Shown here: positions 1-64,000 of the stretch, in pieces | Layout of the letters: the number at the start of each line of letters is the position of its first letter | How positions within the stretch are numbered: position 1 is the first letter of the stretch | Sequence record: LR756502.1 | Reading direction: 5' to 3' (one strand) | Length of the DNA: 64,000 nt | Made by a program: the position numbers and the translations under genes | Notes under the pieces: generated by a model | Databases searched by the model: none | The model's input: the letters and a program-made list of their open reading frames with translations, nothing else | Told to the model about the DNA's origin: nothing

Positions 1-186
1 ACTCATCATTATGAACAATTGTATATACCTCTCTTAGTAACCACAAGTAATGTACTTATGTGTATATACTCTTACTCTTATATGTACTCTCTTTACTCAA
101 CTCTTGTTCATACCTTACTCACATTGTGTTCTAACTATTGTTCAGATAATTGTTCAAACTTTTGTTCTTAGTAATAATATAATTCT

Positions 187-194
187 TATATTTG
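187..194 (+). promoter_or_regulatory. Bacteroidota-type -7 promoter element TAnnTTTG
   Basis: TATATTTG with TTTG at 161-164 as a possible -33 element; heads the long + strand run of small ORFs. Confidence 0.6.
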
Positions 195-294
195 CTTATG
201 GATAATGATAATATAGGTTTCGAAATAAACTACAAGATTAAAAACCATAAAAAATCGCTTAACTAATCTTATCAATAAAAGAATACGGATAAAA

Positions 295-810
295 ATGAAT
301 GAAGTAATGAAATCGTTAACGAATATAGATATTGAGTGTCAATTAATGTCAGATATTGAATTACACTTGATTGTTACTAAATTACAAAAAGGTAATGATG
401 AGTTTATTTACCCTGTATATCCATCAAATGGGGACTACAATGGTCTTTTGCATACTGAGATTGGACGTTGTATGTTGGTTAAATATGGTGATAAGGTATC
501 TAAGTGTGAGAATATGATTATAGATATAAATAATATCTTATTAGATTTGAGTGATGAGGGGTTTCTTGTCACTGTTGGTTTTGCTCCAAATACTATAATT
601 TGTAGGGATGAATCTCCTAAGATAGTGGTTGATGTTGTCTCAACTATTAGTGCTATGAATTTTTCTTTTACTGAGTATATTGGTATATTAACTAGAGTTA
701 AGAGTTATGTTACGGGTGAGGGGTATGTTTTTGGTGATGGGTTTAACCCACCATCAATTGGTAGAGATCCTGATAGTTTATTAATGGATTATAAAATGTT
801 AATACAATAA
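295..810 (+). CDS. Untagged member of the DILxDLxDxG paralog family
   Basis: INNILLDLSDEGFLV...FSFTEYIGILTRVKSYVTGEGY matches the domain of N-tagged genes; no MKHL tag. Confidence 0.65.
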   Translation: MNEVMKSLTNIDIECQLMSDIELHLIVTKLQKGNDEFIYPVYPSNGDYNGLLHTEIGRCMLVKYGDKVSKCENMIIDINNILLDLSDEGFLVTVGFAPNTIICRDESPKIVVDVVSTISAMNFSFTEYIGILTRVKSYVTGEGYVFGDGFNPPSIGRDPDSLLMDYKMLIQ

Positions 811-813
811 GAG

Positions 814-1167
814 ATGAAACTTTATTCAGTTAGTACTGAGGACCTTAAAAAGGAACTACAAAGGAGAGAATCAGATCCAGGTATTTGGAGTGTTATAAAA
901 TATCTTCGTGATGATAGATCTCGTAGATATAATGAACCAAAGTATATCCATTTGATTGAAGATTCAAATGGTGTTCAAGTTGAAGTACAATTAGTTGGAA
1001 ATATTTATAATAAAGATTTAAATGATAAGCAACCAACTTGTAGTGATGATGAGCCTAATTGGGATAGTGATTGGGATGATTATGATGAATATTCAATTCA
1101 ATACTTCATCGGTAAGAAGGTAAGGATAGATTCATTTGACCCTCTCAAAATAAGTGAAATAATATAG
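814..1167 (+). CDS. Hypothetical acidic protein
   Basis: 117 aa ORF in a tightly packed operon; Asp-rich C-terminal half. Confidence 0.7.
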   Translation: MKLYSVSTEDLKKELQRRESDPGIWSVIKYLRDDRSRRYNEPKYIHLIEDSNGVQVEVQLVGNIYNKDLNDKQPTCSDDEPNWDSDWDDYDEYSIQYFIGKKVRIDSFDPLKISEII

Positions 1168-1175
1168 ATATTAAA

Positions 1176-1550
1176 ATGGAAAAAGAATTTGTACCATATG
1201 AACAAGCATTGGCTCTTAAAGAATTAGGGTTTGATGAGCCTTGTTTATCTAAATATGATAATGAAGGTATGTTTTATAATAATATACTTAATCGTAGTTC
1301 AATTACGGGGCAAGTTGCATCACCATTATACCAACAAGCATTTAGATGGTTTGAAGATAACCAATCAATGTTTGTTGAAAGAATAGTTATCACAAATGTT
1401 AATGAAGTAACGGGTATTGAATATAATATAAAATCGTGGAAATTTACACCCATAACAATTGAGTTTAATAATCCTTATGATAGTTTTGATAAGAATAAAG
1501 CGGAACTAAAATGTCTTAAAAGATTAATAGAAATAGTTAAAAATAAATAA
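1176..1550 (+). CDS. Conserved Bacteroidota-phage-type hypothetical protein
   Basis: MEKEFVPYEQALALKELGFDEPC...PLYQQAFRWF pattern, recalled from Flavobacteria-type phage small proteins. Confidence 0.55.
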   Translation: MEKEFVPYEQALALKELGFDEPCLSKYDNEGMFYNNILNRSSITGQVASPLYQQAFRWFEDNQSMFVERIVITNVNEVTGIEYNIKSWKFTPITIEFNNPYDSFDKNKAELKCLKRLIEIVKNK

Positions 1551-1555
1551 AATAA

Positions 1556-1963
1556 ATGGCAAAAATTAACAGAGTAAATGAAAACGATCTTTTCGGTCAC
1601 AAGATAACATCAATTGATCCGAGTGCATTATATGCGCTTATCTTTGACATTGATTATGATGATGCAGAATGGTTGGCTGAAAATCCACCACATTTGAAAT
1701 ATGATTGGAAGATAGTTAAATCGGAGTTAACATCATCTGATATGGAAGATGGTGGTGGAGATTACACAATAGTACTTAAACACTTACCTACTGGTCGGTT
1801 CTATGAAACATCATATACTGATTGGGATATGGGAAATACTGAGTTTGATGAGGAGTTGGGTAAGGTTATCACGGATGAAGAAGGTGGTCGTTGTGATCTT
1901 AATTGTGGATTAACTGAAGTAAAACCTAAACAAATAACAACAACAATTTACGAAAGAATCTAA
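1556..1963 (+). CDS. Hypothetical acidic protein
   Basis: 135 aa; TAATG overlap with next ORF. Confidence 0.7.
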   Translation: MAKINRVNENDLFGHKITSIDPSALYALIFDIDYDDAEWLAENPPHLKYDWKIVKSELTSSDMEDGGGDYTIVLKHLPTGRFYETSYTDWDMGNTEFDEELGKVITDEEGGRCDLNCGLTEVKPKQITTTIYERI

Positions 1964-2088
1964 TGAGAAACCCATTTGAAGAACAAGCTAACTATCATAA
2001 GAAGGAAGCTATAAAGTGGAGTAACCGTAGTAAAATAGCGGGAGTGATATTAGTAATTGTTGTTTATTTATGCTTTACAATATGTTAA
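1963..2088 (+). CDS. Small membrane peptide (41 aa, not in ORF track)
   Basis: MRNPFEEQ...IAGVILVIVVYLCFTIC; TAATG coupling; C-terminal hydrophobic helix. Confidence 0.55.
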   Translation: MRNPFEEQANYHKKEAIKWSNRSKIAGVILVIVVYLCFTIC

Positions 2089-2387
2089 AACTAATAAAGA
2101 AGATAAGAAGACATTTTGAGCTTAGAGTTCAACAAGAGGTCTTATGTGAATTGTGTTGTCAGCATTCACAAGATATGTATGTAATTAATTCGACTATTAG
2201 GATAGAATTTCCTAGATTGAATGAATTCTCTAGAGTAAATAGAGCGGTATCAAGAATTGATAAGATAATACCTAGTTGGTATTGGGTTATTGCTTATATA
2301 AGTGGTAGTGATTTAAGAATGAGGGTAGAAATTATAAGAAGGTTGAAATCGATGGGAGTTAATAGTTGGTGTCAGCATAAAATTTAG
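2070..2387 (+). CDS. Hypothetical protein
   Basis: 105 aa ORF; true start may be the ATG at 2082. Confidence 0.6.
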   Translation: MLYNMLKLIKKIRRHFELRVQQEVLCELCCQHSQDMYVINSTIRIEFPRLNEFSRVNRAVSRIDKIIPSWYWVIAYISGSDLRMRVEIIRRLKSMGVNSWCQHKI

Positions 2388-2394
2388 ATAATAG

Positions 2395-2601
2395 ATGGTA
2401 TTAAAATTCAATTCATTACCAGAAATAGATTGGTTGGTAACATATGGTAAGAGTTACAATATAGTTAAAGTATATAATGGAACATATACTATAATAAATG
2501 ATAATGGTCAGGAGGATGATTATGATGAATCGTTCTTTGATAAGAGGTCGGTACAAGATGAAAGGCATGTGAGGTTAAATAAAATATTAAATGATAATTA
2601 A
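2395..2601 (+). CDS. C-tail small SH3-like protein
   Basis: GKSYNIV...YTIINDNG; ends RHVRLNKILNDN. Confidence 0.7.
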   Translation: MVLKFNSLPEIDWLVTYGKSYNIVKVYNGTYTIINDNGQEDDYDESFFDKRSVQDERHVRLNKILNDN

Positions 2602-3031
2602 GGTTATGGGAAAGCTAGGTATATTTTTAGTATTGATGTTGTTATCGGTACAAGTAATAGGTCAGAGGGAAAGTAAGAAGGAAAGTAAAAAACTATCTAT
2701 AACATGTCATATAACAAGTGATACTGTACAAGAATATTTCTTAGTTAAGATATTATGTGACTATAATTTAGAAGCTGAGTTCAAAGCAGGAGAAAGATGG
2801 AGTTGTGATTTAGCTTTAAATAGAGAATATACGGTTATAGTTTATGTTGATGGATATTCTCCAATGTATGTTGTTATAGATGCTAAGACTAATAGGAGTA
2901 GGGCATATAAATATACTTTTACTATAAATATGGACTCATTGGATGTGAATGAGTATCCAGTACGTTTTGGTGAGATATTTTACAATGAGGATAGTAAGAA
3001 ATTTGATGGTTCATTTATAAAAAATAATTAA
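2591..3031 (+). CDS. Exported protein, carboxypeptidase-regulatory-like beta-sandwich (tentative)
   Basis: Sec-type signal LGIFLVLMLLSVQVIGQ; beta-rich, DLALNREYTVIVYVDGY. Confidence 0.45.
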   Translation: MIIKVMGKLGIFLVLMLLSVQVIGQRESKKESKKLSITCHITSDTVQEYFLVKILCDYNLEAEFKAGERWSCDLALNREYTVIVYVDGYSPMYVVIDAKTNRSRAYKYTFTINMDSLDVNEYPVRFGEIFYNEDSKKFDGSFIKNN

Positions 3032-3032
3032 G

Positions 3033-3386
3033 ATGGAATTAAAGGCAATTGATTTTAGGTTTTTCATTGGATGTTCATGTTATATTATGGATACTGATGA
3101 ACCGGTTCCCTCAACAATTGAGGGAATTGATGGTCATTCTAATACTGTTATTAGTGAGAGGGTATCTTATGTTCCTAGTTTAATAAAGCCGGTTTTAAGG
3201 AGGTTTGATACTTTATCTAGGCATGAGGTTGAGGGATTGAATAAGTTGTGGCCAAAGGAGAATATTAGGCGTACTGTGGTGGGTAGTATACAAATAGATG
3301 CTGAGATAACTGATTATTTGACATCTTTGGGTATAGATGTTTTTGGATGGATTGATAAGGGTTTAGCATTTGATGCTGGGAAGTAG
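3033..3386 (+). CDS. Conserved Bacteroidota-phage-type hypothetical protein
   Basis: IKPVLRR...LGIDVFGWIDKGLAFD pattern. Confidence 0.5.
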   Translation: MELKAIDFRFFIGCSCYIMDTDEPVPSTIEGIDGHSNTVISERVSYVPSLIKPVLRRFDTLSRHEVEGLNKLWPKENIRRTVVGSIQIDAEITDYLTSLGIDVFGWIDKGLAFDAGK

Positions 3387-3390
3387 GTAT

Positions 3391-3420
3391 AAAAAAACGA
3401 ACGGATTTTAGTATAATGAG
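3391..3420 (+). repeat. 29-bp direct repeat, copy 1 (gene-start element)
   Basis: AAAAAACGAACGGATTTTAGTATAATGAG; copy 2 at 3655-3683 differs at one position. Confidence 0.85.
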
Positions 3421-3649
3421 AGTAAATAGAATTAGGAAAATGAAGGATAAAAATATAGTAACATCACATTCAACGACATGTCAATTATGTGGTGAATTAG
3501 TTAGATGGTCTGATAATGATGAGGATTATGGTGACTTATATAGTAAGTTAAAGTATCATTTGAATAATGGGGCATGTGCTCGTAATGAGAAGATAAAGGA
3601 GATATTGGGGATAGAGAATGAACCAAATAGTATGAAGTGGTTTAAATAA
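3416..3649 (+). CDS. C-tail Cys-containing small protein
   Basis: CQLCG; RNEKIKEILGI near the C-terminus. Confidence 0.65.
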   Translation: MRVNRIRKMKDKNIVTSHSTTCQLCGELVRWSDNDEDYGDLYSKLKYHLNNGACARNEKIKEILGIENEPNSMKWFK

Positions 3650-3654
3650 CTACT

Positions 3655-3683
3655 AAAAAACGAACGAATTTTAGTATAATGAG
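3655..3683 (+). repeat. 29-bp direct repeat, copy 2
   Basis: AAAAAACGAACGAATTTTAGTATAATGAG, ending on the ATG of 3679. Confidence 0.85.
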
Positions 3684-3978
3684 TATAATGAGGGAGGAGT
3701 ATATATCATATTATGTTTGTGTAGGGGCCGATCAAGTGGATATGTTATTTTTCGACTCTTATAAAATAAAACGTGGTGATATATTTGAGTATCATGGATA
3801 TGTCACGGATGGTTATCCGGAACCTGTATCATTTCGTGTTCAACATGAAGATTACATTAAGTTAAGGAATAAGGATACTGGTATGGATGACTACTATCTT
3901 TTTAGGAATTTTATATCGGTACAAGATTTAAGGAATAGTAAACTAATAGAATTAGGAATAGAATTAGGAATAGAATGA
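3679..3978 (+). CDS. C-tail small protein
   Basis: Ends RNSKLIELGIELGIE; 12-bp unit ATAGAATTAGGA tandem at 3946-3976. Confidence 0.7.
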   Translation: MSIMREEYISYYVCVGADQVDMLFFDSYKIKRGDIFEYHGYVTDGYPEPVSFRVQHEDYIKLRNKDTGMDDYYLFRNFISVQDLRNSKLIELGIELGIE

Positions 3979-4262
3979 GAATAGAAGAACTTTATAGGAT
4001 AAATCCAGAATTAGATCCAAATTACTTTTCATCTTTGCTGCCGGGTCAAGAGATATCTGAATGTATATCTGCTGTAGTTGATTATTGTATTGAGAATAAA
4101 ACCTCAGCAACTCTTTCATTTAATGGGATTATTAATAGGGTTGAATCTTGGATTGATCCAAAAGAATTAGCTAACGTTTGGTATAGCAGACCAACCGAGA
4201 TATGGTATCAATCACAAAGATCATTAATGAGGAATCATAAAATAAAGGAGTTGGGAATATAA
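3975..4262 (+). CDS. C-tail small protein
   Basis: Ends RNHKIKELGI; ATGA overlap. Confidence 0.7.
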   Translation: MRIEELYRINPELDPNYFSSLLPGQEISECISAVVDYCIENKTSATLSFNGIINRVESWIDPKELANVWYSRPTEIWYQSQRSLMRNHKIKELGI

Positions 4263-4264
4263 AT

Positions 4265-4588
4265 ATGTTATTTGCTAAGAAGAGGTTTAGATCGAAGTGT
4301 ATTAATAATAAGTACATGGACTTTGGTAGTCATACTGGGTTTACGGAGAGGGAGAGTATCTACGGTCATTTAGTTGTTGGTGATTGGTATGATTTTGAGG
4401 TTGATGATAATGGTAGGGCTTGTATTGTATCAAATGATTTAAAATATTATAATGGATATTTCTTTTATAGTAGGGAAGATATAAATTCAAGATATCATTC
4501 GGGAATTGCATCACATATAGATTTCTATCTTTTCTTTGAATCGATAGATGGTATTAGAAATAGTAAATTAGAATCTATAGGGATATGA
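4265..4588 (+). CDS. C-tail SH3-like protein, paralog of 50591-50935
   Basis: CINNKYMDFGSHTGF; ends RNSKLESIGI. Confidence 0.7.
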   Translation: MLFAKKRFRSKCINNKYMDFGSHTGFTERESIYGHLVVGDWYDFEVDDNGRACIVSNDLKYYNGYFFYSREDINSRYHSGIASHIDFYLFFESIDGIRNSKLESIGI

Positions 4589-4791
4589 AAGTATTGTGTG
4601 TAAATATATTGCCATTTACGGTTGGTATTGAGGTAGGGGTTGAGTATGAACTTATGAGAGAATTTTATAGCGGTGATAATCTTATGTATATTATAAAAAT
4701 AAGTGAGGTATCTAGTGGAACATATACGGCTTCTCAGTTCAAGGGGATTGATGAGATAAGGCAAGAGAAATTAGAATCTATGGGGATATGA
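4585..4791 (+). CDS. C-tail SH3-like protein (xVxC family)
   Basis: MKVLCV...GVEYEL; ends RQEKLESMGI. Confidence 0.7.
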   Translation: MKVLCVNILPFTVGIEVGVEYELMREFYSGDNLMYIIKISEVSSGTYTASQFKGIDEIRQEKLESMGI

Positions 4792-5162
4792 GTTTTATTA
4801 TATTTATATACTCATTTCTAATATTGATCTTTGTTATAATGACGATGATTGTTATCAGGAAAACAAACCCTCATATCCTAAGGATGAGGATTAGAAGGAT
4901 AAGCCTGAAGAAGTTTATAAAGATGTATCTTATAATGTTGGTTATATTATTACTTATATCTTATAAGTCAAATAAAATTGAGGAGTATCCAGTATTAAAT
5001 TATGTTGATGCAATTGCACTAACAAGTATTATATCATATATGGTAATACTTAGAGGTGTGACTAATGAGGTTACGGTAGAAGAACGTGATTATATAAATG
5101 ATAATAGAGTATCTTTGGATAGGGACTATAAGATAAACAAGATACTTAAAAATAGAAGATAA
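4788..5162 (+). CDS. C-tail membrane protein (3 TM)
   Basis: Three hydrophobic segments; ends RDYKINKILKNRR. Confidence 0.7.
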   Translation: MSFIIFIYSFLILIFVIMTMIVIRKTNPHILRMRIRRISLKKFIKMYLIMLVILLLISYKSNKIEEYPVLNYVDAIALTSIISYMVILRGVTNEVTVEERDYINDNRVSLDRDYKINKILKNRR

Positions 5163-5163
5163 G

Positions 5164-5466
5164 ATGAAAGACGTAGTAATTAATGAATCTACATTTCCTT
5201 TATCAAATGGTGAATTTGGTAAGATAGCTATATTTATGTATACTGGTGATAGTGATCCAAGACCAATATTGGAGAACGCTATAGCTTACTATGTTGGTGA
5301 TAGTGAAGTTCCATATCATACATTTATAGATTCTCAATTGAATATTCCATGGATGATTACGCTAATAAGTAATATCGGTGATATGGATTACTCTATGTAT
5401 AATGGTGAGACAATGACTCAATTATTTAGGAATGATAGGTTAAATAGAATATTAGGTGAAAAATAA
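5164..5466 (+). CDS. C-tail small protein
   Basis: Ends RNDRLNRILGEK. Confidence 0.7.
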   Translation: MKDVVINESTFPLSNGEFGKIAIFMYTGDSDPRPILENAIAYYVGDSEVPYHTFIDSQLNIPWMITLISNIGDMDYSMYNGETMTQLFRNDRLNRILGEK

Positions 5467-5692
5467 AATGATACAAAAGGTGAAAATTAGAGATTGGATA
5501 GAAAATAAAACATCAGGACGAGTACCACCTCCACCGACCAATCCATCAAAAAGATATCAAGATATGAATGAGGAGATTCTTATCAATGATATGTTAAAAA
5601 GGATTGGTCTTGATAGAGAGGATCTTAAACATATGAAACCAAGTGAATTAAAAGCCAGAATAAGAGATAATAAATTAGATTCAATATTATAA
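5456..5692 (+). CDS. C-tail small protein
   Basis: PPPP stretch; ends RDNKLDSIL. Confidence 0.7.
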   Translation: MKNKMIQKVKIRDWIENKTSGRVPPPPTNPSKRYQDMNEEILINDMLKRIGLDREDLKHMKPSELKARIRDNKLDSIL

Positions 5693-5928
5693 TGTTTAAA
5701 GTTGGTGATAGAGTAAAGAGAAAGAACCATAACTATAGACACACTGAAGGGTGTGAGGTTATAAACTTAAATAACATTTTCTTCACTGACCGCATAATGG
5801 TTAGAGATTATGATATGCCAATGGAGAATAGCGTTGGATGTTTTGTAGAGACTTGGGTAAGGGTAACTGACTTAGTTGATGATTTGGATGGTTATAGAGA
5901 TAGACAATTAAATAAATTAGGAATATGA
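5692..5928 (+). CDS. C-tail KOW/SH3-like protein
   Basis: MFKVGDRV; ends RDRQLNKLGI. Confidence 0.7.
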   Translation: MFKVGDRVKRKNHNYRHTEGCEVINLNNIFFTDRIMVRDYDMPMENSVGCFVETWVRVTDLVDDLDGYRDRQLNKLGI

Positions 5929-6398
5929 TTGATATTGTTAGCTTATATGATTCGAATGATAGATTAACTAAATGGGATAGTGAGTCATATATAATTATAA
6001 CTCGTGGAGTATCAGAAGAAAGGGTATTAGTCAAAAAAAACATGCCATCTATAATGTTACATGAGATCGATGATTATATAAGAACCTGGGGATGTACGAT
6101 GTATGATATTTCATCCTGGGTGGACATGAGCACATATAAATCCTTTAATAATAGTATTTTTTGGTCAGGTCTTTTATTTGTAAGAATAGATATAAATACT
6201 TATCATACTGATATGATAAGCTTGGATTCATCTAATTGGTTTGATTATAAAAAGGAGAGTTTTAGATATAGATTTGATGAGTGGGTAGAAAGGACATCTA
6301 ATGCTTTAATATCAAATGGGAAAGATAATATACCACTTAAAAGGGAAATACATTTAAGATCTTTATTAAAAGATACAAAAAAAATAAACGAATTTTAG
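5925..6398 (+). CDS. C-tail protein
   Basis: REIHLRSLL near the C-terminus. Confidence 0.65.
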   Translation: MIDIVSLYDSNDRLTKWDSESYIIITRGVSEERVLVKKNMPSIMLHEIDDYIRTWGCTMYDISSWVDMSTYKSFNNSIFWSGLLFVRIDINTYHTDMISLDSSNWFDYKKESFRYRFDEWVERTSNALISNGKDNIPLKREIHLRSLLKDTKKINEF

Positions 6399-6406
6399 TA
6401 TATTTG
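6399..6406 (+). promoter_or_regulatory. Bacteroidota-type TAnnTTTG promoter
   Basis: TATATTTG in the intergenic gap before the C-tail gene run 6431-9302. Confidence 0.6.
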
Positions 6407-6430
6407 TATTAAAATGCGTAAGAAGATAAT

Positions 6431-6802
6431 ATGATTAGTGTTAGTATAAATGATTTTATTGGATTAAAGGTTGGTGATAAGTTCAACAATCTATCAATCT
6501 TTACAGACCAACCTTATCCAGGGTTATCAGTATCAGATTGGAATTGGAAACAAATCGAGGATGAAGTCCGACCTGGAACATATCCTATAGACCAGCAGTT
6601 TCTGAAAGCTCCATTTATAGTTCCAATTGGTACATTGTTTGAGGTAGTTTATATTCATAACTTTGTAGATGCTAAACACGTTCATTTTACTTATATAAGT
6701 GATGGTGTAGAATATAGTAGTTGGTTTTCGGTTGGATCACTTAACTCAAGATCATGTTTTATGAACTTCAGAGTTAATAATTTAGAAAAACTAGGAATAT
6801 GA
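6431..6802 (+). CDS. C-tail protein
   Basis: Ends RVNNLEKLGI. Confidence 0.7.
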   Translation: MISVSINDFIGLKVGDKFNNLSIFTDQPYPGLSVSDWNWKQIEDEVRPGTYPIDQQFLKAPFIVPIGTLFEVVYIHNFVDAKHVHFTYISDGVEYSSWFSVGSLNSRSCFMNFRVNNLEKLGI

Positions 6803-7071
6803 AATTAGTTTGTATAAAAGAATTTGGTAAATATGAAGTAGGTAAACACTATGAATACTGGACAAACTTTGGTGGTCTTAATCATATTGTAAAAGACTAT
6901 GATGGTGATACTTATCCATTTGATGGTCGTTGTGCAAGCTACGATCGACCATATGTTTTTGAATACTTTCAAATACTTGATGAATATAGAGATAATCAAT
7001 TAGATAAAATAATGAGAAATCCTGTTTGGGTAGAGGTAGTAAATGATAAAATAAGTAAAATTTTAGAATGA
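6799..7071 (+). CDS. C-tail SH3-like protein (xVxC family)
   Basis: MKLVCIK..VGKHYE; RDNQLDKIM followed by a second tail-like NDKISKILE. Confidence 0.7.
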   Translation: MKLVCIKEFGKYEVGKHYEYWTNFGGLNHIVKDYDGDTYPFDGRCASYDRPYVFEYFQILDEYRDNQLDKIMRNPVWVEVVNDKISKILE

Positions 7072-7319
7072 GAGTAGTTTGTATTAATGACACATATGGT
7101 AATTCCAGACATTTAGAATTATATAAGGTATATGATACTATTGATTCACAAGATGTTTCGAGATACGGATATTATACGGTATACTCAACTACTTATATTA
7201 ATCCCCTTCATAAAATGGGTCTTATTGAAGAGTTAAAGCAAATATGTGTTAATAAGAGGTGTTTTACAACATTAGAGGAATATAGAAGTAATAAAATTAA
7301 TAAACTATTAAATGATTAG
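7068..7319 (+). CDS. C-tail SH3-like protein (xVxC family)
   Basis: MRVVCIND; ends RSNKINKLLND. Confidence 0.7.
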   Translation: MRVVCINDTYGNSRHLELYKVYDTIDSQDVSRYGYYTVYSTTYINPLHKMGLIEELKQICVNKRCFTTLEEYRSNKINKLLND

Positions 7320-7647
7320 AAGAATATTTGATATGATTACAATAGCTTTTAATCCAAACTACTGGCTTATGAACTATAAATATTGTGATGTATGGGACAA
7401 AAAGCTGAATAAGCTTATGAATGAAAATGAATTTGTTATGTATGATATGCGGTATACCTGTGAATTGGGTGATTCTGTCATTTGGGTATCGAATCACCCA
7501 TATGCATCATTCATAGAATATAATACCTTCAATAAAGAAGTAAGAGCATCCAGATTAACAATAATAAAGGCTAATCGTAAATTTAATTATGATATTAAGT
7601 CAATTGAAGATAAGAGAGATATTAGGCTAAATAAGCTAATCAAATAA
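7312..7647 (+). CDS. C-tail protein
   Basis: Ends RDIRLNKLIK. Confidence 0.7.
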   Translation: MIRRIFDMITIAFNPNYWLMNYKYCDVWDKKLNKLMNENEFVMYDMRYTCELGDSVIWVSNHPYASFIEYNTFNKEVRASRLTIIKANRKFNYDIKSIEDKRDIRLNKLIK

Positions 7648-7688
7648 AGCAGATAGTTGTGAATATTAAAATAAACAAATAAATAAAA

Positions 7689-7874
7689 ATGAGTGATATA
7701 AACTTAGATGACCTAAAAAAGAAAAATGTACCGAAGAATGTTCGGCTACAGGTTACTCTATCTAAGGATCTTATAGATCGATTTGATAAGGTTGTTAATG
7801 AACACGGATTTGATAAATCAAAGCTAATGGAAAAGGCTTTGGAGACTTTACTTGATCGCATAGAAAAGAAATAA
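7689..7874 (+). CDS. Ribbon-helix-helix (CopG/Arc-like) DNA-binding protein
   Basis: VRLQVTLSKDLIDRFDKVVNEHGFDKSKLMEKALE: alternating beta-strand plus two helices. Confidence 0.75.
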   Translation: MSDINLDDLKKKNVPKNVRLQVTLSKDLIDRFDKVVNEHGFDKSKLMEKALETLLDRIEKK

Positions 7875-8035
7875 TGAATAAGGAACTAATACCAATACCA
7901 TCAACACTAAGTACTGCTAAAAAAGCAGGATATGATGTTTATATTGATAATAATACAGGTGTTATTACTGTATCATTTACTAGAAAAAAAAGAATACTTA
8001 AAATTAAAAATATACAAAAAGTACTAAATAAATGA
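7874..8035 (+). CDS. Small basic protein (53 aa, not in ORF track)
   Basis: MNKELIP...KVLNK; TAATG and ATGA overlaps at the two ends. Confidence 0.55.
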   Translation: MNKELIPIPSTLSTAKKAGYDVYIDNNTGVITVSFTRKKRILKIKNIQKVLNK

Positions 8036-8223
8036 AGAAGATAATTTTAATAACACCACTAATCATTCTAACGATAGTATTATACTTTTGTAAAGATTGG
8101 ATGCTCTCGGTAGTTCCTGATGGTAACTATTCAGAAAGAGTTATCCATAATAAATATATTTTTATATCTGTTATTGCTATTATAGGATTTGTATTTCTAT
8201 ATTTAACTAGAAGGAAAAAATAG
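8032..8223 (+). CDS. Small 2-TM membrane protein
   Basis: Two hydrophobic helices, basic C-terminus RRKK. Confidence 0.65.
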   Translation: MKKIILITPLIILTIVLYFCKDWMLSVVPDGNYSERVIHNKYIFISVIAIIGFVFLYLTRRKK

Positions 8224-8511
8224 ATGCAAGTAGCTAAGGAAGTAGATAGTAGTAATTTATATAAATTAGGTGATAAAGTTATCGTCCTATTTAATCGACC
8301 AAATATACCAGATATTTATAAGAGTGGTAAGTTTGGTGATGATGAGTTTGTTGTAAATAAAATACATTATGTGTCTGATTCCCCAAAAGGGTTCTATAGG
8401 TATCTAATTAAACATATGAACTCAAATATTTGCTTGTGGAAGTTTGATGAGGAAATTCAATCATTTATATCTATACAAAGGGAAAATAGATTAAAAGAAA
8501 TAGGAATATGA
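8224..8511 (+). CDS. C-tail KOW/SH3-like protein
   Basis: YKLGDKV; ends RENRLKEIGI. Confidence 0.7.
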   Translation: MQVAKEVDSSNLYKLGDKVIVLFNRPNIPDIYKSGKFGDDEFVVNKIHYVSDSPKGFYRYLIKHMNSNICLWKFDEEIQSFISIQRENRLKEIGI

Positions 8512-8789
8512 AAGATAGTATAAATATATTATTTTTGGGTAAAAATACTGTTGTAGTGGAATCAAGTAGTGGTCCAGTATTTAGGTATATGTATATGAGA
8601 ACTATAAAAGGACATCCAGAGTATTCATCTGCTACCCAAACTACATTCTCAAATGATTTAGAATACTTAAAGAAGTTATCACTTAATGAAGCTAATATGA
8701 CATTTGGTGATACTGATCCAATAACAGATGTAGAAGCTTTACATAAAAAATCACTTGAAGAATATTTTGTATCAGTAAAAAGAATATAA
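8508..8789 (+). CDS. Hypothetical protein
   Basis: 93 aa; ATGA overlap. Confidence 0.65.
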   Translation: MKDSINILFLGKNTVVVESSSGPVFRYMYMRTIKGHPEYSSATQTTFSNDLEYLKKLSLNEANMTFGDTDPITDVEALHKKSLEEYFVSVKRI

Positions 8790-8799
8790 TAATATAAAG

Positions 8800-9012
8800 A
8801 TGAGAGTAACAATTGAATTAGAGAAAGAAGACTTCGATGCAATGCATGATGTTATACTTGAAGTATGTGGTGAATCACCAAGTAAAGAAGAAATACAAAG
8901 CTTCTGGGATTTAATGCCTGATGATGTTAAAGGCACCGCAATACAATGGGGTTGTAATGATACAGTATTCAGAGATAATATGTATGAGTGGTTACAGAAG
9001 TTTGAAAAATAG
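8800..9012 (+). CDS. Small acidic hypothetical protein
   Basis: 70 aa, D/E rich. Confidence 0.65.
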   Translation: MRVTIELEKEDFDAMHDVILEVCGESPSKEEIQSFWDLMPDDVKGTAIQWGCNDTVFRDNMYEWLQKFEK

Positions 9013-9038
9013 TACGAAATGAAATTATTTATGAAAGA

Positions 9039-9302
9039 ATGAGTAATATGTTTATGTCTGATAAATATGATAAGTTTATACGTGAGTATAATAGTCAACA
9101 CACATCATGTCCTAAATGTGGTAGTGTTGAACATTCAACTACATTAATGGGATATATTCCCGATCTTAATAATCTAAAAGATTTTAAAGATAGAAATCTA
9201 TGTACTTGTATTAAATGTGGGGATAAACATTATACTCATGATAGAGTAAGTAAGGCTGATATAAGAGATGGTAAGATAGATAGATTGCTTGATGAAATTT
9301 AA
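9039..9302 (+). CDS. C-tail zinc-ribbon protein
   Basis: CPKCG...CIKCG; ends RDGKIDRLLDEI. Confidence 0.7.
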   Translation: MSNMFMSDKYDKFIREYNSQHTSCPKCGSVEHSTTLMGYIPDLNNLKDFKDRNLCTCIKCGDKHYTHDRVSKADIRDGKIDRLLDEI

Positions 9303-9313
9303 TAACTCAGGAT

Positions 9314-9613
9314 ATGAAACATTATACTAAATGCTTTTACTCGAATTGTTTTATAACATCACTGTATTTAATATTTACTGGTAGAGGTAATACCCTTTTG
9401 ATTTTAAAGAAAAAGAAAGGAATGTTTGAAGAGGGTAGAATACATTGGGCTGTATTAGATAAGAACGGGAACTATTGGAATTTCAGAAGAATAGGCAATA
9501 CTAAAAATAAAATATGTATTAACGGTAGAATAGAAGCTACATTCTTAAATAATAAACGCATAATGGACATTCACGAAAAGAGTATAATCTATAGACTTAA
9601 ACTAACTAAATAA
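9314..9613 (+). CDS. Hypothetical basic protein
   Basis: 99 aa ORF. Confidence 0.6.
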   Translation: MKHYTKCFYSNCFITSLYLIFTGRGNTLLILKKKKGMFEEGRIHWAVLDKNGNYWNFRRIGNTKNKICINGRIEATFLNNKRIMDIHEKSIIYRLKLTK

Positions 9614-9617
9614 AATT

Positions 9618-9881
9618 ATGTATATAGAAAGATTTTTCAACCCACAAGTACAAAATACAAATGAATGTGTTTTTTATAATACAAAAGAAGCATTAGAACA
9701 TTGTGAAAAACATTACACATTCATAAGACATTACTCTTTTAGAGGAGACCAATATATTAAATATGATGGTAAAAATCTAATTTGGAATGATGGTAGTATA
9801 GTTGATAAAGGAAAATTACCTAAAAGTGGTAATGGATGGGGTAAGTATTTTAATGAGATACACAACAGGTGCTCATTTTAG
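9618..9881 (+). CDS. Hypothetical protein
   Basis: 87 aa ORF. Confidence 0.6.
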   Translation: MYIERFFNPQVQNTNECVFYNTKEALEHCEKHYTFIRHYSFRGDQYIKYDGKNLIWNDGSIVDKGKLPKSGNGWGKYFNEIHNRCSF

Positions 9882-10065
9882 TTATATAATTACAGAATAT
9901 GAATAAGAAGATACAGGAACTACACGAGATAGACCGACCAATAGAACTAAAGATGAAACAAATGAGTATTATCTATAGCAAGATAATATCAAAGGGAAAG
10001 TTCATACCCAATCTAAACTGGTCAATCACAAGCCCATTAGAACCAATAGGATTAAAAAGGAGATA

Positions 10066-10173
10066 ATGAAAAATATATTACAATTTTGGGAAGATAGTGC
10101 AATAAGATTACCTTTAGTATTAGGTATGTTAACATTAATAGTAATAATTATTGGTGTGATATTATTGGTGTAA
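10066..10173 (+). CDS. Small membrane peptide (35 aa, not in ORF track)
   Basis: MKNILQFWED...LGMLTLIVIIIGVILLV; TAATG coupling to a 55-aa ORF at 9899-10066. Confidence 0.5.
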   Translation: MKNILQFWEDSAIRLPLVLGMLTLIVIIIGVILLV

Positions 10174-10194
10174 TAGGGTTGTGTATAGTTCATA

Positions 10195-10332
10195 TCACTC
10201 ATCAGCATATTCAAGAAACCCATCAATGACAGAATCAAATTCTTCAGCATACATGTTAAAGTCATCATCAGATAATAAATATCCCCACTCTTTTAACATC
10301 TGTAAATTTTCAAATTTCTTTAAGTGTTTCAT
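10195..10332 (-). CDS. N-tagged acidic microprotein (45 aa, not in ORF track)
   Basis: MKHLKKFE-NLQMLKEWGYLLSDDDFNMYAEEFDSVIDGFLEYADE; TAATG overlap with the upstream gene. Confidence 0.75.
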   Translation of the reverse strand: MKHLKKFENLQMLKEWGYLLSDDDFNMYAEEFDSVIDGFLEYADE

Positions 10333-10865
10333 TAAGATTTTATTATTATATCTATATAGTCAAATCCTTCTCTATTATAAACTATTTTATCGGATTGTAA
10401 CCCATACTTTTTTGGATCAAATTCATGAACTCCTGGTATTATCTTACTCATCTTTACTAATAACTCATCTGGCGTTAGTATTGATCTTTCACTCACATAA
10501 CTATTGTGACCACTCATCCCATGTGGTACATAGACAGATCTAATGGATTGTATATAACCACTATCTAGTAAATATTTTACCTTTGATTCTATTATTAAAT
10601 AGATTTGTTTATATTGATCCATTGTTATACAATCAAGGTTTTTCTTTGAAGGTATTGGTTCGAATCTAACCCAAACACCTCTTTCTTTTTCCGAACTATG
10701 AATACTATATGGTACTTTAAATTCACCATATTGTACAATATCGCTTATAGTTACTGGAACAGGAAAGTCATCAATATCAAATGCTTCTTTACTAATAGTA
10801 AGTAGATCTTTTGAACTTAGTCTACGATAGAATTCAGATTCATTATACTTTTTTAAGTGTTTCAT
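10332..10865 (-). CDS. N-tagged protein (putative virion internal protein)
   Basis: Starts MKHLKKYNES. Confidence 0.65.
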   Translation of the reverse strand: MKHLKKYNESEFYRRLSSKDLLTISKEAFDIDDFPVPVTISDIVQYGEFKVPYSIHSSEKERGVWVRFEPIPSKKNLDCITMDQYKQIYLIIESKVKYLLDSGYIQSIRSVYVPHGMSGHNSYVSERSILTPDELLVKMSKIIPGVHEFDPKKYGLQSDKIVYNREGFDYIDIIIKS

Positions 10866-10875
10866 TTTTGAAATT

Positions 10876-10917
10876 TTATTCTATATACTCAATTTTATTT
10901 TTCTTTAAGTGTTTCAT
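10876..10917 (-). CDS. Tag-only micro-ORF or remnant (13 aa)
   Basis: MKHLKKNKIEYIE*, directly behind TAATATATA (10922-10930). Confidence 0.55.
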   Translation of the reverse strand: MKHLKKNKIEYIE

Positions 10918-10921
10918 AAAG

Positions 10922-10930
10922 TATATATTA
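10922..10930 (-). promoter_or_regulatory. TAATATATA putative phage late promoter
   Basis: Recurrent 9-mer a few nt upstream of N-tagged starts. Confidence 0.6.
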
Positions 10931-10949
10931 TTTATCAAGTGTGTTTTTA

Positions 10950-11060
10950 TATAAGCAGGTTGGAGTATACTTGCTTCCCAAGTTAGGGTAGATGCTGAAA
11001 TCCTCACGGTCGCAATAGAGGATTGATATGTTCTGATTATTAAAGGGTTTCGGTATAACT
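10950..11060. other. GC-enriched intergenic segment with stem-loops (candidate structured RNA)
   Basis: AAGCAGG/CTTGCTT, CCC/GGG and AATCCTC/GAGGATT hairpins in an otherwise AT-rich gap. Confidence 0.3.
11028..11044 (+). repeat. 17-bp direct repeat left of the HNH gene
   Basis: ATGTTCTGATTATTAAA, identical at 11705-11721. Confidence 0.9.
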
Positions 11061-11121
11061 TAAATACCTTAAAACAAAGATACGGATAATATTTGAATCT
11101 ACCAAATAAATATATAATACA

Positions 11122-11700
11122 ATGAAGTATATAAAGGAATATAATGATTTCTTACTGGAACTTAGGAAGGTAGTAACTAGTAGTTCGGGTAGTGGTAGAA
11201 CGAAGTTTATTGATTGGGTACATGATGATCCAATTGATGCTAAGTCACCAAGTTCTGGTATTCTTCTTAAACAACAACTAAGTGATAGAGAATTCCAAGA
11301 TATGGTTGACCTATTTGATCCAGGAACACCAAAGAAAGGCATTAAAAAGCCAAGTGATAGTAGAATGGATAAGTTCAAAGTTACTATGAACAATCTACAA
11401 TTTCTTAAAGATAGAGCCAAAGAGATTGGTGAGCTAAGATGTGAATATTGTAATAAAGGACCTCTTGTTATTTATGATATTAATATGAAGGATGTAACTC
11501 CAGAAAGAATAGCTGATAGAAATTATAGATTTACTAAATTTAAATCAAGTGACGGAGCTACTTGTGATCATAAAGTTCCTCAATCTAAGGGTGGTGATAA
11601 ATTTGACTACTCAAATCTAGCAGTGTGTTGCTATAGATGTAATAAACTAAAGGATGATATGAGTTATGAGGATTGGATGGAGAGATTACGAGCACTTTAA
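11122..11700 (+). CDS. N-tagged HNH endonuclease (McrA/HNH_5-like)
   Basis: CEYC...CDHKVPQSKGG...NLAVCCYRCNKLK; starts MKYIKEYNDFLLE. Confidence 0.85.
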   Translation: MKYIKEYNDFLLELRKVVTSSSGSGRTKFIDWVHDDPIDAKSPSSGILLKQQLSDREFQDMVDLFDPGTPKKGIKKPSDSRMDKFKVTMNNLQFLKDRAKEIGELRCEYCNKGPLVIYDINMKDVTPERIADRNYRFTKFKSSDGATCDHKVPQSKGGDKFDYSNLAVCCYRCNKLKDDMSYEDWMERLRAL

Positions 11701-11704
11701 CCTG

Positions 11705-11721
11705 ATGTTCTGATTATTAAA
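11705..11721 (+). repeat. 17-bp direct repeat right of the HNH gene
   Basis: ATGTTCTGATTATTAAA. Confidence 0.9.
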
Positions 11722-11738
11722 TATAAATATATAACCTA

Positions 11739-12515
11739 ATGAAATACTTAAAAGGATATAAAATATTTGAGTCATCTGTATCTAAACCAGACCTTGTGGA
11801 TAGAATCAAATGGTATTCTAACTACTTACATCAATACATGAAGGATGTTAATAAGTATACCACATCCAATCTTAATTTCGGTTTTAGTTATTCTAAACTA
11901 GAGATAAGGCAAATATTTGAAGCTGCTGAAAAACTAAATCATAACTCATCAGATGGATTCATCAGGGCTATCAGTAATGAGTTTATTACATGGTCTGACT
12001 ATATGATAAAGGATAATGGAAGAATTAGATATAAGTTAAATGACTATCGAATAGATAAAGGATATGATAATTTTACTGATGAGTATAAAGAGGAATATAG
12101 ACATGAGTTATATAAACAACCAGTTTATTGGTTAATATATGCGGCAGTTGGTAGGGATATTAAGGAATCGATAGCTGGTACTATTTGGGATATAACTCCG
12201 AAAAAGAAATTCACTGAAGAGGATAGGATCTTTATATTAGATAGCTTAGAATCGGATTATGATACGATACCACTAACATCAGCATATGCTGATGCAGATT
12301 ATATTAATAAATGTGATGAATATATAAAATCCACTGAACAGGCTAACAATGCAGGAGTTAGTGTTGTGATAAGATTACCTGTTATGAGTGGAGTAAAAAT
12401 GGATTATGATTCTGAATTTATTAATAGATTACAATCTTATTTTTCAGGGGTTCTTATATTAAACGGAAGCAACCATTCAGATTATAGATTGTATCTGCCA
12501 TTTTATCAATGGTAA
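11739..12515 (+). CDS. N-tagged protein
   Basis: MKYLKGYKIFES; TAAATATATA upstream. Confidence 0.65.
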   Translation: MKYLKGYKIFESSVSKPDLVDRIKWYSNYLHQYMKDVNKYTTSNLNFGFSYSKLEIRQIFEAAEKLNHNSSDGFIRAISNEFITWSDYMIKDNGRIRYKLNDYRIDKGYDNFTDEYKEEYRHELYKQPVYWLIYAAVGRDIKESIAGTIWDITPKKKFTEEDRIFILDSLESDYDTIPLTSAYADADYINKCDEYIKSTEQANNAGVSVVIRLPVMSGVKMDYDSEFINRLQSYFSGVLILNGSNHSDYRLYLPFYQW

Positions 12516-12532
12516 CTTAATATATACTTTTC

Positions 12533-13042
12533 ATGAAACACTTAAAGAGATATAACGAATCAGGTACTTGGAATGATTACATAGGCACTCCTAAATCAGA
12601 TAAGATAAAGGATGACAGTGTATTCTATCTACTAGATAATATAGAAGAAGAACTAATGTCTTGCTTCTTATCTTTAAAAGACTTAGTTGTATTTAATAGA
12701 GTTGAGAGTGGATGGGTATCTATCCCACATGGACATGAGAATGGAGTTAATGATGACGCTGAGTATAATAGGTTTGAATTTACAAGTTATTCTAGACCAG
12801 GTGATTTTGCTAATACAAATTACTATGAGGCTTATAGATTGTGGTTTGCTATTAATGACCAAAAGGAACTTATAGATCATGATGGTATTAACTTTGTAAA
12901 AGATAATGATTTACTATTATTATCTGATATATGTAAAGAGCTAAATGATGCAGTTAGTAAGGTAGAGAATATATGTCATTGTGATATAGTTACTAATATT
13001 GATAATGGTGGAGTTGATGTAATAGTATATGCTAGAAAATAA
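12533..13042 (+). CDS. N-tagged protein
   Basis: MKHLKRYNES; TAATATATA at 12518-12526. Confidence 0.65.
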   Translation: MKHLKRYNESGTWNDYIGTPKSDKIKDDSVFYLLDNIEEELMSCFLSLKDLVVFNRVESGWVSIPHGHENGVNDDAEYNRFEFTSYSRPGDFANTNYYEAYRLWFAINDQKELIDHDGINFVKDNDLLLLSDICKELNDAVSKVENICHCDIVTNIDNGGVDVIVYARK

Positions 13043-13050
13043 ATATAGAG

Positions 13051-13518
13051 ATGAAACACTTAAAGACATATAAACTATATGAATCCAACAATGAAGTATT
13101 AGATTATATTGGTGAGATATTACATGATATAGAAGATGATGGATTTGAAGTTAACTATTATGTTAATAGAAATTACACAATTAATATTGATATATCATAT
13201 CTATCACAAGATGGATATCAAAGCAAATTTCTAGGCATTGACCATGATAGAAAATCATTTAGTTGGACTGATATATCAGGATCAATAGAACATATATCGA
13301 GTTATTTAGAAGATTCATCATATGAATTCGTTGAGATACAATATTACTCAAGAACATCAAGGGATTATGTTATATGTGATGATATTAACGATATGGATGG
13401 AGAATCGATTGGAGCAGAATTGATGTTAGGAACATATGATTGTAGAGTAACATTTGGTACTAAATACGAAGCAAGGTCATTAAAAACTGGAAGCGGAGGA
13501 TACTTAACAGATATATGA
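13051..13518 (+). CDS. N-tagged DILxDLxDxG-family protein
   Basis: MKHLKTYKLYES; IGEILHDIEDDGFEV...FSWTDISGSIEHISSYL. Confidence 0.7.
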   Translation: MKHLKTYKLYESNNEVLDYIGEILHDIEDDGFEVNYYVNRNYTINIDISYLSQDGYQSKFLGIDHDRKSFSWTDISGSIEHISSYLEDSSYEFVEIQYYSRTSRDYVICDDINDMDGESIGAELMLGTYDCRVTFGTKYEARSLKTGSGGYLTDI

Positions 13519-13994
13519 AACACTTAAAGAGTTATAATGAATCATGGATGGATAGAGTTGAAGGACCTGACCCCTACAAGGATGAGGTGATGTCAACTAT
13601 CGAAGATATATTTATTGATGCTAAGGATAATGGTGTTAGGGTTGTTGTTAATAATCACGATGCTAATAAAGATGATATAGAGAATAAGGAAATATATATC
13701 TTCCTAGATAAATATGTAACTGAACATAAGAGTGAGTTACTTATGTCTGATGTTAGAGATTCATTTGAAAGACTTAAAGAATATATGATTGAGGAGAGTA
13801 TTGAATTTGATTATGCTTTATTTGAGTTAAAGACACTTAGATCTAAGATTGGTTCTAAGATAAGTGGTGGTGGTCCTAATCTTCGTATATCAAGTGGTCC
13901 TAATCTTCGTATATCAAATGATATTAAAGATTTTTTATGGGCTAGTCCATCAGTTATGTTTGGTCATATTAAAATAGTAGTGAAAATTAAATGA
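13515..13994 (+). CDS. N-tagged DILxDLxDxG-family protein
   Basis: MKHLKSYNES; IEDIFIDAKDNG; 24-bp tandem duplication at 13870-13917. Confidence 0.7.
   Translation: MKHLKSYNESWMDRVEGPDPYKDEVMSTIEDIFIDAKDNGVRVVVNNHDANKDDIENKEIYIFLDKYVTEHKSELLMSDVRDSFERLKEYMIEESIEFDYALFELKTLRSKIGSKISGGGPNLRISSGPNLRISNDIKDFLWASPSVMFGHIKIVVKIK
13870..13917 (+). repeat. Perfect 24-bp tandem duplication, in frame
   Basis: GTGGTCCTAATCTTCGTATATCAA x2, giving GPNLRIS twice. Confidence 0.95.
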
Positions 13995-14767
13995 AACACT
14001 TAAAACCATATAAAATATTTGAATCAAAGAAAGATATTAAAGATAGGATATCTGTTGTAAAGGATTTCCTAACAGAGTTAATTGATGAGGGATATTATAT
14101 TACTTTTGAAACTGTACAAAATGGTACAAGATTAATAGTAAATATAACTAAAGGTAACTCTACTATATTTCATTGGAGTGATATTAAGGATGAGATACTC
14201 AGATTAATTGGACTATCTGATGATAATGGATTAATCTTTAGACACATGGGATATAATTCAGGTAGGAATGTATTTGGTGATAAAGTTAATTCATTTGAAA
14301 CTGATGAGGATATGTTCCTTGTATATTTAGGATTTGATATTAACTATGATGATAAGGAGTTCCACTTAGATAGTGAATCAGTTGAGGACTATTTATATTC
14401 TCTTAGAGATAGTGGGTCTTCACCTATTAAAGAAAATGTTACGAACATTACTAGTGTAAGGGTAGAAACAACTAACCTATTTGTATCTGTACTAAGTAAA
14501 GAACATGAGATAATGGGTGTTGCTAATATGTATATCAGAGGTGATGGATATAGATGGGAAGATATTAAGAATGAATTGATTAAGATACAAGATACATTAA
14601 ATACGATGACTAGTAATTCTTATGTATTGAGAATAGGTAGAGTTAAGGATATATTAAGTAACTTATTAGTTGTACATGAGCATGTATCGAATACTATTGA
14701 TAATGTAGATTCTGAATTAAAGAATGGTAAAATAGCTGATATGGAAATAATAATAAGACATAAATGA
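13991..14767 (+). CDS. N-tagged DILxDLxDxG-family protein
   Basis: MKHLKPYKIFES; VKDFLTELIDEGY...FHWSDIKDEILRL; second RWEDIKNEL repeat. Confidence 0.7.
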   Translation: MKHLKPYKIFESKKDIKDRISVVKDFLTELIDEGYYITFETVQNGTRLIVNITKGNSTIFHWSDIKDEILRLIGLSDDNGLIFRHMGYNSGRNVFGDKVNSFETDEDMFLVYLGFDINYDDKEFHLDSESVEDYLYSLRDSGSSPIKENVTNITSVRVETTNLFVSVLSKEHEIMGVANMYIRGDGYRWEDIKNELIKIQDTLNTMTSNSYVLRIGRVKDILSNLLVVHEHVSNTIDNVDSELKNGKIADMEIIIRHK

Positions 14768-15135
14768 AACACTTAAAGAAATATAATGAGAATTTCTTAT
14801 ATGATAAGAAATTCTCCGAGAGATATGGTATCAATCTTCAAGAGCTTCAGGATATCTGTAAGTATATACTTCAGGAGTTAGCAGATGAGGGATATGATCC
14901 ATATGTTGTTGTAAATGATGATACTATTACAGTTAGTATAGATGGTGTGAATGATTATCAAGTATTCACTATTGAGGAGATGGAGGAACACATCAGTCGA
15001 TTGGAAAGATATATAGGAGAGTTTGGTTACAAAGAGTTAGCGGGTGTTGTCAATTGGAGAAAGTATGTGAGTGATCGTGCGCCCAGTGGAAATTTAGTAA
15101 TTATTTATAAGAGAACAGGAATCCCAAGTATATGA
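14764..15135 (+). CDS. N-tagged DILxDLxDxG-family protein
   Basis: MKHLKKYNEN; CKYILQELADEGY...ISRLERYI. Confidence 0.7.
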   Translation: MKHLKKYNENFLYDKKFSERYGINLQELQDICKYILQELADEGYDPYVVVNDDTITVSIDGVNDYQVFTIEEMEEHISRLERYIGEFGYKELAGVVNWRKYVSDRAPSGNLVIIYKRTGIPSI

Positions 15136-15566
15136 AACACTTAAAGAGATATAATGAATCAACATATAACCAAGTTGATATGGTCAATGACCTAAAGGAT
15201 ATGCTATATGATATGATTGACTTAGGCTTCTATACTAGAGTTAGTGAAGAGAAAGGTCTTATTACAGTTTGTATATCTAGGTCATTCCTTACATTAAGAA
15301 ATATTAAAGGGTTTATTAGAAGTGAGGAAGAGTTAAATGCTTTGAAGGAACTATTAACTAGGGTCAATGAATATGGCAAGTCTTGTGAGCATTTAGTTGA
15401 TAGAACATGGCTTGCTAGGGTAAATAATCTAAGTGATGGTTTAATGAGTGGGCAGTCTATGATGAAAACCCAGCTTAATTATGATTCCTTTAATAAGTTA
15501 ATGAATGATAATAGATGTACGATGTATATAACAATGTACCCTAAAAATAGCAGAAATGTTTTTTAA
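15132..15566 (+). CDS. N-tagged DILxDLxDxG-family protein
   Basis: MKHLKRYNES; LKDMLYDMIDLGF. Confidence 0.7.
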   Translation: MKHLKRYNESTYNQVDMVNDLKDMLYDMIDLGFYTRVSEEKGLITVCISRSFLTLRNIKGFIRSEEELNALKELLTRVNEYGKSCEHLVDRTWLARVNNLSDGLMSGQSMMKTQLNYDSFNKLMNDNRCTMYITMYPKNSRNVF

Positions 15567-15617
15567 AAACGGGATTGAATATGGTCCAAATTATCCCGAC
15601 ATAATATATAAACACAT

Positions 15618-16154
15618 ATGAAACACTTAAAAGGATATAAAGTATTTGAGGATTCACAACGTGAAAAGGATCTACAATGGGCAATAGATAATGGTTTTAT
15701 TGATCAAAATGATTCCGATAAAACTAAAGATATATTAGCCGACCTTATAGATTCAGGTTTCATAATTGATATAGATGGTGGTGCTGAATCCCTTCTTACC
15801 GTTAGTATTAGTAAATCAGATGATACTCGTGATTTCCCAGAAGACTTTGATGATGATGGTGAAAGGTTCTCGAATAATGATTTTGAATTTACATACGATG
15901 AAGTTAAACCAGATATTGATGAGTTGATTAGTCAGTTATCTGATAAGTATCCAAAATATAGTATCTACTTAACACCATCTGGTGGGTATGATTCTCAAGA
16001 TATGGATGAGTTTATATCCAATAGTTTTTCATTAGATGATATATCAAGAGTAATAATATATTTTTACAGGGGATTTTCTGCAGAATCGATAGAGGGAATA
16101 GTATGGCCCCAGAGCTATTTAACCACGTTAAAACCTTTACCATTTAAACCTTAA
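15618..16154 (+). CDS. N-tagged DILxDLxDxG-family protein (acidic)
   Basis: MKHLKGYKVFED; TKDILADLIDSGF; TAATATATA at 15602-15610. Confidence 0.7.
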   Translation: MKHLKGYKVFEDSQREKDLQWAIDNGFIDQNDSDKTKDILADLIDSGFIIDIDGGAESLLTVSISKSDDTRDFPEDFDDDGERFSNNDFEFTYDEVKPDIDELISQLSDKYPKYSIYLTPSGGYDSQDMDEFISNSFSLDDISRVIIYFYRGFSAESIEGIVWPQSYLTTLKPLPFKP

Positions 16155-16216
16155 AGATAAGCAATTAATATATTATATACAAATTAACTTTTCACTCAGA
16201 CTGTTATATAATTCAT

Positions 16217-16414
16217 GTGAAAGTGATGTGTATTCGTTCTCGTGTAAATTTTAACCACACCGTACTAATAGTTGGTAAGGTATACGATGCAGAAGCTGTT
16301 ACTGAAAATATTTATATAGTTAATGGATGGTGGGAGTCCAAGGATTGCTTTACATCACTAGCAGAACATAGAAATAAACAATTAGAATCAATTGGAGTAT
16401 TCGAAACCCTTTAA
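16217..16414 (+). CDS. C-tail SH3-like protein (xVxC family)
   Basis: MKVMCI...VGKVYDA; RNKQLESIGV. Confidence 0.65.
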   Translation: MKVMCIRSRVNFNHTVLIVGKVYDAEAVTENIYIVNGWWESKDCFTSLAEHRNKQLESIGVFETL

Positions 16415-16634
16415 AATGAATAAAATAGTTGAATTCACCGAAGACTATGAGTTTAATGGTAAACTTTATAAGAAAGGACACCGATTCAAAGTAATTGGAT
16501 CATCCTATCGTGGATTAGACCTTGAAGATGCTGATGGCAATAGGATATATGAAACACTATTCATTAGTGCTTTTATTAATCCAGTACCTTTATCCGAATT
16601 AAGAGATGATAAATTAAAAGACTTAGGTATATGA
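16392..16634 (+). CDS. C-tail SH3-like protein
   Basis: KKGHRFKVIG; ends RDDKLKDLGI. Confidence 0.7.
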   Translation: MEYSKPFKMNKIVEFTEDYEFNGKLYKKGHRFKVIGSSYRGLDLEDADGNRIYETLFISAFINPVPLSELRDDKLKDLGI

Positions 16635-16843
16635 AACAAAAACAAAAATATAATGTAGGTGATAAGGTATATAATAAGAGTACCAAGTCATGTGGATACA
16701 TTACTGATATATATGTAAGAGAGGATAACCCACCAAATATACCATTATATAAAACTGATAACTGTTTGACATATCAGTTTGAATCTACCCTTGAATATGA
16801 TGAGGTGTATTTCAAGATGGTTAATAGATATAAAGTTAAATGA
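16631..16843 (+). CDS. KOW/SH3-like protein with an out-of-frame C-tail
   Basis: YNVGDKV; +1 frame at 16827-16856 reads DIKLNDLGI*. Confidence 0.65.
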   Translation: MKQKQKYNVGDKVYNKSTKSCGYITDIYVREDNPPNIPLYKTDNCLTYQFESTLEYDEVYFKMVNRYKVK

Positions 16844-16852
16844 CTTGGGTAT

Positions 16853-17182
16853 ATGAAAGCTAGTATTAAATGCGAATCTGTTTTTACTATTACTAACCGA
16901 GGTGTTGTTGTTACCGGAGAATTAATACATGGTGATGTTAGTATTGGTGATATGGTTGTTATAAAGGATAAGTTAGTTATAATATCTGGGGTTGATAACT
17001 TCACTAGACACCACACATCTCGGTACCATTCCGACACAGGCTTATTTAGTGAAGGGGTTTTTTGTGGTATATTACTCAAAGGTATTAAAAAAGAAGATTG
17101 TGTTGGGATAATTACAAAAACACTAGATGTTTTTGGTAAGGATGATTTAAGGAATGATAAGTTAAATGAATTATTAAAATAG
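16853..17182 (+). CDS. Stand-alone EF-Tu domain II-like protein with C-tail
   Basis: ESVFTITNRGVVVTG, ISGVDNF and CGILLKGIKKED align by eye to EF-Tu EDVFSISGRGTVVTG, TGVEMF and VGVLLRGIKREE; ends RNDKLNELLK. Confidence 0.8.
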   Translation: MKASIKCESVFTITNRGVVVTGELIHGDVSIGDMVVIKDKLVIISGVDNFTRHHTSRYHSDTGLFSEGVFCGILLKGIKKEDCVGIITKTLDVFGKDDLRNDKLNELLK

Positions 17183-17186
17183 AAAT

Positions 17187-17618
17187 ATGAATAAAGATAC
17201 AAATGAAGATTTTATAAAGATGTATAACAACTACAAAAGGATGATGGTTGAGCTAACATCTAACATTGTTAGTTATAGTGGTTGGAGTGATGAGTTTTCT
17301 CGAGGACAAATAAAGGAACTATATAATAAGTTAATTAAGGAATTTATTGATATTGATTTTCTTCGTTTCAATATTACTGAGTTAAAACAACTAGACTTTA
17401 AATGGTTTGATGAGAATCTAATATGTATGCCAGTTTGGGCTATTGATTGTTTACCTGATAAAGCAGAACTCTCATCTATTAGTGGTGATACAAAGATATT
17501 TGATAAATCAAAGGGATTGGATAAAGATGTTAGGTTTGGAGTTACTGCTTATGGTTTCAAAAAATCACAACTAAGAGATTCAATAATAGATACTATATTA
17601 GATGGAAATGGAATATAG
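17187..17618 (+). CDS. C-tail protein
   Basis: RDSIIDTILDGNGI. Confidence 0.7.
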   Translation: MNKDTNEDFIKMYNNYKRMMVELTSNIVSYSGWSDEFSRGQIKELYNKLIKEFIDIDFLRFNITELKQLDFKWFDENLICMPVWAIDCLPDKAELSSISGDTKIFDKSKGLDKDVRFGVTAYGFKKSQLRDSIIDTILDGNGI

Positions 17619-17823
17619 AGTAGTCTGTAAATATAATAAGATAAGAGAGAATTACAATATAACTATTAATAAAATATATGATGTTCTTGAGGTGAAAGTA
17701 TATGGCGCTTTCCCTACTTATGTAATTAAAGATGATGTAGGCAATATTAAGGAAATAAATTCAATTCTTTTCCTACCATTACAAAGAGATAGGGAAATTA
17801 AACTAGAGGTATTAGGAATATGA
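17602..17823 (+). CDS. C-tail SH3-like protein (xVxC family)
   Basis: YRVVCKYN...NKIYDV; ends REIKLEVLGI. Confidence 0.7.
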   Translation: MEMEYRVVCKYNKIRENYNITINKIYDVLEVKVYGAFPTYVIKDDVGNIKEINSILFLPLQRDREIKLEVLGI

Positions 17824-18098
17824 CTCGAGTCAAATATAAAGATCTCTACAATGGTAGATATGTTCAGTTTCATTATCCTAATGATAATCGAATTCTTAAA
17901 GTTGTGGAGCTAGAATATATAAGTGGGTTCCACGTAGCTGAGGAATTATCTTCAGGTCGATGGGAGGTAAGATATAGAATAGCAAGTCACTTATATGAAT
18001 TACCTACAAACCATGGATTATGGGAAACTGAAACCACATTGGCGTTAAATAGGGAATATAGGTTAAACAAATTACTTACTAATAATTATAATCAATAG
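17820..18098 (+). CDS. C-tail protein
   Basis: REYRLNKLL. Confidence 0.7.
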   Translation: MTRVKYKDLYNGRYVQFHYPNDNRILKVVELEYISGFHVAEELSSGRWEVRYRIASHLYELPTNHGLWETETTLALNREYRLNKLLTNNYNQ

Positions 18099-18102
18099 GA
18101 AT

Positions 18103-18513
18103 ATGATAAGAACTATAATAGATTATAATAACTATAATATGGATGAAATTCAATTCAATAGATTGAATGCTCAAGATAGGCTATCCTATATGGTTAATAG
18201 GTTCAAAATAGGAATGGATATAACTGTTAATGTTACGGATAAACCTGTTAAATCAGGTAAGATATATGGATTCTATGACTCAGGTACCAATCCCGACTTA
18301 GTAAGAGAAGGTAGAGCTAAAGCTTATAACGAAGTACCAGATGATTGTCGATTATGGTACTATACAATAGTATATGGGAATCCACATACTAAACTACCAC
18401 AATGTAATATATTTGTTGAGGTGGATGGTAAGATAGAAGGATACTATCCATTATGGGTATATCCCGATTATAGTAAGATAAGAAATAACAAATTAGAATC
18501 AATTGGAATATGA
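18103..18513 (+). CDS. C-tail protein
   Basis: Ends RNNKLESIGI. Confidence 0.7.
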   Translation: MIRTIIDYNNYNMDEIQFNRLNAQDRLSYMVNRFKIGMDITVNVTDKPVKSGKIYGFYDSGTNPDLVREGRAKAYNEVPDDCRLWYYTIVYGNPHTKLPQCNIFVEVDGKIEGYYPLWVYPDYSKIRNNKLESIGI

Positions 18514-18572
18514 CAAATATGGAAGAAGGAATGGATTATTGTAAAACAATACACTAAATAAATAAAAAGAAA

Positions 18573-18896
18573 ATGAATAAAGAAAGATTAAATGAAATAA
18601 TGAATTGTAAATGTTTGCAAAGTATTATTGAAAATGATAATACCGGACGAGATGAGCAATGGATGGGTCTTAGAACAATTGTAGTCCCATATGATAAATA
18701 TGTTTCTCCTATAACATTTGAATGTTCTACATCTTATAGGAGAACTGTTATTGATTTAGAAACAAATCGTACAACATATGATAGAGATGAACAGAAATCT
18801 TGTGGCATTCCATTTTTATATTGTCCTATATGTGGATCTAGATCAAAACATGAAATACCGAAAGATTCTTTCTACTATAAATTCCAAACTCTATAA
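18573..18896 (+). CDS. Cys-rich (zinc-ribbon-like) protein
   Basis: CKC...YCPICG. Confidence 0.6.
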   Translation: MNKERLNEIMNCKCLQSIIENDNTGRDEQWMGLRTIVVPYDKYVSPITFECSTSYRRTVIDLETNRTTYDRDEQKSCGIPFLYCPICGSRSKHEIPKDSFYYKFQTL

Positions 18897-19465
18897 TGAA
18901 AAACAAAAAGCAAATTAAGAAGATATCTAAGAATATACTTAAGGAGATAAATAAAAGTTATATCCTGAAAAAGAAAAGGTCTACCCAAGACAACTACTCA
19001 AACCTACCGGTGAACTCTGCAGCAGATCCTGCGTATGGTGGAACAGACTTTACTATCGGTGAGTATAATAAAGAAGTTAGCTTGAAGTTCAAAAAGCTAT
19101 TCAATAACATAATTAAATACCCTGATAATATCAGAGTTAACTACACATTAGATACCATAACAATTGATGTTGCTAACTCCAAATTATTGAAGAAACAACA
19201 TCAAAATACCAATACCGGAACCTTTGCCGCAACTGGTTTAGAATCAGTTAATATCTATATTCTAAAGGGTGGATTCTTCTCTATAACCCAAGGGTATAGT
19301 AAGTTTAGTAAGTATGTTGATGTTGATATGTATAATGATTTAATAGAGATAACCAAAAATACTATGATACAATCTAATATAGATAACTTCGATAGTATAT
19401 ATGATAGTATATCAATCGAGTCTGGTATCATAAGAGACTCTAACCTAGATGAGATATTAAATTAA
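18896..19465 (+). CDS. C-tail protein
   Basis: Ends RDSNLDEILN. Confidence 0.7.
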   Translation: MKNKKQIKKISKNILKEINKSYILKKKRSTQDNYSNLPVNSAADPAYGGTDFTIGEYNKEVSLKFKKLFNNIIKYPDNIRVNYTLDTITIDVANSKLLKKQHQNTNTGTFAATGLESVNIYILKGGFFSITQGYSKFSKYVDVDMYNDLIEITKNTMIQSNIDNFDSIYDSISIESGIIRDSNLDEILN

Positions 19466-19519
19466 GAGTGAATATACTACGCTTATGAAGTTAGGTTTTG
19501 TTTTAATATATATAGTATA

Positions 19520-20068
19520 ATGAAACACCTAATCCAATATAAAATATTCGAAACCAAGGATATTTCTTCTGAAGTTAGACAGACAATTAATGATATGTCA
19601 CTAGATCTAATAGATAGTGGACTCATAGCTAACATAGAAACATATTTCGTGCACTTCCCCGAAACATGGGTGAACGGAAGGTATGTGCGTAGTGGAACTT
19701 TACATCCTTCTGAAAGAAGTGGATATTGTTTTGTTGATATTATAATATGGAAACATAAAGGTGACTATCTTCATATCCCATATACCCTTGATAGAGAGTG
19801 TATTGATTTCCTACTAAGTCTAAATAGTTATATGTTATCAAATGAATATAAACTAAAAAATGTAACCATAAATACTGGTGGTTCAGAACCAAATCTACAC
19901 GTTAGTCACGCTAAAGTAATTGAATATGATAAGCGACCATTTGCTGATGTGAAATTGACTATTATCGATAATATTGAGAAACTATATACTGAAACAGTTG
20001 AAGAAGTATCGATTTGTTTCTTTGGCTATTCCGGAACATCCCCAAACTATAAGGATCCCAACAATTAG
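19520..20068 (+). CDS. N-tagged DILxDLxDxG-family protein
   Basis: MKHLIQYKIFET; INDMSLDLIDSG; TAATATATA at 19504-19512. Confidence 0.7.
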   Translation: MKHLIQYKIFETKDISSEVRQTINDMSLDLIDSGLIANIETYFVHFPETWVNGRYVRSGTLHPSERSGYCFVDIIIWKHKGDYLHIPYTLDRECIDFLLSLNSYMLSNEYKLKNVTINTGGSEPNLHVSHAKVIEYDKRPFADVKLTIIDNIEKLYTETVEEVSICFFGYSGTSPNYKDPNN

Positions 20069-20119
20069 ATTGTTTATTACAATATTATTCCATATCTTTA
20101 CATATTCAACTCAATAATC

Positions 20120-20299
20120 ATGACAATACTACTATACACACTATTAATTATATTTTGGGCCTTATGTGCTTATGGATCTATTATGTTCTATAAATGGCAA
20201 TTCAAAGATATTACTATTGGTATAACTATATTATCAATTGTATTAGCTCCTATTGGATTAATGGCTGGTATTATTAACTACTTACTCGAAAAGAAGTAA
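20120..20299 (+). CDS. Small 2-TM membrane protein (59 aa, not in ORF track)
   Basis: MTILLYTLLIIFWALC...LSIVLAPIGLMAGII; TAATG coupling. Confidence 0.55.
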   Translation: MTILLYTLLIIFWALCAYGSIMFYKWQFKDITIGITILSIVLAPIGLMAGIINYLLEKK

Positions 20300-20520
20300 T
20301 GAAAGTAATCTGTATATATGATAAGAACTTAATCGGTGGTAAAAGTATGTCTTATACCAAAGGTAAATGGTATGAAGTTCTATCCGACCAAGAGGCATTC
20401 AATAAAAATCATCAGTTTTATATAAAGTCAGATAATGGCACATACCCAGCAGTAGAAAGAAAGAATTTCATGACACTAGATGAATATAGAAACAACAAAT
20501 TAAAAGAAATAGGAATATGA
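20299..20520 (+). CDS. C-tail SH3-like protein (xVxC family)
   Basis: MKVICIYD...TKGKWYEV; ends RNNKLKEIGI. Confidence 0.7.
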   Translation: MKVICIYDKNLIGGKSMSYTKGKWYEVLSDQEAFNKNHQFYIKSDNGTYPAVERKNFMTLDEYRNNKLKEIGI

Positions 20521-20621
20521 TACAAATTTCTTTATCAGACTTCTTAGTTAATGGAGATGACTTTTCCTTCTTATTAAAGAAATCAAATAAACCCTCATAT
20601 GTTTTTATATTTTTCATTGTT

Positions 20622-21692
20622 CTATATATTAACCTCAATATTATCATATCCAGTTATATCCTTTAGAGTCTTTAATACCTTATCATTAACCTCCTGTTCC
20701 ATATCCTCAGTAGATTCTCGTGAACTTAATCCAAAAATATAAAATATATCATTGTGATTATTCATAACATGCTGAAAGTTCTTAGGGAACTTCCTATTAT
20801 AGGCAAATCGGTCGATTTGGTGATTGAATCCACCAAATGCAATACTTTCATGTTCGAGAGGCCTTATCCCTTTAATGGTTACTCGGTAATATAAAGTAAA
20901 TCCATCATCAATAGCATCTAACGATAAGTCTTTTAGTTTATCTATTAATTCAAAATCAATCCTATCCTTTACAATTGGTTCTACACTTTTCCATAGACTA
21001 TCTGTAATCTCCATATCCTCATCACTTATACCATCAAATGATACATCTCCCCATTCTATACTATATCCATTATCATCTTCATAGTAAATACCATTTGAAT
21101 ATAATGGATATAACCATCCTGTTTCTGAATCAAGAACATGACCAATGCTATTTAACTTTATCCAATTTGATGGTATTAATTTACCATGTTTTTCTGATTC
21201 GAATAACTTATTATCAACTGATTCAGATATATTCTTTAGTTTTTTATCTATAAATATTTCAATCCGCATATTTTGTATATCACCTGATGGTAATGGAAGT
21301 GCGGTTCTGATATTAGTCCACGGATCATCCTGCAATACATCTAAAATAGTTTCCTTAAATACACCTTTATCATCATGCCATTGATATTGAATGTCATACT
21401 TTATTCGATCCATATCAAAATAACTTTTCATTCTATCAGTAAACGTTAATATTCTATCAGCATCAAATGTCTCTCCTGTAAGCGCCGAGGGGGTAAATTT
21501 ACTTGGGGATGTTTGACGATCAATAGATATAGAAATCATATTATCAAATCTATCTATGCTCATTGATTTTACCTTAACCTCAAATCCATCATCTTCGAAG
21601 TCTAATAACATATCCTTAATATAGGTAGTTACATCAGCGAGAGAATATCCACTATTGGATTCAAATATTTTATATCTCTTTAAGTATTTCAT
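20622..21692 (-). CDS. N-tagged two-module protein
   Basis: MKYLKRYKIFES; IKDMLLDFEDDGF; internal NKLFESE; second module similar to 41861-42517 (IG.V.D..TG.LY; KDLSL...DDG). Confidence 0.7.
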   Translation of the reverse strand: MKYLKRYKIFESNSGYSLADVTTYIKDMLLDFEDDGFEVKVKSMSIDRFDNMISISIDRQTSPSKFTPSALTGETFDADRILTFTDRMKSYFDMDRIKYDIQYQWHDDKGVFKETILDVLQDDPWTNIRTALPLPSGDIQNMRIEIFIDKKLKNISESVDNKLFESEKHGKLIPSNWIKLNSIGHVLDSETGWLYPLYSNGIYYEDDNGYSIEWGDVSFDGISDEDMEITDSLWKSVEPIVKDRIDFELIDKLKDLSLDAIDDGFTLYYRVTIKGIRPLEHESIAFGGFNHQIDRFAYNRKFPKNFQHVMNNHNDIFYIFGLSSRESTEDMEQEVNDKVLKTLKDITGYDNIEVNI

Positions 21693-21704
21693 TTAGAGTA
21701 TATA

Positions 21705-22223
21705 TTAATCACTGAAGTATAAAATTAAAGATAACATATTCTTATTCATTATTTCATCACTTAGTAAAGCATCAAGGTCTTTATAATAGAGATAATTTGG
21801 ATAATCATTACCATAATTGACTTGTCTACTTGCCCATACATGGTCTAGCTTCAATCCTTTTTCCTTCAATAGATAATCTATCGGGAATTTCAATTCATTA
21901 ACAAATGTATTAATATCCATTTTATATTTAGGTTCATTAATTAATGAGTGTGATACTATGGGACTCTTTGTAATAAAGATTCGTATAATAGGATAGGTTG
22001 GATTATCTAGGATATGAAACGGAATACTACCCATATTTTTATATTTAGAAACATCTTCTCTACCATGATACATGATAGGTTTGTCAAATTTAATGCTCCT
22101 AGTCAAGTCTTTCGTGACAGTTACGAAGTAGTGTTCATCAGATAGAGGATAGAATAACTCTTCTATCTCTTTCATATCAGTTACATCACTAATATTCTCA
22201 TTATATCTTCTTAAGTATTTCAT
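21705..22223 (-). CDS. N-tagged DILxDLxDxG-family protein
   Basis: MKYLRRYNEN; IEELFYPLSDEHY. Confidence 0.65.
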   Translation of the reverse strand: MKYLRRYNENISDVTDMKEIEELFYPLSDEHYFVTVTKDLTRSIKFDKPIMYHGREDVSKYKNMGSIPFHILDNPTYPIIRIFITKSPIVSHSLINEPKYKMDINTFVNELKFPIDYLLKEKGLKLDHVWASRQVNYGNDYPNYLYYKDLDALLSDEIMNKNMLSLILYFSD

Positions 22224-22666
22224 TTTATAATTAGGTTGTCTTGGTTTTTAAATATAAGTTTTATTGAAATAAATACTATTGTCCAGATATCATTTGAGTT
22301 GGGAATAAACCCATCTTTGTAAGTGAAGTGGTTGTTTGCTGATGAGTATAGTTTAATATCTCCTAGTATAAATCTATCATTTAAATACTCCATCATTCTT
22401 TCTATATCTGGTCTTGCCTCTACCCATTTAAACTTCAATGATCCTGTATCAAAAGGACTTGGGTGGAAACTAAGACGTGGTTGTGGTGAGTCTCTTTTAT
22501 CAATAGTTATCTCTATACCCATAGGGTCATGTATTTTACCTATCAATACTTGATAGTCATCATCGAGTAGATTAGCTAATAGTTCTTTTATTTCATTTTG
22601 TAGATCACCAAACCAAATAAAGGGATTACCCTCTTCAAATATTTTATATTTCTTTAGGTATTTCAT
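22220..22666 (-). CDS. N-tagged DILxDLxDxG-family protein (start revised to 22666)
   Basis: MKYLKKYKIFEE; IKELLANLLDDDY...FKWVEARPDIERMMEYL. Confidence 0.7.
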   Translation of the reverse strand: MKYLKKYKIFEEGNPFIWFGDLQNEIKELLANLLDDDYQVLIGKIHDPMGIEITIDKRDSPQPRLSFHPSPFDTGSLKFKWVEARPDIERMMEYLNDRFILGDIKLYSSANNHFTYKDGFIPNSNDIWTIVFISIKLIFKNQDNLIIK

Positions 22667-23577
22667 ATCTTTTTGATCCAATGAATATTGATCCAGGTAA
22701 TTGAATCATCACCTAATGACTTCTCTAAATCATTAAATTTAATACATCTGGCTGTATTAGCATCTTGTAATTCTAGTTTATCAATTACAAATCCATTCTC
22801 CAATAGAAATGAATTTAGGTGGTCTAAGGAATGATTAACATCTTTATAATTAATTCTAACATTTCTCCTATACACAACTGTATTATCCAATTCATCATAG
22901 TCATCATCCTCAAAGTCCTCTGGTAGATCACCATTATCTATGAGAACCTGAGACACCATAGGTATTGACTCTCCTAGTTTAGACATCCTTATGGAAACTT
23001 TACAAACACCACCATATGCTCTAGATCTAATGTTGCCACCATTCTCACCATTCCGTATACTAAGGTCAACTATTATTCCATTATCTCTCATATCAGATAT
23101 AATGTCTTCAGTTGTGTTTACAATCTCAAGATTCTTTTCTACGAATTCTTTAACCGAAATATCGTAGTTGCTCTCGAATAATTTATATGCTTTTAAATAT
23201 TTCATATTTTCTTCTATTAGATGCTTATTTACATCCCACTTAACCTTACTAACAAATTGCGCCTTGTATTGATAACCATCGAATCTATCAGATCCTTTCT
23301 TCTCATATCCAAGTGGTTCTAAATAAGCTGATAGTCTACTGATGATATCCTCTAAATCTTTCCTTATATAACCACTAGGTTTATTTATATAAACATAGAT
23401 GGATAACATACCTCGACAAGGCATTGTTTCAACTTCAGTGTGAAATCTATTCTTACTATCATCCCAATTATCATCTGATAATTCTAATAGTATATCTTTA
23501 ATAGTTTGTACTGTTTCTATAACACCATCTCTATCAAAATGATTCTCAAATATCTTATACTTCTTTAAGTGTTTCAT
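22663..23577 (-). CDS. Fusion of two N-tagged family proteins
   Basis: MKHLKKYKIFEN and an in-frame internal MKYLKAYKLFES (ATG at 23205). Confidence 0.75.
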   Translation of the reverse strand: MKHLKKYKIFENHFDRDGVIETVQTIKDILLELSDDNWDDSKNRFHTEVETMPCRGMLSIYVYINKPSGYIRKDLEDIISRLSAYLEPLGYEKKGSDRFDGYQYKAQFVSKVKWDVNKHLIEENMKYLKAYKLFESNYDISVKEFVEKNLEIVNTTEDIISDMRDNGIIVDLSIRNGENGGNIRSRAYGGVCKVSIRMSKLGESIPMVSQVLIDNGDLPEDFEDDDYDELDNTVVYRRNVRINYKDVNHSLDHLNSFLLENGFVIDKLELQDANTARCIKFNDLEKSLGDDSITWINIHWIKKI

Positions 23578-23594
23578 TGAATCTATATATTACT

Positions 23595-24008
23595 TTAAGT
23601 GTTTAATATTCTTCCTTTGAACTCAATTTCATATTGCCTTTCCTTCTGTGCTCCGGTTGAATCAAGTCCACCACAAATATAGTCACTAGTGCGTGTTTTG
23701 GTAAGCCCTTCTAATTCAAGATACTTCTCTAACCTATTACTAACACTCTCTACGTCCGATAAAACAAATTTATCTTTATCATTTCTTATATGAATTTTTA
23801 TTAATGTTAGTGGCCAAGCAAACGATGAGGTGTCAAATTCAACACTAGTGAAATATTTATCATCTGTTAGATCAATTAATATATCATAACATGTTATTGA
23901 TATTTGCTGTGTATGATTGTAATTCTGGTGCGAAAGGACGATCATTTCGTTTCTTTTTGAATACTCTGATTTTGATATAGATTCATTATATGTCTTTAAG
24001 TGCTTCAT
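23595..24008 (-). CDS. N-tagged DILxDLxDxG-family protein
   Basis: MKHLKTYNES; CYDILIDLTDD...RLEKYLELEG. Confidence 0.7.
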   Translation of the reverse strand: MKHLKTYNESISKSEYSKRNEMIVLSHQNYNHTQQISITCYDILIDLTDDKYFTSVEFDTSSFAWPLTLIKIHIRNDKDKFVLSDVESVSNRLEKYLELEGLTKTRTSDYICGGLDSTGAQKERQYEIEFKGRILNT

Positions 24009-25108
24009 TTTAAATTAAATATTATATACATCGCATGTTCTCTAGCATGTAACCCATACATGGTTTCACCCCCTATCTCCATAAGCTCGTTCAAGTCACT
24101 ACTATGAAACACCGAACTATCCCTCCCCATCCAAGTCTTATTTGGATCATTTACATACATCAGACTATTCCTCGTTAAATCAATCCTATCAAATTCAAAC
24201 CCATAAGCATTACTAAATCTACTTATATTATCCTTTAATGTATCAACTAACTCTTTACTGAACGCCATATTAGTCGTCATAAACTTAATCATCAATTGGT
24301 TTTCACTAATCTGATTAAAGTCATTCATAGTTATCTTATTAGTATCAATATCCATTATATCTATGAATATATCCATAATGTCATTATATACTAATCTCTT
24401 CTCACCTATTCTTAATATCTGGTCACCTTTATCTTCAAACCTATAAAAGTTATATGATGAGGTCATATCAATTAATTTCTCTAAATCACTTCTTTTCATT
24501 ATATAACTTGGACTTGTATCAAACCCAGCAGATATTATTTTAATACCATTAACATTATATAAACCTACATTAATATGCCATGAACCATCATAGAACTTAT
24601 TACGTCTACCATTGGTTACATCCTTCTTTTCTTTATCTGTGAATGTGTGTCCTATGATATCTCCAACAATATCTAAATAGTGCCCTTTGAAATCAGGAAC
24701 TTGTTGTATTATAGGTTCTCTGCTAGGAACTTTAATATAAACATAACATCTCTTTTCTATAAGACCTTTCTTTAGAAAAGAAAATTCATCTTTTGGACCA
24801 TAGTCATATCCTAAATCTTGTAAGTGAAATTCACATAGTTCATTAAGATTGGATGTCCCAAGGTGTTCTGGGAACAAAGACATCACAGCTCTGTTGGCTA
24901 ATGTATTACTACCACCATCATATTTAATCTCCACCTTATTAACATGTGAGTCATTTCTACTATGGAAAGGCACACCTTTTGATCCACCTATATTAACTTT
25001 GGGTGACCAAAGATCTCCTAGTTGATAATCCCAATGTTTACTGGGTATATAATACTTAGTAAGTCCACTAGCTGATTCAAATATCTTATATGTCTTCAAA
25101 TGTTTCAT
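24005..25108 (-). CDS. N-tagged 367-aa protein
   Basis: MKHLKTYKIFES; C-terminal IMDIFIDIMD family-like module. Confidence 0.65.
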   Translation of the reverse strand: MKHLKTYKIFESASGLTKYYIPSKHWDYQLGDLWSPKVNIGGSKGVPFHSRNDSHVNKVEIKYDGGSNTLANRAVMSLFPEHLGTSNLNELCEFHLQDLGYDYGPKDEFSFLKKGLIEKRCYVYIKVPSREPIIQQVPDFKGHYLDIVGDIIGHTFTDKEKKDVTNGRRNKFYDGSWHINVGLYNVNGIKIISAGFDTSPSYIMKRSDLEKLIDMTSSYNFYRFEDKGDQILRIGEKRLVYNDIMDIFIDIMDIDTNKITMNDFNQISENQLMIKFMTTNMAFSKELVDTLKDNISRFSNAYGFEFDRIDLTRNSLMYVNDPNKTWMGRDSSVFHSSDLNELMEIGGETMYGLHAREHAMYIIFNLK

Positions 25109-25149
25109 AACATTATATATTAATATATAATGTTATGAAACATTTGAAG
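25094..25149. repeat. Perfect 56-bp palindrome spanning two divergent gene starts
   Basis: CTTCAAATGTTTCATAACATTATATATT|AATATATAATGTTATGAAACATTTGAAG. Confidence 0.95.
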
Positions 25150-25572
25150 CTATTTGAAAGTTTTCCTTATACCGATGACGAATTGGTATATAGAGAGATG
25201 ATACAATGCTGCAAAGATATTCTTCTAGAATTAGAAGATGATGGTATAAATACTAGAATACAGGGAAATGCAAAAAGATATACCTGGATATCACTTTTCT
25301 TTTTTAGAGAAGAAAAATTCACTTATTCAGATATAGAAAGTGTTGTTGAAAGATTAAAATCATATTTATCTGAATATGGTTTAAGTGTAAAATGGATGAG
25401 TCCGGATGAAAGAAATGAGAATAAACCCACAATTAAAACAATACCAGTACAGAACCCAACGAATCTCAAAGGCCAACTCTTACCATCAAAGACATCCATC
25501 CCAACTCTTGTTCCGATTATTGTGTACAAGGAATTGCTGATTTTACACCACATAAATGGAAAGCAGAGCTAA
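25135..25572 (+). CDS. N-tagged DILxDLxDxG-family protein
   Basis: MKHLKLFES; CKDILLELEDDG...FTYSDIESVVERLKSYLSEYG. Confidence 0.7.
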   Translation: MKHLKLFESFPYTDDELVYREMIQCCKDILLELEDDGINTRIQGNAKRYTWISLFFFREEKFTYSDIESVVERLKSYLSEYGLSVKWMSPDERNENKPTIKTIPVQNPTNLKGQLLPSKTSIPTLVPIIVYKELLILHHINGKQS

Positions 25573-25632
25573 GTGAAGAATCTTTTGACATTTATGTTAG
25601 TAAGTGGTATGATATTTATGATAAGCTATAGA

Positions 25633-26316
25633 TTAGTTTATTAATTTCTTTAATCTATCCAAAGACTTATTTAATTCTACTCTCCCTAATATCATATTGT
25701 TTACGATGTATGGTGGTTTTCCTGATGAGCTGGACCCAAGTCTATAAAGTAAGAGGTTTGCATTTGTGAAAAACTCAACATGACTAACATCACCACCTTT
25801 TCCTAATTTTGATTTTAACAGATCTGATCCTATTTGAAGTTCGGTTCTATTGACTTTAAAGTCAGATGAATATTCTTGCATTACAAACATATCATCTGAA
25901 TAGATATCTCCTTTGCTATTATATCTAGAACCAGATGCCATATCTGCACATGGACAGAATACTATTTTTGAATTATCAAATGGTATAACTAGGTAAACTG
26001 CTGAGTTATTTTGACCAAACACACCAGCATGTAAAGGAGAAGTTGAACCAATAATACTTTTATATCTTGGTACTGGATAATCTTTTCTCTTATTAAAGAA
26101 GTCGTGATATCCGTATGATGATCCATATGTTCCTTCTCTCTCAGTCTCTTTGTATAAAGCATACTCACCTATTTCACCACATCCTCTATATAACATATCA
26201 TTATCAAAGTTAAATTGAGTGCAGTTTTTCTTGAAGATATCAAGAAACTCTTCTTCTGTTAAAGGAGATGTTCTTGTTTTATTTTCAAATAATTTATGTG
26301 GTGTTATATGTTTCAT
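25633..26316 (-). CDS. N-tagged ADP-ribosyltransferase-like protein
   Basis: MKHITPHKLFEN; LYRG, GSTS and HVEFF consistent with the R-S-E ART signature. Confidence 0.55.
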   Translation of the reverse strand: MKHITPHKLFENKTRTSPLTEEEFLDIFKKNCTQFNFDNDMLYRGCGEIGEYALYKETEREGTYGSSYGYHDFFNKRKDYPVPRYKSIIGSTSPLHAGVFGQNNSAVYLVIPFDNSKIVFCPCADMASGSRYNSKGDIYSDDMFVMQEYSSDFKVNRTELQIGSDLLKSKLGKGGDVSHVEFFTNANLLLYRLGSSSSGKPPYIVNNMILGRVELNKSLDRLKKLIN

Positions 26317-26327
26317 GTAGAATAATA

Positions 26328-26675
26328 TTATTTCAGAAAGTCCATAACATTATTTTTAATATCATCACTTAGCTTTTTAAATTTATAACTAAACTCTGTC
26401 CACTTTATAGCCTCATCTTTATAAGATCTATCTAAACTAGCTACTAGTTTCATAACATCAACTCTCCCATACTCAGCCGCCATACAGTAGTAGTATCTAC
26501 CATTTGAAGATAAGTCAATACTTGATAATAAACTTTCAATCTCTGAGATACTAGAGTTATTTTTTATTAGATCTCTAAACTTAATCTTTTGGTCTGTATT
26601 TACCATTTTGCGTGTAGTGTTGCTTTCCCAGTTATCCGGAACGAAGTTTTCATTAAATCCCTTTAGGTTTTTCAT
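26328..26675 (-). CDS. N-tagged protein with an ankyrin-like repeat
   Basis: MKNLKGFNEN; MAAEYGRVDVMKLV. Confidence 0.5.
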   Translation of the reverse strand: MKNLKGFNENFVPDNWESNTTRKMVNTDQKIKFRDLIKNNSSISEIESLLSSIDLSSNGRYYYCMAAEYGRVDVMKLVASLDRSYKDEAIKWTEFSYKFKKLSDDIKNNVMDFLK

Positions 26676-26716
26676 ATTATAAATAATTTTTTGTATATAT
26701 TAATTTTTTGTATTTT

Positions 26717-27208
26717 TTATTGGTACTTGCTATCAATGCTTGATCTATTCTCCTCTGATACCCTTGTTATAGAAATTGTAATCATATTATTATTATAATA
26801 GAAAGAGAGTCTGATATTATTATCTATTCGAGATTCTATTACTGGTTTAATTTCCGATAACCTTTTTTCAATCACATTGAATAAATAATATGGTATATCA
26901 ATTATTATAATATTCCTCAAACAAATATTTTTATTATCATTGTAATGATAAGTGTATCCGCCATATGCCCATACTGGGAACAATTCTTCGCTCTTATTGG
27001 ATATAGTTAATCTACCCCATTGACCCACTATAACATCTTTATAGTCTACTTGTGTTATAAGATAGTCATCAAATATATCTTGAAGTGAATCAGATACTTT
27101 TATTATTAAATCATTTACCAACTCACGATAGATGAGATCATCAATTGTTAAATCACTTTTAATGGCATCGTGACCTTCAAATAGTTTATATGGTGCTAGA
27201 TATTTCAT
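26717..27208 (-). CDS. N-tagged protein
   Basis: MKYLAPYKLFEG; VSDSLQDIFDDY; TAATATATA at 27214-27222. Confidence 0.65.
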   Translation of the reverse strand: MKYLAPYKLFEGHDAIKSDLTIDDLIYRELVNDLIIKVSDSLQDIFDDYLITQVDYKDVIVGQWGRLTISNKSEELFPVWAYGGYTYHYNDNKNICLRNIIIIDIPYYLFNVIEKRLSEIKPVIESRIDNNIRLSFYYNNNMITISITRVSEENRSSIDSKYQ

Positions 27209-27237
27209 TTGGATATATATTAATATCTAATATATTT

Positions 27238-27522
27238 TTAAATTTTAAATAGCTTATTTAATTTCCTTTCTCTTGAATCATTTACACTTTCAAATCTTTT
27301 ACTATTGAAGTATAATGGCTCACCTTCTATTATAATTATATACCCTTGGTAATCTCGTAATACTAAATTAACCGAATCGATTTTATATAATCTCGCCTCA
27401 TATTCTTCATTTAATACTAATTTGGCATATGGATCCCATTCCTTAATGTCCTTATCAGTCCTTTTGTAGTAGAATTCTTCATCTACCCACACACCATTAT
27501 TATCTATACATACTAATCTCAT
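27238..27522 (-). CDS. C-tail SH3-like protein (xVxC family)
   Basis: MRLVCIDN; ends RERKLNKLFKI. Confidence 0.7.
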   Translation of the reverse strand: MRLVCIDNNGVWVDEEFYYKRTDKDIKEWDPYAKLVLNEEYEARLYKIDSVNLVLRDYQGYIIIIEGEPLYFNSKRFESVNDSRERKLNKLFKI

Positions 27523-27526
27523 ATAT

Positions 27527-28000
27527 CTAACTTAATAATGTATTGATTGTATTGTTTCTTATTGCGTCCTTTGTTTCGAAGTAGTCCTCGAAGAATTTAT
27601 AAGATGTAGTGAATTTTGAACTACCATATTTTTTTACCAATTCATCTCTTGTTACTGTTATGAACTCATATAATGTACCATTTGAATTAATAGAGTTTGG
27701 TTCACTTAGTATTCTGACAGTTGGTACCTCAATCTCCTTGGTGTACATTTCTTTTACTTCTTCATAGTTTAGGTATCCAGGTATTACCGTTGGTAGCTCT
27801 TCTTCTTTATATCCTTTTCTTATCCAGGAAACGCTCTTGGATATAATCCCAATATAATGAAAGTATTTCTCGTTATCAGTTATAACAGTTGGGGATTTAG
27901 TGTCATTTGATAATATAGAATACCAACTACCCTCTACAAATAGAAAGTCGGTACTCATATCTTCAAACTGAAAAATATATTTTTTCTTACACCTAATCAT
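27527..28000 (-). CDS. C-tail protein
   Basis: MIRCKK..GSWYSI; ends RNNTINTLLS. Confidence 0.7.
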   Translation of the reverse strand: MIRCKKKYIFQFEDMSTDFLFVEGSWYSILSNDTKSPTVITDNEKYFHYIGIISKSVSWIRKGYKEEELPTVIPGYLNYEEVKEMYTKEIEVPTVRILSEPNSINSNGTLYEFITVTRDELVKKYGSSKFTTSYKFFEDYFETKDAIRNNTINTLLS

Positions 28001-28052
28001 TTATTTATATATCTGAAGTATAAATATAAGGAATAAATATTATATATACGTT

Positions 28053-28439
28053 ATGAAATACTTGAAGAGATATTATGAATCCACTGAAACTTCCTTCAAT
28101 AAAGAAGACTTGGAATTTATATTCGCACATTCGTTTGATGTTGCTGATGATCATGGTATAGATGAGGTATATTTTAATCCGAATGATTTAGAAGAATGGG
28201 CACATAATGATTTCAGTAACCCAGATAGTTCATCACATCCAGTCACTTGCATCACCGGATATGAAGTGTCATTTCACCACGAATTTTATGATGAGTCTTC
28301 ATTAGAAGATTTTGAAAAGTATTCTAACTTAATAGCTGAGATTAAATCTGACATAGAAAGATTCAAAGGCATGTATAATGTGGGTGGTATATTCTTTTTT
28401 ATACATGATTCAATATTAAGATTAATAATAAGACCATGA
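28053..28439 (+). CDS. N-tagged acidic protein
   Basis: MKYLKRYYES. Confidence 0.65.
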   Translation: MKYLKRYYESTETSFNKEDLEFIFAHSFDVADDHGIDEVYFNPNDLEEWAHNDFSNPDSSSHPVTCITGYEVSFHHEFYDESSLEDFEKYSNLIAEIKSDIERFKGMYNVGGIFFFIHDSILRLIIRP

Positions 28440-28897
28440 AACATCTAAGAAGATATAATGAGAGTTTTAGAACAGATGATATAAAATCAAGTGAATCAGC
28501 GTTCTATCAATCCAATCTTCTTGGTGGAAAACAAACATTATCTCCAATTTGGCATGAACTTGCTCAAGATATAAAACAAACATTAGATGATATTGCAATA
28601 GATTTAAGAGATGATGGATATAATGTGAGTGTTAATGCGGCACAAAGAGCTTCTTATAGCAAAGATAAGTATATGATAGTAATGAATGTCTCTCTTGGAA
28701 TGAAACCACCTAGCTATGCCACACATATACCATTTGCTGTTAAAGATGTTGCACCAACACTCAGAAGAGTGGAAAGTTATTTAACTACACTAGATTTGGT
28801 AGATAGATATGATTACTTCATACATAGAACATATGATAGCATTGATGAGATAACTCCACTCTGGGTTGATGGTCTATCAATTAGAATATTTTTATGA
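28436..28897 (+). CDS. N-tagged DILxDLxDxG-family protein
   Basis: MKHLRRYNES; LDDIAIDLRDDGY...LRRVESYL. Confidence 0.7.
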   Translation: MKHLRRYNESFRTDDIKSSESAFYQSNLLGGKQTLSPIWHELAQDIKQTLDDIAIDLRDDGYNVSVNAAQRASYSKDKYMIVMNVSLGMKPPSYATHIPFAVKDVAPTLRRVESYLTTLDLVDRYDYFIHRTYDSIDEITPLWVDGLSIRIFL

Positions 28898-28947
28898 AAT
28901 ACCAATTAGTTATATAAATATATACTGTAATGAATACAATCGAACAC

Positions 28948-29358
28948 ATGAGACATTTAAAATCATATATAATATTTGAATCTAATACAGGCTTTTATTG
29001 TTCTCCTATATTCAAAGATACATTCTGTGATATATCTGATGACCTACCGGTAAATATAAATTATTCTGATTCTGAATTACCTGGATACCAAGGGAAGATT
29101 GTAATAACGCATGAGTTAAATACGGCTCGTGTTGATTACTTCCAAAAAAAATTAGACCTATTTAAATTGCTTCCTATTATGAAAAGTAAAATTGGATATC
29201 TAAAGGAAGAAGGATTTGACTTTGATATTAGTTTAAGTTTTCTTACTGGAAGAAGTTCATCAGAACATAGTTGGTATTTATCAAGTTTTAATATAAATGA
29301 CTTAGAGCCTCAAGTTATATATGGCACTTATAAAATTTTAATTTACATATTTAAATGA
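28948..29358 (+). CDS. N-tagged family protein (start revised to 28948)
   Basis: MRHLKSYIIFES; FKDTFCDISDD. Confidence 0.65.
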   Translation: MRHLKSYIIFESNTGFYCSPIFKDTFCDISDDLPVNINYSDSELPGYQGKIVITHELNTARVDYFQKKLDLFKLLPIMKSKIGYLKEEGFDFDISLSFLTGRSSSEHSWYLSSFNINDLEPQVIYGTYKILIYIFK

Positions 29359-29933
29359 AACACTTAACTACATATAAAATATTTGAATCCGTTAGAGATA
29401 TATCACAATATATCTCCGATATATTCACAGATCTAACGGATGAAGGATATGAAGTGGAAGTATATGATACCGACCCAAATCAAAAATTAAAACCAACTGG
29501 TCGTGGGGTTACATCACCAACTATCTATATTCCTAATCATGGTAACTATACAGATGCAACTACTATCTATATAACCAAATTACATGAAAAGGATGGTACT
29601 CTTTATAGAGACAATTTTAACACAAATGATATTAGATCATATGTTGATTGGTTGTGTAAGTATATGAAATCGGAAGGATTTACTAATTATTGGGCATGGG
29701 TAGAGGTGGATAAGAATATCCCTGTTATACCACATAAATCTGATAAGTTTTATAACTTGGTTCACTATGATAATGGGGTAACTTGGAATGAAAAGAAGGG
29801 TAAGTGGGTTTCTCATGGTCTACTTAGAAAAACGTTTAATAAGATAAAGGATAGAATAGCTAATGAGAAGATATTACCAAAGAACATATTAACTGAAAAT
29901 GTTAAATTGGTATTTGCTAAAGATAATAAATAA
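29355..29933 (+). CDS. N-tagged DILxDLxDxG-family protein
   Basis: MKHLTTYKIFES; ISDIFTDLTDEGY. Confidence 0.7.
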   Translation: MKHLTTYKIFESVRDISQYISDIFTDLTDEGYEVEVYDTDPNQKLKPTGRGVTSPTIYIPNHGNYTDATTIYITKLHEKDGTLYRDNFNTNDIRSYVDWLCKYMKSEGFTNYWAWVEVDKNIPVIPHKSDKFYNLVHYDNGVTWNEKKGKWVSHGLLRKTFNKIKDRIANEKILPKNILTENVKLVFAKDNK

Positions 29934-29940
29934 TAAGGAT

Positions 29941-30426
29941 ATGAAACATATAAAGAAATATAAGATATATGAGAATGATTCCGTTTCTGGTCAGATTGTG
30001 TCTGATATAAAGGACATCCTTAGGGATTGTGAGGACCTTGGGTTATCAATAAGTATAGATTTTGGTCGTTTTTTAAAAAAGTCTGGATATCTAGTTACAA
30101 TTAACTCGGTGCCTCGAAGATATAATATTCCTGCTAAGGTTCAGTTTAAAGATATATTACCTAATATTCAACATCTTATTAGTTATATGGATAGTGTCGG
30201 ATATAATAATTTTAATTATGTAGATACTGTATCGGGGTTTAATAACTACTATAAAATTGTTAGAGATGAGTGGCTTGGTGAAGATGTTCCACGCATTGCC
30301 TCTGAGGGTGAAATTAATAACATATTACCCAGTGTTGGTAGTGATAGTGACTCCATGATGTTTGCGCCTGCTGTTGGTAAGAAATTGTTTGTTGGTTTTG
30401 GTAAAATGATATTCTTTAAAGGGTGA
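29941..30426 (+). CDS. N-tagged DILxDLxDxG-family protein (start revised to 29941)
   Basis: MKHIKKYKIYEN; IKDILRDCEDLG...IQHLISYMDSVGY. Confidence 0.7.
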   Translation: MKHIKKYKIYENDSVSGQIVSDIKDILRDCEDLGLSISIDFGRFLKKSGYLVTINSVPRRYNIPAKVQFKDILPNIQHLISYMDSVGYNNFNYVDTVSGFNNYYKIVRDEWLGEDVPRIASEGEINNILPSVGSDSDSMMFAPAVGKKLFVGFGKMIFFKG

Positions 30427-30953
30427 AACACTTAAAGACATATAAATTATATGAATCTTATAAAAAACATCTATCCTTATCGTTAGATATTGCTAAAGAG
30501 ATATGTCTTGACTTAGAAGACGATGGATATGATGTAACTATAAATACAATCAGTGAAGTTCCTGATTGGGCGAAAGATTATATAGATAAAGGAATGAAAG
30601 TTACACATAAGCATCAGAATATAATTATTGAGATATCTAAGTTACGTAGTTACTTTGAGTATGATGATATTAAAGATACAGTCGAAAGATTGATTAATGT
30701 AATAGGACAAGGAGAGTTAGTTGATGATAAATTAAAAGGAAGAAATGGATTCAAACTAACCGATTACCCAGGATGGGGAGATGTTACTAAATATGTACCT
30801 AAAGTATATCACTATTGGAGATCAGATAGACATAGAGGTGGGTTATTTAATATACCTGGGATAGGATCTATGTGGGTAAAGAAAACAACAACCAAAGATG
30901 ATGATATCGAAAGATGTTTAAAATCTGAAATTAAATTAGTATTTACAAATTAA
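30423..30953 (+). CDS. N-tagged DILxDLxDxG-family protein (GTG start)
   Basis: MKHLKTYKLYES; ICLDLEDDGY...FEYDDIKDTVERL. Confidence 0.7.
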   Translation: MKHLKTYKLYESYKKHLSLSLDIAKEICLDLEDDGYDVTINTISEVPDWAKDYIDKGMKVTHKHQNIIIEISKLRSYFEYDDIKDTVERLINVIGQGELVDDKLKGRNGFKLTDYPGWGDVTKYVPKVYHYWRSDRHRGGLFNIPGIGSMWVKKTTTKDDDIERCLKSEIKLVFTN

Positions 30954-30966
30954 TAATATATAGTTA

Positions 30967-31749
30967 ATGAAACATCTTAAATCATTTGTTAATGTGCCTT
31001 TAGTCAAAGATGATATCATGGATATACTTACTGATGTCATTGATGAAGGTCTGTTTGTTTATGTCTATTGTACCGATACTATTGTAATGATATCTATTAA
31101 ACCAAATTACCCAAGATTGGGATTACTTCAATATAGTAATGAAGAAAAACCAAAACCTTTCCCTACCAGTGTTGTAAAATCTGATATTGAGAGAGTGATA
31201 AACTATTTAGGAGATGAGGTGTCTAGTGTCGGTTATACATATACTGAAAAGAAATGGAAAGCAACTACACCATGTGAATCAATTCCAGATAAAGACATAT
31301 ATGAATTAAACGTTGAGATACGACTAAATAAGTTAAAAGAAATTGATAAGTTATTTAGTGATAAGACCAGAACAAATGAATCAGAGAATATATCAAAATC
31401 AAGAAAATACATTGAAGGTAAATGCCTTGAGGAAATTAGGGATATTATAATTGATGTTAGTGATGAGTGTGTCACCGATGTTAGTGTATATAGCAGGAAT
31501 TCTATTGGTGGTAAGACCTTATATAATATAAACGTTAATTATAATGTTGATGATAGAAGTAAAGGTGTTAAACACAGCATCAACACAAGTATAGATTTAT
31601 ATAATAAATCACATAATATATCAAAATATCTATTCGATGCTCTCAAAAGATTAGAAGCGATAGGGTATGATATCGCCTATAGAAAAATAGAATCTTGGTC
31701 AATCAATGATGGGTCTGGACTTGATGCCAAAATACAAATGTGGAAATGA
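30967..31749 (+). CDS. N-tagged two-module family protein
   Basis: MKHLKSF; IMDILTDVIDEG; internal TNESE followed by IRDIIIDVSDE. Confidence 0.65.
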   Translation: MKHLKSFVNVPLVKDDIMDILTDVIDEGLFVYVYCTDTIVMISIKPNYPRLGLLQYSNEEKPKPFPTSVVKSDIERVINYLGDEVSSVGYTYTEKKWKATTPCESIPDKDIYELNVEIRLNKLKEIDKLFSDKTRTNESENISKSRKYIEGKCLEEIRDIIIDVSDECVTDVSVYSRNSIGGKTLYNINVNYNVDDRSKGVKHSINTSIDLYNKSHNISKYLFDALKRLEAIGYDIAYRKIESWSINDGSGLDAKIQMWK

Positions 31750-32273
31750 GGCACTTAAAGAAATATAATGAATCTACTAAGAACCCGGATGCTCTTCTCC
31801 AAGAAGCTGAATTTGTAAAAAAAGCAGAAGAAGAAAAAAAGGTATTGTCATCAATTAAAAGTGATGTAGAAGATATTTTATTAGAAGTATCTGATGAGGG
31901 ATTTTATACTCAAGTATCTATAAACAGATGGCATAAGAATGAACCATTCTTTACATATGGTGGATTACGAGATGGGTGGATTAGTGAGGTGAGATATAGT
32001 ATGGTTATCAATATAGTTAAGGAGGGATTAAAGCCAGGTCAGCCAATGCTTGGTAATACCAACTACTTTGATATTAATACAATAAAAGAACCTCTTATTA
32101 GATTGGAAGGATATGTTAAGGATAATCTACCTGGGTATAAAATGGAATATGATAATTCTGTGAATAGGGAGGCTTGGAAAGAAAATAGAATATTTTACTT
32201 ATCGTTAGTGACGGTAATTATTGATAGTTATAACGATGGTGTCCTTCCATCAAATTCACTTAGGATGATATAA
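31746..32273 (+). CDS. N-tagged DILxDLxDxG-family protein (start revised to 31746)
   Basis: MRHLKKYNES; VEDILLEVSDEGF. Confidence 0.7.
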   Translation: MRHLKKYNESTKNPDALLQEAEFVKKAEEEKKVLSSIKSDVEDILLEVSDEGFYTQVSINRWHKNEPFFTYGGLRDGWISEVRYSMVINIVKEGLKPGQPMLGNTNYFDINTIKEPLIRLEGYVKDNLPGYKMEYDNSVNREAWKENRIFYLSLVTVIIDSYNDGVLPSNSLRMI

Positions 32274-32284
32274 TATATAAGACA

Positions 32285-32773
32285 ATGAAGCACTTAAAAA
32301 CATATGAAAGTAAACACCCAATAGAAAATCTAGATATCGAATATATCCTGATGTGCTTTGCTGATATCATTGATGATTATGATGCAAATCGAGAGGTTAC
32401 TCTTTTAAGTGATGAAAGAGAAATTCTACCTGGTCATTCACACAAAACCTACCGTCATGATAGACTTAGAGAATCATGGTCAATCAGACTTAAATTATGG
32501 GATGATGGTGATGTTGATGTAACATCAGCTGTTCCTGGTCATACATATAAGGTTGGATATGATTTATATAAGTTATCACAAGAAGCTAAGAGAAGGAGTG
32601 ATATTCTACAAGATATAGATGTTGCGTCAAAAAGGATTAAGGATAAATATAACTATAACATATTCATAGATAAAGAGTTTACATCCTTTGAGGGTGGATG
32701 GAACAAAGGATGGAAAGAAGAATTTATAATAATTAGAATATCTTGGGATAAGGACAGAATGGCAAATACTTAA
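32285..32773 (+). CDS. N-tagged protein
   Basis: MKHLKTYES; TAATATATA at 32271-32279. Confidence 0.65.
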   Translation: MKHLKTYESKHPIENLDIEYILMCFADIIDDYDANREVTLLSDEREILPGHSHKTYRHDRLRESWSIRLKLWDDGDVDVTSAVPGHTYKVGYDLYKLSQEAKRRSDILQDIDVASKRIKDKYNYNIFIDKEFTSFEGGWNKGWKEEFIIIRISWDKDRMANT

Positions 32774-32776
32774 TTA

Positions 32777-33034
32777 TTATAATAACTCATTTAACTTATC
32801 TTCTCTTAATTCGATTATCGGTTTGAATCTACTACTTTTAAACCACCGGTGTCCTGTGGGGAATGGACCAAAATTAGTACTTAATATAAATATAGAATCT
32901 CCCTCTTTATTATAAAATCCAGTATATTTTTTACCTAATGTAAGTAGTTCATCTGCTTTATCAGTACTACCGTCACGATATACAAGTAATGTATTATTAA
33001 TGCAAATGAAATCCTGTTTTTGAGTGGTTTTCAA
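32777..33034 (-). CDS. C-tail SH3-like protein (xVxC family)
   Basis: FICINN..LTLGKKY; ends REDKLNELL. Confidence 0.7.
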   Translation of the reverse strand: MKTTQKQDFICINNTLLVYRDGSTDKADELLTLGKKYTGFYNKEGDSIFILSTNFGPFPTGHRWFKSSRFKPIIELREDKLNELL

Positions 33035-33369
33035 TATTTTTCTAATATTAAACTTAATTTTTTTTCTCTTTTATGTTCTTTGTATAATGATATTACAATA
33101 GTTCTTACTATCTCACTTTTATTTGAGAAATCTATTATATCATTATGGTAGATATTACTATGTCCTTGTGATGAGGAATCATCTGGCCATTTTGTCTCTA
33201 TTCTAATATACTGCCGATGTGAGATGGAGGTATCCTGATTACAATTGAAAATCATTCCTTTTTTATAACTAAGAATGGATCCATATTCAACCTCATCGGT
33301 TAGCCTATCACAGACTAACTTATTATTATTTGATACGAAATCGTATATACCTTCTAATTTGATCCACAT
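33031..33369 (-). CDS. C-tail protein
   Basis: REKKLSLILEKY. Confidence 0.7.
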   Translation of the reverse strand: MWIKLEGIYDFVSNNNKLVCDRLTDEVEYGSILSYKKGMIFNCNQDTSISHRQYIRIETKWPDDSSSQGHSNIYHNDIIDFSNKSEIVRTIVISLYKEHKREKKLSLILEKY

Positions 33370-33372
33370 TTG

Positions 33373-33606
33373 TTAGTGAGATTTAACCTTTTCGACTACT
33401 ATATTGAAGTTTTCTAACCAATCTTCATTATCATCATCTATCTGAATTATAAATCTATCATCAAATACATCCAATTCATAGAATCCATTTTCTTCTAAAT
33501 TTTCATCACACCAATCTGATAGTGTATCGAAGTGTTCATCGTTGTTAGCATCTAATTTGTCAATTGAAACAACATGTTCTGTTAGGCTATTATATATATC
33601 TATCAT
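33373..33606 (-). CDS. Very acidic small protein
   Basis: 77 aa, strongly D/E rich. Confidence 0.65.
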   Translation of the reverse strand: MIDIYNSLTEHVVSIDKLDANNDEHFDTLSDWCDENLEENGFYELDVFDDRFIIQIDDDNEDWLENFNIVVEKVKSH

Positions 33607-33893
33607 ATATTTTTCTTATTTTTCTTATTCACATAAACATTACCATCTTTATCTACCCAGTTACTACCATCCCATCGATGGTTATCACTTTTAAAAAGTA
33701 CTTGATACATTAACCATATACCAAGTGTAATACCATAAACACCTCCAACACATAAATAAATAATATATGTGAATAGTGCTGTGACTACTATAGTAACTGG
33801 ATTAGAAATCATAATTAATAGATTCTTAATTAGTTTTATAATATCTTCCTTTATTTTTGTAGGAATTCTTTTAATTCTTTCTTTAAATTTCAT
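33603..33893 (-). CDS. Small membrane protein
   Basis: Two central hydrophobic segments. Confidence 0.65.
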   Translation of the reverse strand: MKFKERIKRIPTKIKEDIIKLIKNLLIMISNPVTIVVTALFTYIIYLCVGGVYGITLGIWLMYQVLFKSDNHRWDGSNWVDKDGNVYVNKKNKKNI

Positions 33894-34073
33894 ATTTAGT
33901 CTAAGTTAGTTTCTTCATCAATTCTATCAAGTATTTTAATTACTCCTTGAAAATCTTCTAAGTCATCCATACACCTATCTAAGGATACCGTCAGGGCATC
34001 TTTTATAATCTCTATTTCTTCTAATGTAAATTTCATCTTAAATTAGTTTATATCTTTTTATTATAATTTTATA

Positions 34074-34081
34074 CAAATATA
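34074..34081 (-). promoter_or_regulatory. Bacteroidota-type TAnnTTTG promoter
   Basis: TATATTTG on the minus strand, heading the run 34036 to 32777. Confidence 0.6.
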
Positions 34082-34153
34082 TGAATTTTTTGTTATATAA
34101 CCAATAAGTGAGGTTTCATAAGATATATTATAAATATAATATATAACTTAACT

Positions 34154-35059
34154 ATGAAACACTTACAGAAGTATAATATATTTGAATCTAATAATACTAT
34201 AATAATAGATACGGTCAATGATATACTACTTGATATTAATGACCTAGGGTGGTGGAAAGCATCTTCATGGAAGAAGTATGAGGGTGTTCGATCTGATAGA
34301 GATGAAGATATTGTTGTTCTTATACGCATCGATTCTATTCCAGATCAAACTATATTCCAGAGGTCATTAGGTCAAGATACACGTATTGTTGAAATACCAT
34401 CAGAGGTTACGAGTACTATTAAAAGACTTTGTGACTACTTAGGAGACTATGATACGATTGCAACTATAGGAGATGATGATATTGGTCCCGGAGGAGATAC
34501 GGGTGATCATGTGGATGAAGTTGATATCGAGAATGGTCTTCTATATGGTGGAGATGGGAAAGTTATTACTAAACTATGGTTTAATGAGTTTATAAGAATA
34601 GATTTTACAAAATGCCTATGGAATCGAGGAGGATACTTAAAGAAATATAATGAAGGTGTTATATCTATTGGTAAGAGATTACATGATACGTTAGATGACA
34701 TTCTATTGGACATTAAAGATGATGGGTTCAGATCACGATCTGTAATAGGTAGAAGGTTTATCACAATTGAAATATCAAAAGATGAGAGTGAGAAGGTGAC
34801 ATTTAGCTTAAAATCAATTGAGGGTGTAGTTTCTCATATATCATCATTCCTACTTGATGAAGGATTTGATATGTCTGAGGCTTATACTAAAAATTATCAA
34901 TCATATGAGGGTGAGGCTTGGAAATCCAAGTTCTACCCAACCAATATAGATGAGTATAAAAAAGAACTAAAATATCAATCCTTCGTCTATTCAATAAGGT
35001 TGTCTTTTTCTAGAAGATCTTCTGAAACGGATATTTACTTTTCTAGAAAAAATATATAG
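34154..35059 (+). CDS. N-tagged two-module family protein
   Basis: MKHLQKYNIFES; VNDILLDINDLG; internal YLKKYNEG followed by LDDILLDIKDDGF. Confidence 0.75.
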   Translation: MKHLQKYNIFESNNTIIIDTVNDILLDINDLGWWKASSWKKYEGVRSDRDEDIVVLIRIDSIPDQTIFQRSLGQDTRIVEIPSEVTSTIKRLCDYLGDYDTIATIGDDDIGPGGDTGDHVDEVDIENGLLYGGDGKVITKLWFNEFIRIDFTKCLWNRGGYLKKYNEGVISIGKRLHDTLDDILLDIKDDGFRSRSVIGRRFITIEISKDESEKVTFSLKSIEGVVSHISSFLLDEGFDMSEAYTKNYQSYEGEAWKSKFYPTNIDEYKKELKYQSFVYSIRLSFSRRSSETDIYFSRKNI

Positions 35060-35064
35060 ATATA

Positions 35065-35556
35065 ATGAATCACTTAAAGACATATAATATATTTGAGAAG
35101 GAGATTAATGAGGATTTTAATGTTTATCCATGGTCTGGAGTTGGACCAGATAACATCTATGGTAGACATGATGTAATACATTCTCCAGAGGTAGTTGATA
35201 TAATCAAGGATAGGCTTACTGGATTAAGCGATGATGGGTTTAATATAGATATAAAAACGGGGTATAAGGTTGTAAGGTCAAAACTTCCTTCACATGTTAA
35301 GGAGATAGTTGTGAGGATAAAGAATCATGACTCTTTGTTTTCTATAAAAGAAGTATTAGATGACATCGTTGCATTATCATCACATATTAATAACGAGTAT
35401 ACTTTAAGTATTGATATTTCATTCGGTCAAAAATATTTGCCTATTCCAAAGCTTTTCGCAGAATCATATATTGATAGATTGAAAAAGATGTTTGATTCTA
35501 ATGTTGTTGGTATTGAATTGACTTTTCATAAAAGGAGAATTATAAAGCCAGATTAG
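35065..35556 (+). CDS. N-tagged DILxDLxDxG-family protein
   Basis: MNHLKTYNIFEK; IKDRLTGLSDDGF. Confidence 0.7.
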   Translation: MNHLKTYNIFEKEINEDFNVYPWSGVGPDNIYGRHDVIHSPEVVDIIKDRLTGLSDDGFNIDIKTGYKVVRSKLPSHVKEIVVRIKNHDSLFSIKEVLDDIVALSSHINNEYTLSIDISFGQKYLPIPKLFAESYIDRLKKMFDSNVVGIELTFHKRRIIKPD

Positions 35557-36029
35557 TTCTTAAGTTCGGTAACAAATCCTAGTCTAAACCAACCTTCATA
35601 TTTATTATAATATTCTGGGAATTTATTCATCATATCTAATAACAGGTCCTTAGGATTATTATACTCTATACTAGTATATCCAGGATAAGTGTATTTATCG
35701 CTTTCAAAATCAAATTTAGCCTTAGAAGACGTGATGAATATATAATTACATAATCTATCCATTACATCCCTTATATCACTCCATTCAAATACTCCTCTAG
35801 GATGAGACCCAATACCACCATGTCCGTCAGGTGTCTCACTTGATTTACCTATTGTTATCTCAAATGATAACCTATCACCATCTACTTTCCATAAGATACA
35901 TTCGGCATCAAATGACTCATCATTTAATTCCAATAATATATCCTTAATAGTAGATTCAACCTCAACTGATTCAGGTGTTTCATAGTTAACTTTACCTTCA
36001 AATACTTTATATGTAGTTAAGTGTTTCAT
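35553..36029 (-). CDS. N-tagged DILxDLxDxG-family protein
   Basis: MKHLTTYKVFEG; IKDILLELNDESF...FEWSDIRDVMDRLCNYI. Confidence 0.7.
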   Translation of the reverse strand: MKHLTTYKVFEGKVNYETPESVEVESTIKDILLELNDESFDAECILWKVDGDRLSFEITIGKSSETPDGHGGIGSHPRGVFEWSDIRDVMDRLCNYIFITSSKAKFDFESDKYTYPGYTSIEYNNPKDLLLDMMNKFPEYYNKYEGWFRLGFVTELKN

Positions 36030-36112
36030 AAGGATATATATTAATTATTAGTCTGTAAATAATTGCTACTCATTATTTAATATATATCAGTGATAAAAAT
36101 TCCAAATAAAGA

Positions 36113-36490
36113 ATGAAATTCTTAAAGAACTATAAGATATATGAGGCGATGTTCGATACATCTAGTTTAGAAGATATACTACTTGAATTGACTGATGATG
36201 GTGGTGAGTGGACAATAGTCCTAACAAAGGGATCTAATGGTAATGATTGGGTTGTTTTGAATATATGTTTTCGGATGAACACTGATATAACTAAAACTCT
36301 ATTAAGGGTAAATGATTATTTATCAACAGAGGGGTACCAACCAATTGGAAATACACCTGAAATAATTAGAGACATTAAATCAAATGATTTTGAGGATTCA
36401 TTTTATGTTAATATAACAATTGATGACAATGATGAGGCACAAAACAATATTGAAGTGCATTATGGTAAAAAATCCAATGAAATTCGTTAA
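36113..36490 (+). CDS. N-tagged DILxDLxDxG-family protein
   Basis: MKFLKNYKIYEA; LEDILLELTDDG...LLRVNDYLSTEGY. Confidence 0.7.
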   Translation: MKFLKNYKIYEAMFDTSSLEDILLELTDDGGEWTIVLTKGSNGNDWVVLNICFRMNTDITKTLLRVNDYLSTEGYQPIGNTPEIIRDIKSNDFEDSFYVNITIDDNDEAQNNIEVHYGKKSNEIR

Positions 36491-37263
36491 TGATACACCT
36501 AACCAGTTATAAAATATTTGAAACACACACTATACAGGAATCGGTTTTGGAACAACTATCATCTGATAAGAGATGGGTTACGGATTCTGATCTAATGGAA
36601 CACTGGATATATAAATATGACCACACACTACCAAATGGATACGTTCTTAGTATAATTGGTTTGTTGAAAGATAGAGGACAAGTCTATATGGGTTTATATA
36701 TCAACTTTGATGATAAACTATCACTGGTAGATCATGTAACAGATCCATATAATAAATCACATATTGATATTAGTTACCAAAACATTCTGGATTGGTGTAT
36801 TAAAGTGGGTGAAGAACAGTCTCAATATTTTATTGAAAGGGAGTCTTTACCGACAGAAGATGAGCTAAGAGACACTTTTATTGAGTTGTTGGAAGATATG
36901 GGATATACACTAATAGATATTAAATATGGATATACTAATACACCGTTTGTTAAATCTAAACCAGAATTTGATGGTAGGACACTCTATGAAGTAGATGAGG
37001 ATCCATATTGGAATAGGAGCCATAAGTCAAGTAAACATACAAAATTGGTAATGTACTACGAGCAACCAAATGGATCAAGTAGCGGTGTTGGGTTGGAAGT
37101 CAGTATGGATGAGTTGAAAGAACAATTTAAGCACCTAAAAAAGAGATTAGATATATTCGGATATAAAGTAAAATGTAATATCTATTTCACTCAAATAAGA
37201 TATTATTCAGGAAAACATAGACCAGAAGACTTTATAATAGTGATTGAAACCGCTAAAACTTAA
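36490..37263 (+). CDS. N-tagged protein
   Basis: MIHLTSYKIFET; LRDTFIELLEDMGY. Confidence 0.65.
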   Translation: MIHLTSYKIFETHTIQESVLEQLSSDKRWVTDSDLMEHWIYKYDHTLPNGYVLSIIGLLKDRGQVYMGLYINFDDKLSLVDHVTDPYNKSHIDISYQNILDWCIKVGEEQSQYFIERESLPTEDELRDTFIELLEDMGYTLIDIKYGYTNTPFVKSKPEFDGRTLYEVDEDPYWNRSHKSSKHTKLVMYYEQPNGSSSGVGLEVSMDELKEQFKHLKKRLDIFGYKVKCNIYFTQIRYYSGKHRPEDFIIVIETAKT

Positions 37264-37336
37264 AACAATACCGCTTGCTAGTTATGTATATCATAAGGTA
37301 ACTTCTTTCCGTATAAGAAAGAAAAATATAAGCCAT

Positions 37337-37456
37337 ATGAGAAATATACACCACCGCAGAAAAAACTATAATGAAGAAGGTATTGGAACAATAACTATAT
37401 TGTTAGCAATTCTAACTGTTTTAATTATTTTCTATAGTATATACAACGCTATTTGA
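37337..37456 (+). CDS. Small membrane peptide (start revised to 37337)
   Basis: MRNIHHRRKNYNEE (tag-like) followed by one TM helix. Confidence 0.45.
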   Translation: MRNIHHRRKNYNEEGIGTITILLAILTVLIIFYSIYNAI

Positions 37457-38024
37457 TAGCTGACTTGATAGCTGACTTGGTTGGCTTTTTCTTCTTCCTA
37501 AGTGACTCTTTAGCCAAAAGGAAGTTAGCTTTTAGCTCATCCGATGCTTTATCAATAATTACTTGTGTTTTAGATACACTATCCCATCTATATCTATCAT
37601 ATAGATGACTTGTGAAGTTGTGACATAATAGTATGGATCTTAACCACTCTACATCAGTTGATATATTGAGAAAATATTTTTTATTACTTACTAATAGTGA
37701 TGAGAACGCCTTTTTATCTCCCTGGAATCTTTTCATTCTATCTAGATATCTAATCTTTTCATTACCATCAGGGGTAATTTTTTCATATAAAGATATGAGT
37801 TCATGTATGGCCTGTTCTGTCTTACCCAGCTCACCTAGTATAGACTTTAGCTGGGTATCGCGCTCTTTTGATTTGAAATAATCAACAGCCTTTGAACTAC
37901 CAACCATTGTGTATTCTAGTATTTCTTGTGTGGTTGATGTTGCTGATGTTCTACGTATCATATCCCTCTCATTGCGACACATTCTATAACTCCTGCCTTG
38001 TTTAATTATCCAAATTTTATCCAT
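37449..38024 (-). CDS. Hypothetical protein with an internal C-tail motif
   Basis: Internal RDTQLKSILGE; 12-bp tandem at 37453-37476 gives KSAIKSAIK. Confidence 0.65.
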   Translation of the reverse strand: MDKIWIIKQGRSYRMCRNERDMIRRTSATSTTQEILEYTMVGSSKAVDYFKSKERDTQLKSILGELGKTEQAIHELISLYEKITPDGNEKIRYLDRMKRFQGDKKAFSSLLVSNKKYFLNISTDVEWLRSILLCHNFTSHLYDRYRWDSVSKTQVIIDKASDELKANFLLAKESLRKKKKPTKSAIKSAIK

Positions 38025-38030
38025 CGATAT

Positions 38031-38924
38031 TTATCTTTTAACTATTAATATTTCATGTGAGTCTTTAACAATCTTACTATTGTTTAATTGAATCCTATTT
38101 TTACCTATTCTCTTTTCTCCGTTACCCATTGAATAACTCCACTCTGGATAAAAAAACTCAAATCCTTTATAGTATTCCCTTATAGCTTCGCAATTATTAT
38201 ATGACATTACAAAGTCACCTTTGTGGTTGAGTAGCAAATCCCTTAATAACTCATGATCAAATCCACTATGATGCACATCTATATTCTTCATTGGATACAT
38301 TCCTTTATGCATTTTATTATCCAAACCCTTCTCTAGGAAGTATGGTGGATCTAAATACAAGAAATCATTTTTATGATTTATAATTGATTTATCAAATGTT
38401 AGTTGATTGACCTTTAGTGATGAGCAAGTAAAACTTCTAACACTTTCTATCATCTTATCCCATTTATCTTTTTTTAGATATACACTACTACCCCACCCTA
38501 GATAACCTGGTCCATATGAGCAGTTATGGTTAAAGTAATAGTAGGCAGCTCTAGTTATATCATCAAGTGTTACTATATTTTCTCTCTTATAGTAGTCTGT
38601 GTTCCAATCCTTTAACATCTCTTGTGTTTTATCCAAACTAAGTAGAACTTCTTTAATTGAAGCATATTCTTTAATAGTTGGGTCTATCATCATCATTTTA
38701 TCAGCCAACTCCTTTGGACTGTTTAGTAATACATTCCAGAAATTAACCAACATATCAAAGATATCATATCCAATAACTTCTTTATTTAGATTTCCCGCCC
38801 AATGTACTTCCAGTGATCCACCACCAATAAAAGGAGATACTATCTTATCATATCCAATTACATATGGTGTAATCTTATCAATAGCTTTACTCTTACCACC
38901 TGGATATCTTATTAAAGTCTTCAT
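38031..38924 (-). CDS. dam: DNA adenine methyltransferase (Dam/D12 class)
   Basis: RYPGGKS, SPFIGGGS, YLDPPY and SYN motifs. Confidence 0.9.
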   Translation of the reverse strand: MKTLIRYPGGKSKAIDKITPYVIGYDKIVSPFIGGGSLEVHWAGNLNKEVIGYDIFDMLVNFWNVLLNSPKELADKMMMIDPTIKEYASIKEVLLSLDKTQEMLKDWNTDYYKRENIVTLDDITRAAYYYFNHNCSYGPGYLGWGSSVYLKKDKWDKMIESVRSFTCSSLKVNQLTFDKSIINHKNDFLYLDPPYFLEKGLDNKMHKGMYPMKNIDVHHSGFDHELLRDLLLNHKGDFVMSYNNCEAIREYYKGFEFFYPEWSYSMGNGEKRIGKNRIQLNNSKIVKDSHEILIVKR

Positions 38925-38953
38925 TGTTGTTATATAAACAAATAAATAGAAAG

Positions 38954-39598
38954 TTATTCTATTATTTTTCTTATTTTAATATTTCTAAGTTCTGATTTAA
39001 CCCAATCATCTGATGGTCTTGGCTCATCACCATCAACATCCAATGACCAGTGATCTCCCTCATTAAAGTATTGACAGGTACTTGCCATACCAAGTGAGTA
39101 GCTATCAGTATCATCAAACATATCAGCTAGACAGCTAATATTAGTTCCCTCTACTGTATAGTTAGAGTATCCATGATCCTGATACACACAAAATTTACAG
39201 TCGTCACAAGATTTATAATTTCTAGCAAAGTCAATATCTTTAATTATTTGCTCTTTTGATTCATCCAGTGATTTGAATATTATTTGGTTCCTTATTTTAT
39301 AGATAAGCTCTATTTGAATATCCTTATCATATATATCTTCATTGAAGTCAATTATATGCGTCTCAAGTATATACTCACGCCATTTACCACCACTTGAGTT
39401 ATTTGATATACCACAGATGGCAAAATATTTTATGTTATTAACATACACTCTAACATACCACGATCCTTCTTTACCACTTAGAAACCCAAAGATATTTCCA
39501 CCATATCCCGTGTCATTTTTTGATATAACTGAATTAGCAGTTGCGAACCCTAGTATTCTCTTACCTCTTCCCTTACCTCTAACTACTCTTACTTTCAT
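38954..39598 (-). CDS. Riboflavin kinase domain fused to a Cys-rich domain and C-tail
   Basis: VVRGKGRGKRILGFATAN, ETHIIDFNEDIY and FKSLDESKEQIIKD (RibF kinase half); CDDCKFC; ends RNIKIRKIIE. Confidence 0.85.
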   Translation of the reverse strand: MKVRVVRGKGRGKRILGFATANSVISKNDTGYGGNIFGFLSGKEGSWYVRVYVNNIKYFAICGISNNSSGGKWREYILETHIIDFNEDIYDKDIQIELIYKIRNQIIFKSLDESKEQIIKDIDFARNYKSCDDCKFCVYQDHGYSNYTVEGTNISCLADMFDDTDSYSLGMASTCQYFNEGDHWSLDVDGDEPRPSDDWVKSELRNIKIRKIIE

Positions 39599-39813
39599 AT
39601 TCCTAACTCCTTTATCTTAAAATCTCTTATATCTACCAATAACTTCAATTCATATTCGCTCCTTTCTATGGAAATTATCTTCTCAAAGGGAGCCCTATAG
39701 ATAATAACAATCCTATCACCTGATGAAAAGAAGGCATTATCAAACACCAAAAAAGAATGTATATCTATATCAGGTATAAATGTTTTTAATATTTTATAGT
39801 CAAAGCGTTCCAT
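39595..39813 (-). CDS. C-tail small protein (start revised to 39813)
   Basis: MERFDYK...RDFKIKELGI. Confidence 0.65.
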   Translation of the reverse strand: MERFDYKILKTFIPDIDIHSFLVFDNAFFSSGDRIVIIYRAPFEKIISIERSEYELKLLVDIRDFKIKELGI

Positions 39814-39838
39814 TTTGTGGAATAGATTTTGGTTTCCA

Positions 39839-39846
39839 CAAACATA
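39839..39846 (-). promoter_or_regulatory. Bacteroidota-type TAnnTTTG promoter
   Basis: TATGTTTG on the minus strand, upstream of 39813, the riboflavin kinase gene and dam. Confidence 0.55.
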
Positions 39847-39908
39847 AGGATTTTTGTAGAAATCACCAAATAAATATATTCCACAAAATCTAATATATAG
39901 ATATAGAA

Positions 39909-40379
39909 ATGAGACATATAAAAGCATATAAGATATTTGAGTCGGATGTTAATTACCTTGACACAATAGTGGATATTCTACAATATTCTGCTGATCTTGG
40001 ATTGGATGTTGGATTACTCACAAATTCGAATGGTTATGATGATCCGATTATGTTAACTAAACATAATATTATGTTATCACCATCCAGAGAGGAAGTTGAA
40101 GTTATAAGAGTATTTATTGAACACAACCCTCCCGAATATAGTGACATTGTGTTTAAGTATAAGGACATTAAGGATGATGTTAATCATTTAATAAGATATA
40201 TGAAACAAATTGGATATAATGATTATTTATATCAAGATCAATATACTGAGTTTAACTATGCAAGGCCAATAAAGAAAGATGCATATGGTTATCCAATTAG
40301 CACTGTATGTGCTATACCAAATATAGTACCAAATGATGACGATAATATAGGAGTTATTAAAATAACATTCTATAGGTAA
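39909..40379 (+). CDS. N-tagged DILxDLxDxG-family protein
   Basis: MRHIKAYKIFES; FKYKDIKDDVNHLIRYMKQIGY; TAATATATA at 39891-39899. Confidence 0.7.
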   Translation: MRHIKAYKIFESDVNYLDTIVDILQYSADLGLDVGLLTNSNGYDDPIMLTKHNIMLSPSREEVEVIRVFIEHNPPEYSDIVFKYKDIKDDVNHLIRYMKQIGYNDYLYQDQYTEFNYARPIKKDAYGYPISTVCAIPNIVPNDDDNIGVIKITFYR

Positions 40380-40412
40380 AAATAAATATATAATAAAAAA
40401 GAAATACCAAAT

Positions 40413-40802
40413 ATGTCTAAGAAAGTTAAACCAATTAATGAAGAAGTTAAAATATCCGAGTATGAAGTGAAATTAGATCAAGCGGATAGTATAATAACAA
40501 AGACATGGAATATACTAAAGAAACATTGGGGTAAGTTATTAATATTCCTTTTAATCTATGGTTGTTATAAATTTGTTGTTGCTGTTGCTAATACGGATGT
40601 AAATAAATATCCAACTGAGGAGGTTATACAAACTGAGCCAGTCAACGACACAAAATCATCTGAAGTTAACCAAGAGCTTGAATATCCAACAACGCAGCTT
40701 GATGAAGTATATCTTGTTAGAGAATATGAGGAGTATCAAGACGATGGATCCATCGAGGTTATGCAAGTATGGAGTGATAGTACTAAAACTGTTAAGCAAT
40801 AA
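40413..40802 (+). CDS. Single-TM membrane protein
   Basis: WGKLLIFLLIYGCYKFVVAVA; acidic C-terminal domain. Confidence 0.65.
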   Translation: MSKKVKPINEEVKISEYEVKLDQADSIITKTWNILKKHWGKLLIFLLIYGCYKFVVAVANTDVNKYPTEEVIQTEPVNDTKSSEVNQELEYPTTQLDEVYLVREYEEYQDDGSIEVMQVWSDSTKTVKQ

Positions 40803-41347
40803 TGAAGTATATTAGAAAAATATTTGAAGCGGATAATACCTGGATAGACTATGATAGGTTTAATAGAGATCATAGTTATCGTTATTCGTTAAGACCTGGA
40901 ATTTTTAAAAAGGTAATGGATGAGATGCATGATGAGATAATAGAATTTTTTTATTCTATTATTGATGATGTTCCAGAGATATCTAACCCAGTTAACAAAG
41001 GGGATGATAATTATTATACTTTCAGAGTATCTGATAACTTTTATAGACTAGGAAAAAATGATTTTATTTCTAGTAGTAATACACTTGGTCGTGATTCAAA
41101 AGACTTCGCATTTATTATAAGAATTAACTTAGTTGACTTTGATGATAGTATTATTAAAGATATTAAATCTATATATGATAATATAAATGACTCTGGGTAC
41201 AGATGTCACTATGAATCCAGTATAACCACATCAGAATCAAATTACCCAGAATGTGCGAAAAGAAGATATAGTGTTAAATTCCTAATTTACACAAATGATA
41301 TGATGGATAGAATAGGAATAGATATAAATAAAATTCATCCGGATTGA
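40802..41347 (+). CDS. N-tagged protein
   Basis: MKYIRKIFEA. Confidence 0.65.
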   Translation: MKYIRKIFEADNTWIDYDRFNRDHSYRYSLRPGIFKKVMDEMHDEIIEFFYSIIDDVPEISNPVNKGDDNYYTFRVSDNFYRLGKNDFISSSNTLGRDSKDFAFIIRINLVDFDDSIIKDIKSIYDNINDSGYRCHYESSITTSESNYPECAKRRYSVKFLIYTNDMMDRIGIDINKIHPD

Positions 41348-41883
41348 AATATTTAAATACATATAAACTATTTGAAAGTAATTCCGAAGATACTGATGTA
41401 CTAATGGATTTGTTAAGGAATGATCTAGAAGATATATCATCACCTCTTTTTAATATAGATGATATTTTAATGTCTAAATGTGATTTTGGTTTTAAGACTG
41501 ATGGTAATCCAAAAAGGTTCCCTGATATTGAATACGAAAGTACTGGGTGTGTTATAAATGATCAAATTGATCCAATTGATTTTTCTGAGGTAATCGTAAA
41601 TAAGTATGCTTATACTAGATTGGGATTTCCTAGGAAATCGGTTAGTAAAAAGAAAAATGGACTAGCTCTGTTAGTTGATCCTGAAAAGGGAGATACTGAT
41701 GACTTCTATGATAATTATGATGGTACTTTTGCTGAGTTTAATGATGGTGTTATGCAAAAAGTATATGATACTCTGAATATAGAAAGGTTTAACTCATATG
41801 GATTTGAGGTTGTTAAATTAACAGGACCACATTCTATAAAAATTATATTGATTTATAAAAATGAAATACCTAGAGAAATATAA
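41344..41883 (+). CDS. N-tagged protein (TTG start)
   Basis: MKYLNTYKLFES. Confidence 0.65.
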   Translation: MKYLNTYKLFESNSEDTDVLMDLLRNDLEDISSPLFNIDDILMSKCDFGFKTDGNPKRFPDIEYESTGCVINDQIDPIDFSEVIVNKYAYTRLGFPRKSVSKKKNGLALLVDPEKGDTDDFYDNYDGTFAEFNDGVMQKVYDTLNIERFNSYGFEVVKLTGPHSIKIILIYKNEIPREI

Positions 41884-42517
41884 AATATTTGAGTCATATC
41901 TAAAAAGTAGAAATATACCACCTAGCTTCATCAGCTTTGATAGTATTGGTAGGGTATTTGATCCATATACTGGATATCTTTATTGTAAATTAAAAGATGG
42001 TGGATATGAACATGAGAACCCAGAGGAGTATACTGACTTTGATGACCATCTTAGTCCAGAATATCTAAGTATAATTAAGAGCCATTTAACCAATTCAAAG
42101 CCTTTGATTGATTATAATGAGGACTTAATACAATCCGCTAAGGATTTATCACTTGAATATACTGATGATGGATACACACTTCTTATTAGTTTAGATTTGA
42201 TGAGGGATGACAACTATGGATTTGATACTGGGGTAACAGTTAACCCACCAGAGTTTAAGCTAAGAATTGCTGAAATTTTATTTAATAATAGCATAGATGA
42301 TGAAAAGTGGTTAGATTTATCACCATATTATGTAGAGTCCATAAAATCTTGTAACTCGATAAGATATTGCATATCCATTTTGAAGGATAGTAAATATACT
42401 AGTCTTAATAAATCAAAACATTCTTCATACACACACGGTGAATATTCTAAAGAACTGATTGGTGTGCTAAGAAATATGTACCCTACTGAGAATATAAGAA
42501 ATCATTATACCTGGTAG
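41861..42517 (+). CDS. N-tagged protein, paralog of the C-terminal half of 20622-21692
   Basis: MKYLEKYKIFES; SIGRVFDPYTGYLY; AKDLSLEYTDDGY. Confidence 0.7.
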   Translation: MKYLEKYKIFESYLKSRNIPPSFISFDSIGRVFDPYTGYLYCKLKDGGYEHENPEEYTDFDDHLSPEYLSIIKSHLTNSKPLIDYNEDLIQSAKDLSLEYTDDGYTLLISLDLMRDDNYGFDTGVTVNPPEFKLRIAEILFNNSIDDEKWLDLSPYYVESIKSCNSIRYCISILKDSKYTSLNKSKHSSYTHGEYSKELIGVLRNMYPTENIRNHYTW

Positions 42518-42538
42518 ATAATTTTAATATATAATTTA

Positions 42539-42883
42539 ATGATTGATATGGATTACATATTTGTATATGGTGTTTTTAGAGACGCATCACACGATCTTTT
42601 AGAGAAAGCAATTTTCTGCGATAAAGCATTTGTATTTGGTCGAATATATCAAGTTAATGAATTTTACCCAGGTTATATTAGATCTGATTGTGATAATAAA
42701 GTACATGGTGATATCTATTTAGTAGACTCTGCTATTCTAGACGGATTAGATGAGTTTGAAGGTGATGAGTATGTTCGTAAGAAGATATGGTGTAGTATTG
42801 GTGAAGAGGTATGGATATATGAGTATAAGTATGATATTTCCGGATTCAAAGAAGTTATTGGTGGTGATTGGATATTAAGATAA
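42539..42883 (+). CDS. Gamma-glutamylcyclotransferase (AIG2/YtfP-like)
   Basis: IFVYGVFR, FYPG, VHGDIYLV and LDEFEG motifs. Confidence 0.85.
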   Translation: MIDMDYIFVYGVFRDASHDLLEKAIFCDKAFVFGRIYQVNEFYPGYIRSDCDNKVHGDIYLVDSAILDGLDEFEGDEYVRKKIWCSIGEEVWIYEYKYDISGFKEVIGGDWILR

Positions 42884-42884
42884 A

Positions 42885-43442
42885 TTATAACACTAAAATA
42901 GTAATATCTATTCTCTTATACTTTACTCCTTCTCTCATATATTTTATAATACTTTCTAGTTTAACAATACTCTCTAATGTCCTTTGTGATAATGGAATTA
43001 TTGGTGAAGTTTGATTATTATTAGTATCTGTATACTTATGAGTTATTGAAGACTTTATACGTTGTCCATTTAATTTTGATAAAGAATTTTTGGCACACTC
43101 CTCAAATTTATTAACAATACTAGTCCACCCAGACACACCATTCTCGATATCCCACGATTCACCATTTGGTGTAAATGAAAAAACATATGATCGTTGTAGT
43201 GTATCACCATCAATTGTGTGGTCTGCATCATGAACTTTTTGATTTGGAAAATCATCTGTTAGGTCATACATACACTCATCAACAATTGTAAAATACTCTT
43301 TCTTTAATTCTTTTATATCCTCTTCGGCTTTACTTTTAATATCATTAATTTTCATTTTATATTTTAATCCTGGTCGTAATAGATTATCTGCTTTTGAGAA
43401 GTCAATGGCCTCGAATACTTTGTATGTTTTTATACGTTTCAT
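42885..43442 (-). CDS. N-tagged protein (start revised to 43442), paralog of 47531-48049
   Basis: MKRIKTYKVFEA; YFTIVDECMYDLTDDF. Confidence 0.7.
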   Translation of the reverse strand: MKRIKTYKVFEAIDFSKADNLLRPGLKYKMKINDIKSKAEEDIKELKKEYFTIVDECMYDLTDDFPNQKVHDADHTIDGDTLQRSYVFSFTPNGESWDIENGVSGWTSIVNKFEECAKNSLSKLNGQRIKSSITHKYTDTNNNQTSPIIPLSQRTLESIVKLESIIKYMREGVKYKRIDITILVL

Positions 43443-43485
43443 TGTTAGTATATATAAAAATTGAATAAACATTTCATAACTAAGT

Positions 43486-44010
43486 ATGTATAATCTTATT
43501 ATGGAAATAAAATCAAAATATAAATTATTTGGAGGGTATGGTATTCTTTTATCAATTAATTGGTATATAGCTACACTACCTTGGACAACATTCCCAAATG
43601 CAAAAATTAATCCATTCAATACAGAGGTTTGGGAACATGGTGCGAATATATTAATGATGTGTATTTTCTTTGGAATACAATCGATTTTTTTACTATTGCT
43701 AATGACACAGTGTAAGAGCATATCAGTATCTAAGGAAGGAATTACATTTACAACTCCATTATTACCATTTCATAAGAAACGGAAGTGGTCCGACTATGAT
43801 TCTTTTTTAATAGTCAATGAAAGATCGACATGGGCTGAATATGAATCGATATGGTTGATAAAGGACAACAAGCTTAAGGATAGAATATCAATATTCTACT
43901 ATTCAAACTATCAGGATATAAAGGAGAATATAAACGGCAATAAATATGAACAAGTGGATATTGGTCAGTTTAGGCAGTTGTTGATTTGGTTTGGATATGA
44001 CGTTAGGTAA
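43486..44010 (+). CDS. 2-TM membrane protein with a PH-like domain (tentative)
   Basis: Two TM helices, then SISVSKEGITF...KWSDY. Confidence 0.5.
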   Translation: MYNLIMEIKSKYKLFGGYGILLSINWYIATLPWTTFPNAKINPFNTEVWEHGANILMMCIFFGIQSIFLLLLMTQCKSISVSKEGITFTTPLLPFHKKRKWSDYDSFLIVNERSTWAEYESIWLIKDNKLKDRISIFYYSNYQDIKENINGNKYEQVDIGQFRQLLIWFGYDVR

Positions 44011-44126
44011 AAATTTTTTTTCTTACGAGGCGAAAAAATTTTTTAAACTGACGCCGTCAGAAAATATATAATAAATAAAATAGAATCAGAGCTCTAATTT
44101 AGAGTTTATTATTAATATATAACTAA

Positions 44127-44954
44127 ATGAAATACATAAATAGTTATAAATTATTTGAAGAATCAGCTATCAAAACGGATAAATCGTTTGATTCTGTTGT
44201 TAAAGATGTATTAGCTGATCTTATAGATGAATATGTTTTTGTTGAGACTGCTCCTGGTCCATCACATAGACCAGATGTATATTATGTACTGATTAGATCA
44301 TCTGCCAATAAAATTACCATCGGACCAAAAGGTGATTTGATGGATATATCATCAAGCTTAACACAGTTGGTTTCATTTTTAGATAGTGATTATCTTTTAA
44401 CCGGATTGGATGTTGTTTGGATGGACACATCAAATAGTAAGCATAAGTTTAGTGAGATTATTTCCGATGTCATCACATACCCCTCTTCTACAGGTCAACC
44501 GAAAATAAAAAATGGAGAGAAGTTCTTCTCAAATTGTATTAAGCTGTTTTACCAAAATCACTATTTTGAGAACAATAAATTTAAATCGGTATCTGATGTA
44601 AGATTGGAATTTAGAAGAAGTAATGAGTCGGTACTTAATTATAAATTATCTAAGAGTGAATTTCATTTACTACATTCCGATTCTGAAAAAACAGTTGTAC
44701 TTGATAAATTTCTAAATGATACTAGCCGTTTTTATTACATTCTGTTTAAGAATAGTAAAATAGGTGCATTAAAATTGGTGTATGATTTGAATTCAAGAAG
44801 TAAACAGAATTTCAGAGTGTATGATAACTACAACGCCGAGATAGATTTTAATAAATTAGATATCTACTTGATGCAAAATGATATGAGATATGGTACATTT
44901 AATGATGCCTGGTATTATATCGAGGATGATTTTAATAATCAAGGATATCACTAA
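44127..44954 (+). CDS. N-tagged two-module family protein
   Basis: MKYINSYKLFEE; VKDVLADLIDE; internal RSNES; TAATATATA at 44113-44121. Confidence 0.7.
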   Translation: MKYINSYKLFEESAIKTDKSFDSVVKDVLADLIDEYVFVETAPGPSHRPDVYYVLIRSSANKITIGPKGDLMDISSSLTQLVSFLDSDYLLTGLDVVWMDTSNSKHKFSEIISDVITYPSSTGQPKIKNGEKFFSNCIKLFYQNHYFENNKFKSVSDVRLEFRRSNESVLNYKLSKSEFHLLHSDSEKTVVLDKFLNDTSRFYYILFKNSKIGALKLVYDLNSRSKQNFRVYDNYNAEIDFNKLDIYLMQNDMRYGTFNDAWYYIEDDFNNQGYH

Positions 44955-45363
44955 TTTTATTCTCTCTTATTCTTCTGTTGATTGTTAATACTACATCTTG
45001 TATATCTGTAGCATAGTCAAATAACTTAACACTACAACCATCGACCTCCAATATCTTAACACCACTAAAATCAGATGTTACATGATTTATTATATTTATA
45101 ATAATTGGTTCAGTTGTTGGTAATTTATCTGCAGATCTACCAATTGGTTTGAATAACTCATTCTCAATGCAAACTGAATTATTAACATCATTGATGTCAA
45201 TAAGTGATAGTATGTCACCATTAATAGTATCAAAAAGTATATAACAATGTTCGACTGGGATATTATAATATGTTGCAGCGGATGATCCAGATTGATATTT
45301 TTGAATTGCGATATATTTTATTTCCTTATTCAATTGCTGATAATGAGTACTCATCATCTTCAT
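44932..45363 (-). CDS. C-tail protein
   Basis: Ends RENKISDILDY. Confidence 0.7.
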   Translation of the reverse strand: MKMMSTHYQQLNKEIKYIAIQKYQSGSSAATYYNIPVEHCYILFDTINGDILSLIDINDVNNSVCIENELFKPIGRSADKLPTTEPIIINIINHVTSDFSGVKILEVDGCSVKLFDYATDIQDVVLTINRRIRENKISDILDY

Positions 45364-45476
45364 TAAAATACTCTTGGTTCATTGCAGTTTGAACATGTGT
45401 ATCCAAATTCTGGATTACTTGTATCACACTTAGGGCAGGTCCAAGCTCTGTAAATGCATTTTATTAGCTTAATCAT
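45363..45476 (-). CDS. RanBP2-type zinc-finger microprotein (37 aa, not in ORF track)
   Basis: MIKLIKCIYRAWTCPKCDTSNPEFGYTCSNCNEPRVF matches W-x-C-x2-C-x3-N-x6-C-x2-C; TAATG coupling. Confidence 0.75.
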   Translation of the reverse strand: MIKLIKCIYRAWTCPKCDTSNPEFGYTCSNCNEPRVF

Positions 45477-45489
45477 AGATATTATTTAT

Positions 45490-45948
45490 TTATTTATTTA
45501 TTAATGTATATATTGAATCTAGTTGATCTTTATTCCACCCTGGTGTGAACTCTGTTATACTTATGTTTCTGGAATCTGACTTAATTCTTAGTGTCCATGC
45601 ATCTGGTCTTCTACTCCTACTTTCTACCTTATATGTTATTGTTGATTCGGATATTATAAATGTTTTTGTTTTTACCTTATTATATAGTGTGAGTGAGTCA
45701 ATTGTTATATTGGATAAATTGTTGATAGATACTTTAGTTATTACTCTGGCTGTAAAAAACATTGATAATAAAAAAGATAAAACTAAGAACTCATATATCA
45801 GAAATGATTGAAAGTAGTTTTTCATAAAAACATTTGGTGCTAATAGGAATAGTGGTATACTAATTATGAATATTATAATTAGAGATGATATATTCTTTCG
45901 AATAATATCTTTTTCACTTATTGCATTTAAAAATGATGACTCCTTCAT
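45490..45948 (-). CDS. 2-TM membrane protein with a PH-like domain (tentative)
   Basis: Two TM helices followed by a beta-rich domain. Confidence 0.5.
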   Translation of the reverse strand: MKESSFLNAISEKDIIRKNISSLIIIFIISIPLFLLAPNVFMKNYFQSFLIYEFLVLSFLLSMFFTARVITKVSINNLSNITIDSLTLYNKVKTKTFIISESTITYKVESRSRRPDAWTLRIKSDSRNISITEFTPGWNKDQLDSIYTLINK

Positions 45949-46019
45949 TTTATTTATATTGTAATTTAATTAGAATGTTGTAATTTAAACTTAAAGTATA
46001 TTTATGGATATAATTAACT

Positions 46020-46424
46020 ATGATGTTAAAATTAAACATATCTGGATATAAATGTGGTGACTTTATTGTTGGTAATACGTATGACTTTACACATAATATC
46101 GGATCTTTGGTCAAGCTTAGTTATGTTGGTGATTCTAAAATAGATAAATGGCCAATATTTCAATACAAGAGAGATTTAAATAATTTAAATACTCACAAAG
46201 TAATTGAGTATAAGGACATGTGTGGTCGTGAATTGCTAGATGTTTGTGTTATTACTCCACTAGAGAATCAGAATTCTAGTAGATTCCTAAATAATAAGGA
46301 TAAAATAAATGACATATTATTAAAAAATGCAATGAATCAATTTGGGTTTAATCTAGATGATATAGATGATGATGATAAGGTTAAATCAATATTGAGGCAA
46401 ATTATTCTATCCGATATATTATGA
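46020..46424 (+). CDS. C-tail protein
   Basis: Ends RQIILSDIL. Confidence 0.65.
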   Translation: MMLKLNISGYKCGDFIVGNTYDFTHNIGSLVKLSYVGDSKIDKWPIFQYKRDLNNLNTHKVIEYKDMCGRELLDVCVITPLENQNSSRFLNNKDKINDILLKNAMNQFGFNLDDIDDDDKVKSILRQIILSDIL

Positions 46425-46648
46425 AAAGTGGTATAATAAAAATAGGCGATATTGTTAAATTTACAGATACATTTATTAGTGAGTGGATGTCTCTTGGGTT
46501 AATATCTGAGGAAGATGAGAGTTGGTGGCATGATCAACATATAGTAACTGAGGTTGGATATGAAGATAATGAAGAATATGTAATACTTGACAATGATGAA
46601 AATACATATACCAGTACAAGTGATGATAACTTTATCATTATTAATTAA
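46421..46648 (+). CDS. Acidic KOW/SH3-like protein
   Basis: IKIGDIVKF. Confidence 0.6.
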   Translation: MKSGIIKIGDIVKFTDTFISEWMSLGLISEEDESWWHDQHIVTEVGYEDNEEYVILDNDENTYTSTSDDNFIIIN

Positions 46649-47105
46649 TTACATCATCTATCTTACTATCTCTTTCGCTTTGGATATCGATATATCCACT
46701 CCAATTCTTTATTAGCTTCTTAGTTTCATCTTTTCTGGTCTTATCCCTGTATATTACATCATATTTAGTTTTTATCCAAGACTTCATTGAATCTACGTTG
46801 GTAAACCAGTGTTCATCTAAATTATCAACATATATTATTTTATCTTGATAAAGGAATACTTTTACATTCGATGATCCTTTCCTAATAACAATATAGAATC
46901 TACCATAATCGGTCTTTACTCTTTTTATACAACCGATATACATGAACATTTTTATAAAGGATATCTCACCATCAATAGATAATATGACGTCCGCTACTAC
47001 TAGTATAGGAATAAGTAAATACATGAAGAAAAATAAGGGGTTATGTATACCAAGCCAAGTGGCGATTAGTATATAACTGGTAATTATGATCATTGGTCTT
47101 GGCAT
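46641..47105 (-). CDS. C-tail membrane protein
   Basis: N-terminal TM pair; ends RDSKIDDVIN. Confidence 0.7.
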   Translation of the reverse strand: MPRPMIIITSYILIATWLGIHNPLFFFMYLLIPILVVADVILSIDGEISFIKMFMYIGCIKRVKTDYGRFYIVIRKGSSNVKVFLYQDKIIYVDNLDEHWFTNVDSMKSWIKTKYDVIYRDKTRKDETKKLIKNWSGYIDIQSERDSKIDDVIN

Positions 47106-47109
47106 ATTT

Positions 47110-47502
47110 TTAATTTAATAGATTTGATATAATTTTTTCCCTATACTCTGATTTGTTAATTTCAACCTTTTTAATATTATCACTTAACCACTCAGAGAAG
47201 ATGTTCAAGTCTGTTTTGGTGATCCGTTGTATGCGATAAAATTGTGACATATTCATAGAAGACCACTCACGGCATAGTTTTATTCTGGAGCTGTGTTCCA
47301 CAGAATCCCACCAATCCTTATTCTTACCAAGAGTACTTATAACTGAGTATACCTTATTTGTGAATTTTATAAGTTGTCTATTCTCTTGTCTTCTTGATTT
47401 TCTACTGAAAGAAGAGTCAGAGTACATATTTTTGTTGGAATCATCCAACTTTAATTGGTGATTTGTTTTTGCCCTTAGTGTATGTTTATCTTTATAAATC
47501 AT
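47110..47502 (-). CDS. C-tail protein
   Basis: Ends REKIISNLLN. Confidence 0.7.
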   Translation of the reverse strand: MIYKDKHTLRAKTNHQLKLDDSNKNMYSDSSFSRKSRRQENRQLIKFTNKVYSVISTLGKNKDWWDSVEHSSRIKLCREWSSMNMSQFYRIQRITKTDLNIFSEWLSDNIKKVEINKSEYREKIISNLLN

Positions 47503-47530
47503 TATACATTGTTTAAAATTACTAACAGAT

Positions 47531-48049
47531 TTAGAAGTTAAAATGATTATCCTCTGACTCTAACCCTTGAAAAAATGAGTCCCAATCAGCTCCAACAACT
47601 ATACCTACTGTGAAGTCTAATATGTATTCGTTCCTATTTACCTCTTGAATTATAAAATCAAGTGTCGATCTCTTTGATTTTATATTTGATACTTGTGGTG
47701 AGAATAACATTCCATCCTCCCTTTTATATTGAAAAGTTATAATAAATTTAGCATTTATAGCCTCTAGTCTACTTATAGCTGATAGACACTCGGATGAGAA
47801 CTTAGATATTTCATCGAATGATACTTTAAATTGATATGATATATTTATTGGTGAATTTGACAATATTCTTGGTATATCTATACCATCCCAATCGCATGTA
47901 CTTTGGAACTCATCAGATAGATAGTATAAGCATTCGTCAATTTCTGTTTTATAGACAGATAGAACATCTTCAATATCATCCTTAAACTTATCAGTTATTT
48001 TTGTGATTTTATTTTTTAATATATCACAATGTGAATTTATCATACACAA
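47531..48049 (-). CDS. Untagged paralog of 42885-43442
   Basis: KNKITKITDKFKDDIEDVLSVYKTEIDECLYYLSDEF; probable start at 48043. Confidence 0.65.
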   Translation of the reverse strand: MCMINSHCDILKNKITKITDKFKDDIEDVLSVYKTEIDECLYYLSDEFQSTCDWDGIDIPRILSNSPINISYQFKVSFDEISKFSSECLSAISRLEAINAKFIITFQYKREDGMLFSPQVSNIKSKRSTLDFIIQEVNRNEYILDFTVGIVVGADWDSFFQGLESEDNHFNF

Positions 48050-48054
48050 ATATA
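48047..48054 (-). promoter_or_regulatory. Bacteroidota-type TAnnTTTG promoter
   Basis: TATATTTG on the minus strand. Confidence 0.55.
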
Positions 48055-48077
48055 CGGAATAAATTTTAAAACGGCAC

Positions 48078-48512
48078 TTATCTTAATCTAAGTATGTTTA
48101 TATATCCTTCAGTTATCTTAATTTCTTGACCAATCATTTCAACATCAACCTCCCACTCTGTTTTATTTATATTTGAATTTAGATAATCATTGAATGATGA
48201 TTTGTTAATTCTCGCATACTCGAAGCATTTTTCCATATCATCTAGTGTAAACTTCTTCTCATCTGATAGACATTGCTCATATCCTTCCTCAAAACCGAAC
48301 TGTCTGCCATCCTGAACTTTAACATCGTGGTCTCTATATAAAGATCCATACTTAAATGATAAATCACTAATATTAACTGATGTATCTCCCCAAAGTTCAA
48401 TTAGTTGATATGTTTTAATCATTGGTATTCCTTCTATTTTTAATGTAGATGCTATCTTAGTGCTATCACTGTTTAATAGGTGGTAGTTATCATTAACTTG
48501 TATTAGTTTCAT
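48078..48512 (-). CDS. Hypothetical protein
   Basis: 144 aa; FEEGYEQC...FTLDDMEKCF. Confidence 0.6.
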   Translation of the reverse strand: MKLIQVNDNYHLLNSDSTKIASTLKIEGIPMIKTYQLIELWGDTSVNISDLSFKYGSLYRDHDVKVQDGRQFGFEEGYEQCLSDEKKFTLDDMEKCFEYARINKSSFNDYLNSNINKTEWEVDVEMIGQEIKITEGYINILRLR

Positions 48513-48519
48513 TTGTTTT

Positions 48520-48903
48520 TTATTTTTTTTCTAGAATAGATATATCAATATCTGATAGTGAGTCTATACCCATTTCATTTATCTTGTCTAATACGATATC
48601 TTTAGTTAGATTATCCTCGATGAATTTATAGAAGTTTTCATCTTCCACTATTTCTTTACCAAGAAGTAATTTTTCAGTAACATCTTCCACCTCAAATGAT
48701 ATATCATATTTTCTTAGGATATCAGACATTCTATCTAAAACTTTTTTATTAGATATTAAGTAAGTGCCAATAAAACCATCTTCGATAAAGTCAACCGCTA
48801 TCATATTAAAATCATGAATTTCTTTTTCTTCTTCTCGAGTTAATAGGAAGTTTGTGTCACTATCCTCCGGGAGTTTTGTGACTATTTTATAAACACTTTG
48901 CAT
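48520..48903 (-). CDS. Hypothetical protein with a DUF6576-like C-terminal helix (tentative)
   Basis: DIVLDKINEMGIDSLSDIDISIL resembles the ILDKIxxxGxxSL motif. Confidence 0.45.
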   Translation of the reverse strand: MQSVYKIVTKLPEDSDTNFLLTREEEKEIHDFNMIAVDFIEDGFIGTYLISNKKVLDRMSDILRKYDISFEVEDVTEKLLLGKEIVEDENFYKFIEDNLTKDIVLDKINEMGIDSLSDIDISILEKK

Positions 48904-48906
48904 AAA

Positions 48907-49521
48907 TTACTTGGTATTTCTAAATGAGTGTTTGAAATCAAATCCTCTACTAATTATCTTTTCTTTATCTGTTTGGTTGTTTGGTATATCTTTTGTTCTT
49001 GATAAGAAGTCGTATATCATTTGCCAAATTTGATCGGGTGTATAAACATTTTTCATGTTATAATCTTTAAGAATTGGGAATTTAGAAAACCTATGTCCTT
49101 TATGCTCAAGATCACCCAACGCGTCCTCTATAAGAATAGGGCAATTAAATATATCATTAACTAACCAGTCTGGATTTTGCTTTGTTGGTAGTTTTAGAAA
49201 TGGTATATTTGATGCATTCCTGATATGTTGGTCTAGTTTTATGTAGTAGTTTCTATCTTTTATACCACCTGGATTCCAATAGTACCATTTTTTCTTATTT
49301 TCTTCTATATCAAATTGAGCCAATTGGTCAGTAAAGTAAAAAGCACCTCCTCTGTATAATCCATCAATAACCTGTCCACAGATATGAAATGTTATCTTTG
49401 TGTCCATTGAATAGTCCTTGGTTATTTTAAAATCGGTTCTATCAAGTATTAATTTCTCATCAATACCATATATACCAACCAAGTAGTCATAGTAATCTTT
49501 ATATTTAGATATAATTTTCAT
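48907..49521 (-). CDS. Conserved phage hypothetical protein
   Basis: MKIISKYKDYYDYL...DKEKIISRGFDFKHSFR pattern, recalled from many phages. Confidence 0.6.
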   Translation of the reverse strand: MKIISKYKDYYDYLVGIYGIDEKLILDRTDFKITKDYSMDTKITFHICGQVIDGLYRGGAFYFTDQLAQFDIEENKKKWYYWNPGGIKDRNYYIKLDQHIRNASNIPFLKLPTKQNPDWLVNDIFNCPILIEDALGDLEHKGHRFSKFPILKDYNMKNVYTPDQIWQMIYDFLSRTKDIPNNQTDKEKIISRGFDFKHSFRNTK

Positions 49522-49540
49522 AGCGCTTTATATATTATCA

Positions 49541-49548
49541 CAAATATA
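49541..49548 (-). promoter_or_regulatory. Bacteroidota-type TAnnTTTG promoter
   Basis: TATATTTG on the minus strand, about 20 nt upstream of 49521. Confidence 0.55.
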
Positions 49549-49603
49549 TGGATAATAATTTATATTCAAGTATATAGTTATGTTTATAATTTATATATAA
49601 TAT

Positions 49604-49858
49604 ATGAAACATATAAGATCATATAAAATATTTGATTCAATTACTAGTAAAAAATTACTTGAATATGATACAACCAAAGGATCTTTATATGCTTATGATA
49701 AGAGAGCGATTACAGTTGGGTCCGAAGTAATTGAGCCATTAAAAGAGTTTCTTTATAATTGTAAGGATTGTGGTATTGAGTTTTACTCTATTAGAAATGA
49801 TGATGTTGTTTGTAAAAGGTGTGAATCTGATAATGTATGTCCAGTAATATATGAATAG
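49604..49858 (+). CDS. N-tagged zinc-ribbon protein
   Basis: MKHIRSYKIFDS; CKDCG...CKRCES. Confidence 0.65.
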   Translation: MKHIRSYKIFDSITSKKLLEYDTTKGSLYAYDKRAITVGSEVIEPLKEFLYNCKDCGIEFYSIRNDDVVCKRCESDNVCPVIYE

Positions 49859-49941
49859 TATGAATGTAATTTTTCAACAATTAAACAATTTAGGAGATTT
49901 GTATATAAGTAATATATAAAACAAAATATAATAACGAAATT

Positions 49942-50214
49942 ATGAAAAAATCAACACTTTTATTATTAACACTGATGGTTATAATGTTATCATCATTTAA
50001 ACTAAGAGATAATTATCCTTGTCATCCAAACGGTGATTTGGGTCCTTGTACTCATCCTATGCACCCGAGAGGTGACTTAGGGGCATGTACTCATATATTT
50101 TATGATGCTTGGGGAAATTTATGTTACCAACATGTTGGTGGTGATGTTTATCCTTGTACACATCCATTACATTATATTGGTGATGTTTATCCTTGTGTTC
50201 ACTTCTGTTACTAA
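49942..50214 (+). CDS. Exported Cys/His-repeat peptide
   Basis: Signal peptide followed by repeated (G-D-x-x-P)-C-x-H-x-x-H units. Confidence 0.7.
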   Translation: MKKSTLLLLTLMVIMLSSFKLRDNYPCHPNGDLGPCTHPMHPRGDLGACTHIFYDAWGNLCYQHVGGDVYPCTHPLHYIGDVYPCVHFCY

Positions 50215-50234
50215 TTATAGAGTTAGAATAAAAT

Positions 50235-50269
50235 AAAAAAATCTGGGCCAATTGGTTCAGATTTTTTTT
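50235..50269. terminator. Bidirectional intrinsic terminator
   Basis: AAAAAAATCTGGGCC-AATT-GGTTCAGATTTTTTTT between convergent genes. Confidence 0.8.
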
Positions 50270-50594
50270 ATACTCCTATTTCATTTAGTCTAATCTGTCT
50301 TACATCTCCAATTGCGTGATTTATATAAAGTTTGAACGTGGCTTTGTGGTATTCTGTTGACCACTGACTTCTATTGCCATTAATTGAGTAGTGGTCATCA
50401 ACTATATTATAAATATCAATGAAGTCACTGAAGTTGCTTAAAAGAAATAGAAGTTTCTGGTAGGATCGGCTGTCATAATATGTATAGTCCTTAAATGGAT
50501 ATTTATGCCCATGAGCATTTGATATATCGCAACATATACCAATTATCTCCGACATGACCTTTACCCTAACCCACTCTTTAGCCTCTTTTTTCAT
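50268..50594 (-). CDS. C-tail protein
   Basis: Ends RQIRLNEIGV. Confidence 0.7.
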   Translation of the reverse strand: MKKEAKEWVRVKVMSEIIGICCDISNAHGHKYPFKDYTYYDSRSYQKLLFLLSNFSDFIDIYNIVDDHYSINGNRSQWSTEYHKATFKLYINHAIGDVRQIRLNEIGV

Positions 50595-50935
50595 TTATCC
50601 AGTATATTATCTATATTTATATCTCTCATCTCTTCAACGGTGTAGAAGAAAATGGAGAATCTATTATGTTCTCCACCATATTTATCATTTCTATAAAACT
50701 CCGGACCGTCGGGTGATGATAGTTCTCTATATTCACAAGGATCTCCTTTGAAGTTCAATATTTTATAGTATTTTACTCCAGCGACAGCATTAATGTTTTG
50801 CGAGCAGTCATCATCAAACTCATACCATTCATCAACATTTAGATTTATATAATATTTCTCATGCCATTGAAACCCAGTATGGCTACCAAAATCATTATAT
50901 TTATTATTCTTACATATGGTTTTAAATCTACCCAT
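50591..50935 (-). CDS. C-tail SH3-like protein, paralog of 4265-4588
   Basis: CKNNKYNDFGSHTGF; ends RDINIDNILDK. Confidence 0.7.
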   Translation of the reverse strand: MGRFKTICKNNKYNDFGSHTGFQWHEKYYINLNVDEWYEFDDDCSQNINAVAGVKYYKILNFKGDPCEYRELSSPDGPEFYRNDKYGGEHNRFSIFFYTVEEMRDINIDNILDK

Positions 50936-51386
50936 TACAAAGTAGTTTACTTATTTTCATATCTCTATCTAATTTAACCTCATCAATTGTATCATATAAT
51001 GATCCATTGAATATAAAAATATCTCCATCAACAAAACTTAATGATACCTTATATCTATTTAAAAAATACTTACCACTCTTCCACTCAACAATATATCTAT
51101 CAATTAGATATTGCCCAATGTGATTAAGTATATTTTTTATTAACAAGTCATCAAGTAATTTAAATTCAATCATAATCATATGTGTTGTTGTGTCTTGGAT
51201 ATCACACCATTCATGACAAAGCTTGTGTATTATTCTCGTCGGTGCACTCTCCAAGTATCCAAATTTATCAGTCCTTCTTGGCTTGCTTCGTTTAGAAAAG
51301 CTCCTGTATTGGTCGGTTACACGGATATACCTGTCATATACATGTGACCTTTCCACATTTATTCCTTCATAAAAGCTAAATATCAT
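50928..51386 (-). CDS. C-tail protein
   Basis: Ends RDMKISKLLCNG. Confidence 0.7.
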   Translation of the reverse strand: MIFSFYEGINVERSHVYDRYIRVTDQYRSFSKRSKPRRTDKFGYLESAPTRIIHKLCHEWCDIQDTTTHMIMIEFKLLDDLLIKNILNHIGQYLIDRYIVEWKSGKYFLNRYKVSLSFVDGDIFIFNGSLYDTIDEVKLDRDMKISKLLCNG

Positions 51387-51439
51387 TTTATAAATATACG
51401 AATTAATATATACTTAAATATAAAAAAATAAATAATAAA

Positions 51440-51727
51440 ATGGAAAAAGAAAGAGTAGAACAAATAAAAATGGAACTAATCGATAATATTGAGAATGGTT
51501 CTGGTTTATCAGTTGAAGCATCACAAGATATACTTGATATGTTGGAGAACATATACAGAGATAGTTCATTATCAAAGGACACAACTCCTATGATTGGAAC
51601 AAACCCATTTAGATCTTCAGATTCAGATTCAAAATCATCAACAGACAAATCATCTAAAGACTTTAATGATGTATTAAACTACAGAGTTCAGAAGTTTAAT
51701 GAATTTGATAAAGAAGAAGGTCAGTAA
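51440..51727 (+). CDS. Hypothetical protein
   Basis: 95 aa; TAATATATA at 51404-51412. Confidence 0.6.
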   Translation: MEKERVEQIKMELIDNIENGSGLSVEASQDILDMLENIYRDSSLSKDTTPMIGTNPFRSSDSDSKSSTDKSSKDFNDVLNYRVQKFNEFDKEEGQ

Positions 51728-51732
51728 TTCTA

Positions 51733-51987
51733 ATGAAATATTTAGAATCATATCAAATATTTGAGTCCAAGTCATCTGTTAAGTTTACTAAACAACCGCA
51801 GAAAAAGGGAGCAAAGACAGATACCTATAATGTGTCCAAAGGAGGTAAAGTAATTGGTCAGGTAAAATGGTTAAGTAGAATGAGGGGATATGCTTTCTTA
51901 CCTACATCTGATTGTGATTCACAAATAAAAGATTTTGTTAAAGACCTAATGAAAAAGAGAAGGGAATCTAAGAAAAAGACTACTTAA
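51733..51987 (+). CDS. N-tagged small basic protein
   Basis: MKYLESYQIFES; IGQVKWLSRMRGYAFLP. Confidence 0.7.
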   Translation: MKYLESYQIFESKSSVKFTKQPQKKGAKTDTYNVSKGGKVIGQVKWLSRMRGYAFLPTSDCDSQIKDFVKDLMKKRRESKKKTT

Positions 51988-51992
51988 AATAA

Positions 51993-52023
51993 TCTCCGAT
52001 AGTATGATTAGTATTATCGGAGA
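51993..52023. terminator. Hairpin between convergent genes (probable terminator)
   Basis: TCTCCGATAGTA-loop-TATTATCGGAGA. Confidence 0.6.
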
Positions 52024-52877
52024 AGTTTTATTGTAATCTTCATAGAGTCTATGGTAATCTTTTCCTTCTTATCCTTAAAGATATCAACATTTATTCTACT
52101 CTCAACCTTACCATCATCTGTCACGGTGACGTCCTTGACCTCACAAACCTCAATATCACATTTAAATTCTATTAGTTTATTACCCCATCTATCATATATT
52201 TCATCACCTTTTATAACAACTCTTTGGTTATTTCTTTTACATTCATTATAAATTTCATTAATAAATGAATTGTATATGCCCATTAAATACTTCTTATCAT
52301 CCTTACTATCTGAGTTTGTTATTCTTGTAATAAGTTCTCTATATGAGAATCTCTCCAACCACTGGTCACCTTTGGCCTTTATATCGAAAAATATTTCATC
52401 ATCACGCTCAAAAGATATTTTGTCTATTTTATAATACTCATCTTTAATATCTCTCAATATTATAAAGTCAAAAACCTCTTGGAAGTCTATTGGGTATTTA
52501 ATTTCTTCCAAACTAAATGATATTCTAATATTTATTTCATTGATATCTTTCATTGATAGGAACACACTAACATCATCTGAACTAAAACTACTGAAGAAGT
52601 TGCAAACATTCTGTATATCCTTCAGTGTGTCTAAACTGAACTTGGTTAGAGTTTCTCTAACATCTTTATACTTAACATCATCTCTCTTTAATTCTATCTC
52701 TAATGTAGGATAATAGCTGGATTTTTTCTTTGGTTTATATTTTATATGACCGGTACTTGGTATATGATTAGCTTTGATAGATAATTTATATCCAATGTCG
52801 GTTAGACACTTACAAGCATTATTAATATCATTCTCGGATGTTACTAACTCGGTAAAGAATTTATCGATATTTGTCAT
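52014..52877 (-). CDS. Hypothetical 287-aa protein (possible divergent N-tag)
   Basis: MTNIDKFFTE; TAATATATA at 52882-52890. Confidence 0.6.
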   Translation of the reverse strand: MTNIDKFFTELVTSENDINNACKCLTDIGYKLSIKANHIPSTGHIKYKPKKKSSYYPTLEIELKRDDVKYKDVRETLTKFSLDTLKDIQNVCNFFSSFSSDDVSVFLSMKDINEINIRISFSLEEIKYPIDFQEVFDFIILRDIKDEYYKIDKISFERDDEIFFDIKAKGDQWLERFSYRELITRITNSDSKDDKKYLMGIYNSFINEIYNECKRNNQRVVIKGDEIYDRWGNKLIEFKCDIEVCEVKDVTVTDDGKVESRINVDIFKDKKEKITIDSMKITIKLLR

Positions 52878-52914
52878 AAAGTATATATTAATAAACTATC
52901 GTTTATTTAAAATA

Positions 52915-52944
52915 AAAAAGTCCCAGTTATTACTGGGACTTTTT
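52915..52944 (-). terminator. Intrinsic terminator of the SPFH operon
   Basis: AAAAAGTCCCAGT-TATT-ACTGGGACTTTTT, perfect stem. Confidence 0.85.
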
Positions 52945-52960
52945 ATTAATTACTTATGTT

Positions 52961-53824
52961 TTACTTTGTTGTTGGTACCGTAACAACTGGTTTTGAATTA
53001 TCATCCGATACGATTAGGTTGATATTCGCCGCATTTGGACTCTTAATAATTTCACCAAGAACCTCCCACTTACGAATCTGAATATATCCTGGGTTATTTT
53101 TAATAGCTGCTCCGATTGCCTCAATTGAAGCAACTTTATTCAGAGATGCTTCTTTCTCATTTTTGCTGGCCCATATAGTTTCATCTTCTTTGACGTTTGA
53201 TAGTTGGATGTCAATTAGGTCAAGTGGAACATTTGCATTTTTGAATACATCATTAGCCATCAATCCTATTTCAGCATTAACCTTATCAAAGTTATCCATT
53301 ACATCTTGGTAGTCTTTATACTTGGCAAAAATACCACGAACTTTTCCACGTATAGTCATTTTAGCAAATCGTTCGTAAACATCTTCTAAATATATAACAG
53401 ACACTCTATCTTGAGTAGTTCCGTTTGATACATATGGTACTGGTGTAACAGAAGCGAATGCATTCTCTCGTAGTTTTAATTCTTTAGGAACACGTAACTG
53501 GACATATATATCTACTGTTAGTGGACTTGTCTTAGTCATTACTCGGTGGTCCTCTTTATCATCTTTATTACCATTTGATCCAGCCTGACCAAATGACTCT
53601 TTTGATGTGATTGTTGTTGATTCTAATAGAACAAGTGAGGTTGATTGTCCATTACTAGCTACCTCTCCAAGGTCTACCTGACCAGCTTCTAATATACCAG
53701 AGGAGAATCCTGTTGGTGTTAATAGTTTTGCTGTGAATCCTGATGGGATGTTCGATACGTGGTTACTACAACTAGTAAATAGTGTAGTTATCGCAATAAG
53801 TGTAATAAAAATAATTTTCTTCAT
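52961..53824 (-). CDS. SPFH/Band-7 domain lipoprotein
   Basis: Lipobox LFTSC; VDIYVQLRV, IRGKVRGIF..Y and IDIQLSNV SPFH-like pattern; YIQIRKWEVL tail. Confidence 0.7.
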   Translation of the reverse strand: MKKIIFITLIAITTLFTSCSNHVSNIPSGFTAKLLTPTGFSSGILEAGQVDLGEVASNGQSTSLVLLESTTITSKESFGQAGSNGNKDDKEDHRVMTKTSPLTVDIYVQLRVPKELKLRENAFASVTPVPYVSNGTTQDRVSVIYLEDVYERFAKMTIRGKVRGIFAKYKDYQDVMDNFDKVNAEIGLMANDVFKNANVPLDLIDIQLSNVKEDETIWASKNEKEASLNKVASIEAIGAAIKNNPGYIQIRKWEVLGEIIKSPNAANINLIVSDDNSKPVVTVPTTK

Positions 53825-53848
53825 TTTTAAAGTTTTAGTTGGTTAGTA

Positions 53849-54154
53849 TTATCGTTTGTTGGTTGTTGTGTCGTTTGAAAGACGTGAATCAAAATTCACC
53901 TTTCCCTCATCTTGTATAGATTTATCAATTGATGTTCTTGAAATTCCATTAACTGATGCAATGTTTATCACATAGGTAATAAACATAATGGATGATACTG
54001 CGGTAATAATTAGGAACATCCTTTTTATTGGATTATAGGAATATCCTTTTAACATTGATTGGGTTACATTCCTCATTATAATTAAATAGGCCACCAAGGA
54101 TATAATGAGAAATAGTGAAAATCCTAGGATTGATGGTAGTAGTTGTCTTAACAT
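53849..54154 (-). CDS. 2-TM membrane protein, putative SPFH partner
   Basis: Two TM helices; immediately upstream of the SPFH gene. Confidence 0.65.
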   Translation of the reverse strand: MLRQLLPSILGFSLFLIISLVAYLIIMRNVTQSMLKGYSYNPIKRMFLIITAVSSIMFITYVINIASVNGISRTSIDKSIQDEGKVNFDSRLSNDTTTNKR

Positions 54155-54210
54155 AGTTTTTGGTTTTAGTGATAATTATTTATATTTGAATTTCCTTGGT
54201 TTGAAGTAAT

Positions 54211-54714
54211 TTAAAATACTACTTTTTCTGATATTGGGAATGTATTTATTAAATTAGTGAAGAATATCATGCTAGCATTATCGTTTATGAAGTACATTAC
54301 AAATACATATGATGGATTTCCGTTTTCATCCATTTGATCTTCATTAACATCGATTATAATCTTAATATTTTCATATTCTCTATCATTGTCTGTAAATTTA
54401 TACAATCTACCAGGTATATGCCTCCAATCACCTGTCTTCCTTATTTTTTTTAAATATCCAAGGAATACAAGGCTTTCCTCACCCTTATCTATCCCGATCA
54501 TTTCATGTTTGGTACTATCTCTAAAGGCGATTATATTACCTAACTTAAATGTATCTGTCATATCGATTATGGTATCTTTACCTCCTTCGGTTTTACCAGT
54601 CAACATGACGGTATTTATTTTAAATGAAATGGCATTTATTGATTTTGGAATAAACTGAGCAAGTACTGAATTTGCTACTAATATAAGCATTAGAGTTATT
54701 TTGAATGTTCTCAT
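54211..54714 (-). CDS. Exported beta-rich protein
   Basis: Signal MRTFKITLMLILVANSVLAQ. Confidence 0.6.
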   Translation of the reverse strand: MRTFKITLMLILVANSVLAQFIPKSINAISFKINTVMLTGKTEGGKDTIIDMTDTFKLGNIIAFRDSTKHEMIGIDKGEESLVFLGYLKKIRKTGDWRHIPGRLYKFTDNDREYENIKIIIDVNEDQMDENGNPSYVFVMYFINDNASMIFFTNLINTFPISEKVVF

Positions 54715-54732
54715 TTTTTATTATTATTTATA

Positions 54733-54740
54733 CAAATATA
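54733..54740 (-). promoter_or_regulatory. Bacteroidota-type TAnnTTTG promoter
   Basis: TATATTTG on the minus strand, upstream of 54714. Confidence 0.6.
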
Positions 54741-54781
54741 AGAACTATAATCCAATTATACTAATTTTATATATAATATTA

Positions 54782-55264
54782 ATGAGACATATAAAGTATT
54801 ATAGGGGTTTTGAGTCAACGTCATTAAAAGATGATATTTTGTTATATGTTCGTGATATACTTTCCGATATTTCTGATGATGGGTTTGGTATTGAGTTTAG
54901 TATTAAAAGTATGATGCCTACAAAGTATGTATCATCTAGACTAATGCCTAGTAGGGTTAAGGATTTTAGTGTTAGAATATCAGCTCCTATTAGTCCAAAA
55001 TTGAAATTTAGTAATGATTTTAAATTTGGTGATGTTAGTGGGTGTATAAATCATCTAATATCATTCATGGCAGATAATGGATATAAACAAGGTGGTATTT
55101 ACTCTGATTGGACTGGTGTCTGTCCAAGTGAGAAATCACATGCTTATAAAGTATTTACTGCAGACCGTGGTGATAAACTCATTTATCTGAATATTGATAG
55201 TCTTAATTCAGATAGTATAATATCAAACTATATAGAGATTTACTTTTATAATAAGGTGCTTTAG
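54782..55264 (+). CDS. N-tagged DILxDLxDxG-family protein (start revised to 54782)
   Basis: MRHIKYYRGFES; VRDILSDISDDGF...FKFGDVSGCINHLISFMADNGY. Confidence 0.7.
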   Translation: MRHIKYYRGFESTSLKDDILLYVRDILSDISDDGFGIEFSIKSMMPTKYVSSRLMPSRVKDFSVRISAPISPKLKFSNDFKFGDVSGCINHLISFMADNGYKQGGIYSDWTGVCPSEKSHAYKVFTADRGDKLIYLNIDSLNSDSIISNYIEIYFYNKVL

Positions 55265-55272
55265 TAAAAATA

Positions 55273-55680
55273 CTAAAACTTAATAATAAACCCTGTTGAA
55301 TACTGATTTGTTTTGTATCTTGATCCCATAATGAGGGTCCTTGTTGTTAATCTAAGATCTCGGGTTAGATAGAATTTAGCTCTAACATCATACTTAAATA
55401 TACTTAGGTATTCATCTGTTATATCATCATCATTAAAGGAATCAACATCATTTCCATCGATATTAAATTCATCCTCATTAATTCTTGTTGAGAAAGTTAT
55501 TTTTACGTTTCTAAGAACATAAGTATCTACATAATCATTTGATTGGTTAGTGTACCTAAGGTTAATATTATAAATTGAGGTAGAGTCCATTATATGATCA
55601 TATTTAGTGCTTAGTGATAGTTGAGCACTTGTTGATAATGATATTAACAACAATAGTAGTATTAATCTATATTTATACAT
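55273..55680 (-). CDS. Putative small outer-membrane beta-barrel protein
   Basis: Sec signal (LISLSTSAQ), alternating beta-strands, C-terminal YSTGFIIKF ending in Phe. Confidence 0.5.
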   Translation of the reverse strand: MYKYRLILLLLLISLSTSAQLSLSTKYDHIMDSTSIYNINLRYTNQSNDYVDTYVLRNVKITFSTRINEDEFNIDGNDVDSFNDDDITDEYLSIFKYDVRAKFYLTRDLRLTTRTLIMGSRYKTNQYSTGFIIKF

Positions 55681-55712
55681 TAATGGTTATATCTAATTAT
55701 ATAATAATTGTT

Positions 55713-56276
55713 TTATAAACAATTGAATTTTATAATCATTTGATTCAAGTCATCCAAGTGTTTATCTCCACCAATACTGTCTATCATCCTTGCTTTCTCA
55801 CTTATTATATAACCGAATTTGGATATTCTAACTCCATCTTTTTCATTAAATTCTGGTAGTTCATCATGGATAATCAATTGAACATCAACTGGACCAACTC
55901 TATAGGAGTCTGAGTAATCTGGATGAGCCCACCATCTTTGCTTCTGAACTGAAATTACTTTACTAACAAGGTCATATTGAATACCGAAGTGGTCACATAT
56001 TTTAAATGCCATTTCCTTGGTTACTATGAAGTCCCAATCTATCATCTTTCTATCTAACATCTCTTTGCCATTTAAGGTATAGCATCTTAATGCTCTTGAT
56101 CCTGTTAATACCCCGCCAATTTTAGTCACATATTTAATTAACTTACGATTAGGCATAAGTATTTGGAATTTCTTACTTTTTCTTTTACGAACATCAAATC
56201 CTACTTTGTGTTCGGTGGATAACATAGTTAGATTTATCTCTCTCACCCAAGATTTTATTTCTCCTACTCTATTCAT
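55713..56276 (-). CDS. Pol-beta-superfamily nucleotidyltransferase-like protein (start revised to 56276)
   Basis: VLTGSRAL...IDWDFIV...VDVQL: GS plus DxD plus a third Asp. Confidence 0.6.
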   Translation of the reverse strand: MNRVGEIKSWVREINLTMLSTEHKVGFDVRKRKSKKFQILMPNRKLIKYVTKIGGVLTGSRALRCYTLNGKEMLDRKMIDWDFIVTKEMAFKICDHFGIQYDLVSKVISVQKQRWWAHPDYSDSYRVGPVDVQLIIHDELPEFNEKDGVRISKFGYIISEKARMIDSIGGDKHLDDLNQMIIKFNCL

Positions 56277-56290
56277 TTTAATATTTTTTC

Positions 56291-56298
56291 CAAAGATA
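56291..56298 (-). promoter_or_regulatory. Bacteroidota-type TAnnTTTG promoter
   Basis: TATCTTTG on the minus strand, 15 nt upstream of the ATG at 56276. Confidence 0.6.
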
Positions 56299-56355
56299 CG
56301 GAATTTTCTTAAGATGTTAAATCTAATATATAGATAATCAAAATAAATAAAAAAC

Positions 56356-56658
56356 ATGAAACAATCAAGTTGGTTTAAAACGGAAGTGGACTTTGAAAGT
56401 TCTTTCAAGTTCTGGTTCGCACTTATGTGGCAAAATTCATATATTCAACTTTTCTCTGTTGGATTCATCTTATTACTTATGGAGTTAATAAAATTTGGAT
56501 GGGTATTGGATACTGTATCTGAAAATTTCTCATATGGTGTTTTTGGTGGTATCTTCACACTATTAGGAATGGTTATACCACTTGCGGTTACTTCAGTAAT
56601 TGGGTATAAGGGATTTTATCAATTTTGGAAAGATATAAAATTTGGAAAAACTAGATAA
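56356..56658 (+). CDS. 2-TM membrane protein
   Basis: Two hydrophobic helices; TAATATATA at 56324-56332. Confidence 0.65.
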   Translation: MKQSSWFKTEVDFESSFKFWFALMWQNSYIQLFSVGFILLLMELIKFGWVLDTVSENFSYGVFGGIFTLLGMVIPLAVTSVIGYKGFYQFWKDIKFGKTR

Positions 56659-57272
56659 TGAGAAATATTAAATCATATAAAGACTTCGCTAATGAGGAAG
56701 TAAACTGGAGAAAAGGAATGGCAACCGCTGCTCTAGGCGCATCACTTGCTATGTCATCCCCATTGATTGCAAACGGTAATGAAATTATTGATAAGATTGA
56801 AAATGTGTCAAGTAAATCAAAGAACTCAAATGATGATATGTTGAATAACATATTGGGTGAGATACATTCAAATATTAAAAGTACTGATAGTGCTAAGTAT
56901 ATTGAGTTATTTGATAAGTTATCATCACATCTATCCAAAGAGTATGGTTATGAGATAATTGCTAGGGATATTCCTAAGTTGGATAAAGAGACTATGTCTG
57001 ATATGAGCTTAGCTGAGTTAATGGGTTGGTTGGGTTCTATTTGTTTAGCTATATGTGGTGTCCCACAAGCTTGGATGTCCTATAAGGATAAACATTCTGA
57101 AGGAATTTCTTGGGCCTTTATTCTATTATGGGCTTTTGGTGAAGCATTTGCTTTGGCTTATGTGTATAATAAGTTGGATTTGCCTTTAGTTATGAACTAT
57201 CTAACTAATATTTTGATTGTTGCTATTATACTTTATTATAAGATAAATCCAGGCAAGAAGTCGGATTTATAA
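56658..57272 (+). CDS. N-tagged PQ-loop (SemiSWEET-like) membrane protein
   Basis: MRNIKSYKDFANEE; C-terminal GWLGSICLAICGVPQAWMSYKDKHSEGISWAFILLW... 3-TM PQ-loop unit. Confidence 0.8.
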   Translation: MRNIKSYKDFANEEVNWRKGMATAALGASLAMSSPLIANGNEIIDKIENVSSKSKNSNDDMLNNILGEIHSNIKSTDSAKYIELFDKLSSHLSKEYGYEIIARDIPKLDKETMSDMSLAELMGWLGSICLAICGVPQAWMSYKDKHSEGISWAFILLWAFGEAFALAYVYNKLDLPLVMNYLTNILIVAIILYYKINPGKKSDL

Positions 57273-57716
57273 AGTATGTCTTGGTATCTGGTATTTTAGA
57301 TATGATATCAACATTCTAATTTCTTTTTCACTTAAAATCTTATTAAATGCCATCATTCTTGGTGCTTTGGTATCCCATTCTTTTAGAAGAGATAGTGTAT
57401 ATTTGTCCTTTTCTTTTTCTAAAATATTTATATCCTCAATTATATTATACATTTTACCAAATCCTATTCTTGTTGACAATTTAGGCCCAGCTAAATCTCT
57501 TGTAAAGGAGTGACATGCTGCACAATTTCTTCTATAAATAACTTTACCCGATTCGATCCAATCTTCAGCATCACTAACAAACATTGTATCGATCTCCTTA
57601 ATAATAGATGATGTATCTTTTTGTGAACTAATTACTACTGGTGTTTTATTTGAATTTGAAGTACATTGTCCTATTAATAGGACTGCTAATATACCAAGTA
57701 TAAGTGTCTGTTTCAT
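57267..57716 (-). CDS. Class I cytochrome c, exported or lipid-anchored
   Basis: GKVIYRRNCAACH...GPKL...RMMAF...LSEKEIRMLISY; hydrophobic leader with Cys. Confidence 0.85.
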   Translation of the reverse strand: MKQTLILGILAVLLIGQCTSNSNKTPVVISSQKDTSSIIKEIDTMFVSDAEDWIESGKVIYRRNCAACHSFTRDLAGPKLSTRIGFGKMYNIIEDINILEKEKDKYTLSLLKEWDTKAPRMMAFNKILSEKEIRMLISYLKYQIPRHTL

Positions 57717-57717
57717 A

Positions 57718-58110
57718 TTAATATACTCTTACTTTTATACATTGTTGTGAGTTTGGTGATAATGTACCGGTCGCTATATTACCAACCGCGTCAATAACCT
57801 CCCAATCTATGCTTGATCCGCTGAAAAATTGATATTCTATACATCCACCTGCTGAGCAATTACCTGGTCCATATGGATAGTATGATGTTATGTTTCCGTA
57901 TAATGTGCCATTTATATAAATGGTTAGTGGTGGAAAGTTAGCTGGAGAGCTAACATAAAATATAGCTGTGGAGAATTGACATGAACCATCATTTTTATCT
58001 GCTTGATAATCATAGTTTATTGCTCTTGTGTCGGTACATCCCCTTTTATTATTACACCCACCGATTAATATGATTGTAAATAGGAATATTAAATTGAATA
58101 TTTTTTTCAT
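57718..58110 (-). CDS. Lipoprotein with a GCTD...DGSC module
   Basis: Lipobox LIGGC; GCTDTRAINYDYQADKNDGSC, typical of Bacteroidota surface proteins. Confidence 0.7.
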   Translation of the reverse strand: MKKIFNLIFLFTIILIGGCNNKRGCTDTRAINYDYQADKNDGSCQFSTAIFYVSSPANFPPLTIYINGTLYGNITSYYPYGPGNCSAGGCIEYQFFSGSSIDWEVIDAVGNIATGTLSPNSQQCIKVRVY

Positions 58111-58153
58111 GTTATTTATATCTAAATAATCTAAATTGTTTTATATATAGACT

Positions 58154-58597
58154 ATGAAATATCTATGTAGATACAAAGTATTTGAGTCCTTCAATGAAGA
58201 CCCGTCATCTGATATTGCATTGGAGGTAAAGGATGTACTGTGTGATTTGATTGATGATAATTACTTTACAGTAAATGTCGCATATAACAAATTAGGTGAT
58301 ATAAACCTTATAATAAGTATTTATAAGGAGGGGTTTAAGAGGTTTAAATGGACTGATAGTTTAAGTGATGAAATATTGGTTAATCTCAAATCTCACTTAT
58401 CGGATAGGTACTCAATAAAATCTATTAGAGGTATTATTGAAGTTGATGCAGTATTAAATGGTAACGGAGATTCATATAATCCTGTTAAAGAGTTTACGGT
58501 ATATTCATCCGGATATAGCCCTGATCCCGACTCATATAACTTTGATTTTTTTGAGATTGATGTGTATTTGGCGGAGAATAAATTACTCTCCGCCTAA
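58154..58597 (+). CDS. N-tagged DILxDLxDxG-family protein
   Basis: MKYLCRYKVFES; VKDVLCDLIDDNY...FKWTD. Confidence 0.7.
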   Translation: MKYLCRYKVFESFNEDPSSDIALEVKDVLCDLIDDNYFTVNVAYNKLGDINLIISIYKEGFKRFKWTDSLSDEILVNLKSHLSDRYSIKSIRGIIEVDAVLNGNGDSYNPVKEFTVYSSGYSPDPDSYNFDFFEIDVYLAENKLLSA

Positions 58598-58606
58598 CCT
58601 GAATAA

Positions 58607-59281
58607 TTATTTAGTTTTTATTAAAATTTCATCAACCATTCCATAGGCCTTAGCCTCTTCTGCTGTCATCCAATAATCTCTATCACTATCTGCCCAAACT
58701 TTATCATATGTTTGTCCACTGTGCTCGGCGATAATGTCATATAATTCCTTTTTTAATTTTTGAATTTCGCGAGCGGTTATTTCAATATCTGTTGCTTGTC
58801 CACTAGCTCCACCAAGTGGTTGGTGAATCATTACTCGCGAATGTTTAAGTGCTGCTCTTTTTCCTTTAGTTCCAGCACACATTAAAACAGCTCCCATTGA
58901 CGCAGCCATACCTGTGCATATAGTTGCAACATCTGGTGTTATGTATTGCATAGTATCGTAGATACCAAGTCCAGCATAAACTGAACCACCTGGGCTATTT
59001 AAATATATTTGAATATCTTTTTTAGCATCAACAGATTGTAGGAATAATAGTTGTGCTTGGATAATGTTTGCTACTTGGTCGTCAATTCCGGTCCCTAGGA
59101 AAATAACTCTATCCATCATTAGTCTAGAGAATACATCCATCTGAGTTATATTCAACTGGCGTTCCTCGATGATGTAAGGTGTTACATTTGAAATGTTGTG
59201 TTTTGTGTATGAGTCAAAGGTATTTCCGTTGATACCTTTATGCTTTGTGGCATACTTTCTAAATTCATTGTTATCGAACAT
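58607..59281 (-). CDS. clpP: ATP-dependent Clp protease proteolytic subunit (Bacteroidota-type)
   Basis: TPYIIEERQLN..MDVFSRLMMDR, NSPGGSV, GMAASMG (Ser), MIHQP (His) and DRDYWM (Asp). Confidence 0.97.
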   Translation of the reverse strand: MFDNNEFRKYATKHKGINGNTFDSYTKHNISNVTPYIIEERQLNITQMDVFSRLMMDRVIFLGTGIDDQVANIIQAQLLFLQSVDAKKDIQIYLNSPGGSVYAGLGIYDTMQYITPDVATICTGMAASMGAVLMCAGTKGKRAALKHSRVMIHQPLGGASGQATDIEITAREIQKLKKELYDIIAEHSGQTYDKVWADSDRDYWMTAEEAKAYGMVDEILIKTK

Positions 59282-59387
59282 ATTTCTTATTTAGGTTTAT
59301 TTTTATTATTTTTTCTTATTCATGTCATATATCATAATCAAATAAATAATTATGGATGAAAATACTATGATGTAGGTTGTCATTTAT

Positions 59388-59660
59388 TTAAAGTTTATTT
59401 TCTAATTCATCGTAAATAAAATAATTTAGACTACTTTCAAAGTCTTGACCATCCTTAAGTGATGGGTTTAGGTGGTGGTATATTTCGTGATATACTGTTC
59501 TGGTACTAAACAGGTCCTTGTTAAGGTAGATTTTTCTAAATGGGAATTCTACATATAAACCACGATAGTTTACGTCAGAAGTAAAGTATGCTTTTACTGA
59601 CAGGGCTTTATACTTTGTACAAAGATTATCATATAATTTTTGAATTTCGTTTAGTTCCAT
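59388..59660 (-). CDS. Small HExxH zincin-like protein (tentative)
   Basis: RTVYHEIYHHL. Confidence 0.5.
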   Translation of the reverse strand: MELNEIQKLYDNLCTKYKALSVKAYFTSDVNYRGLYVEFPFRKIYLNKDLFSTRTVYHEIYHHLNPSLKDGQDFESSLNYFIYDELENKL

Positions 59661-59664
59661 TCTA

Positions 59665-59672
59665 CAAATGTA
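59665..59672 (-). promoter_or_regulatory. Bacteroidota-type TAnnTTTG promoter
   Basis: TACATTTG, 4 nt upstream of the ATG at 59660; lies within the hairpin TTCTAC-AAAT-GTAGAA. Confidence 0.45.
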
Positions 59673-59697
59673 GAAAAAAAGTTTTAATAAAACTAAT

Positions 59698-59967
59698 TTA
59701 TAGATACTTTATTTGTTTTAGGTCTCCACTTGGTAGGTTCTGTCCTATGAATTCACCAGATTCAAATCCAAGGTCAGTATTCATCTTACTCACAAATATC
59801 TGTGGGGTTTTACCAGAGTCTCTGAATGATAATATTTCATCCTCATATTGATTAACGATTTTATTTATATCGTTTGGACTAAGGTTATGCTTTTTAAGTC
59901 CTGATATTACATCTTCAATATACTCTTGTTTTGTCCAGTATGATTCGTAGGTTTTTATATACTTCAT
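59698..59967 (-). CDS. N-tagged small protein
   Basis: MKYIKTYES; TAATATATA upstream. Confidence 0.65.
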   Translation of the reverse strand: MKYIKTYESYWTKQEYIEDVISGLKKHNLSPNDINKIVNQYEDEILSFRDSGKTPQIFVSKMNTDLGFESGEFIGQNLPSGDLKQIKYL

Positions 59968-59984
59968 ATGGTATATATTAATAG

Positions 59985-60203
59985 TTATCTTACTATTTCT
60001 ATTCCTATTTTGGTTTTACCGTAGTTTATATTTACCCAATCCATTTCAAGGTATTTCTCACCAGGATCAGGATATCCCATATCTCGCCATTTCTCAACAA
60101 GTCTATATTCTTGTTCCCTTGTGTAGTATTTAAGCCAGATAAAATTTCCAAATATTTTTTTTGGTAGATATGCGAAAAGTTTAATAATTCTTGTCTCGTT
60201 CAT
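59985..60203 (-). CDS. Hypothetical protein
   Basis: KLFAYLPKK...IWLKYY. Confidence 0.6.
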   Translation of the reverse strand: MNETRIIKLFAYLPKKIFGNFIWLKYYTREQEYRLVEKWRDMGYPDPGEKYLEMDWVNINYGKTKIGIEIVR

Positions 60204-60211
60204 TTTCTTAA

Positions 60212-60799
60212 TTAAAATTTTGGTTTAGCTTTTTGACGTGCAGATTTTTTAAAAAGTTTTTTGATTTTCTTTTTAACTTTATCTCCCCAAAAAAGTGACC
60301 ACTTGGCTTTACCATTTAAATTTACATAAGGTTTCATTTCGTTTTCATTTTTTTCTTTAATAGGTTCCTTTTTTTCTTCTAATACCTTATTTATTTTATC
60401 ATCCCTATATTCCGATATATCAATTCCTTTTAGTATATTATCCATAACAATATCTTGGTTTGATACCTTTAGCTTTGGCTTTATTTCATTTATATATATC
60501 CATTCTAATATTTTCTTAACTGGATATCTTGACATAGACATAAATGCTTTGCCATCCAACATATTTGGATTGTTTATGGTAACTGATCCATCATTTAAAT
60601 AAAATCCATTAGCTACATTAGCTGAATTTGTATCTAGTTCAATTCTACAATCAAATTTAGTTATACCATCTAGTGATATTGACTCATATCTATGAGTAGT
60701 GTCATTATTGAAGAAGCTATTAGATAGTGTCCATTTTAATGATCCATTTATGGTTGCTTTATATATGCTATCTATAATAGCTAGTAATTTTTTGTCCAT
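60212..60799 (-). CDS. Protein with an internal C-tail motif and basic extension
   Basis: RDDKINKVLEE followed by a Lys-rich tail. Confidence 0.65.
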   Translation of the reverse strand: MDKKLLAIIDSIYKATINGSLKWTLSNSFFNNDTTHRYESISLDGITKFDCRIELDTNSANVANGFYLNDGSVTINNPNMLDGKAFMSMSRYPVKKILEWIYINEIKPKLKVSNQDIVMDNILKGIDISEYRDDKINKVLEEKKEPIKEKNENEMKPYVNLNGKAKWSLFWGDKVKKKIKKLFKKSARQKAKPKF

Positions 60800-60820
60800 T
60801 GTAGTTTAACTTTATTTATA

Positions 60821-60828
60821 CAAATATA
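60821..60828 (-). promoter_or_regulatory. Bacteroidota-type TAnnTTTG promoter
   Basis: TATATTTG on the minus strand, upstream of 60799. Confidence 0.6.
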
Positions 60829-60874
60829 AGAATTATTTTTAATATTCAAATAATCAAAATAAATATATACTCAT

Positions 60875-61393
60875 ATGAAGTACATAGAACTATTCGAAAG
60901 ATTTTATAACCCAAGTAAAGATATAAAAGATAAATTAGACTCTATAATTAAAGATTTATTGAATAGGTATAAGGGAGGTAAGTCGTTTTTTGATGCTCTT
61001 GATGATTCTATAAAGGATATAACTAATCAGGATATGACTCTTGCTTTATTAAGGGGTAATACAAATGAGTGGATTGCAACATCCGGTGAGTTTGGTGATA
61101 CGATATATAAGCTATGGAAGTCTGGTAAGTTTAGGTGTAAGGGTTTGGTTGTATTTAATGGTAAGATGATGACAAATGAAATTGGTATTAATAATTGGTA
61201 CCCAATTGACTTTGAATTAGATAATAAGGAGTTTTTATATGTAGATGACTCTTATTTCTCTGGCAGTACTGCTAGAAAAATTGATAACTTCCTAAGTGAG
61301 TATAACTCAAGAGTTAAAAGCATATCTGTTATATATGATGGATCCAAGGAAAAAAATAAAATGGTTAAGTCCTTTTTTAGATATTATAAATGA
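60875..61393 (+). CDS. N-tagged type I phosphoribosyltransferase-like protein
   Basis: MKYIELFER; FLYVDDSYFSGSTA matches the PRPP-binding loop. Confidence 0.7.
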   Translation: MKYIELFERFYNPSKDIKDKLDSIIKDLLNRYKGGKSFFDALDDSIKDITNQDMTLALLRGNTNEWIATSGEFGDTIYKLWKSGKFRCKGLVVFNGKMMTNEIGINNWYPIDFELDNKEFLYVDDSYFSGSTARKIDNFLSEYNSRVKSISVIYDGSKEKNKMVKSFFRYYK

Positions 61394-62259
61394 AATACTT
61401 AAATAAATATAAATTATTTGAGTCAGAACAATCTTATTATGATAGAATTGAGGCTGAACAAGAAGAACTTAATAAATTCAAATATGGATCTGTTAAGGTT
61501 TGGGCTAAAGAGATATATGATAAGTTTAGAAAAGTAGAGTCTGAGATTGCATCAAAGATGATAAATGTTGATGGATCTGAGGTCTATCTGGCTAATAATT
61601 CACAACATTCTATAAAACTTGGATTCGGACGTAGCTATACTAAACTGAACTCTCTTATAGATAAATATAAAACCGCAGAAGGTCTTATATCCTATCTAGA
61701 AAAGGCAAATGATGAGATTAATAACATAAGAAAATCACTCGAAGGCCGATGGGATTATATTTCTAGAAAGAATGGTAAAAAAGGAACATCTGATGAGTAT
61801 GATAAGATAAAAAGGATGAGAGAGTTGATGGATGATTTTCAAGAACCATGGTCTATTTACAGAGAGCTAAAACAAGTTGACTTGGACATTTATCATGATA
61901 TTCTTTGGATGGTATCTGATTTAGCTGATGATTTAGATATGGAATCTGCAATTTCACACCTTGAGTTATGGAGAGGACTCGATATTCAATTAATTATGTT
62001 TAAGAAAGGAACCGAACCATATATTGAATGGGTGGTCGCGAATCATCAACAGACCACAAAGGGTAATATTAGTTTTAGAAAACTTGGATCTCTCTATACA
62101 AATGTATTTCTATCTAATATAATTATACCTGAGGATGAATTTAATAAAGTTTATGATATTGAGAATAGATTAAAACAATACTTCGATTCTGTTACAATAA
62201 GATATTCTCATAATAGATCTTGTATCTATATTAATCTCTGTAATCAAAAGGACATATAA
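61390..62259 (+). CDS. N-tagged helical protein
   Basis: MKYLNKYKLFES; coiled-coil-like N-terminal half. Confidence 0.65.
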   Translation: MKYLNKYKLFESEQSYYDRIEAEQEELNKFKYGSVKVWAKEIYDKFRKVESEIASKMINVDGSEVYLANNSQHSIKLGFGRSYTKLNSLIDKYKTAEGLISYLEKANDEINNIRKSLEGRWDYISRKNGKKGTSDEYDKIKRMRELMDDFQEPWSIYRELKQVDLDIYHDILWMVSDLADDLDMESAISHLELWRGLDIQLIMFKKGTEPYIEWVVANHQQTTKGNISFRKLGSLYTNVFLSNIIIPEDEFNKVYDIENRLKQYFDSVTIRYSHNRSCIYINLCNQKDI

Positions 62260-62552
62260 TGAAATACTTAAATACATATAAATTATTTGAGAGTATCTCC
62301 AAATATCCTGATGGGTTTGGTCGGTATTTAGATAACGATGATATACAAGATTCTCTTCAATATGATATAGGTGACATGGTTTGGGTTAGAGATTGGAGTG
62401 ATGTGCCATGTCAGGTTATGGATATAAAGGTTGGTGTGGATGTGTCTGGTAGTCCACACAATGAAATATTAGTATACTTTTACTATGTTAGAAATTCAGA
62501 GACAGAAGAAATAGAAAGGTTTAGATCATTTAAATTAAGTGAAATAGAATGA
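62259..62552 (+). CDS. N-tagged KOW/SH3-like protein
   Basis: MKYLNTYKLFES; YDIGDMVWV. Confidence 0.65.
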   Translation: MKYLNTYKLFESISKYPDGFGRYLDNDDIQDSLQYDIGDMVWVRDWSDVPCQVMDIKVGVDVSGSPHNEILVYFYYVRNSETEEIERFRSFKLSEIE

Positions 62553-63091
62553 AGTACTTAAAGACATACTCCTTATATAAAATACTTGAGAGCACTTTAA
62601 CAGATGTTAATTTTCCAAATGCTGAGGAAAAAATAAAAGACATATTGTCATATTTGATTGATGATGAGTTTTCTATAGATGTTGACTCTTATGAATTGGG
62701 TGAGTTCCAAAGGCTGCCATCCAGAATTTTATTAAACATACCAGAGTCTATAACTCAAAACATGGAATGGGATCCACTACCAATTCTAGTTATTATTATT
62801 GAATATTTTGATAATCAAGTGGAAACACAAAGAACATTCACAATTGATGAAATTGACCAACACATAAAAGAGTTAATTAATCAAATGAGTGATGATTATA
62901 CATTTTTTCAATATTGGAAGTCTTATTCAGAGAGTACTAATTTAAATTTAAAATTAATTGGTGATTATTCTAAATGGTGTTCAAATATTGATAAGGTGTC
63001 TGAAGGTGATGATTGTGAGTTAAACTACATAAGACTAGAATTTATAAAAAATACTAATCTAGTGTCAAAATCCACAAATTCCATCCAATAA
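62549..63091 (+). CDS. N-tagged DILxDLxDxG-family protein
   Basis: MKYLKTYSLYKILES; IKDILSYLIDDEF...FTIDEIDQHIKELINQM. Confidence 0.7.
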   Translation: MKYLKTYSLYKILESTLTDVNFPNAEEKIKDILSYLIDDEFSIDVDSYELGEFQRLPSRILLNIPESITQNMEWDPLPILVIIIEYFDNQVETQRTFTIDEIDQHIKELINQMSDDYTFFQYWKSYSESTNLNLKLIGDYSKWCSNIDKVSEGDDCELNYIRLEFIKNTNLVSKSTNSIQ

Positions 63092-63620
63092 CAATAACTG
63101 AGTGTATTGTCTCTGGTATTGCCATTCCCGGAAAAAATTTTAATGCTATTAACGGACCAACAACCATAGCAACTGCAAATGTTGTATGTGTCTGCCATTC
63201 TTTATATTGTAGGTGCTTTCTATTAAGATGAGCAAATAAGAAAACTATTAGTGGGTAAGCGAAGAAGTAAAGATACGCAGTGACATTATGAATATCGTGT
63301 GTCATATCTACTACTCCGGTGATAAATAAAAATGTGGATGTTAGTATAAATCCTAACTTTAGAAAGTTTGTATATCTTTCATGTAAACGTGTGTGATGTT
63401 TTATAAAAAGCATTACATTTATAAGAATAGAGACTGATAATATAGCGACACAGCTATTCCATATCCATCCTAGTTTCTTATCAACTCCCCAGAATGAAAG
63501 TTGAATATCTGTAAGCTTAAACTCAGTAACATTATAGCATAGTATGAATACTCCAATGAAAAGAAATATTGAAATGATGGTCTGCCACCTTCTAAACTTT
63601 TTAATATCAGAAATATCCAT
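63054..63620 (-). CDS. Multi-pass membrane protein (DUF998-like, tentative)
   Basis: 5-6 TM helices; LSFWG...HNVTAYLYF. Confidence 0.55.
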   Translation of the reverse strand: MDISDIKKFRRWQTIISIFLFIGVFILCYNVTEFKLTDIQLSFWGVDKKLGWIWNSCVAILSVSILINVMLFIKHHTRLHERYTNFLKLGFILTSTFLFITGVVDMTHDIHNVTAYLYFFAYPLIVFLFAHLNRKHLQYKEWQTHTTFAVAMVVGPLIALKFFPGMAIPETIHSVIVIGWNLWILTLD

Positions 63621-63659
63621 ATACCTTGTTATACTTAAATTTAGTATTTATGTTACATA

Positions 63660-63667
63660 CAAATATA
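63660..63667 (-). promoter_or_regulatory. Bacteroidota-type TAnnTTTG promoter
   Basis: TATATTTG on the minus strand. Confidence 0.55.
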
Positions 63668-63707
63668 CTGATTTTAATTTAAACAATAAAACAATAATAT
63701 ATAGTAT

Positions 63708-64000
63708 ATGATAATTAAAAGGTATAATGAATTTGTATTTGAGAATAAATCACCATTACTAGTTCTGCAAGATAATATTGATCGAGAGTTGATAGATATA
63801 ATACAATCGATAATACCTAGTGGTAAAATATTAGAAATATCTTGTGGAAACGGAGCGGACTCTATTGAGTTGGATAGATTAGGATATGATGTAACTGCTA
63901 CAGATTCAAATAAAGATTATGTTGAAAAGGCTGGTGAGTTTGTTAGGAGTCTTCATCATGATACAAGAGATGAGTTTCCGTTTGATGATGAACAATTTGA
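63708..64000 (+). CDS. N-tagged class I SAM-dependent methyltransferase (runs off the window end)
   Basis: MIIKRYNEFVFEN...KILEISCGNGADS...VTATD...FPFDDEQF; TAATATATA at 63695-63703. Confidence 0.8.
   Translation, partial: MIIKRYNEFVFENKSPLLVLQDNIDRELIDIIQSIIPSGKILEISCGNGADSIELDRLGYDVTATDSNKDYVEKAGEFVRSLHHDTRDEFPFDDEQF

Follow-up and report, generated by a model that had tools for sequence, protein, structure and literature searches.

Genes of a huge phage whose proteins start with a shared 11-residue tag (N-tag) sit almost only behind an AT-rich promoter of phage type (class L), while genes whose proteins end in a shared tail (C-tail) sit mostly behind host-type Bacteroidota promoters (class E). 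The window analyzed here, bases 1-64000 of LR756502.1 (64,000 nucleotides), belongs to a 642-kb "Mahaphage" that is predicted to infect Bacteroidetes and has one of the largest known phage genomes. The pattern was found in the window, in the rest of the genome, and in independent IMG/VR contigs of related phages.

Two promoter classes and their segregation with the protein tags

An earlier note made from the sequence alone had claimed that TAnnTTTG heads runs containing C-tail or untagged genes, whereas an AT-rich motif usually lies within about 5-30 nt of N-tagged starts. This observation proved to be real and stronger than stated. All the sites named for TAnnTTTG and for the AT-rich motif (TAATATATA and TAAATATATA) were present in the window. 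To measure enrichment, a check that the note itself had named, we compared the counts with shuffled DNA. As a bare 8-mer, TAnnTTTG is not enriched in the window (103 against 88.7+-8.3). However, in sense orientation in upstream gaps it was found at 11 run-heading genes against 2.2+-1.5 in 1000 dinucleotide shuffles. TAATATATA was enriched overall (26 against 13.65+-3.7, 0/100 shuffles), and WWWTATATA ending 3-10 nt before a start codon was found at 26 run heads against 3.1+-1.6. The latter motif preceded 23/28 N-tagged run-heading genes against 3/41 others (Fisher 1.5e-10), while TAnnTTTG preceded 0/28 against 11/41 (p=0.002).

The E-class sites in the window are as follows.

187-194 (+): core (TATATTTG; PWM 12.5), 100 nt upstream of gene 295-810; heads the + strand run of untagged and C-tail genes
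6399-6406 (+): core (PWM 18.0), 24 nt before C-tail gene 6431-6802
34074-34081 (-): core, 37 nt before 33896-34036; heads the run down to 32777, which includes two C-tail genes
39839-39846 (-): core, 25 nt before the re-called start of C-tail gene 39595-39813; the run continues through riboflavin kinase (C-tail) and Dam methyltransferase
48047-48054 (-): core, 3 nt before the ATG of 47531-48043 (leaderless-type spacing)
49541-49548 (-): core, 19 nt before 48907-49521, with an L motif between it and the ATG
54733-54740 (-): core, 18 nt before secreted-protein gene 54211-54714
56291-56298 (-): core (TATCTTTG), 14 nt before the re-called start of 55713-56276
59665-59672 (-): core (TACATTTG), 4 nt before 59388-59660 (leaderless-type); the run includes ClpP 58607-59281
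60821-60828 (-): core with TTTG 18 nt upstream, 21 nt before 60212-60799
63660-63667 (-): core, 39 nt before 63054-63620

The L-class sites in the window are as follows.

10922-10930 (-): 4 nt before a vestigial 13-codon tag ORF (10876-10917), followed by N-tag genes 10332-10865 and 10195-10332
11107-11116 (+): TAAATATATA, 5 nt before N-tag gene 11122
11724-11733 (+): 5 nt before N-tag gene 11739
12518-12526 (+): 6 nt before N-tag gene 12533; heads six coupled N-tag genes up to 15566
15602-15610 (+): 7 nt before N-tag gene 15618
19504-19512 (+): 7 nt before N-tag gene 19520
21699-21707 (-): 6 nt before N-tag gene 20622-21692
23584-23592 (-): 6 nt before N-tag gene 22663-23577
25114-25129 (both strands): two overlapping, palindromic, divergent promoters (25114-25122 on -, 25121-25129 on +), each 5 nt before an N-tag gene (24005-25108 and 25135-25572)
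26694-26702 (-): 18 nt before N-tag-variant gene 26328-26675
27214-27222 (-): 5 nt before N-tag gene 26717-27208
28040-28048 (+): variant (TTATATATA), 4 nt before N-tag gene 28053
28915-28924 (+): 5 nt before ATG 28930; the tag begins 6 codons later at 28948
30954-30962 (+): 4 nt before N-tag gene 30967
32271-32279 (+): 5 nt before N-tag gene 32285
34137-34145 (+): 8 nt before N-tag gene 34154; back to back with the E promoter at 34074
36035-36043 (-): 5 nt before N-tag gene 35553-36029
36078-36086 (+): 26 nt before N-tag gene 36113
39891-39899 (+): 9 nt before N-tag gene 39909; back to back with the E promoter at 39839
40383-40392 (+): 20 nt before untagged 40413, followed by three N-tag genes 40802-42517
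42525-42533 (+): 5 nt before the untagged GGACT-family gene 42539-42883
44113-44121 (+): 5 nt before N-tag gene 44127
49529-49537 (-): motif, 7 nt before untagged 48907-49521 (an E motif is also present)
49591-49599 (+): variant (TTATATATA), 4 nt before N-tag gene 49604
49910-49918 (+): 23 nt before untagged signal-peptide gene 49942
51404-51412 (+): 27 nt before untagged 51440, followed by N-tag gene 51733
52882-52890 (-): 4 nt before untagged 52014-52877; a hairpin terminator lies just upstream at 52915-52944
54767-54775 (+): variant, 6 nt before N-tag gene 54782-55264 (start re-called); back to back with the E promoter at 54733
56324-56332 (+): 23 nt before membrane-protein ORF 56356-56658, followed by N-tag-variant gene 56658
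58141-58149 (+): variant, 4 nt before N-tag gene 58154
59972-59980 (-): 4 nt before N-tag gene 59698-59967
60860-60869 (+): 5 nt before N-tag gene 60875; heads four N-tag genes up to 63091; back to back with the E promoter at 60821
63695-63703 (+): 4 nt before 63708, a SAM-methyltransferase with a variant N-tag that runs off the window

The tagged genes are grouped in the following arrays and runs.

11122-16154 (+): 10 N-tag genes (MK[HY]LKx[YF]..FE[S])
20622-27208 (both strands): N-tag genes, six on - (20622-25108), one on + (25135-25572) and three on - (25633-27208)
28053-32773 (+): 9 N-tag genes
34154-37263 (both strands): five N-tag genes (34154-35556 on +, 35553-36029 on -, 36113-37263 on +)
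3679-9302 (+): run rich in C-tail genes (R[DN]xKLxx[LI]GI or a looser KLxxLL end), many overlapping the next ATG (GGAATATGA)
16217-20520 (+): second run of C-tail genes, interrupted by N-tag gene 19520-20068; no own E motif found
27238-28000 (-): two C-tail genes, with only a one-mismatch E-like TTATATTTA upstream
50268-51386 (-): three C-tail genes headed by a weak E-like site (PWM 9.4)

At the level of transcription units over the whole genome, PWM calls placed N-tag genes in 110 L units and 2 E units, with none in both and 14 without a call, and C-tail genes in 10 L units and 67 E units, with 2 in both and 64 without a call (odds ratio of N-tag against C-tail 368, p=1.5e-37). These figures rest on our own gene calls, tag patterns and transcription-unit walking, and on PWMs trained on the sites they score. 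Outside the window, the values were 63 L against 2 E for the N-tag and 49 E against 3 L for the C-tail. We then examined 71 IMG/VR loci, fragments of related phages whose terminase, portal and capsid proteins reach about 76% identity. In genes that were not used to select these loci, L was found at 25/44 N-tag heads against 55/456 others (p=5e-11).

Some details of the note required correction. The usual distance from the L motif to the ATG is 4-9 nt, with a second mode at 18-27 nt, rather than 5-30 nt. About 45% of the C-tail genes (64 of 143) have no callable promoter, and in the window seven of them (16217-20520) simply lie downstream of an N-tag/L run. The link between C-tail and E is a strong tendency and not a rule. 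The two exceptions that the note had listed, the GGACT gene at 42539 and the gene at 49942, are real.

Promoter architecture, gp55-like sigma factor and nature of the N-tag

The E class has the bipartite form of Bacteroidota sigma-A promoters. The 86 sites examined showed a T/G-rich -33 element, with TTTG about 17-19 nt upstream of a TATATTTGT core, matching the published -33/-7 consensus and its spacing of 4-5 nt to the transcription start (PMC6847099). E units carry NAD salvage, NUDIX, ligase, ClpP and aminoacyl-tRNA synthetase genes. In contrast, the L class (tTAATATATA) is a single element with no conserved position upstream of it and a bimodal distance to the ATG. It heads the portal, baseplate hub, a peptidase and tail-fibre genes, and close variants, which fall below our strict PWM threshold, head the capsid, protease, sheath and terminase genes. 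However, L-like variants also precede DnaB, topoisomerase II, SbcC and RNR/DNA-polymerase units, so L may cover middle as well as late genes and is better called the phage-specific class than strictly late. The L core is conserved at orthologous positions in LR745206 while the flanks diverge, and it is conserved upstream of the portal gene in LR756504 and LR756501.

A search of the genome for a late sigma factor identified a gp55-like gene at record positions 217128-217493 (local HMM, E=1.1e-4; phrog_234, "late sigma transcription factor," 9.7e-6; HHalign 96%, E=3.9e-9). The only PDB hit was 7d7c_F, gp55. The protein has 121 aa against 185 aa and lacks the C-terminal third, but its ortholog in LR745206 is 92.6% identical, above the 54-81% of the other orthologous proteins in that locus. 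The core genes are also T4-like, with a Gp23 capsid protein (PF07068), a portal and a protease (phrog_207), although the match of the prohead protease to Peptidase_S77 is below the Pfam threshold.

The N-tag sits on otherwise unrelated proteins. Once the tag was trimmed, 101/126 tagged proteins had no BLAST partner, and the cargo includes lysozyme, SET, GNAT, HNH and SAM-methyltransferase domains. Codons within the tag vary synonymously, and the tag is present on promoter-less genes inside runs. Position 4 is L/I in 100% and position 7 is Y/F in 98%, while a Glu appears in residues 8-12 in 90% against 28% of untagged proteins.

Interpretation and alternative readings

The interpretation offered in the note, that C-tail genes are early and driven by host RNA polymerase while N-tag genes are late and virion-bound, is partly supported. 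What the data show directly are the motifs, their placement and segregation, their conservation across the clade and the gp55-like gene, while the polymerase form that reads each class, the timing, packaging, cleavage and the role of the C-tail are inferred from sequence alone. Our preferred explanation, held with moderate confidence, is that of a T4-related huge phage of a Bacteroidota host that uses two promoter languages. In this view, class E would be the host housekeeping sigma-A promoter, read by the unmodified host RNA polymerase and driving small host-takeover and auxiliary genes, including most C-tail genes. Class L would be a T4-late-type promoter, most likely read by host core polymerase carrying the gp55-like factor, driving virion genes and essentially all N-tag genes. 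In both classes the motif lies either 3-8 nt before the ATG, which implies a leaderless mRNA given the host spacing, or about 15-30 nt before it. The N-tag (M-K-H/Y-L/I-K-x-Y/F, then Glu within residues 8-12, usually followed by Ser) would be a protein-level signal that most likely docks the protein in the prohead core and is cut off after Glu by the gp21-like prohead protease; that it makes these proteins virion-bound rests only on analogy with the T4 capsid targeting sequence, and 126-215 different packaged proteins would be without precedent. The C-tail would be a second short protein-level motif marking early proteins, our best guess being a docking or degradation peptide.

The most serious alternative, possible but less likely, is that L is simply a general (middle plus late) promoter and that the N-tag serves another purpose, such as recognition by a chaperone or protease or efficient initiation on leaderless mRNAs. 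Besides the L-like variants at replication and nucleotide-metabolism units, this would fit the leaderless spacing of 50 of 57 L-headed N-tag genes against 46 of 100 untagged ones, a mild C-ending bias at tag codon 3, the presence of ClpP and an ATP-dependent protease, and the lack of a significant sequence match to the T4 capsid targeting sequence. However, half of the N-tag genes are inside runs and translationally coupled yet keep the tag, the conserved Glu followed by a small residue fits a prohead-protease site, and the strict L motif heads the portal, hub and tail genes. It is unlikely that the link merely reflects hitch-hiking, with N-tag genes as one fast-evolving paralogue family in which each copy carried along its promoter and first codons. 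Many window copies do share identical first 15 bases, full-length BLAST joins 36 of 126 into one cluster, the genes are tandemly arrayed, and turnover is fast, as the window has no DNA-level counterpart in the closest relative except ClpP. Against this stand the singletons left after trimming, the unrelated Pfam domains, the tags kept without promoter inside runs, the synonymous codon and conservative residue variation, the L motif at untagged virion genes, and the persistence of tag and motif in relatives whose portal protein is only 38% identical.

Two further readings appear very unlikely. The AT-rich motif could be an RNA-level or translational element tied to the start codon, since it ends 4-8 nt before the ATG at most N-tag genes, but it has a second sharp mode at 18-27 nt, the E motif (a known promoter element) shows the same two modes, it is absent from coupled genes inside runs, it is conserved at both spacings in orthologous upstream regions, and it often follows a terminator hairpin. 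L promoters could instead be read by a phage-encoded RNA polymerase. Some jumbo phages encode their own polymerases, and three large proteins (1408, 1469 and 995 aa) had no family match. However, no RNA-polymerase family appeared in any PHROGs or Pfam scan of about 320 proteins (most of those of 230 aa or more), while the core genes are T4-like and a conserved gp55-like factor is present.

Comparison with phage T4

We found no description of this clade-wide arrangement in the literature searched, although its components have known counterparts: host-type Bacteroidota promoters on one side and, on the other, T4 late promoters and capsid targeting. The N-tag PSSM ranked the N termini of T4 internal proteins only in the top ~10% of untagged proteins, which indicates analogy rather than detectable homology. 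Nevertheless, the layout of the tag matches the rules of the T4 capsid targeting sequence, namely, 10 residues, targeting at positions 4 and 7, and cleavage after L/I-x-E (PMC9026906; PMC3012670). The whole arrangement resembles an enlarged version of the timed, capsid-targeted "internal proteins" of phage T4.

Two protein tags and their segregation with two promoter classes

LR756502.1 is an unannotated record of an uncultured phage of 642,428 bp, one of the four largest complete phage genomes of Al-Shayeb et al. 2020, which belongs to the Mahaphage clade and is predicted to replicate in Bacteroidetes (PMC7162821). The window is bases 1-64000 of this record, in the same coordinates, and has a G+C content of about 30%, about 140 small genes and no tRNA. 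The rest of the record was divided into twelve pieces that were analyzed separately, and a home-made codon-based gene caller gave a total of 948 genes. Two short peptides recur among the predicted proteins. The N-tag is an N-terminal M-K-(H/Y)-(L/I)-K-x-(Y/F)-...-F-E-S, while the C-tail is R-(D/N)-x-K-L-x-x-(L/I)-G-I at the very end of the protein, or a looser K-L-x-x-L-L within four residues of the end. With strict patterns, the genome has 126 N-tag and 143 C-tail genes, none carrying both, and a looser N pattern gives 215, so that 13 to 23% of the genes carry the N-terminal tag and about 15% the C-terminal tail.

To find out whether the tags mark protein families, we trimmed them and compared the remaining sequences by BLAST. 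After trimming, 101/126 N-tag and 133/143 C-tail proteins have no partner within their class. The N-tag proteins include lysozyme, SET, GNAT, HNH, Band-7, PQ-loop and Toprim domains, and a SAM-methyltransferase, while one C-tail protein is a riboflavin kinase. A search of six N-tag and three C-tail proteins against PHROGs gave no informative family. Tag codons vary synonymously, and tagged genes inside runs, which have no promoter of their own, keep the tag. The tags are therefore protein-level signals and not parts of a DNA motif. Only a mild C-ending bias was found at codon 3, where His and Tyr use C-ending codons more than the genome does (54% against 33%, and 49% against 22%), which hints at an extra nucleotide-level preference near the start. 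In GI-type tails, the last codons (GGA ATA TGA) contain the ATG of the next gene, so that the end of the tail doubles as a stop-start overlap (for example, in the window C-tail genes 3975-4791, 5692-5928 and 6431-6802).

The earlier note had claimed that the two tags segregate with two promoter classes, one with the host-type element TAnnTTTG (here class E) and one with an AT-rich element (here class L), and all the sites of both motifs that it claimed exist in the sequence. As the note had proposed, enrichment was tested against shuffled sequence. As a bare word, TAnnTTTG is not enriched in the window (103 against 88.7+-8.3), and only placement and orientation matter, since in sense orientation in upstream gaps it is found at 11 run-heading genes against 2.2+-1.5 in 1000 dinucleotide shuffles. 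WWWTATATA ending 3 to 10 nt before a start is found at 26 heads against 3.1+-1.6. Among window genes with an upstream gap of at least 10 nt, L precedes 23/28 N-tag genes and 3/41 others (p=1.5e-10), while E precedes 0/28 and 11/41 (p=0.002). However, E. coli-type sigma-70 -35/-10 sites are not enriched (136 against 147+-13), and neither are terminator-like hairpins (7 against 5.1). The observation of the note is thus confirmed.

Next, we extended the analysis to the whole genome using PWMs thresholded at the 98th percentile of shuffled gaps and walking up each co-directional run. The gene calls, tag patterns, transcription-unit walking and PWMs are our own, and the PWMs were trained on the sites that they score, which is offset in part by replication outside the window and in other contigs. 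N-tag against C-tail genes gives an odds ratio of 368 (p=1.5e-37), and C-tail against untagged genes gives 9.6 (p=1.7e-14). Outside the window alone, N-tag genes fall in 63 L against 2 E units, and C-tail genes in 49 E against 3 L units. Among heads with no call, a search for a third promoter motif recovered only weaker TATATA variants.

Promoter class of the transcription units that hold each gene class in the whole genome
Gene class; L units; E units; both; no call
N-tag; 110; 2; 0; 14
C-tail; 10; 67; 2; 64
Untagged; 263; 184; 20; 212

To replicate the association in other phages, we scanned IMG/VR with an exact pattern consisting of the strict L motif, a gap of 4 to 8 nt and the codons for M-K-H-L-K, which found 71 loci in AT-rich viral contigs. 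In these loci the peptide continues with the rest of the tag, which the pattern did not specify. Among the genes of these loci that were not used for selection, L precedes 25/44 N-tag heads against 55/456 others (p=5e-11), while E precedes 2/44 against 87/456. Both distance distributions repeat, and GI-type C-tails occur. The loci are fragments of related phages, with terminase, portal and capsid proteins reaching about 76% identity, although portal falls to 38% in one of them (locus L071). The system is therefore a property of the clade. One contig labeled as part of a giant-virus bin (IMGVR_UViG_GVMAG-M-3300023184-139_000001) carries the L promoter and an N-tag gene, and may be a mis-binned fragment of a huge phage. 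In contrast, in the cultured and annotated Tenacibaculum phage PTm1 and in Lak-A1 there was no L motif before the portal, protease or capsid genes and no tags in the regions read, so the system does not reach these more distant relatives, at least in those regions. In the literature searched, no paper holds the L motif together with phage and promoter or describes the tag, and the paper reporting the genome mentions neither (PMC7162821).

Motif anatomy and the genes behind each class

The 86 E sites share T-Y-C-B TATATTTG T, with a T-rich and then G-rich element 17 to 19 nt upstream. At positions -23 to -20 relative to the TA, T reaches 0.62 to 0.70 and then G reaches 0.31 to 0.35, and many sites read TTTGG. 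This is the Bacteroidota -33 TTTG / -7 TAnnTTTG promoter. Here the -33 element is weaker than the core, as also reported for Flavobacterium johnsoniae, where the transcription start lies 4 to 5 nt after the G (PMC6847099). The L sites (logos of 135 and 87 sites) carry information only in tTAATATATA, with nothing conserved upstream. Both classes have two modes of distance to the ATG, E peaking at 3 to 5 and at 15 to 40 nt and L at 4 to 8 and at 18 to 27 nt. The short mode puts the AUG at the expected transcript start, which implies leaderless mRNA, while the long mode would give an A-rich leader of about 15 to 20 nt. N-tag genes are mostly of the short type (50 against 6), while untagged L genes split evenly (46 against 46). 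That E and L share this two-mode spacing argues that L is a promoter element and not a start-codon-linked RNA signal.

The phage has a T4-like core that comprises structural genes (Gp23-family capsid protein, gp20-type portal, prohead protease, sheath, baseplate hub, and terminase) and replication and nucleic-acid genes (DNA polymerase, clamp loader, SbcCD, UvsX, topoisomerase II, RNR, and RNA ligase). The strict L motif heads the portal, baseplate hub, a peptidase and tail-fiber genes, while core variants (NAATATATA, TTATATATA, ATATATATA) head the capsid, protease, sheath and terminase genes. However, L-like variants also precede DnaB, SbcC, topoisomerase II and units holding RNR and DNA polymerase, and a restriction of L to late genes is therefore not established. 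Since in window positions 57000-64000 only ClpP matched relatives at the DNA level, footprinting had to use the structural region. In LR745206 (proteins 54 to 93% identical), the core is retained at the same distance before the portal, protease, capsid and three other orthologues, while the flanks differ, and the motif also precedes the portal gene in LR756504 and LR756501. The E units carry several NUDIX hydrolases, ligase, a tRNA synthetase, ClpP, secreted proteins and a full NAD-salvage set (nicotinamide phosphoribosyltransferase, NMN adenylyltransferase, Sir2, and PRPP synthase).

The arrangement of the C-tail genes and of the two promoter classes showed further regularities. C-tail genes are concentrated in two divergent arrays that flank coordinate 1 of the circular genome, which looks like a bidirectional early region. 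E and L promoters often sit back to back in one short gap and face in opposite directions, and genome-wide there are 18 divergent E/L pairs, 16 L/L pairs and no E/E pair. The features concerned, together with others found in the window and elsewhere in the record, are as follows.

Record 602000-642428 (602-642 kb), minus strand: array of 45 C-tail genes, all on this strand
Window 1-21000 (0-21 kb), plus strand: array of 20 C-tail genes, all on this strand
Window 34036-34154, 39813-39909, 49521-49604, 54714-54782, 60799-60875 and 63620-63708: gaps with back-to-back E and L promoters
Window 25109-25134: perfect 26-bp palindrome holding two overlapping divergent L promoters, each 5 nt before an N-tag gene
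Window 10876-10917, minus strand: vestigial 13-codon ORF that starts with the N-tag, has its own L promoter (10922-10930) and lies just upstream of an intact N-tag gene, probably a decayed copy
Window 3396-3415 and 3659-3678, plus strand: 20-nt element (AACGAACGRATTTTAGTATA) abutting the ATGs of genes 3416 and 3679; a related stretch precedes the E promoter at 6399, and there are only these two exact copies in the genome
Window 52961-58110, minus strand: cluster of genes with signal-peptide or lipoprotein-type N-termini (52961, 54211, 55273, 57267, 57718), possible cell-surface modifiers; 54211 is behind an E promoter and the others have no promoter call
Window 58607-59281, minus strand: ClpP (PF00574, 1.6e-77) in an E unit
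Window 38031-39598, minus strand: riboflavin kinase carrying a C-tail, next to a Dam-type N6-adenine methyltransferase, in an E unit
Record 217128-217493: gp55-like factor of 121 aa, preceded by neither an E nor an L motif

A gp55-like factor and the tags as putative addresses

To identify a candidate reader of the L class, we searched the genome for relatives of the T4 late sigma factor. T4 gp55 alone gave no hit with phmmer against all ORFs, and a profile was needed. A profile of 120 gp55 homologues retrieved the 121-residue protein at record 217128-217493 with E=1.1e-4 among 2241 ORFs, and the same protein scores 9.7e-6 with phrog_234 (late sigma transcription factor). Profile-profile comparison (HHalign) gave 96% probability and E=3.9e-9 over 82 columns, and the only PDB match is chain 7d7c_F, gp55. 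The protein is thus a gp55 relative, although it aligns to the N-terminal 100 residues of T4 gp55 and lacks the C-terminal third. It is 92.6% identical in LR745206, the most conserved of the 15 orthologous proteins compared in that locus (the others are 54 to 81% identical), and orthologues also occur in two of the IMG/VR loci (L035 and L071). No RNA-polymerase family appeared in any PHROGs or Pfam scan of about 320 proteins, most of those of 230 aa or more, in which three large proteins of about 1000 to 1470 aa were left without assignment.

In T4, diverse internal proteins share only a 10-residue capsid targeting sequence, in which targeting depends on residues 4 and 7, and gp21 removes the peptide after L/I-x-E (PMC3012670, PMC9026906). 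Here, residue 4 is L/I in all tagged proteins and residue 7 is Y/F in 98%. Glu is present within residues 8 to 12 in 90%, against 28% of untagged proteins (p=4.5e-41), the next residue is most often Ser or another small residue, and a hydrophobic-x-E is found in 89/126. However, the N-termini of T4 ipI, ipII and ipIII, read from NC_000866, do not score significantly with the tag PSSM, ranking at 9 to 14% of untagged proteins, and this is a working likeness, not demonstrable homology. The prohead protease gene is present (phrog_207 at 6e-28), although Peptidase_S77 reaches only 4.6e-4.

The interpretation in the earlier note, that C-tail genes are early and driven by the host RNA polymerase while N-tag genes are late and virion-bound, is partly supported. 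What the analysis shows is the two motifs with their placement, segregation and recurrence in the clade, the gp55 relative, and a C-tail that is conserved at the protein level and biased toward E, whereas transcription from either motif by a given holoenzyme, its timing, the presence of N-tag proteins in the head and their trimming by the prohead protease are inferred from sequence and by analogy. For the C-tail, a clamp-binding or degradation peptide was considered, as conjecture only. Besides the ClpP of the window, the phage encodes in an L unit an ATP-dependent protease (phrog_4871, 2.6e-248), and both are candidates for tag-directed proteolysis.

A bolder reading, which we regard as doubtful although the evidence does not rule it out, is that a clade of the largest known phages packs well over a hundred different tag-addressed proteins into the capsid as an injected arsenal, comprising enzymes such as lysozyme, SET and SAM methyltransferases, an acetyltransferase and nucleases, plus many proteins with no known relatives, all made from leaderless late messages. 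In this view, the same phages would mark about 140 early proteins with a separate C-terminal peptide for a second fate, for example timed removal by their own ClpP or ATP-dependent protease, and together this would be a genome-wide two-signal system that couples when a protein is made to where it goes. The results give a working transcription map, predicted from sequence, for an uncultured 642-kb phage, with about 80 host-type and more than 180 phage-type promoters plus a gp55-like late sigma factor, and suggest that this giant follows T4 logic in a predicted Bacteroidota host. If the tags are addresses, a large share of the dark genes of the huge phages in this clade gains a first functional label, namely when each protein is made and where it probably goes, and candidate injected antidefense proteins could then be read directly from sequence.

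Comparison with known promoter and packaging systems

The E class shares with the Bacteroidota housekeeping sigma-A (sigma-ABfr) promoters the -7 core, with the two variable positions almost never G, the TTTG-like element about 17 to 19 nt upstream and the sense orientation before genes (PMC6847099). However, the extended core TATATTTGT is far more uniform than in host genes, and about a quarter of the sites put the ATG where transcription should start, while 87% of Flavobacterium johnsoniae transcripts have leaders (PMC6847099). The heavy use of leaderless-type spacing in the phage is unusual for Bacteroidota systems. The L class resembles T4 late transcription (gp55 sigma, gp33, gp45 clamp; single -10-type AT-rich promoter) in that a single AT-rich element with no -35 partner heads the virion genes and a highly conserved gp55 homologue is present. 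It differs in that the factor is only 121 aa, without the C-terminal third of gp55, and in that the predicted host is a Bacteroidota member with a divergent polymerase and sigma, and the motif is absent from the structural regions of PTm1 and Lak-A1.

Regarding the tagged proteins, the ejection and inner-body proteins of phiKZ-like and SPN3US-like giant phages include many head-internal proteins with N-terminal propeptides that a gp21-related protease removes after Glu (PMC9026906). However, those phages have about 50 head proteins and no single uniform tag, they use their own RNA polymerases, and no relationship to them was found here. Closer are the T4 internal proteins (IPI-III, Alt) with the capsid targeting sequence cleaved by the prohead protease gp21. 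The N-tag differs from this sequence in the lack of significant similarity to the T4 peptide, in the mostly leaderless arrangement of its genes and in an unprecedented scale, with at least 126 tagged genes (up to about 215 with the looser pattern) against a handful in T4, and its packaging and cleavage are inferred by analogy. In both cases, a short N-terminal peptide is shared by otherwise unrelated, fast-changing proteins, key hydrophobic residues sit at positions 4 and 7, a Glu a few residues later is followed by a small residue, the phage has gp23-type capsid, gp20-type portal and gp21-like protease genes, and the genes lie behind the phage's own late-type promoter.

Follow-up and report, generated by a model that had tools for sequence, protein, structure and literature searches.

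A recurrent C-terminal tail on unrelated small proteins of a Mahaphage-clade megaphage, with a candidate docking role

Why should many small phage proteins with different bodies end in the same short motif? The question is raised by the window analysed here, bases 1-64000 of LR756502.1 (29.9% GC, N runs absent), the record of an uncultured Mahaphage-clade megaphage with a circular, 642-kb genome. From 2000 to 22000 the window aligns with this record at 100% identity and with unshifted coordinates. The original prediction had counted 39 such ORFs in this window and had proposed that the tail is an amphipathic docking helix through which a single partner recruits these proteins, presumed to be early ones. 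A description of this tag is absent from Pfam, NCBIfam, PHROG and PDB families and from the papers found.

A motif tied to the C-terminus

With the strict pattern R..[KRQN][LI]..[LIVM], scored within the last 16 residues, 33 of the 137 non-overlapping window ORFs matched at the C-terminus, against 0.59 +/- 0.79 (maximum 4 in 500) in per-protein shuffles; a segment of the same size moved to the N-terminus, to -32..-16 or to -48..-32 gave 2, 2 and 0 strict matches, respectively. A looser pattern applied to all window ORFs of >=40 aa gave 39 matches, 2-3 of them doubtful, and a position matrix supplied four extra degenerate tails (17187-17618, 27527-28000, 46020-46424 and 47110-47502), so that the count of 39 is reproduced to within definition. 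It nevertheless underestimates the scale of the tag system, which spans the genome and the clade: the motif is found on 148 of the ~993 ORFs of the genome, or about one in seven proteins (4.0 +/- 2.0 expected), with the consensus R-[D/N/E]-x-K-[L/I]-x-x-[L/I]-[G/L]-I. Its place is the C-terminus: 154 of 189 matrix matches genome-wide lie <=8 residues from the end, while a shuffled proteome gives 6 matches. The other 35 are non-terminal, and a free C-terminus is therefore not required; the internal copies claimed for 37449-38024 and 60212-60799 are indeed present, at residues 55 and 132, respectively. Window features are listed below with strand, tail (Arg codon to stop) and matrix score.

2395-2601 (+): tail-bearing ORF, 68 aa; tail 2563-2601, ...RHVRLNKILNDN; regex and matrix 18.9
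3679-3978 (+): tail-bearing ORF, 99 aa; tail 3931-3978, ...RNSKLIELGIELGIE, ELGI duplicated; matrix 20.6
3975-4262 (+): tail-bearing ORF, 95 aa; tail 4230-4262, ...RNHKIKELGI; matrix 21.7
4265-4588 (+): tail-bearing ORF, 107 aa, body paralogous to 50591-50935; tail 4556-4588, ...RNSKLESIGI; matrix 18.7
4585-4791 (+): tail-bearing ORF, 68 aa, MKVLCV start; tail 4759-4791, ...RQEKLESMGI; matrix 15.9
4788-5162 (+): tail-bearing membrane protein, 124 aa, TM segment; tail 5121-5162, ...RDYKINKILKNRR; matrix 24.3
5164-5466 (+): tail-bearing ORF, 100 aa; tail 5428-5466, ...RNDRLNRILGEK; matrix 21.1
5468-5692 (+): tail-bearing ORF, 74 aa from first ATG (originally 5456); tail 5663-5692, ...RDNKLDSIL; matrix 26.2
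5692-5928 (+): tail-bearing ORF, 78 aa; tail 5896-5928, ...RDRQLNKLGI; matrix 19.5
6431-6802 (+): tail-bearing ORF, 123 aa; weak tail 6770-6802, ...RVNNLEKLGI; regex yes, matrix 10.2
6799-7071 (+): ORF, 90 aa, MKLVCI start; motif 19 residues (from position +7) before end, 6988-7017, YRDNQLDKIM, then short extension; matrix 19.9
7068-7319 (+): tail-bearing ORF, 83 aa, MRVVCI start; tail 7284-7319, ...RSNKINKLLND; matrix 20.9
7312-7647 (+): tail-bearing ORF, 111 aa; tail 7615-7647, ...RDIRLNKLIK; matrix 19.4
8224-8511 (+): tail-bearing ORF, 95 aa; tail 8479-8511, ...RENRLKEIGI; matrix 21.9
9039-9302 (+): tail-bearing ORF, 87 aa, four-Cys zinc-ribbon-like body (Zn_Ribbon_TF 3.3e-4, below cut-off); tail 9264-9302, ...RDGKIDRLLDEI; matrix 22.7
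16226-16414 (+): tail-bearing ORF, 62 aa from first ATG (originally 16217); tail 16370-16414, ...RNKQLESIGVFETL; matrix 19.8
16416-16634 (+): tail-bearing ORF, 72 aa from first ATG (originally 16392), with a tail-less body homologue in phage 121Q; tail 16602-16634, ...RDDKLKDLGI; matrix 23.5
16853-17182 (+): tail-bearing ORF, 109 aa, GTP_EFTU_D2 below cut-off; tail 17150-17182, ...RNDKLNELLK; matrix 24.3
17187-17618 (+): tail-bearing ORF, 143 aa; degenerate tail 17574-17618, ...RDSIIDTILDGNGI; matrix 14.5, strict regex no
17602-17823 (+): tail-bearing ORF, 73 aa; tail 17791-17823, ...REIKLEVLGI; matrix 19.2
17820-18098 (+): tail-bearing ORF, 92 aa; tail 18051-18098, ...REYRLNKLLTNNYNQ; matrix 21.4
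18103-18513 (+): tail-bearing ORF, 136 aa; tail 18481-18513, ...RNNKLESIGI; matrix 21.1
18896-19465 (+): tail-bearing ORF, 189 aa; tail 19433-19465, ...RDSNLDEILN; matrix 18.6
20299-20520 (+): tail-bearing ORF, 73 aa, predicted SH3-like barrel and terminal helix; tail 20488-20520, ...RNNKLKEIGI; matrix 23.6
27238-27522 (-): tail-bearing ORF, 94 aa, MRLVCI start; tail 27238-27273, ...RERKLNKLFKI; matrix 18.2
27527-28000 (-): tail-bearing ORF, 157 aa; degenerate tail 27527-27559, ...RNNTINTLLS; matrix 12.0; homologue 629211-629669 (genome) with canonical tail
32777-33034 (-): tail-bearing ORF, 85 aa; tail 32777-32806, ...REDKLNELL
33031-33369 (-): tail-bearing ORF, 112 aa; tail 33031-33069, ...REKKLSLILEKY; matrix 19.6
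37449-38024 (-): ORF, 191 aa; internal copy 37833-37862, ERDTQLKSILG, then ~125 further residues; matrix 18.1
38954-39598 (-): riboflavin kinase (residues 2-128), Cys-rich extension and tail, 214 aa, predicted terminal helix; tail 38954-38986, ...RNIKIRKIIE
39595-39927 (-): tail-bearing ORF, 110 aa; tail 39595-39627, ...RDFKIKELGI; matrix 20.7
44932-45363 (-): tail-bearing ORF, 143 aa; tail 44932-44967, ...RENKISDILDY; matrix 18.0
46020-46424 (+): tail-bearing ORF, 134 aa; degenerate tail 46395-46424, ...RQIILSDIL; matrix 13.2
46641-47105 (-): tail-bearing membrane protein, 154 aa, TM segment; tail 46641-46673, ...RDSKIDDVIN; matrix 15.8
47110-47502 (-): tail-bearing ORF, 130 aa; degenerate tail 47110-47142, ...REKIISNLLN; matrix 13.5
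50268-50594 (-): tail-bearing ORF, 108 aa; tail 50268-50300, ...RQIRLNEIGV; matrix 18.6
50591-50935 (-): tail-bearing ORF, 114 aa; tail 50591-50626, ...RDINIDNILDK; matrix 20.0
50928-51386 (-): tail-bearing ORF, 152 aa; tail 50928-50966, ...RDMKISKLLCNG; matrix 18.6
60212-60799 (-): ORF, 195 aa; internal copy 60377-60406, YRDDKINKVLE, then Lys-rich extension; matrix 22.8

Carrier bodies and selection on the protein

The tail is independent of the body, as had been claimed: all-vs-all BLAST of 36 tail-trimmed window carriers gave one significant pair (4265-4588 and 50591-50935, 7e-12), and genome-wide 149 tails sit on 142 body families. The riboflavin kinase assignment of 38954-39598 is confirmed by PF01687 (1.8e-22), the SH3-like barrel of 20299-20520 is backed by AlphaFold and Foldseek, and the membrane carriers 4788-5162 and 46641-47105 have TM segments; the zinc ribbon of 9039-9302 and the EF-Tu domain II of 16853-17182 do have Pfam matches, but sub-threshold ones (20.6 bits where the cut-off is 29, and 16 bits where it is 30.3). 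A BtpA-like protein is also among the genome's tail carriers. In membrane-anchored carriers the TM segments are N-terminal and followed by Lys/Arg, so that by the positive-inside rule the tail would face the cytoplasm. The supposed mutual exclusion of tail and N-tag is nearly complete, although weak matches to the tail occur in 2 of the genome's 61 N-tag proteins.

The tail could have been a translational-coupling signal conserved as DNA, and 21 of the 36 G-[I/L/V]-stop endings in the genome are ATGA start/stop overlaps of the GGA ATA TGA type. This explanation is weakened by the codon check, in which all Arg codon families (AGA/AGG/CGT/CGA/CGC) serve for the invariant Arg, in the proportions of the genome background (p = 0.10-0.43), and L interchanges with I and K with R within tails; A-ending codons are in excess, but this is a property of gene ends that non-tail genes closely followed by another gene also show (0.79 vs 0.68). 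What selection maintains is the protein sequence of the tail, as originally predicted. The tail is retained by orthologues as low as 30% identity, being present in 11 orthologues of 20299-20520, while among 22 homologues of the riboflavin kinase all keep the Arg and 16 the strict pattern. Body-homologous pairs comprise 143 tail/tail, 316 none/none and 20 discordant cases, nearly all of the latter degenerate tails.

Distribution and dialects

The tag is also present in LR745206 and related IMG/VR contigs, and was not seen above chance in the sampled parts of LR756501, LR756500, Lak phages and 121Q; the comparison included AT-rich negative controls. A back-translated DNA pattern found 44 matching stretches in IMG/VR against 1 in 596 Gb of cellular genomes, where the tag is at chance level. 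In these sequence searches the tag is clade-restricted.

In LR756504 the tag takes the form of a charge-inverted 'dialect': acidic or amide against basic residues at position +1 number 119:2 in LR756502 and 1:12 in LR756504 (one representative per family; Fisher 3e-14), and positions +4 and +8 likewise differ. The tails differ between genomes in a concerted manner, and such genome-specific dialects across unrelated families make the single common partner of the original prediction more likely. The dialects could also be separate within-genome expansions of a tail-coding cassette; LR756502 and the sample of LR756504 shared no orthologous tail-bearing pair by which to tell cassette expansion from receptor co-evolution.

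A putative docking helix

The tail is predicted to be helical in AlphaFold models of two unrelated bodies, at residues 60-70 of 73 in 20299-20520 (pLDDT 83) and 197-213 of 214 in 38954-39598 (pLDDT about 90 for the helix, 86 for the protein). The helix proposed originally is thus supported, but not its amphipathic character: random 13-mers from these proteins have a helical hydrophobic moment of 0.26 +/- 0.14, and that of the tail is 0.23, since its Arg and Lys lie on one face with Leu and Ile. The terminal helix may pack on its own body, with which its high pLDDT in monomer models is compatible.

We would give an even chance to the reading of the tail as a portable docking or address helix recognized by one clade-specific putative receptor. 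The tail would then be an autonomous C-terminal alpha-helix of ~12-17 residues, and in the host cytoplasm a single putative receptor, specific to the megaphage subclade, would bind every carrier, so that ~150 accessory proteins with unrelated bodies would be brought together at the same machine, scaffold or compartment. Such a receptor would read a mixed face to which Arg(0), Lys(+3), Leu/Ile(+4) and Leu/Ile(+7/+8) contribute. In tails ending in G-I the glycine might act as a helix C-cap, and in those ending in I-L-polar the helix would continue for one more turn. The putative receptor would presumably co-evolve with the tails, which would explain the D/N/E to K/R inversion at +1 in LR756504.

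As the site of docking, we rank a phage-encoded assembly or compartment over proteolysis and over virion packaging. A ClpP degron is weakened by several observations: the final residue is hydrophobic in only 66 of 148 tails, the distance from motif to C-terminus varies from 1 to 8 residues, the non-terminal matches amount to 35 of 189, and Lak phages have ClpP, yet tails are absent from their sampled regions. A capsid-packaging signal is likewise a weakened explanation. Comparison with known proteins indicates that the tail, as the original prediction implied, is a modular add-on to bodies that exist without it outside the clade: E. coli phage 121Q gp172 shares the body of 16416-16634 and lacks the tail, and cellular RibF, unlike the phage riboflavin kinase 38954-39598, is also tail-less.

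Extent and form of the C-terminal tail

The window is gap-free, with a GC content of 29.9%, and its bases 2000-22000 are identical to bases 2000-22000 of LR756502.1, the 642,428-bp genome of an uncultured phage. The papers on this accession rank it among the four largest phage genomes that are curated and circular, give a French freshwater lake as its origin and place it in the Mahaphage clade, with predicted hosts in the Bacteroidetes; its nearest relative is LR745206, followed at a greater distance by Mar_Mega_1. The shared C-terminal helix studied here, R-[D/N/E]-x-K-[L/I]-x-x-[L/I]-[G/L]-I (the tail, numbered from its Arg as position 0), was sought in a greedy non-overlapping set of 137 window ORFs covering 93% of the sequence. 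The strict pattern, R..[KRQN][LI]..[LIVM], was present in the last 16 residues of 33 of these 137 ORFs, compared with 0.59 +/- 0.79 in per-protein shuffles (maximum 4 in 500), and a 16-residue window placed elsewhere in the same proteins gave 0-2 matches (2/137 at the N-terminus). Anywhere in the window proteins it occurred 46 times, and 34 of these occurrences end within 10 residues of the stop. The original prediction, made from the sequence alone, had counted 39 such tails; this count was reproduced with a looser pattern over all window ORFs (39), and a position matrix built from the tails added four more, degenerate ones.

Scanning the genome and related huge phages, as the original prediction proposed, carries the tail system beyond those 39 ORFs. 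Over the window and twelve separate 40-50 kb pieces of LR756502.1, which were not joined, the tail was found on 148 of about 993 ORFs (4.0 +/- 2.0 in shuffles), and it is also present in LR745206, LR756504 and IMG/VR contigs. Most 20-kb bins of LR756502.1 contain tails, and the density is highest at 0-20 kb (22/56 ORFs) and 620-642 kb (35/63), two regions that adjoin on the circular genome. At a threshold of at least 12 bits the matrix found 189 sites in the proteome versus 6 in the shuffled proteome; 154 of them lie within 8 residues of the C-terminus, 17 at 9-30 residues and 18 further inside.

Residues at the conserved positions of the tail
Position 0: R 100%
Position +1: D 47%, N 19%, E 18%
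Position +3: K 78%, R 9%
Position +4: L 62%, I 38%
Position +7: I 55%, L 36%
Position +8: L 52%, G 28%
Position +9: I 27%

The internal copies that had been reported in two window ORFs were confirmed. Altogether, 35 copies are followed by at least nine residues, and these are always of the I-L or L-L form, never G-I; they may have arisen where a tail-bearing gene fused with the gene downstream of it. Examples are as follows.

37449-38024, minus strand, window: non-terminal copy
60212-60799, minus strand, window: non-terminal copy
6799-7071, plus strand, window: non-terminal copy
119170-119535, genome: non-terminal copy
366984-367580, genome: non-terminal copy
256301-257968, genome: non-terminal copy

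A tandem duplication of the E-L-G-I unit was seen in the tail of ORF 3679-3978 (window 3931-3978, plus strand), which ends in K-L-I-E-L-G-I-E-L-G-I-E.

Selection on the protein and the junction with the next gene

The invariant Arg is encoded by AGA (104), AGG (28), CGT (9), CGA (4) and CGC (3), a usage indistinguishable from three background sets (p = 0.10-0.43), and the L/I and K/R exchanges among tails involve changes at first and second codon positions. A-ending codons are in excess at +3, +4, +7, +8 and +9. In the last 12 codons of non-tail genes, A-ending codons make up 0.79 when a co-directional gene follows within 20 nt and 0.68 when none does, compared with 0.64-0.67 in gene bodies. 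Since the excess is equal in non-tail genes, it is an effect of gene ends and not a signal of the tail; the A-rich ends look like the result of selection for an A-rich initiation region. Gene ends in general, with or without a tail, have 0.79-0.83 A-ending codons when a downstream gene is close, versus 0.68-0.72. The codon analysis thus bears out the original prediction that selection acts at the protein level.

The tails ending in G-I-stop are nearly always written GGA ATA TGA, with the ATG of the next gene overlapping the stop, as at the following window positions.

4585-4588: GGA ATA TGA overlap
4788-4791: GGA ATA TGA overlap
5925-5928: GGA ATA TGA overlap
6799-6802: GGA ATA TGA overlap
8508-8511: GGA ATA TGA overlap
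17820-17823: GGA ATA TGA overlap

This recurrent junction and the over-use of A-ending codons are what could be said for a nucleotide-level element, that is, a translated DNA or RNA signal such as a promoter, a ribosome-loading site or a recombination cassette. That reading is largely refuted, and we regard it as hardly credible: the Arg codons belong to two unrelated families, each used as often as in the background, the exchanges of L/I and K/R alter first and second codon positions, the A-ending excess is matched in non-tail genes whose downstream neighbour is close, the variable positions of the tail are free, and the genome-specific version of the tail (its dialect, see below) differs by amino-acid class without a common nucleotide word. 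It is very improbable, too, that the tail is a nascent-chain signal acting in the ribosome exit tunnel at termination to favour re-initiation at the overlapping ATG. Tail genes do overlap the next co-directional gene more often than others (71/148 versus 190/844), ATGA overlaps are found in 21 of the 36 tails ending in G-[I/L/V]-stop but in only 77 of 851 non-tail genes (9%), and exactly two residues follow position +7 in 76 of 148 tails. Yet 44 of the 148 tail genes lack a co-directional neighbour within 20 nt, 16 face a convergent gene, the distance from +7 to the stop ranges from 1 to 8 residues, internal copies are retained, and arrays of small genes are tightly packed anyway. Orthologues, moreover, replace G-I-stop by I-L-N-G or I-L-N-D-K-R, so that the ATGA junction is a preference and not the cause of the tail. 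Translational coupling was rejected on the uncoupled genes and the exchanged ends.

Carriers, retention and genome-specific dialects

The proteins that bear the tail (carriers) had been described as unrelated, and this is largely the case: tail-trimmed BLAST among 36 window carriers gave one significant pair only, and 149 tails of the genome-wide set fall into 142 body families (single linkage, E < 1e-3), a result on which common descent of the bodies was rejected. As to the body types originally named, the riboflavin kinase (PF01687), the SH3-like barrel and the membrane proteins were recovered, whereas the zinc ribbon and EF-Tu domain II are no more than sub-threshold Pfam matches. One carrier was identified as a BtpA-like protein, and those starting with M-K-[V/L]-V-C-I probably form one divergent family of small barrels. 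Nine carriers have transmembrane segments and are integral or anchored membrane proteins; in the anchored ones the segment is N-terminal and followed by Lys or Arg, so that, by the positive-inside rule, the tail would lie in the cytoplasm. The window features referred to by name are these.

16416-16634: 72-residue carrier related to gp172 of phage 121Q
20299-20520: 73-residue SH3-like carrier
38031-38924, minus strand: D12-class N6-adenine DNA methyltransferase (PF02086, 6.4e-26)
38954-39598, minus strand: 214-residue carrier with riboflavin kinase, a Cys-rich module of about 70 residues and then the tail
58607-59281, minus strand: full-length ClpP (PF00574, 260 bits)

Body and tail can be followed separately in several of these. 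The SH3-like barrel of 20299-20520 was modelled by AlphaFold with a pLDDT of 83 (Foldseek matches to SH3 folds, TM about 0.56), and in its eleven orthologues, at 59-78% identity, the R, K, L and I of the tail are kept in all. For the riboflavin-kinase fusion, 22 homologues with identities as low as 30% were found, all with the Arg and 16 with the strict pattern, while the bifunctional cellular RibF proteins that the fusion matches end without a tail. The architecture of the fusion is kept in 22 metagenomic homologues, with C131, C134, C156, C175 and D-H-G-Y-S-N-Y-T-V-E-G invariant in the Cys-rich module, and the methyltransferase gene lies directly downstream on the same strand. Among body-homologous pairs from the genome and 46 other loci, both members have the tail in 143 and neither in 316; nearly all of the other 20, which are discordant, involve degenerate tails that the strict pattern misses. 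Homologues of the 16416-16634 body occur in enterobacterial jumbo phages of the Rak2 type, among them the 66-residue gp172 of E. coli phage 121Q (PHROG 26571; CDS 5980-6180 within stretch 86338-98484), which ends where the tail of its megaphage homologue would start; the 28 CDSs around gp172 that were translated from that stretch of 121Q have no tail. This homology also connects a megaphage accessory gene with cultured Rak2-type jumbo phages.

The distribution of the tail was followed with a back-translated DNA pattern for R-D-x-K-L-x-x-[L/I]-G-I-stop. It found 44 stretches in IMG/VR, many on contigs of 150-483 kb and all with 24-35% GC, in which 239 of 743 ORFs have the tail; in 596 Gb of bacterial and archaeal genomes it gave one match, the level expected by chance. 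The smaller IMG/VR contigs are fragments of the same clade, their UvsX proteins being 74-76% identical to those of LR756502 and LR745206. In LR745206, 14 of 78 ORFs in 50 kb have the tail (0.29 expected). Tails were at chance level in samples of LR756501 (2 x 50 kb), LR756500, Lak-C1, Lak-A1 and E. coli phage 121Q (50 kb each), which are as AT-rich as the tail genomes (24-31% GC) except for 121Q (36% GC).

The 636-kb genome of LR756504, whose UvsX is 56% identical, has the tail on 27 of the 147 ORFs in bases 1-50000 of LR756504.1 (0.65 expected), in the charge-inverted form R-K-x-[K/R]-I-x-[N/S]-L-N. Several small paralogue groups with the tail were seen in this sample, starting with M-I-P-F-K-P-G-D or M-S-Y-L-K-F-A-D. 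When each body family is counted by one representative, the ratio of acidic or amide to basic residues at +1 is 119:2 in LR756502 and 1:12 in LR756504 (Fisher 3e-14), L:I at +4 is 88:54 versus 2:14, and [L/G]:N at +8 is 114:0 versus 2:5. With one representative per family, these counts mean that unrelated proteins of one genome share genome-specific features of the tail. Such dialects are the pattern that co-evolution with one receptor would predict, and separate, lineage-wise expansions of a tail cassette would predict the same; no orthologous tail-bearing pair was found between LR756502 and the 50-kb LR756504 sample.

A putative docking helix, its alternatives and its likenesses

In the AlphaFold model of 20299-20520 the tail is a helix at residues 60-70 of 73, right after the last strand, and in that of the riboflavin-kinase fusion it is a 17-residue helix at residues 197-213 (pLDDT about 90). 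A glycine helix C-cap has a hydrophobic residue three before the helix end and another after the Gly, which is what the ending L(+4)...L(+7)-G(+8)-I(+9) looks like; the I-L-polar ending would be a plain continuation of the helix. On a helical wheel of 100 degrees per residue, Arg(0), Lys(+3), Leu/Ile(+4) and Leu/Ile(+7) would share one face. It is this placing of Arg and Lys beside Leu/Ile that leaves the mean hydrophobic moment of the tails (0.23) no higher than that of random 13-mers from the same proteins (0.26 +/- 0.14). The word amphipathic in the original prediction was therefore not upheld, and a membrane-targeting amphipathic helix was rejected on the same moment and the lack of a purely non-polar face.

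Taken together, these observations fit a portable docking helix read by one putative, clade-specific cytoplasmic partner. That the tail instead has no common partner, and has spread by its usefulness as a generic helix that caps small domains structurally or self-associates, stabilizing or oligomerizing them, seems unlikely to us. The monomer models do have a confident helix immediately behind the body's last strand, the hydrophobic residues at -4, -1, +4 and +7/+8 could pack on a barrel, and many carriers are very small (median 110 residues versus 145). However, packing on 142 bodies would call for neither the invariant Arg nor the near-invariant Lys that share the Leu/Ile face, the dialects are concerted and genome-specific, the tail is found also on a 622-residue protein, on enzymes and on membrane proteins, and the tail-less 121Q homologue implies that the body would fold without it. 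Quite unlikely as well is a turnover tag, a degron or adaptor peptide that would hand the carriers to a protease, for example the phage ClpP with a host unfoldase, for timed clearance. The ClpP of the window is bona fide and stands in a non-structural neighbourhood, with no unfoldase gene seen adjoining it; it has orthologues in the tail-bearing LR745206 (55% identity) and LR756504 (59%), and the tail is terminal, cytoplasmic and independent of the body, as this function would have it. Yet of 148 tails only 66 end in a hydrophobic residue and 71 in a charged or polar one, between one and eight residues follow +7, 35 of the 189 matrix sites are non-terminal, the segment is predicted as a well-formed helix and not a disordered end, and a close ClpP (58-65% identity) is encoded by Lak phages, whose sampled regions are without tails. 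The hub that had been proposed, one partner recruiting many proteins, is partly supported, its ClpP-degron version being weakened.

A further possibility, which we judge improbable, is that the tail binds the procapsid interior (scaffold or coat) and that its carriers are packaged and delivered with the DNA; the analogues would be the C-terminus of a scaffolding protein, a cargo-loading peptide of the encapsulin type or a C-terminal equivalent of the T4 capsid targeting sequence (CTS). Such a role would suit a tag that is terminal, portable and shared by many small accessory proteins of diverse kinds, phages are able to address heterologous proteins to the head by a 10-residue peptide (PMC9026906), and a 642-kb genome would imply a very large capsid. 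Against this, nine carriers are membrane proteins and others metabolic enzymes, Glu at +6, needed for an L/I-x-E protease site, is present in only 22% of tails, and a separate N-terminal tag of the same genome, almost never found together with the tail, is much more CTS-like. This N-tag, M-K-[H/Y]-[L/I]-K-x-[Y/F]-K-[I/L]-F-E-[S...], is on 29 window ORFs, of which examples follow, and on 61 ORFs of the genome (median 163 residues).

11739-12515, plus strand: N-tag ORF
13051-13518, plus strand: N-tag ORF
20622-21692, minus strand: N-tag ORF
24005-25108, minus strand: N-tag ORF
29355-29933, plus strand: N-tag ORF
34154-35059, plus strand: N-tag ORF
61390-62259, plus strand: N-tag ORF

It was found in LR745206 and in the relative's contig SRR14932583_59409, and is near-absent from the samples of LR756501, LR756500, the Lak phages and 121Q. 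Amid tail- and N-tag-bearing genes, that contig also encodes a homologue of ribosomal protein L7/L12 (PF00542; 3269-3646, minus strand). With conserved residues 4 and 7, and [I/L]-F-E at 9-11 resembling the L/I-X-E site of the prohead protease (PMC9026906), the N-tag appears by analogy to be a better CTS counterpart than the tail.

The tail and the N-tag M-K-H-L-K-x-Y-K-I-F-E could, as a tentative and rather doubtful proposal, make up a two-address sorting code for about one-fifth of the proteome of this megaphage subclade. In this scheme the N-tag would address its proteins to the capsid and be cleaved after I-F-E; through the tail, some 150 accessory proteins would reach another site, made by the phage in the cytoplasm (a compartment, a scaffold or a machine), where a dedicated receptor would read the tail and co-evolve with it. 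If true, this would amount to protein targeting on the scale of a proteome in a bacterial virus. Megaphages have hundreds of small genes that defy annotation, and the tail (about 15%) and the second tag (about 6%) sort them into functional classes; the tail, besides being a sequence marker for the clade in metagenomes, points to one receptor, whose identity would explain many genes together. The charge-inverted LR756504 dialect predicts a compensating change in that receptor and, if the receptor exists, the carriers would, as far as we know, outnumber every other group of phage proteins with a docking peptide in common.

Searches of Pfam, PHROGs and NCBIfam with the carriers, and of Pfam with 79 isolated tails, turned up no family that includes the tail, and when the 79 tails were run as a profile over all PDB sequences no match fell below E = 1. 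The literature searched does not describe the tail; a C-terminal motif is mentioned in neither of the two papers on these genomes, and in one of them (Nature, 2020) the term 'C-terminal' does not occur. Among 1.84 billion representative proteins, a profile built from 17 window tails matched five significantly, all of them repeat proteins in which weak matches sum; a short motif cannot reach significance in single copy, so this search is uninformative on how widely the tag has spread. Two of the five are proteins with repeats of the helicase-associated (HA) domain (PF03457), whose third and last helix reads R-x-x-K-L-x-x-I-G-hydrophobic, as does the tail (S-K-I-R-A-E-K-L-D-S-I-G-F and K-E-R-Q-H-K-L-E-S-I-G-V). 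The HA domain, however, has three helices in about 64 residues, and an ad hoc HA profile meets the tails at model positions 49-64 only; the Pfam HA model matched none of 28 tail-bearing ORFs and 79 isolated tails. Because HA helices 1 and 2 were not found in the LR756502 proteome, homology was rejected and the likeness is most likely a convergence on the same helix-capping pattern. A sliding-clamp-binding or PIP-type motif starts with Gln and ends in two aromatic or bulky residues. The tail is not of this type: its position 0 is always Arg and never Gln, and Phe makes up 3% at +8 and is not among the residues listed at +7.

The tail is short, position-specific, independent of the body, conserved at the protein level and gained or lost as a module, as docking motifs and address tags are. 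The reading of it as an address or docking peptide at the protein terminus, on an unusual scale and with a putative receptor, is partly supported. It shares with ssrA-type and other C-terminal ClpX degrons a terminal, body-independent and cytoplasmic position, and a ClpP is encoded nearby in LR756502; it differs in having no conserved non-polar extreme C-terminus, in its variable distance from the end, in its internal copies and in its predicted folded helix. The F-box-like (PRANC) module at the C-terminus of poxvirus ankyrin proteins and the C-terminal translocation signals of type IV secretion substrates likewise bring many proteins to one hub; these are analogies by description only, the signals being longer or compositional and the systems unrelated. 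The T4 CTS, an N-terminal peptide of about 10 residues, sends diverse and even foreign proteins to the head, the prohead protease cutting after L/I-X-E (PMC9026906). The tail is similarly short, body-independent and common to unrelated proteins of one phage, but it is C-terminal, helical, present on membrane proteins and enzymes, and has no consistent L/I-X-E site. Encapsulin cargo-loading peptides and the encapsulation peptides of microcompartments are short terminal peptides or helices through which one shell protein reads unrelated cargo enzymes. The tail, too, is short, terminal and carried by unrelated proteins; yet the microcompartment peptides are amphipathic helices, unlike the tail, and neither they nor the encapsulin peptides approach its scale, which extends to about 15% of the proteome.
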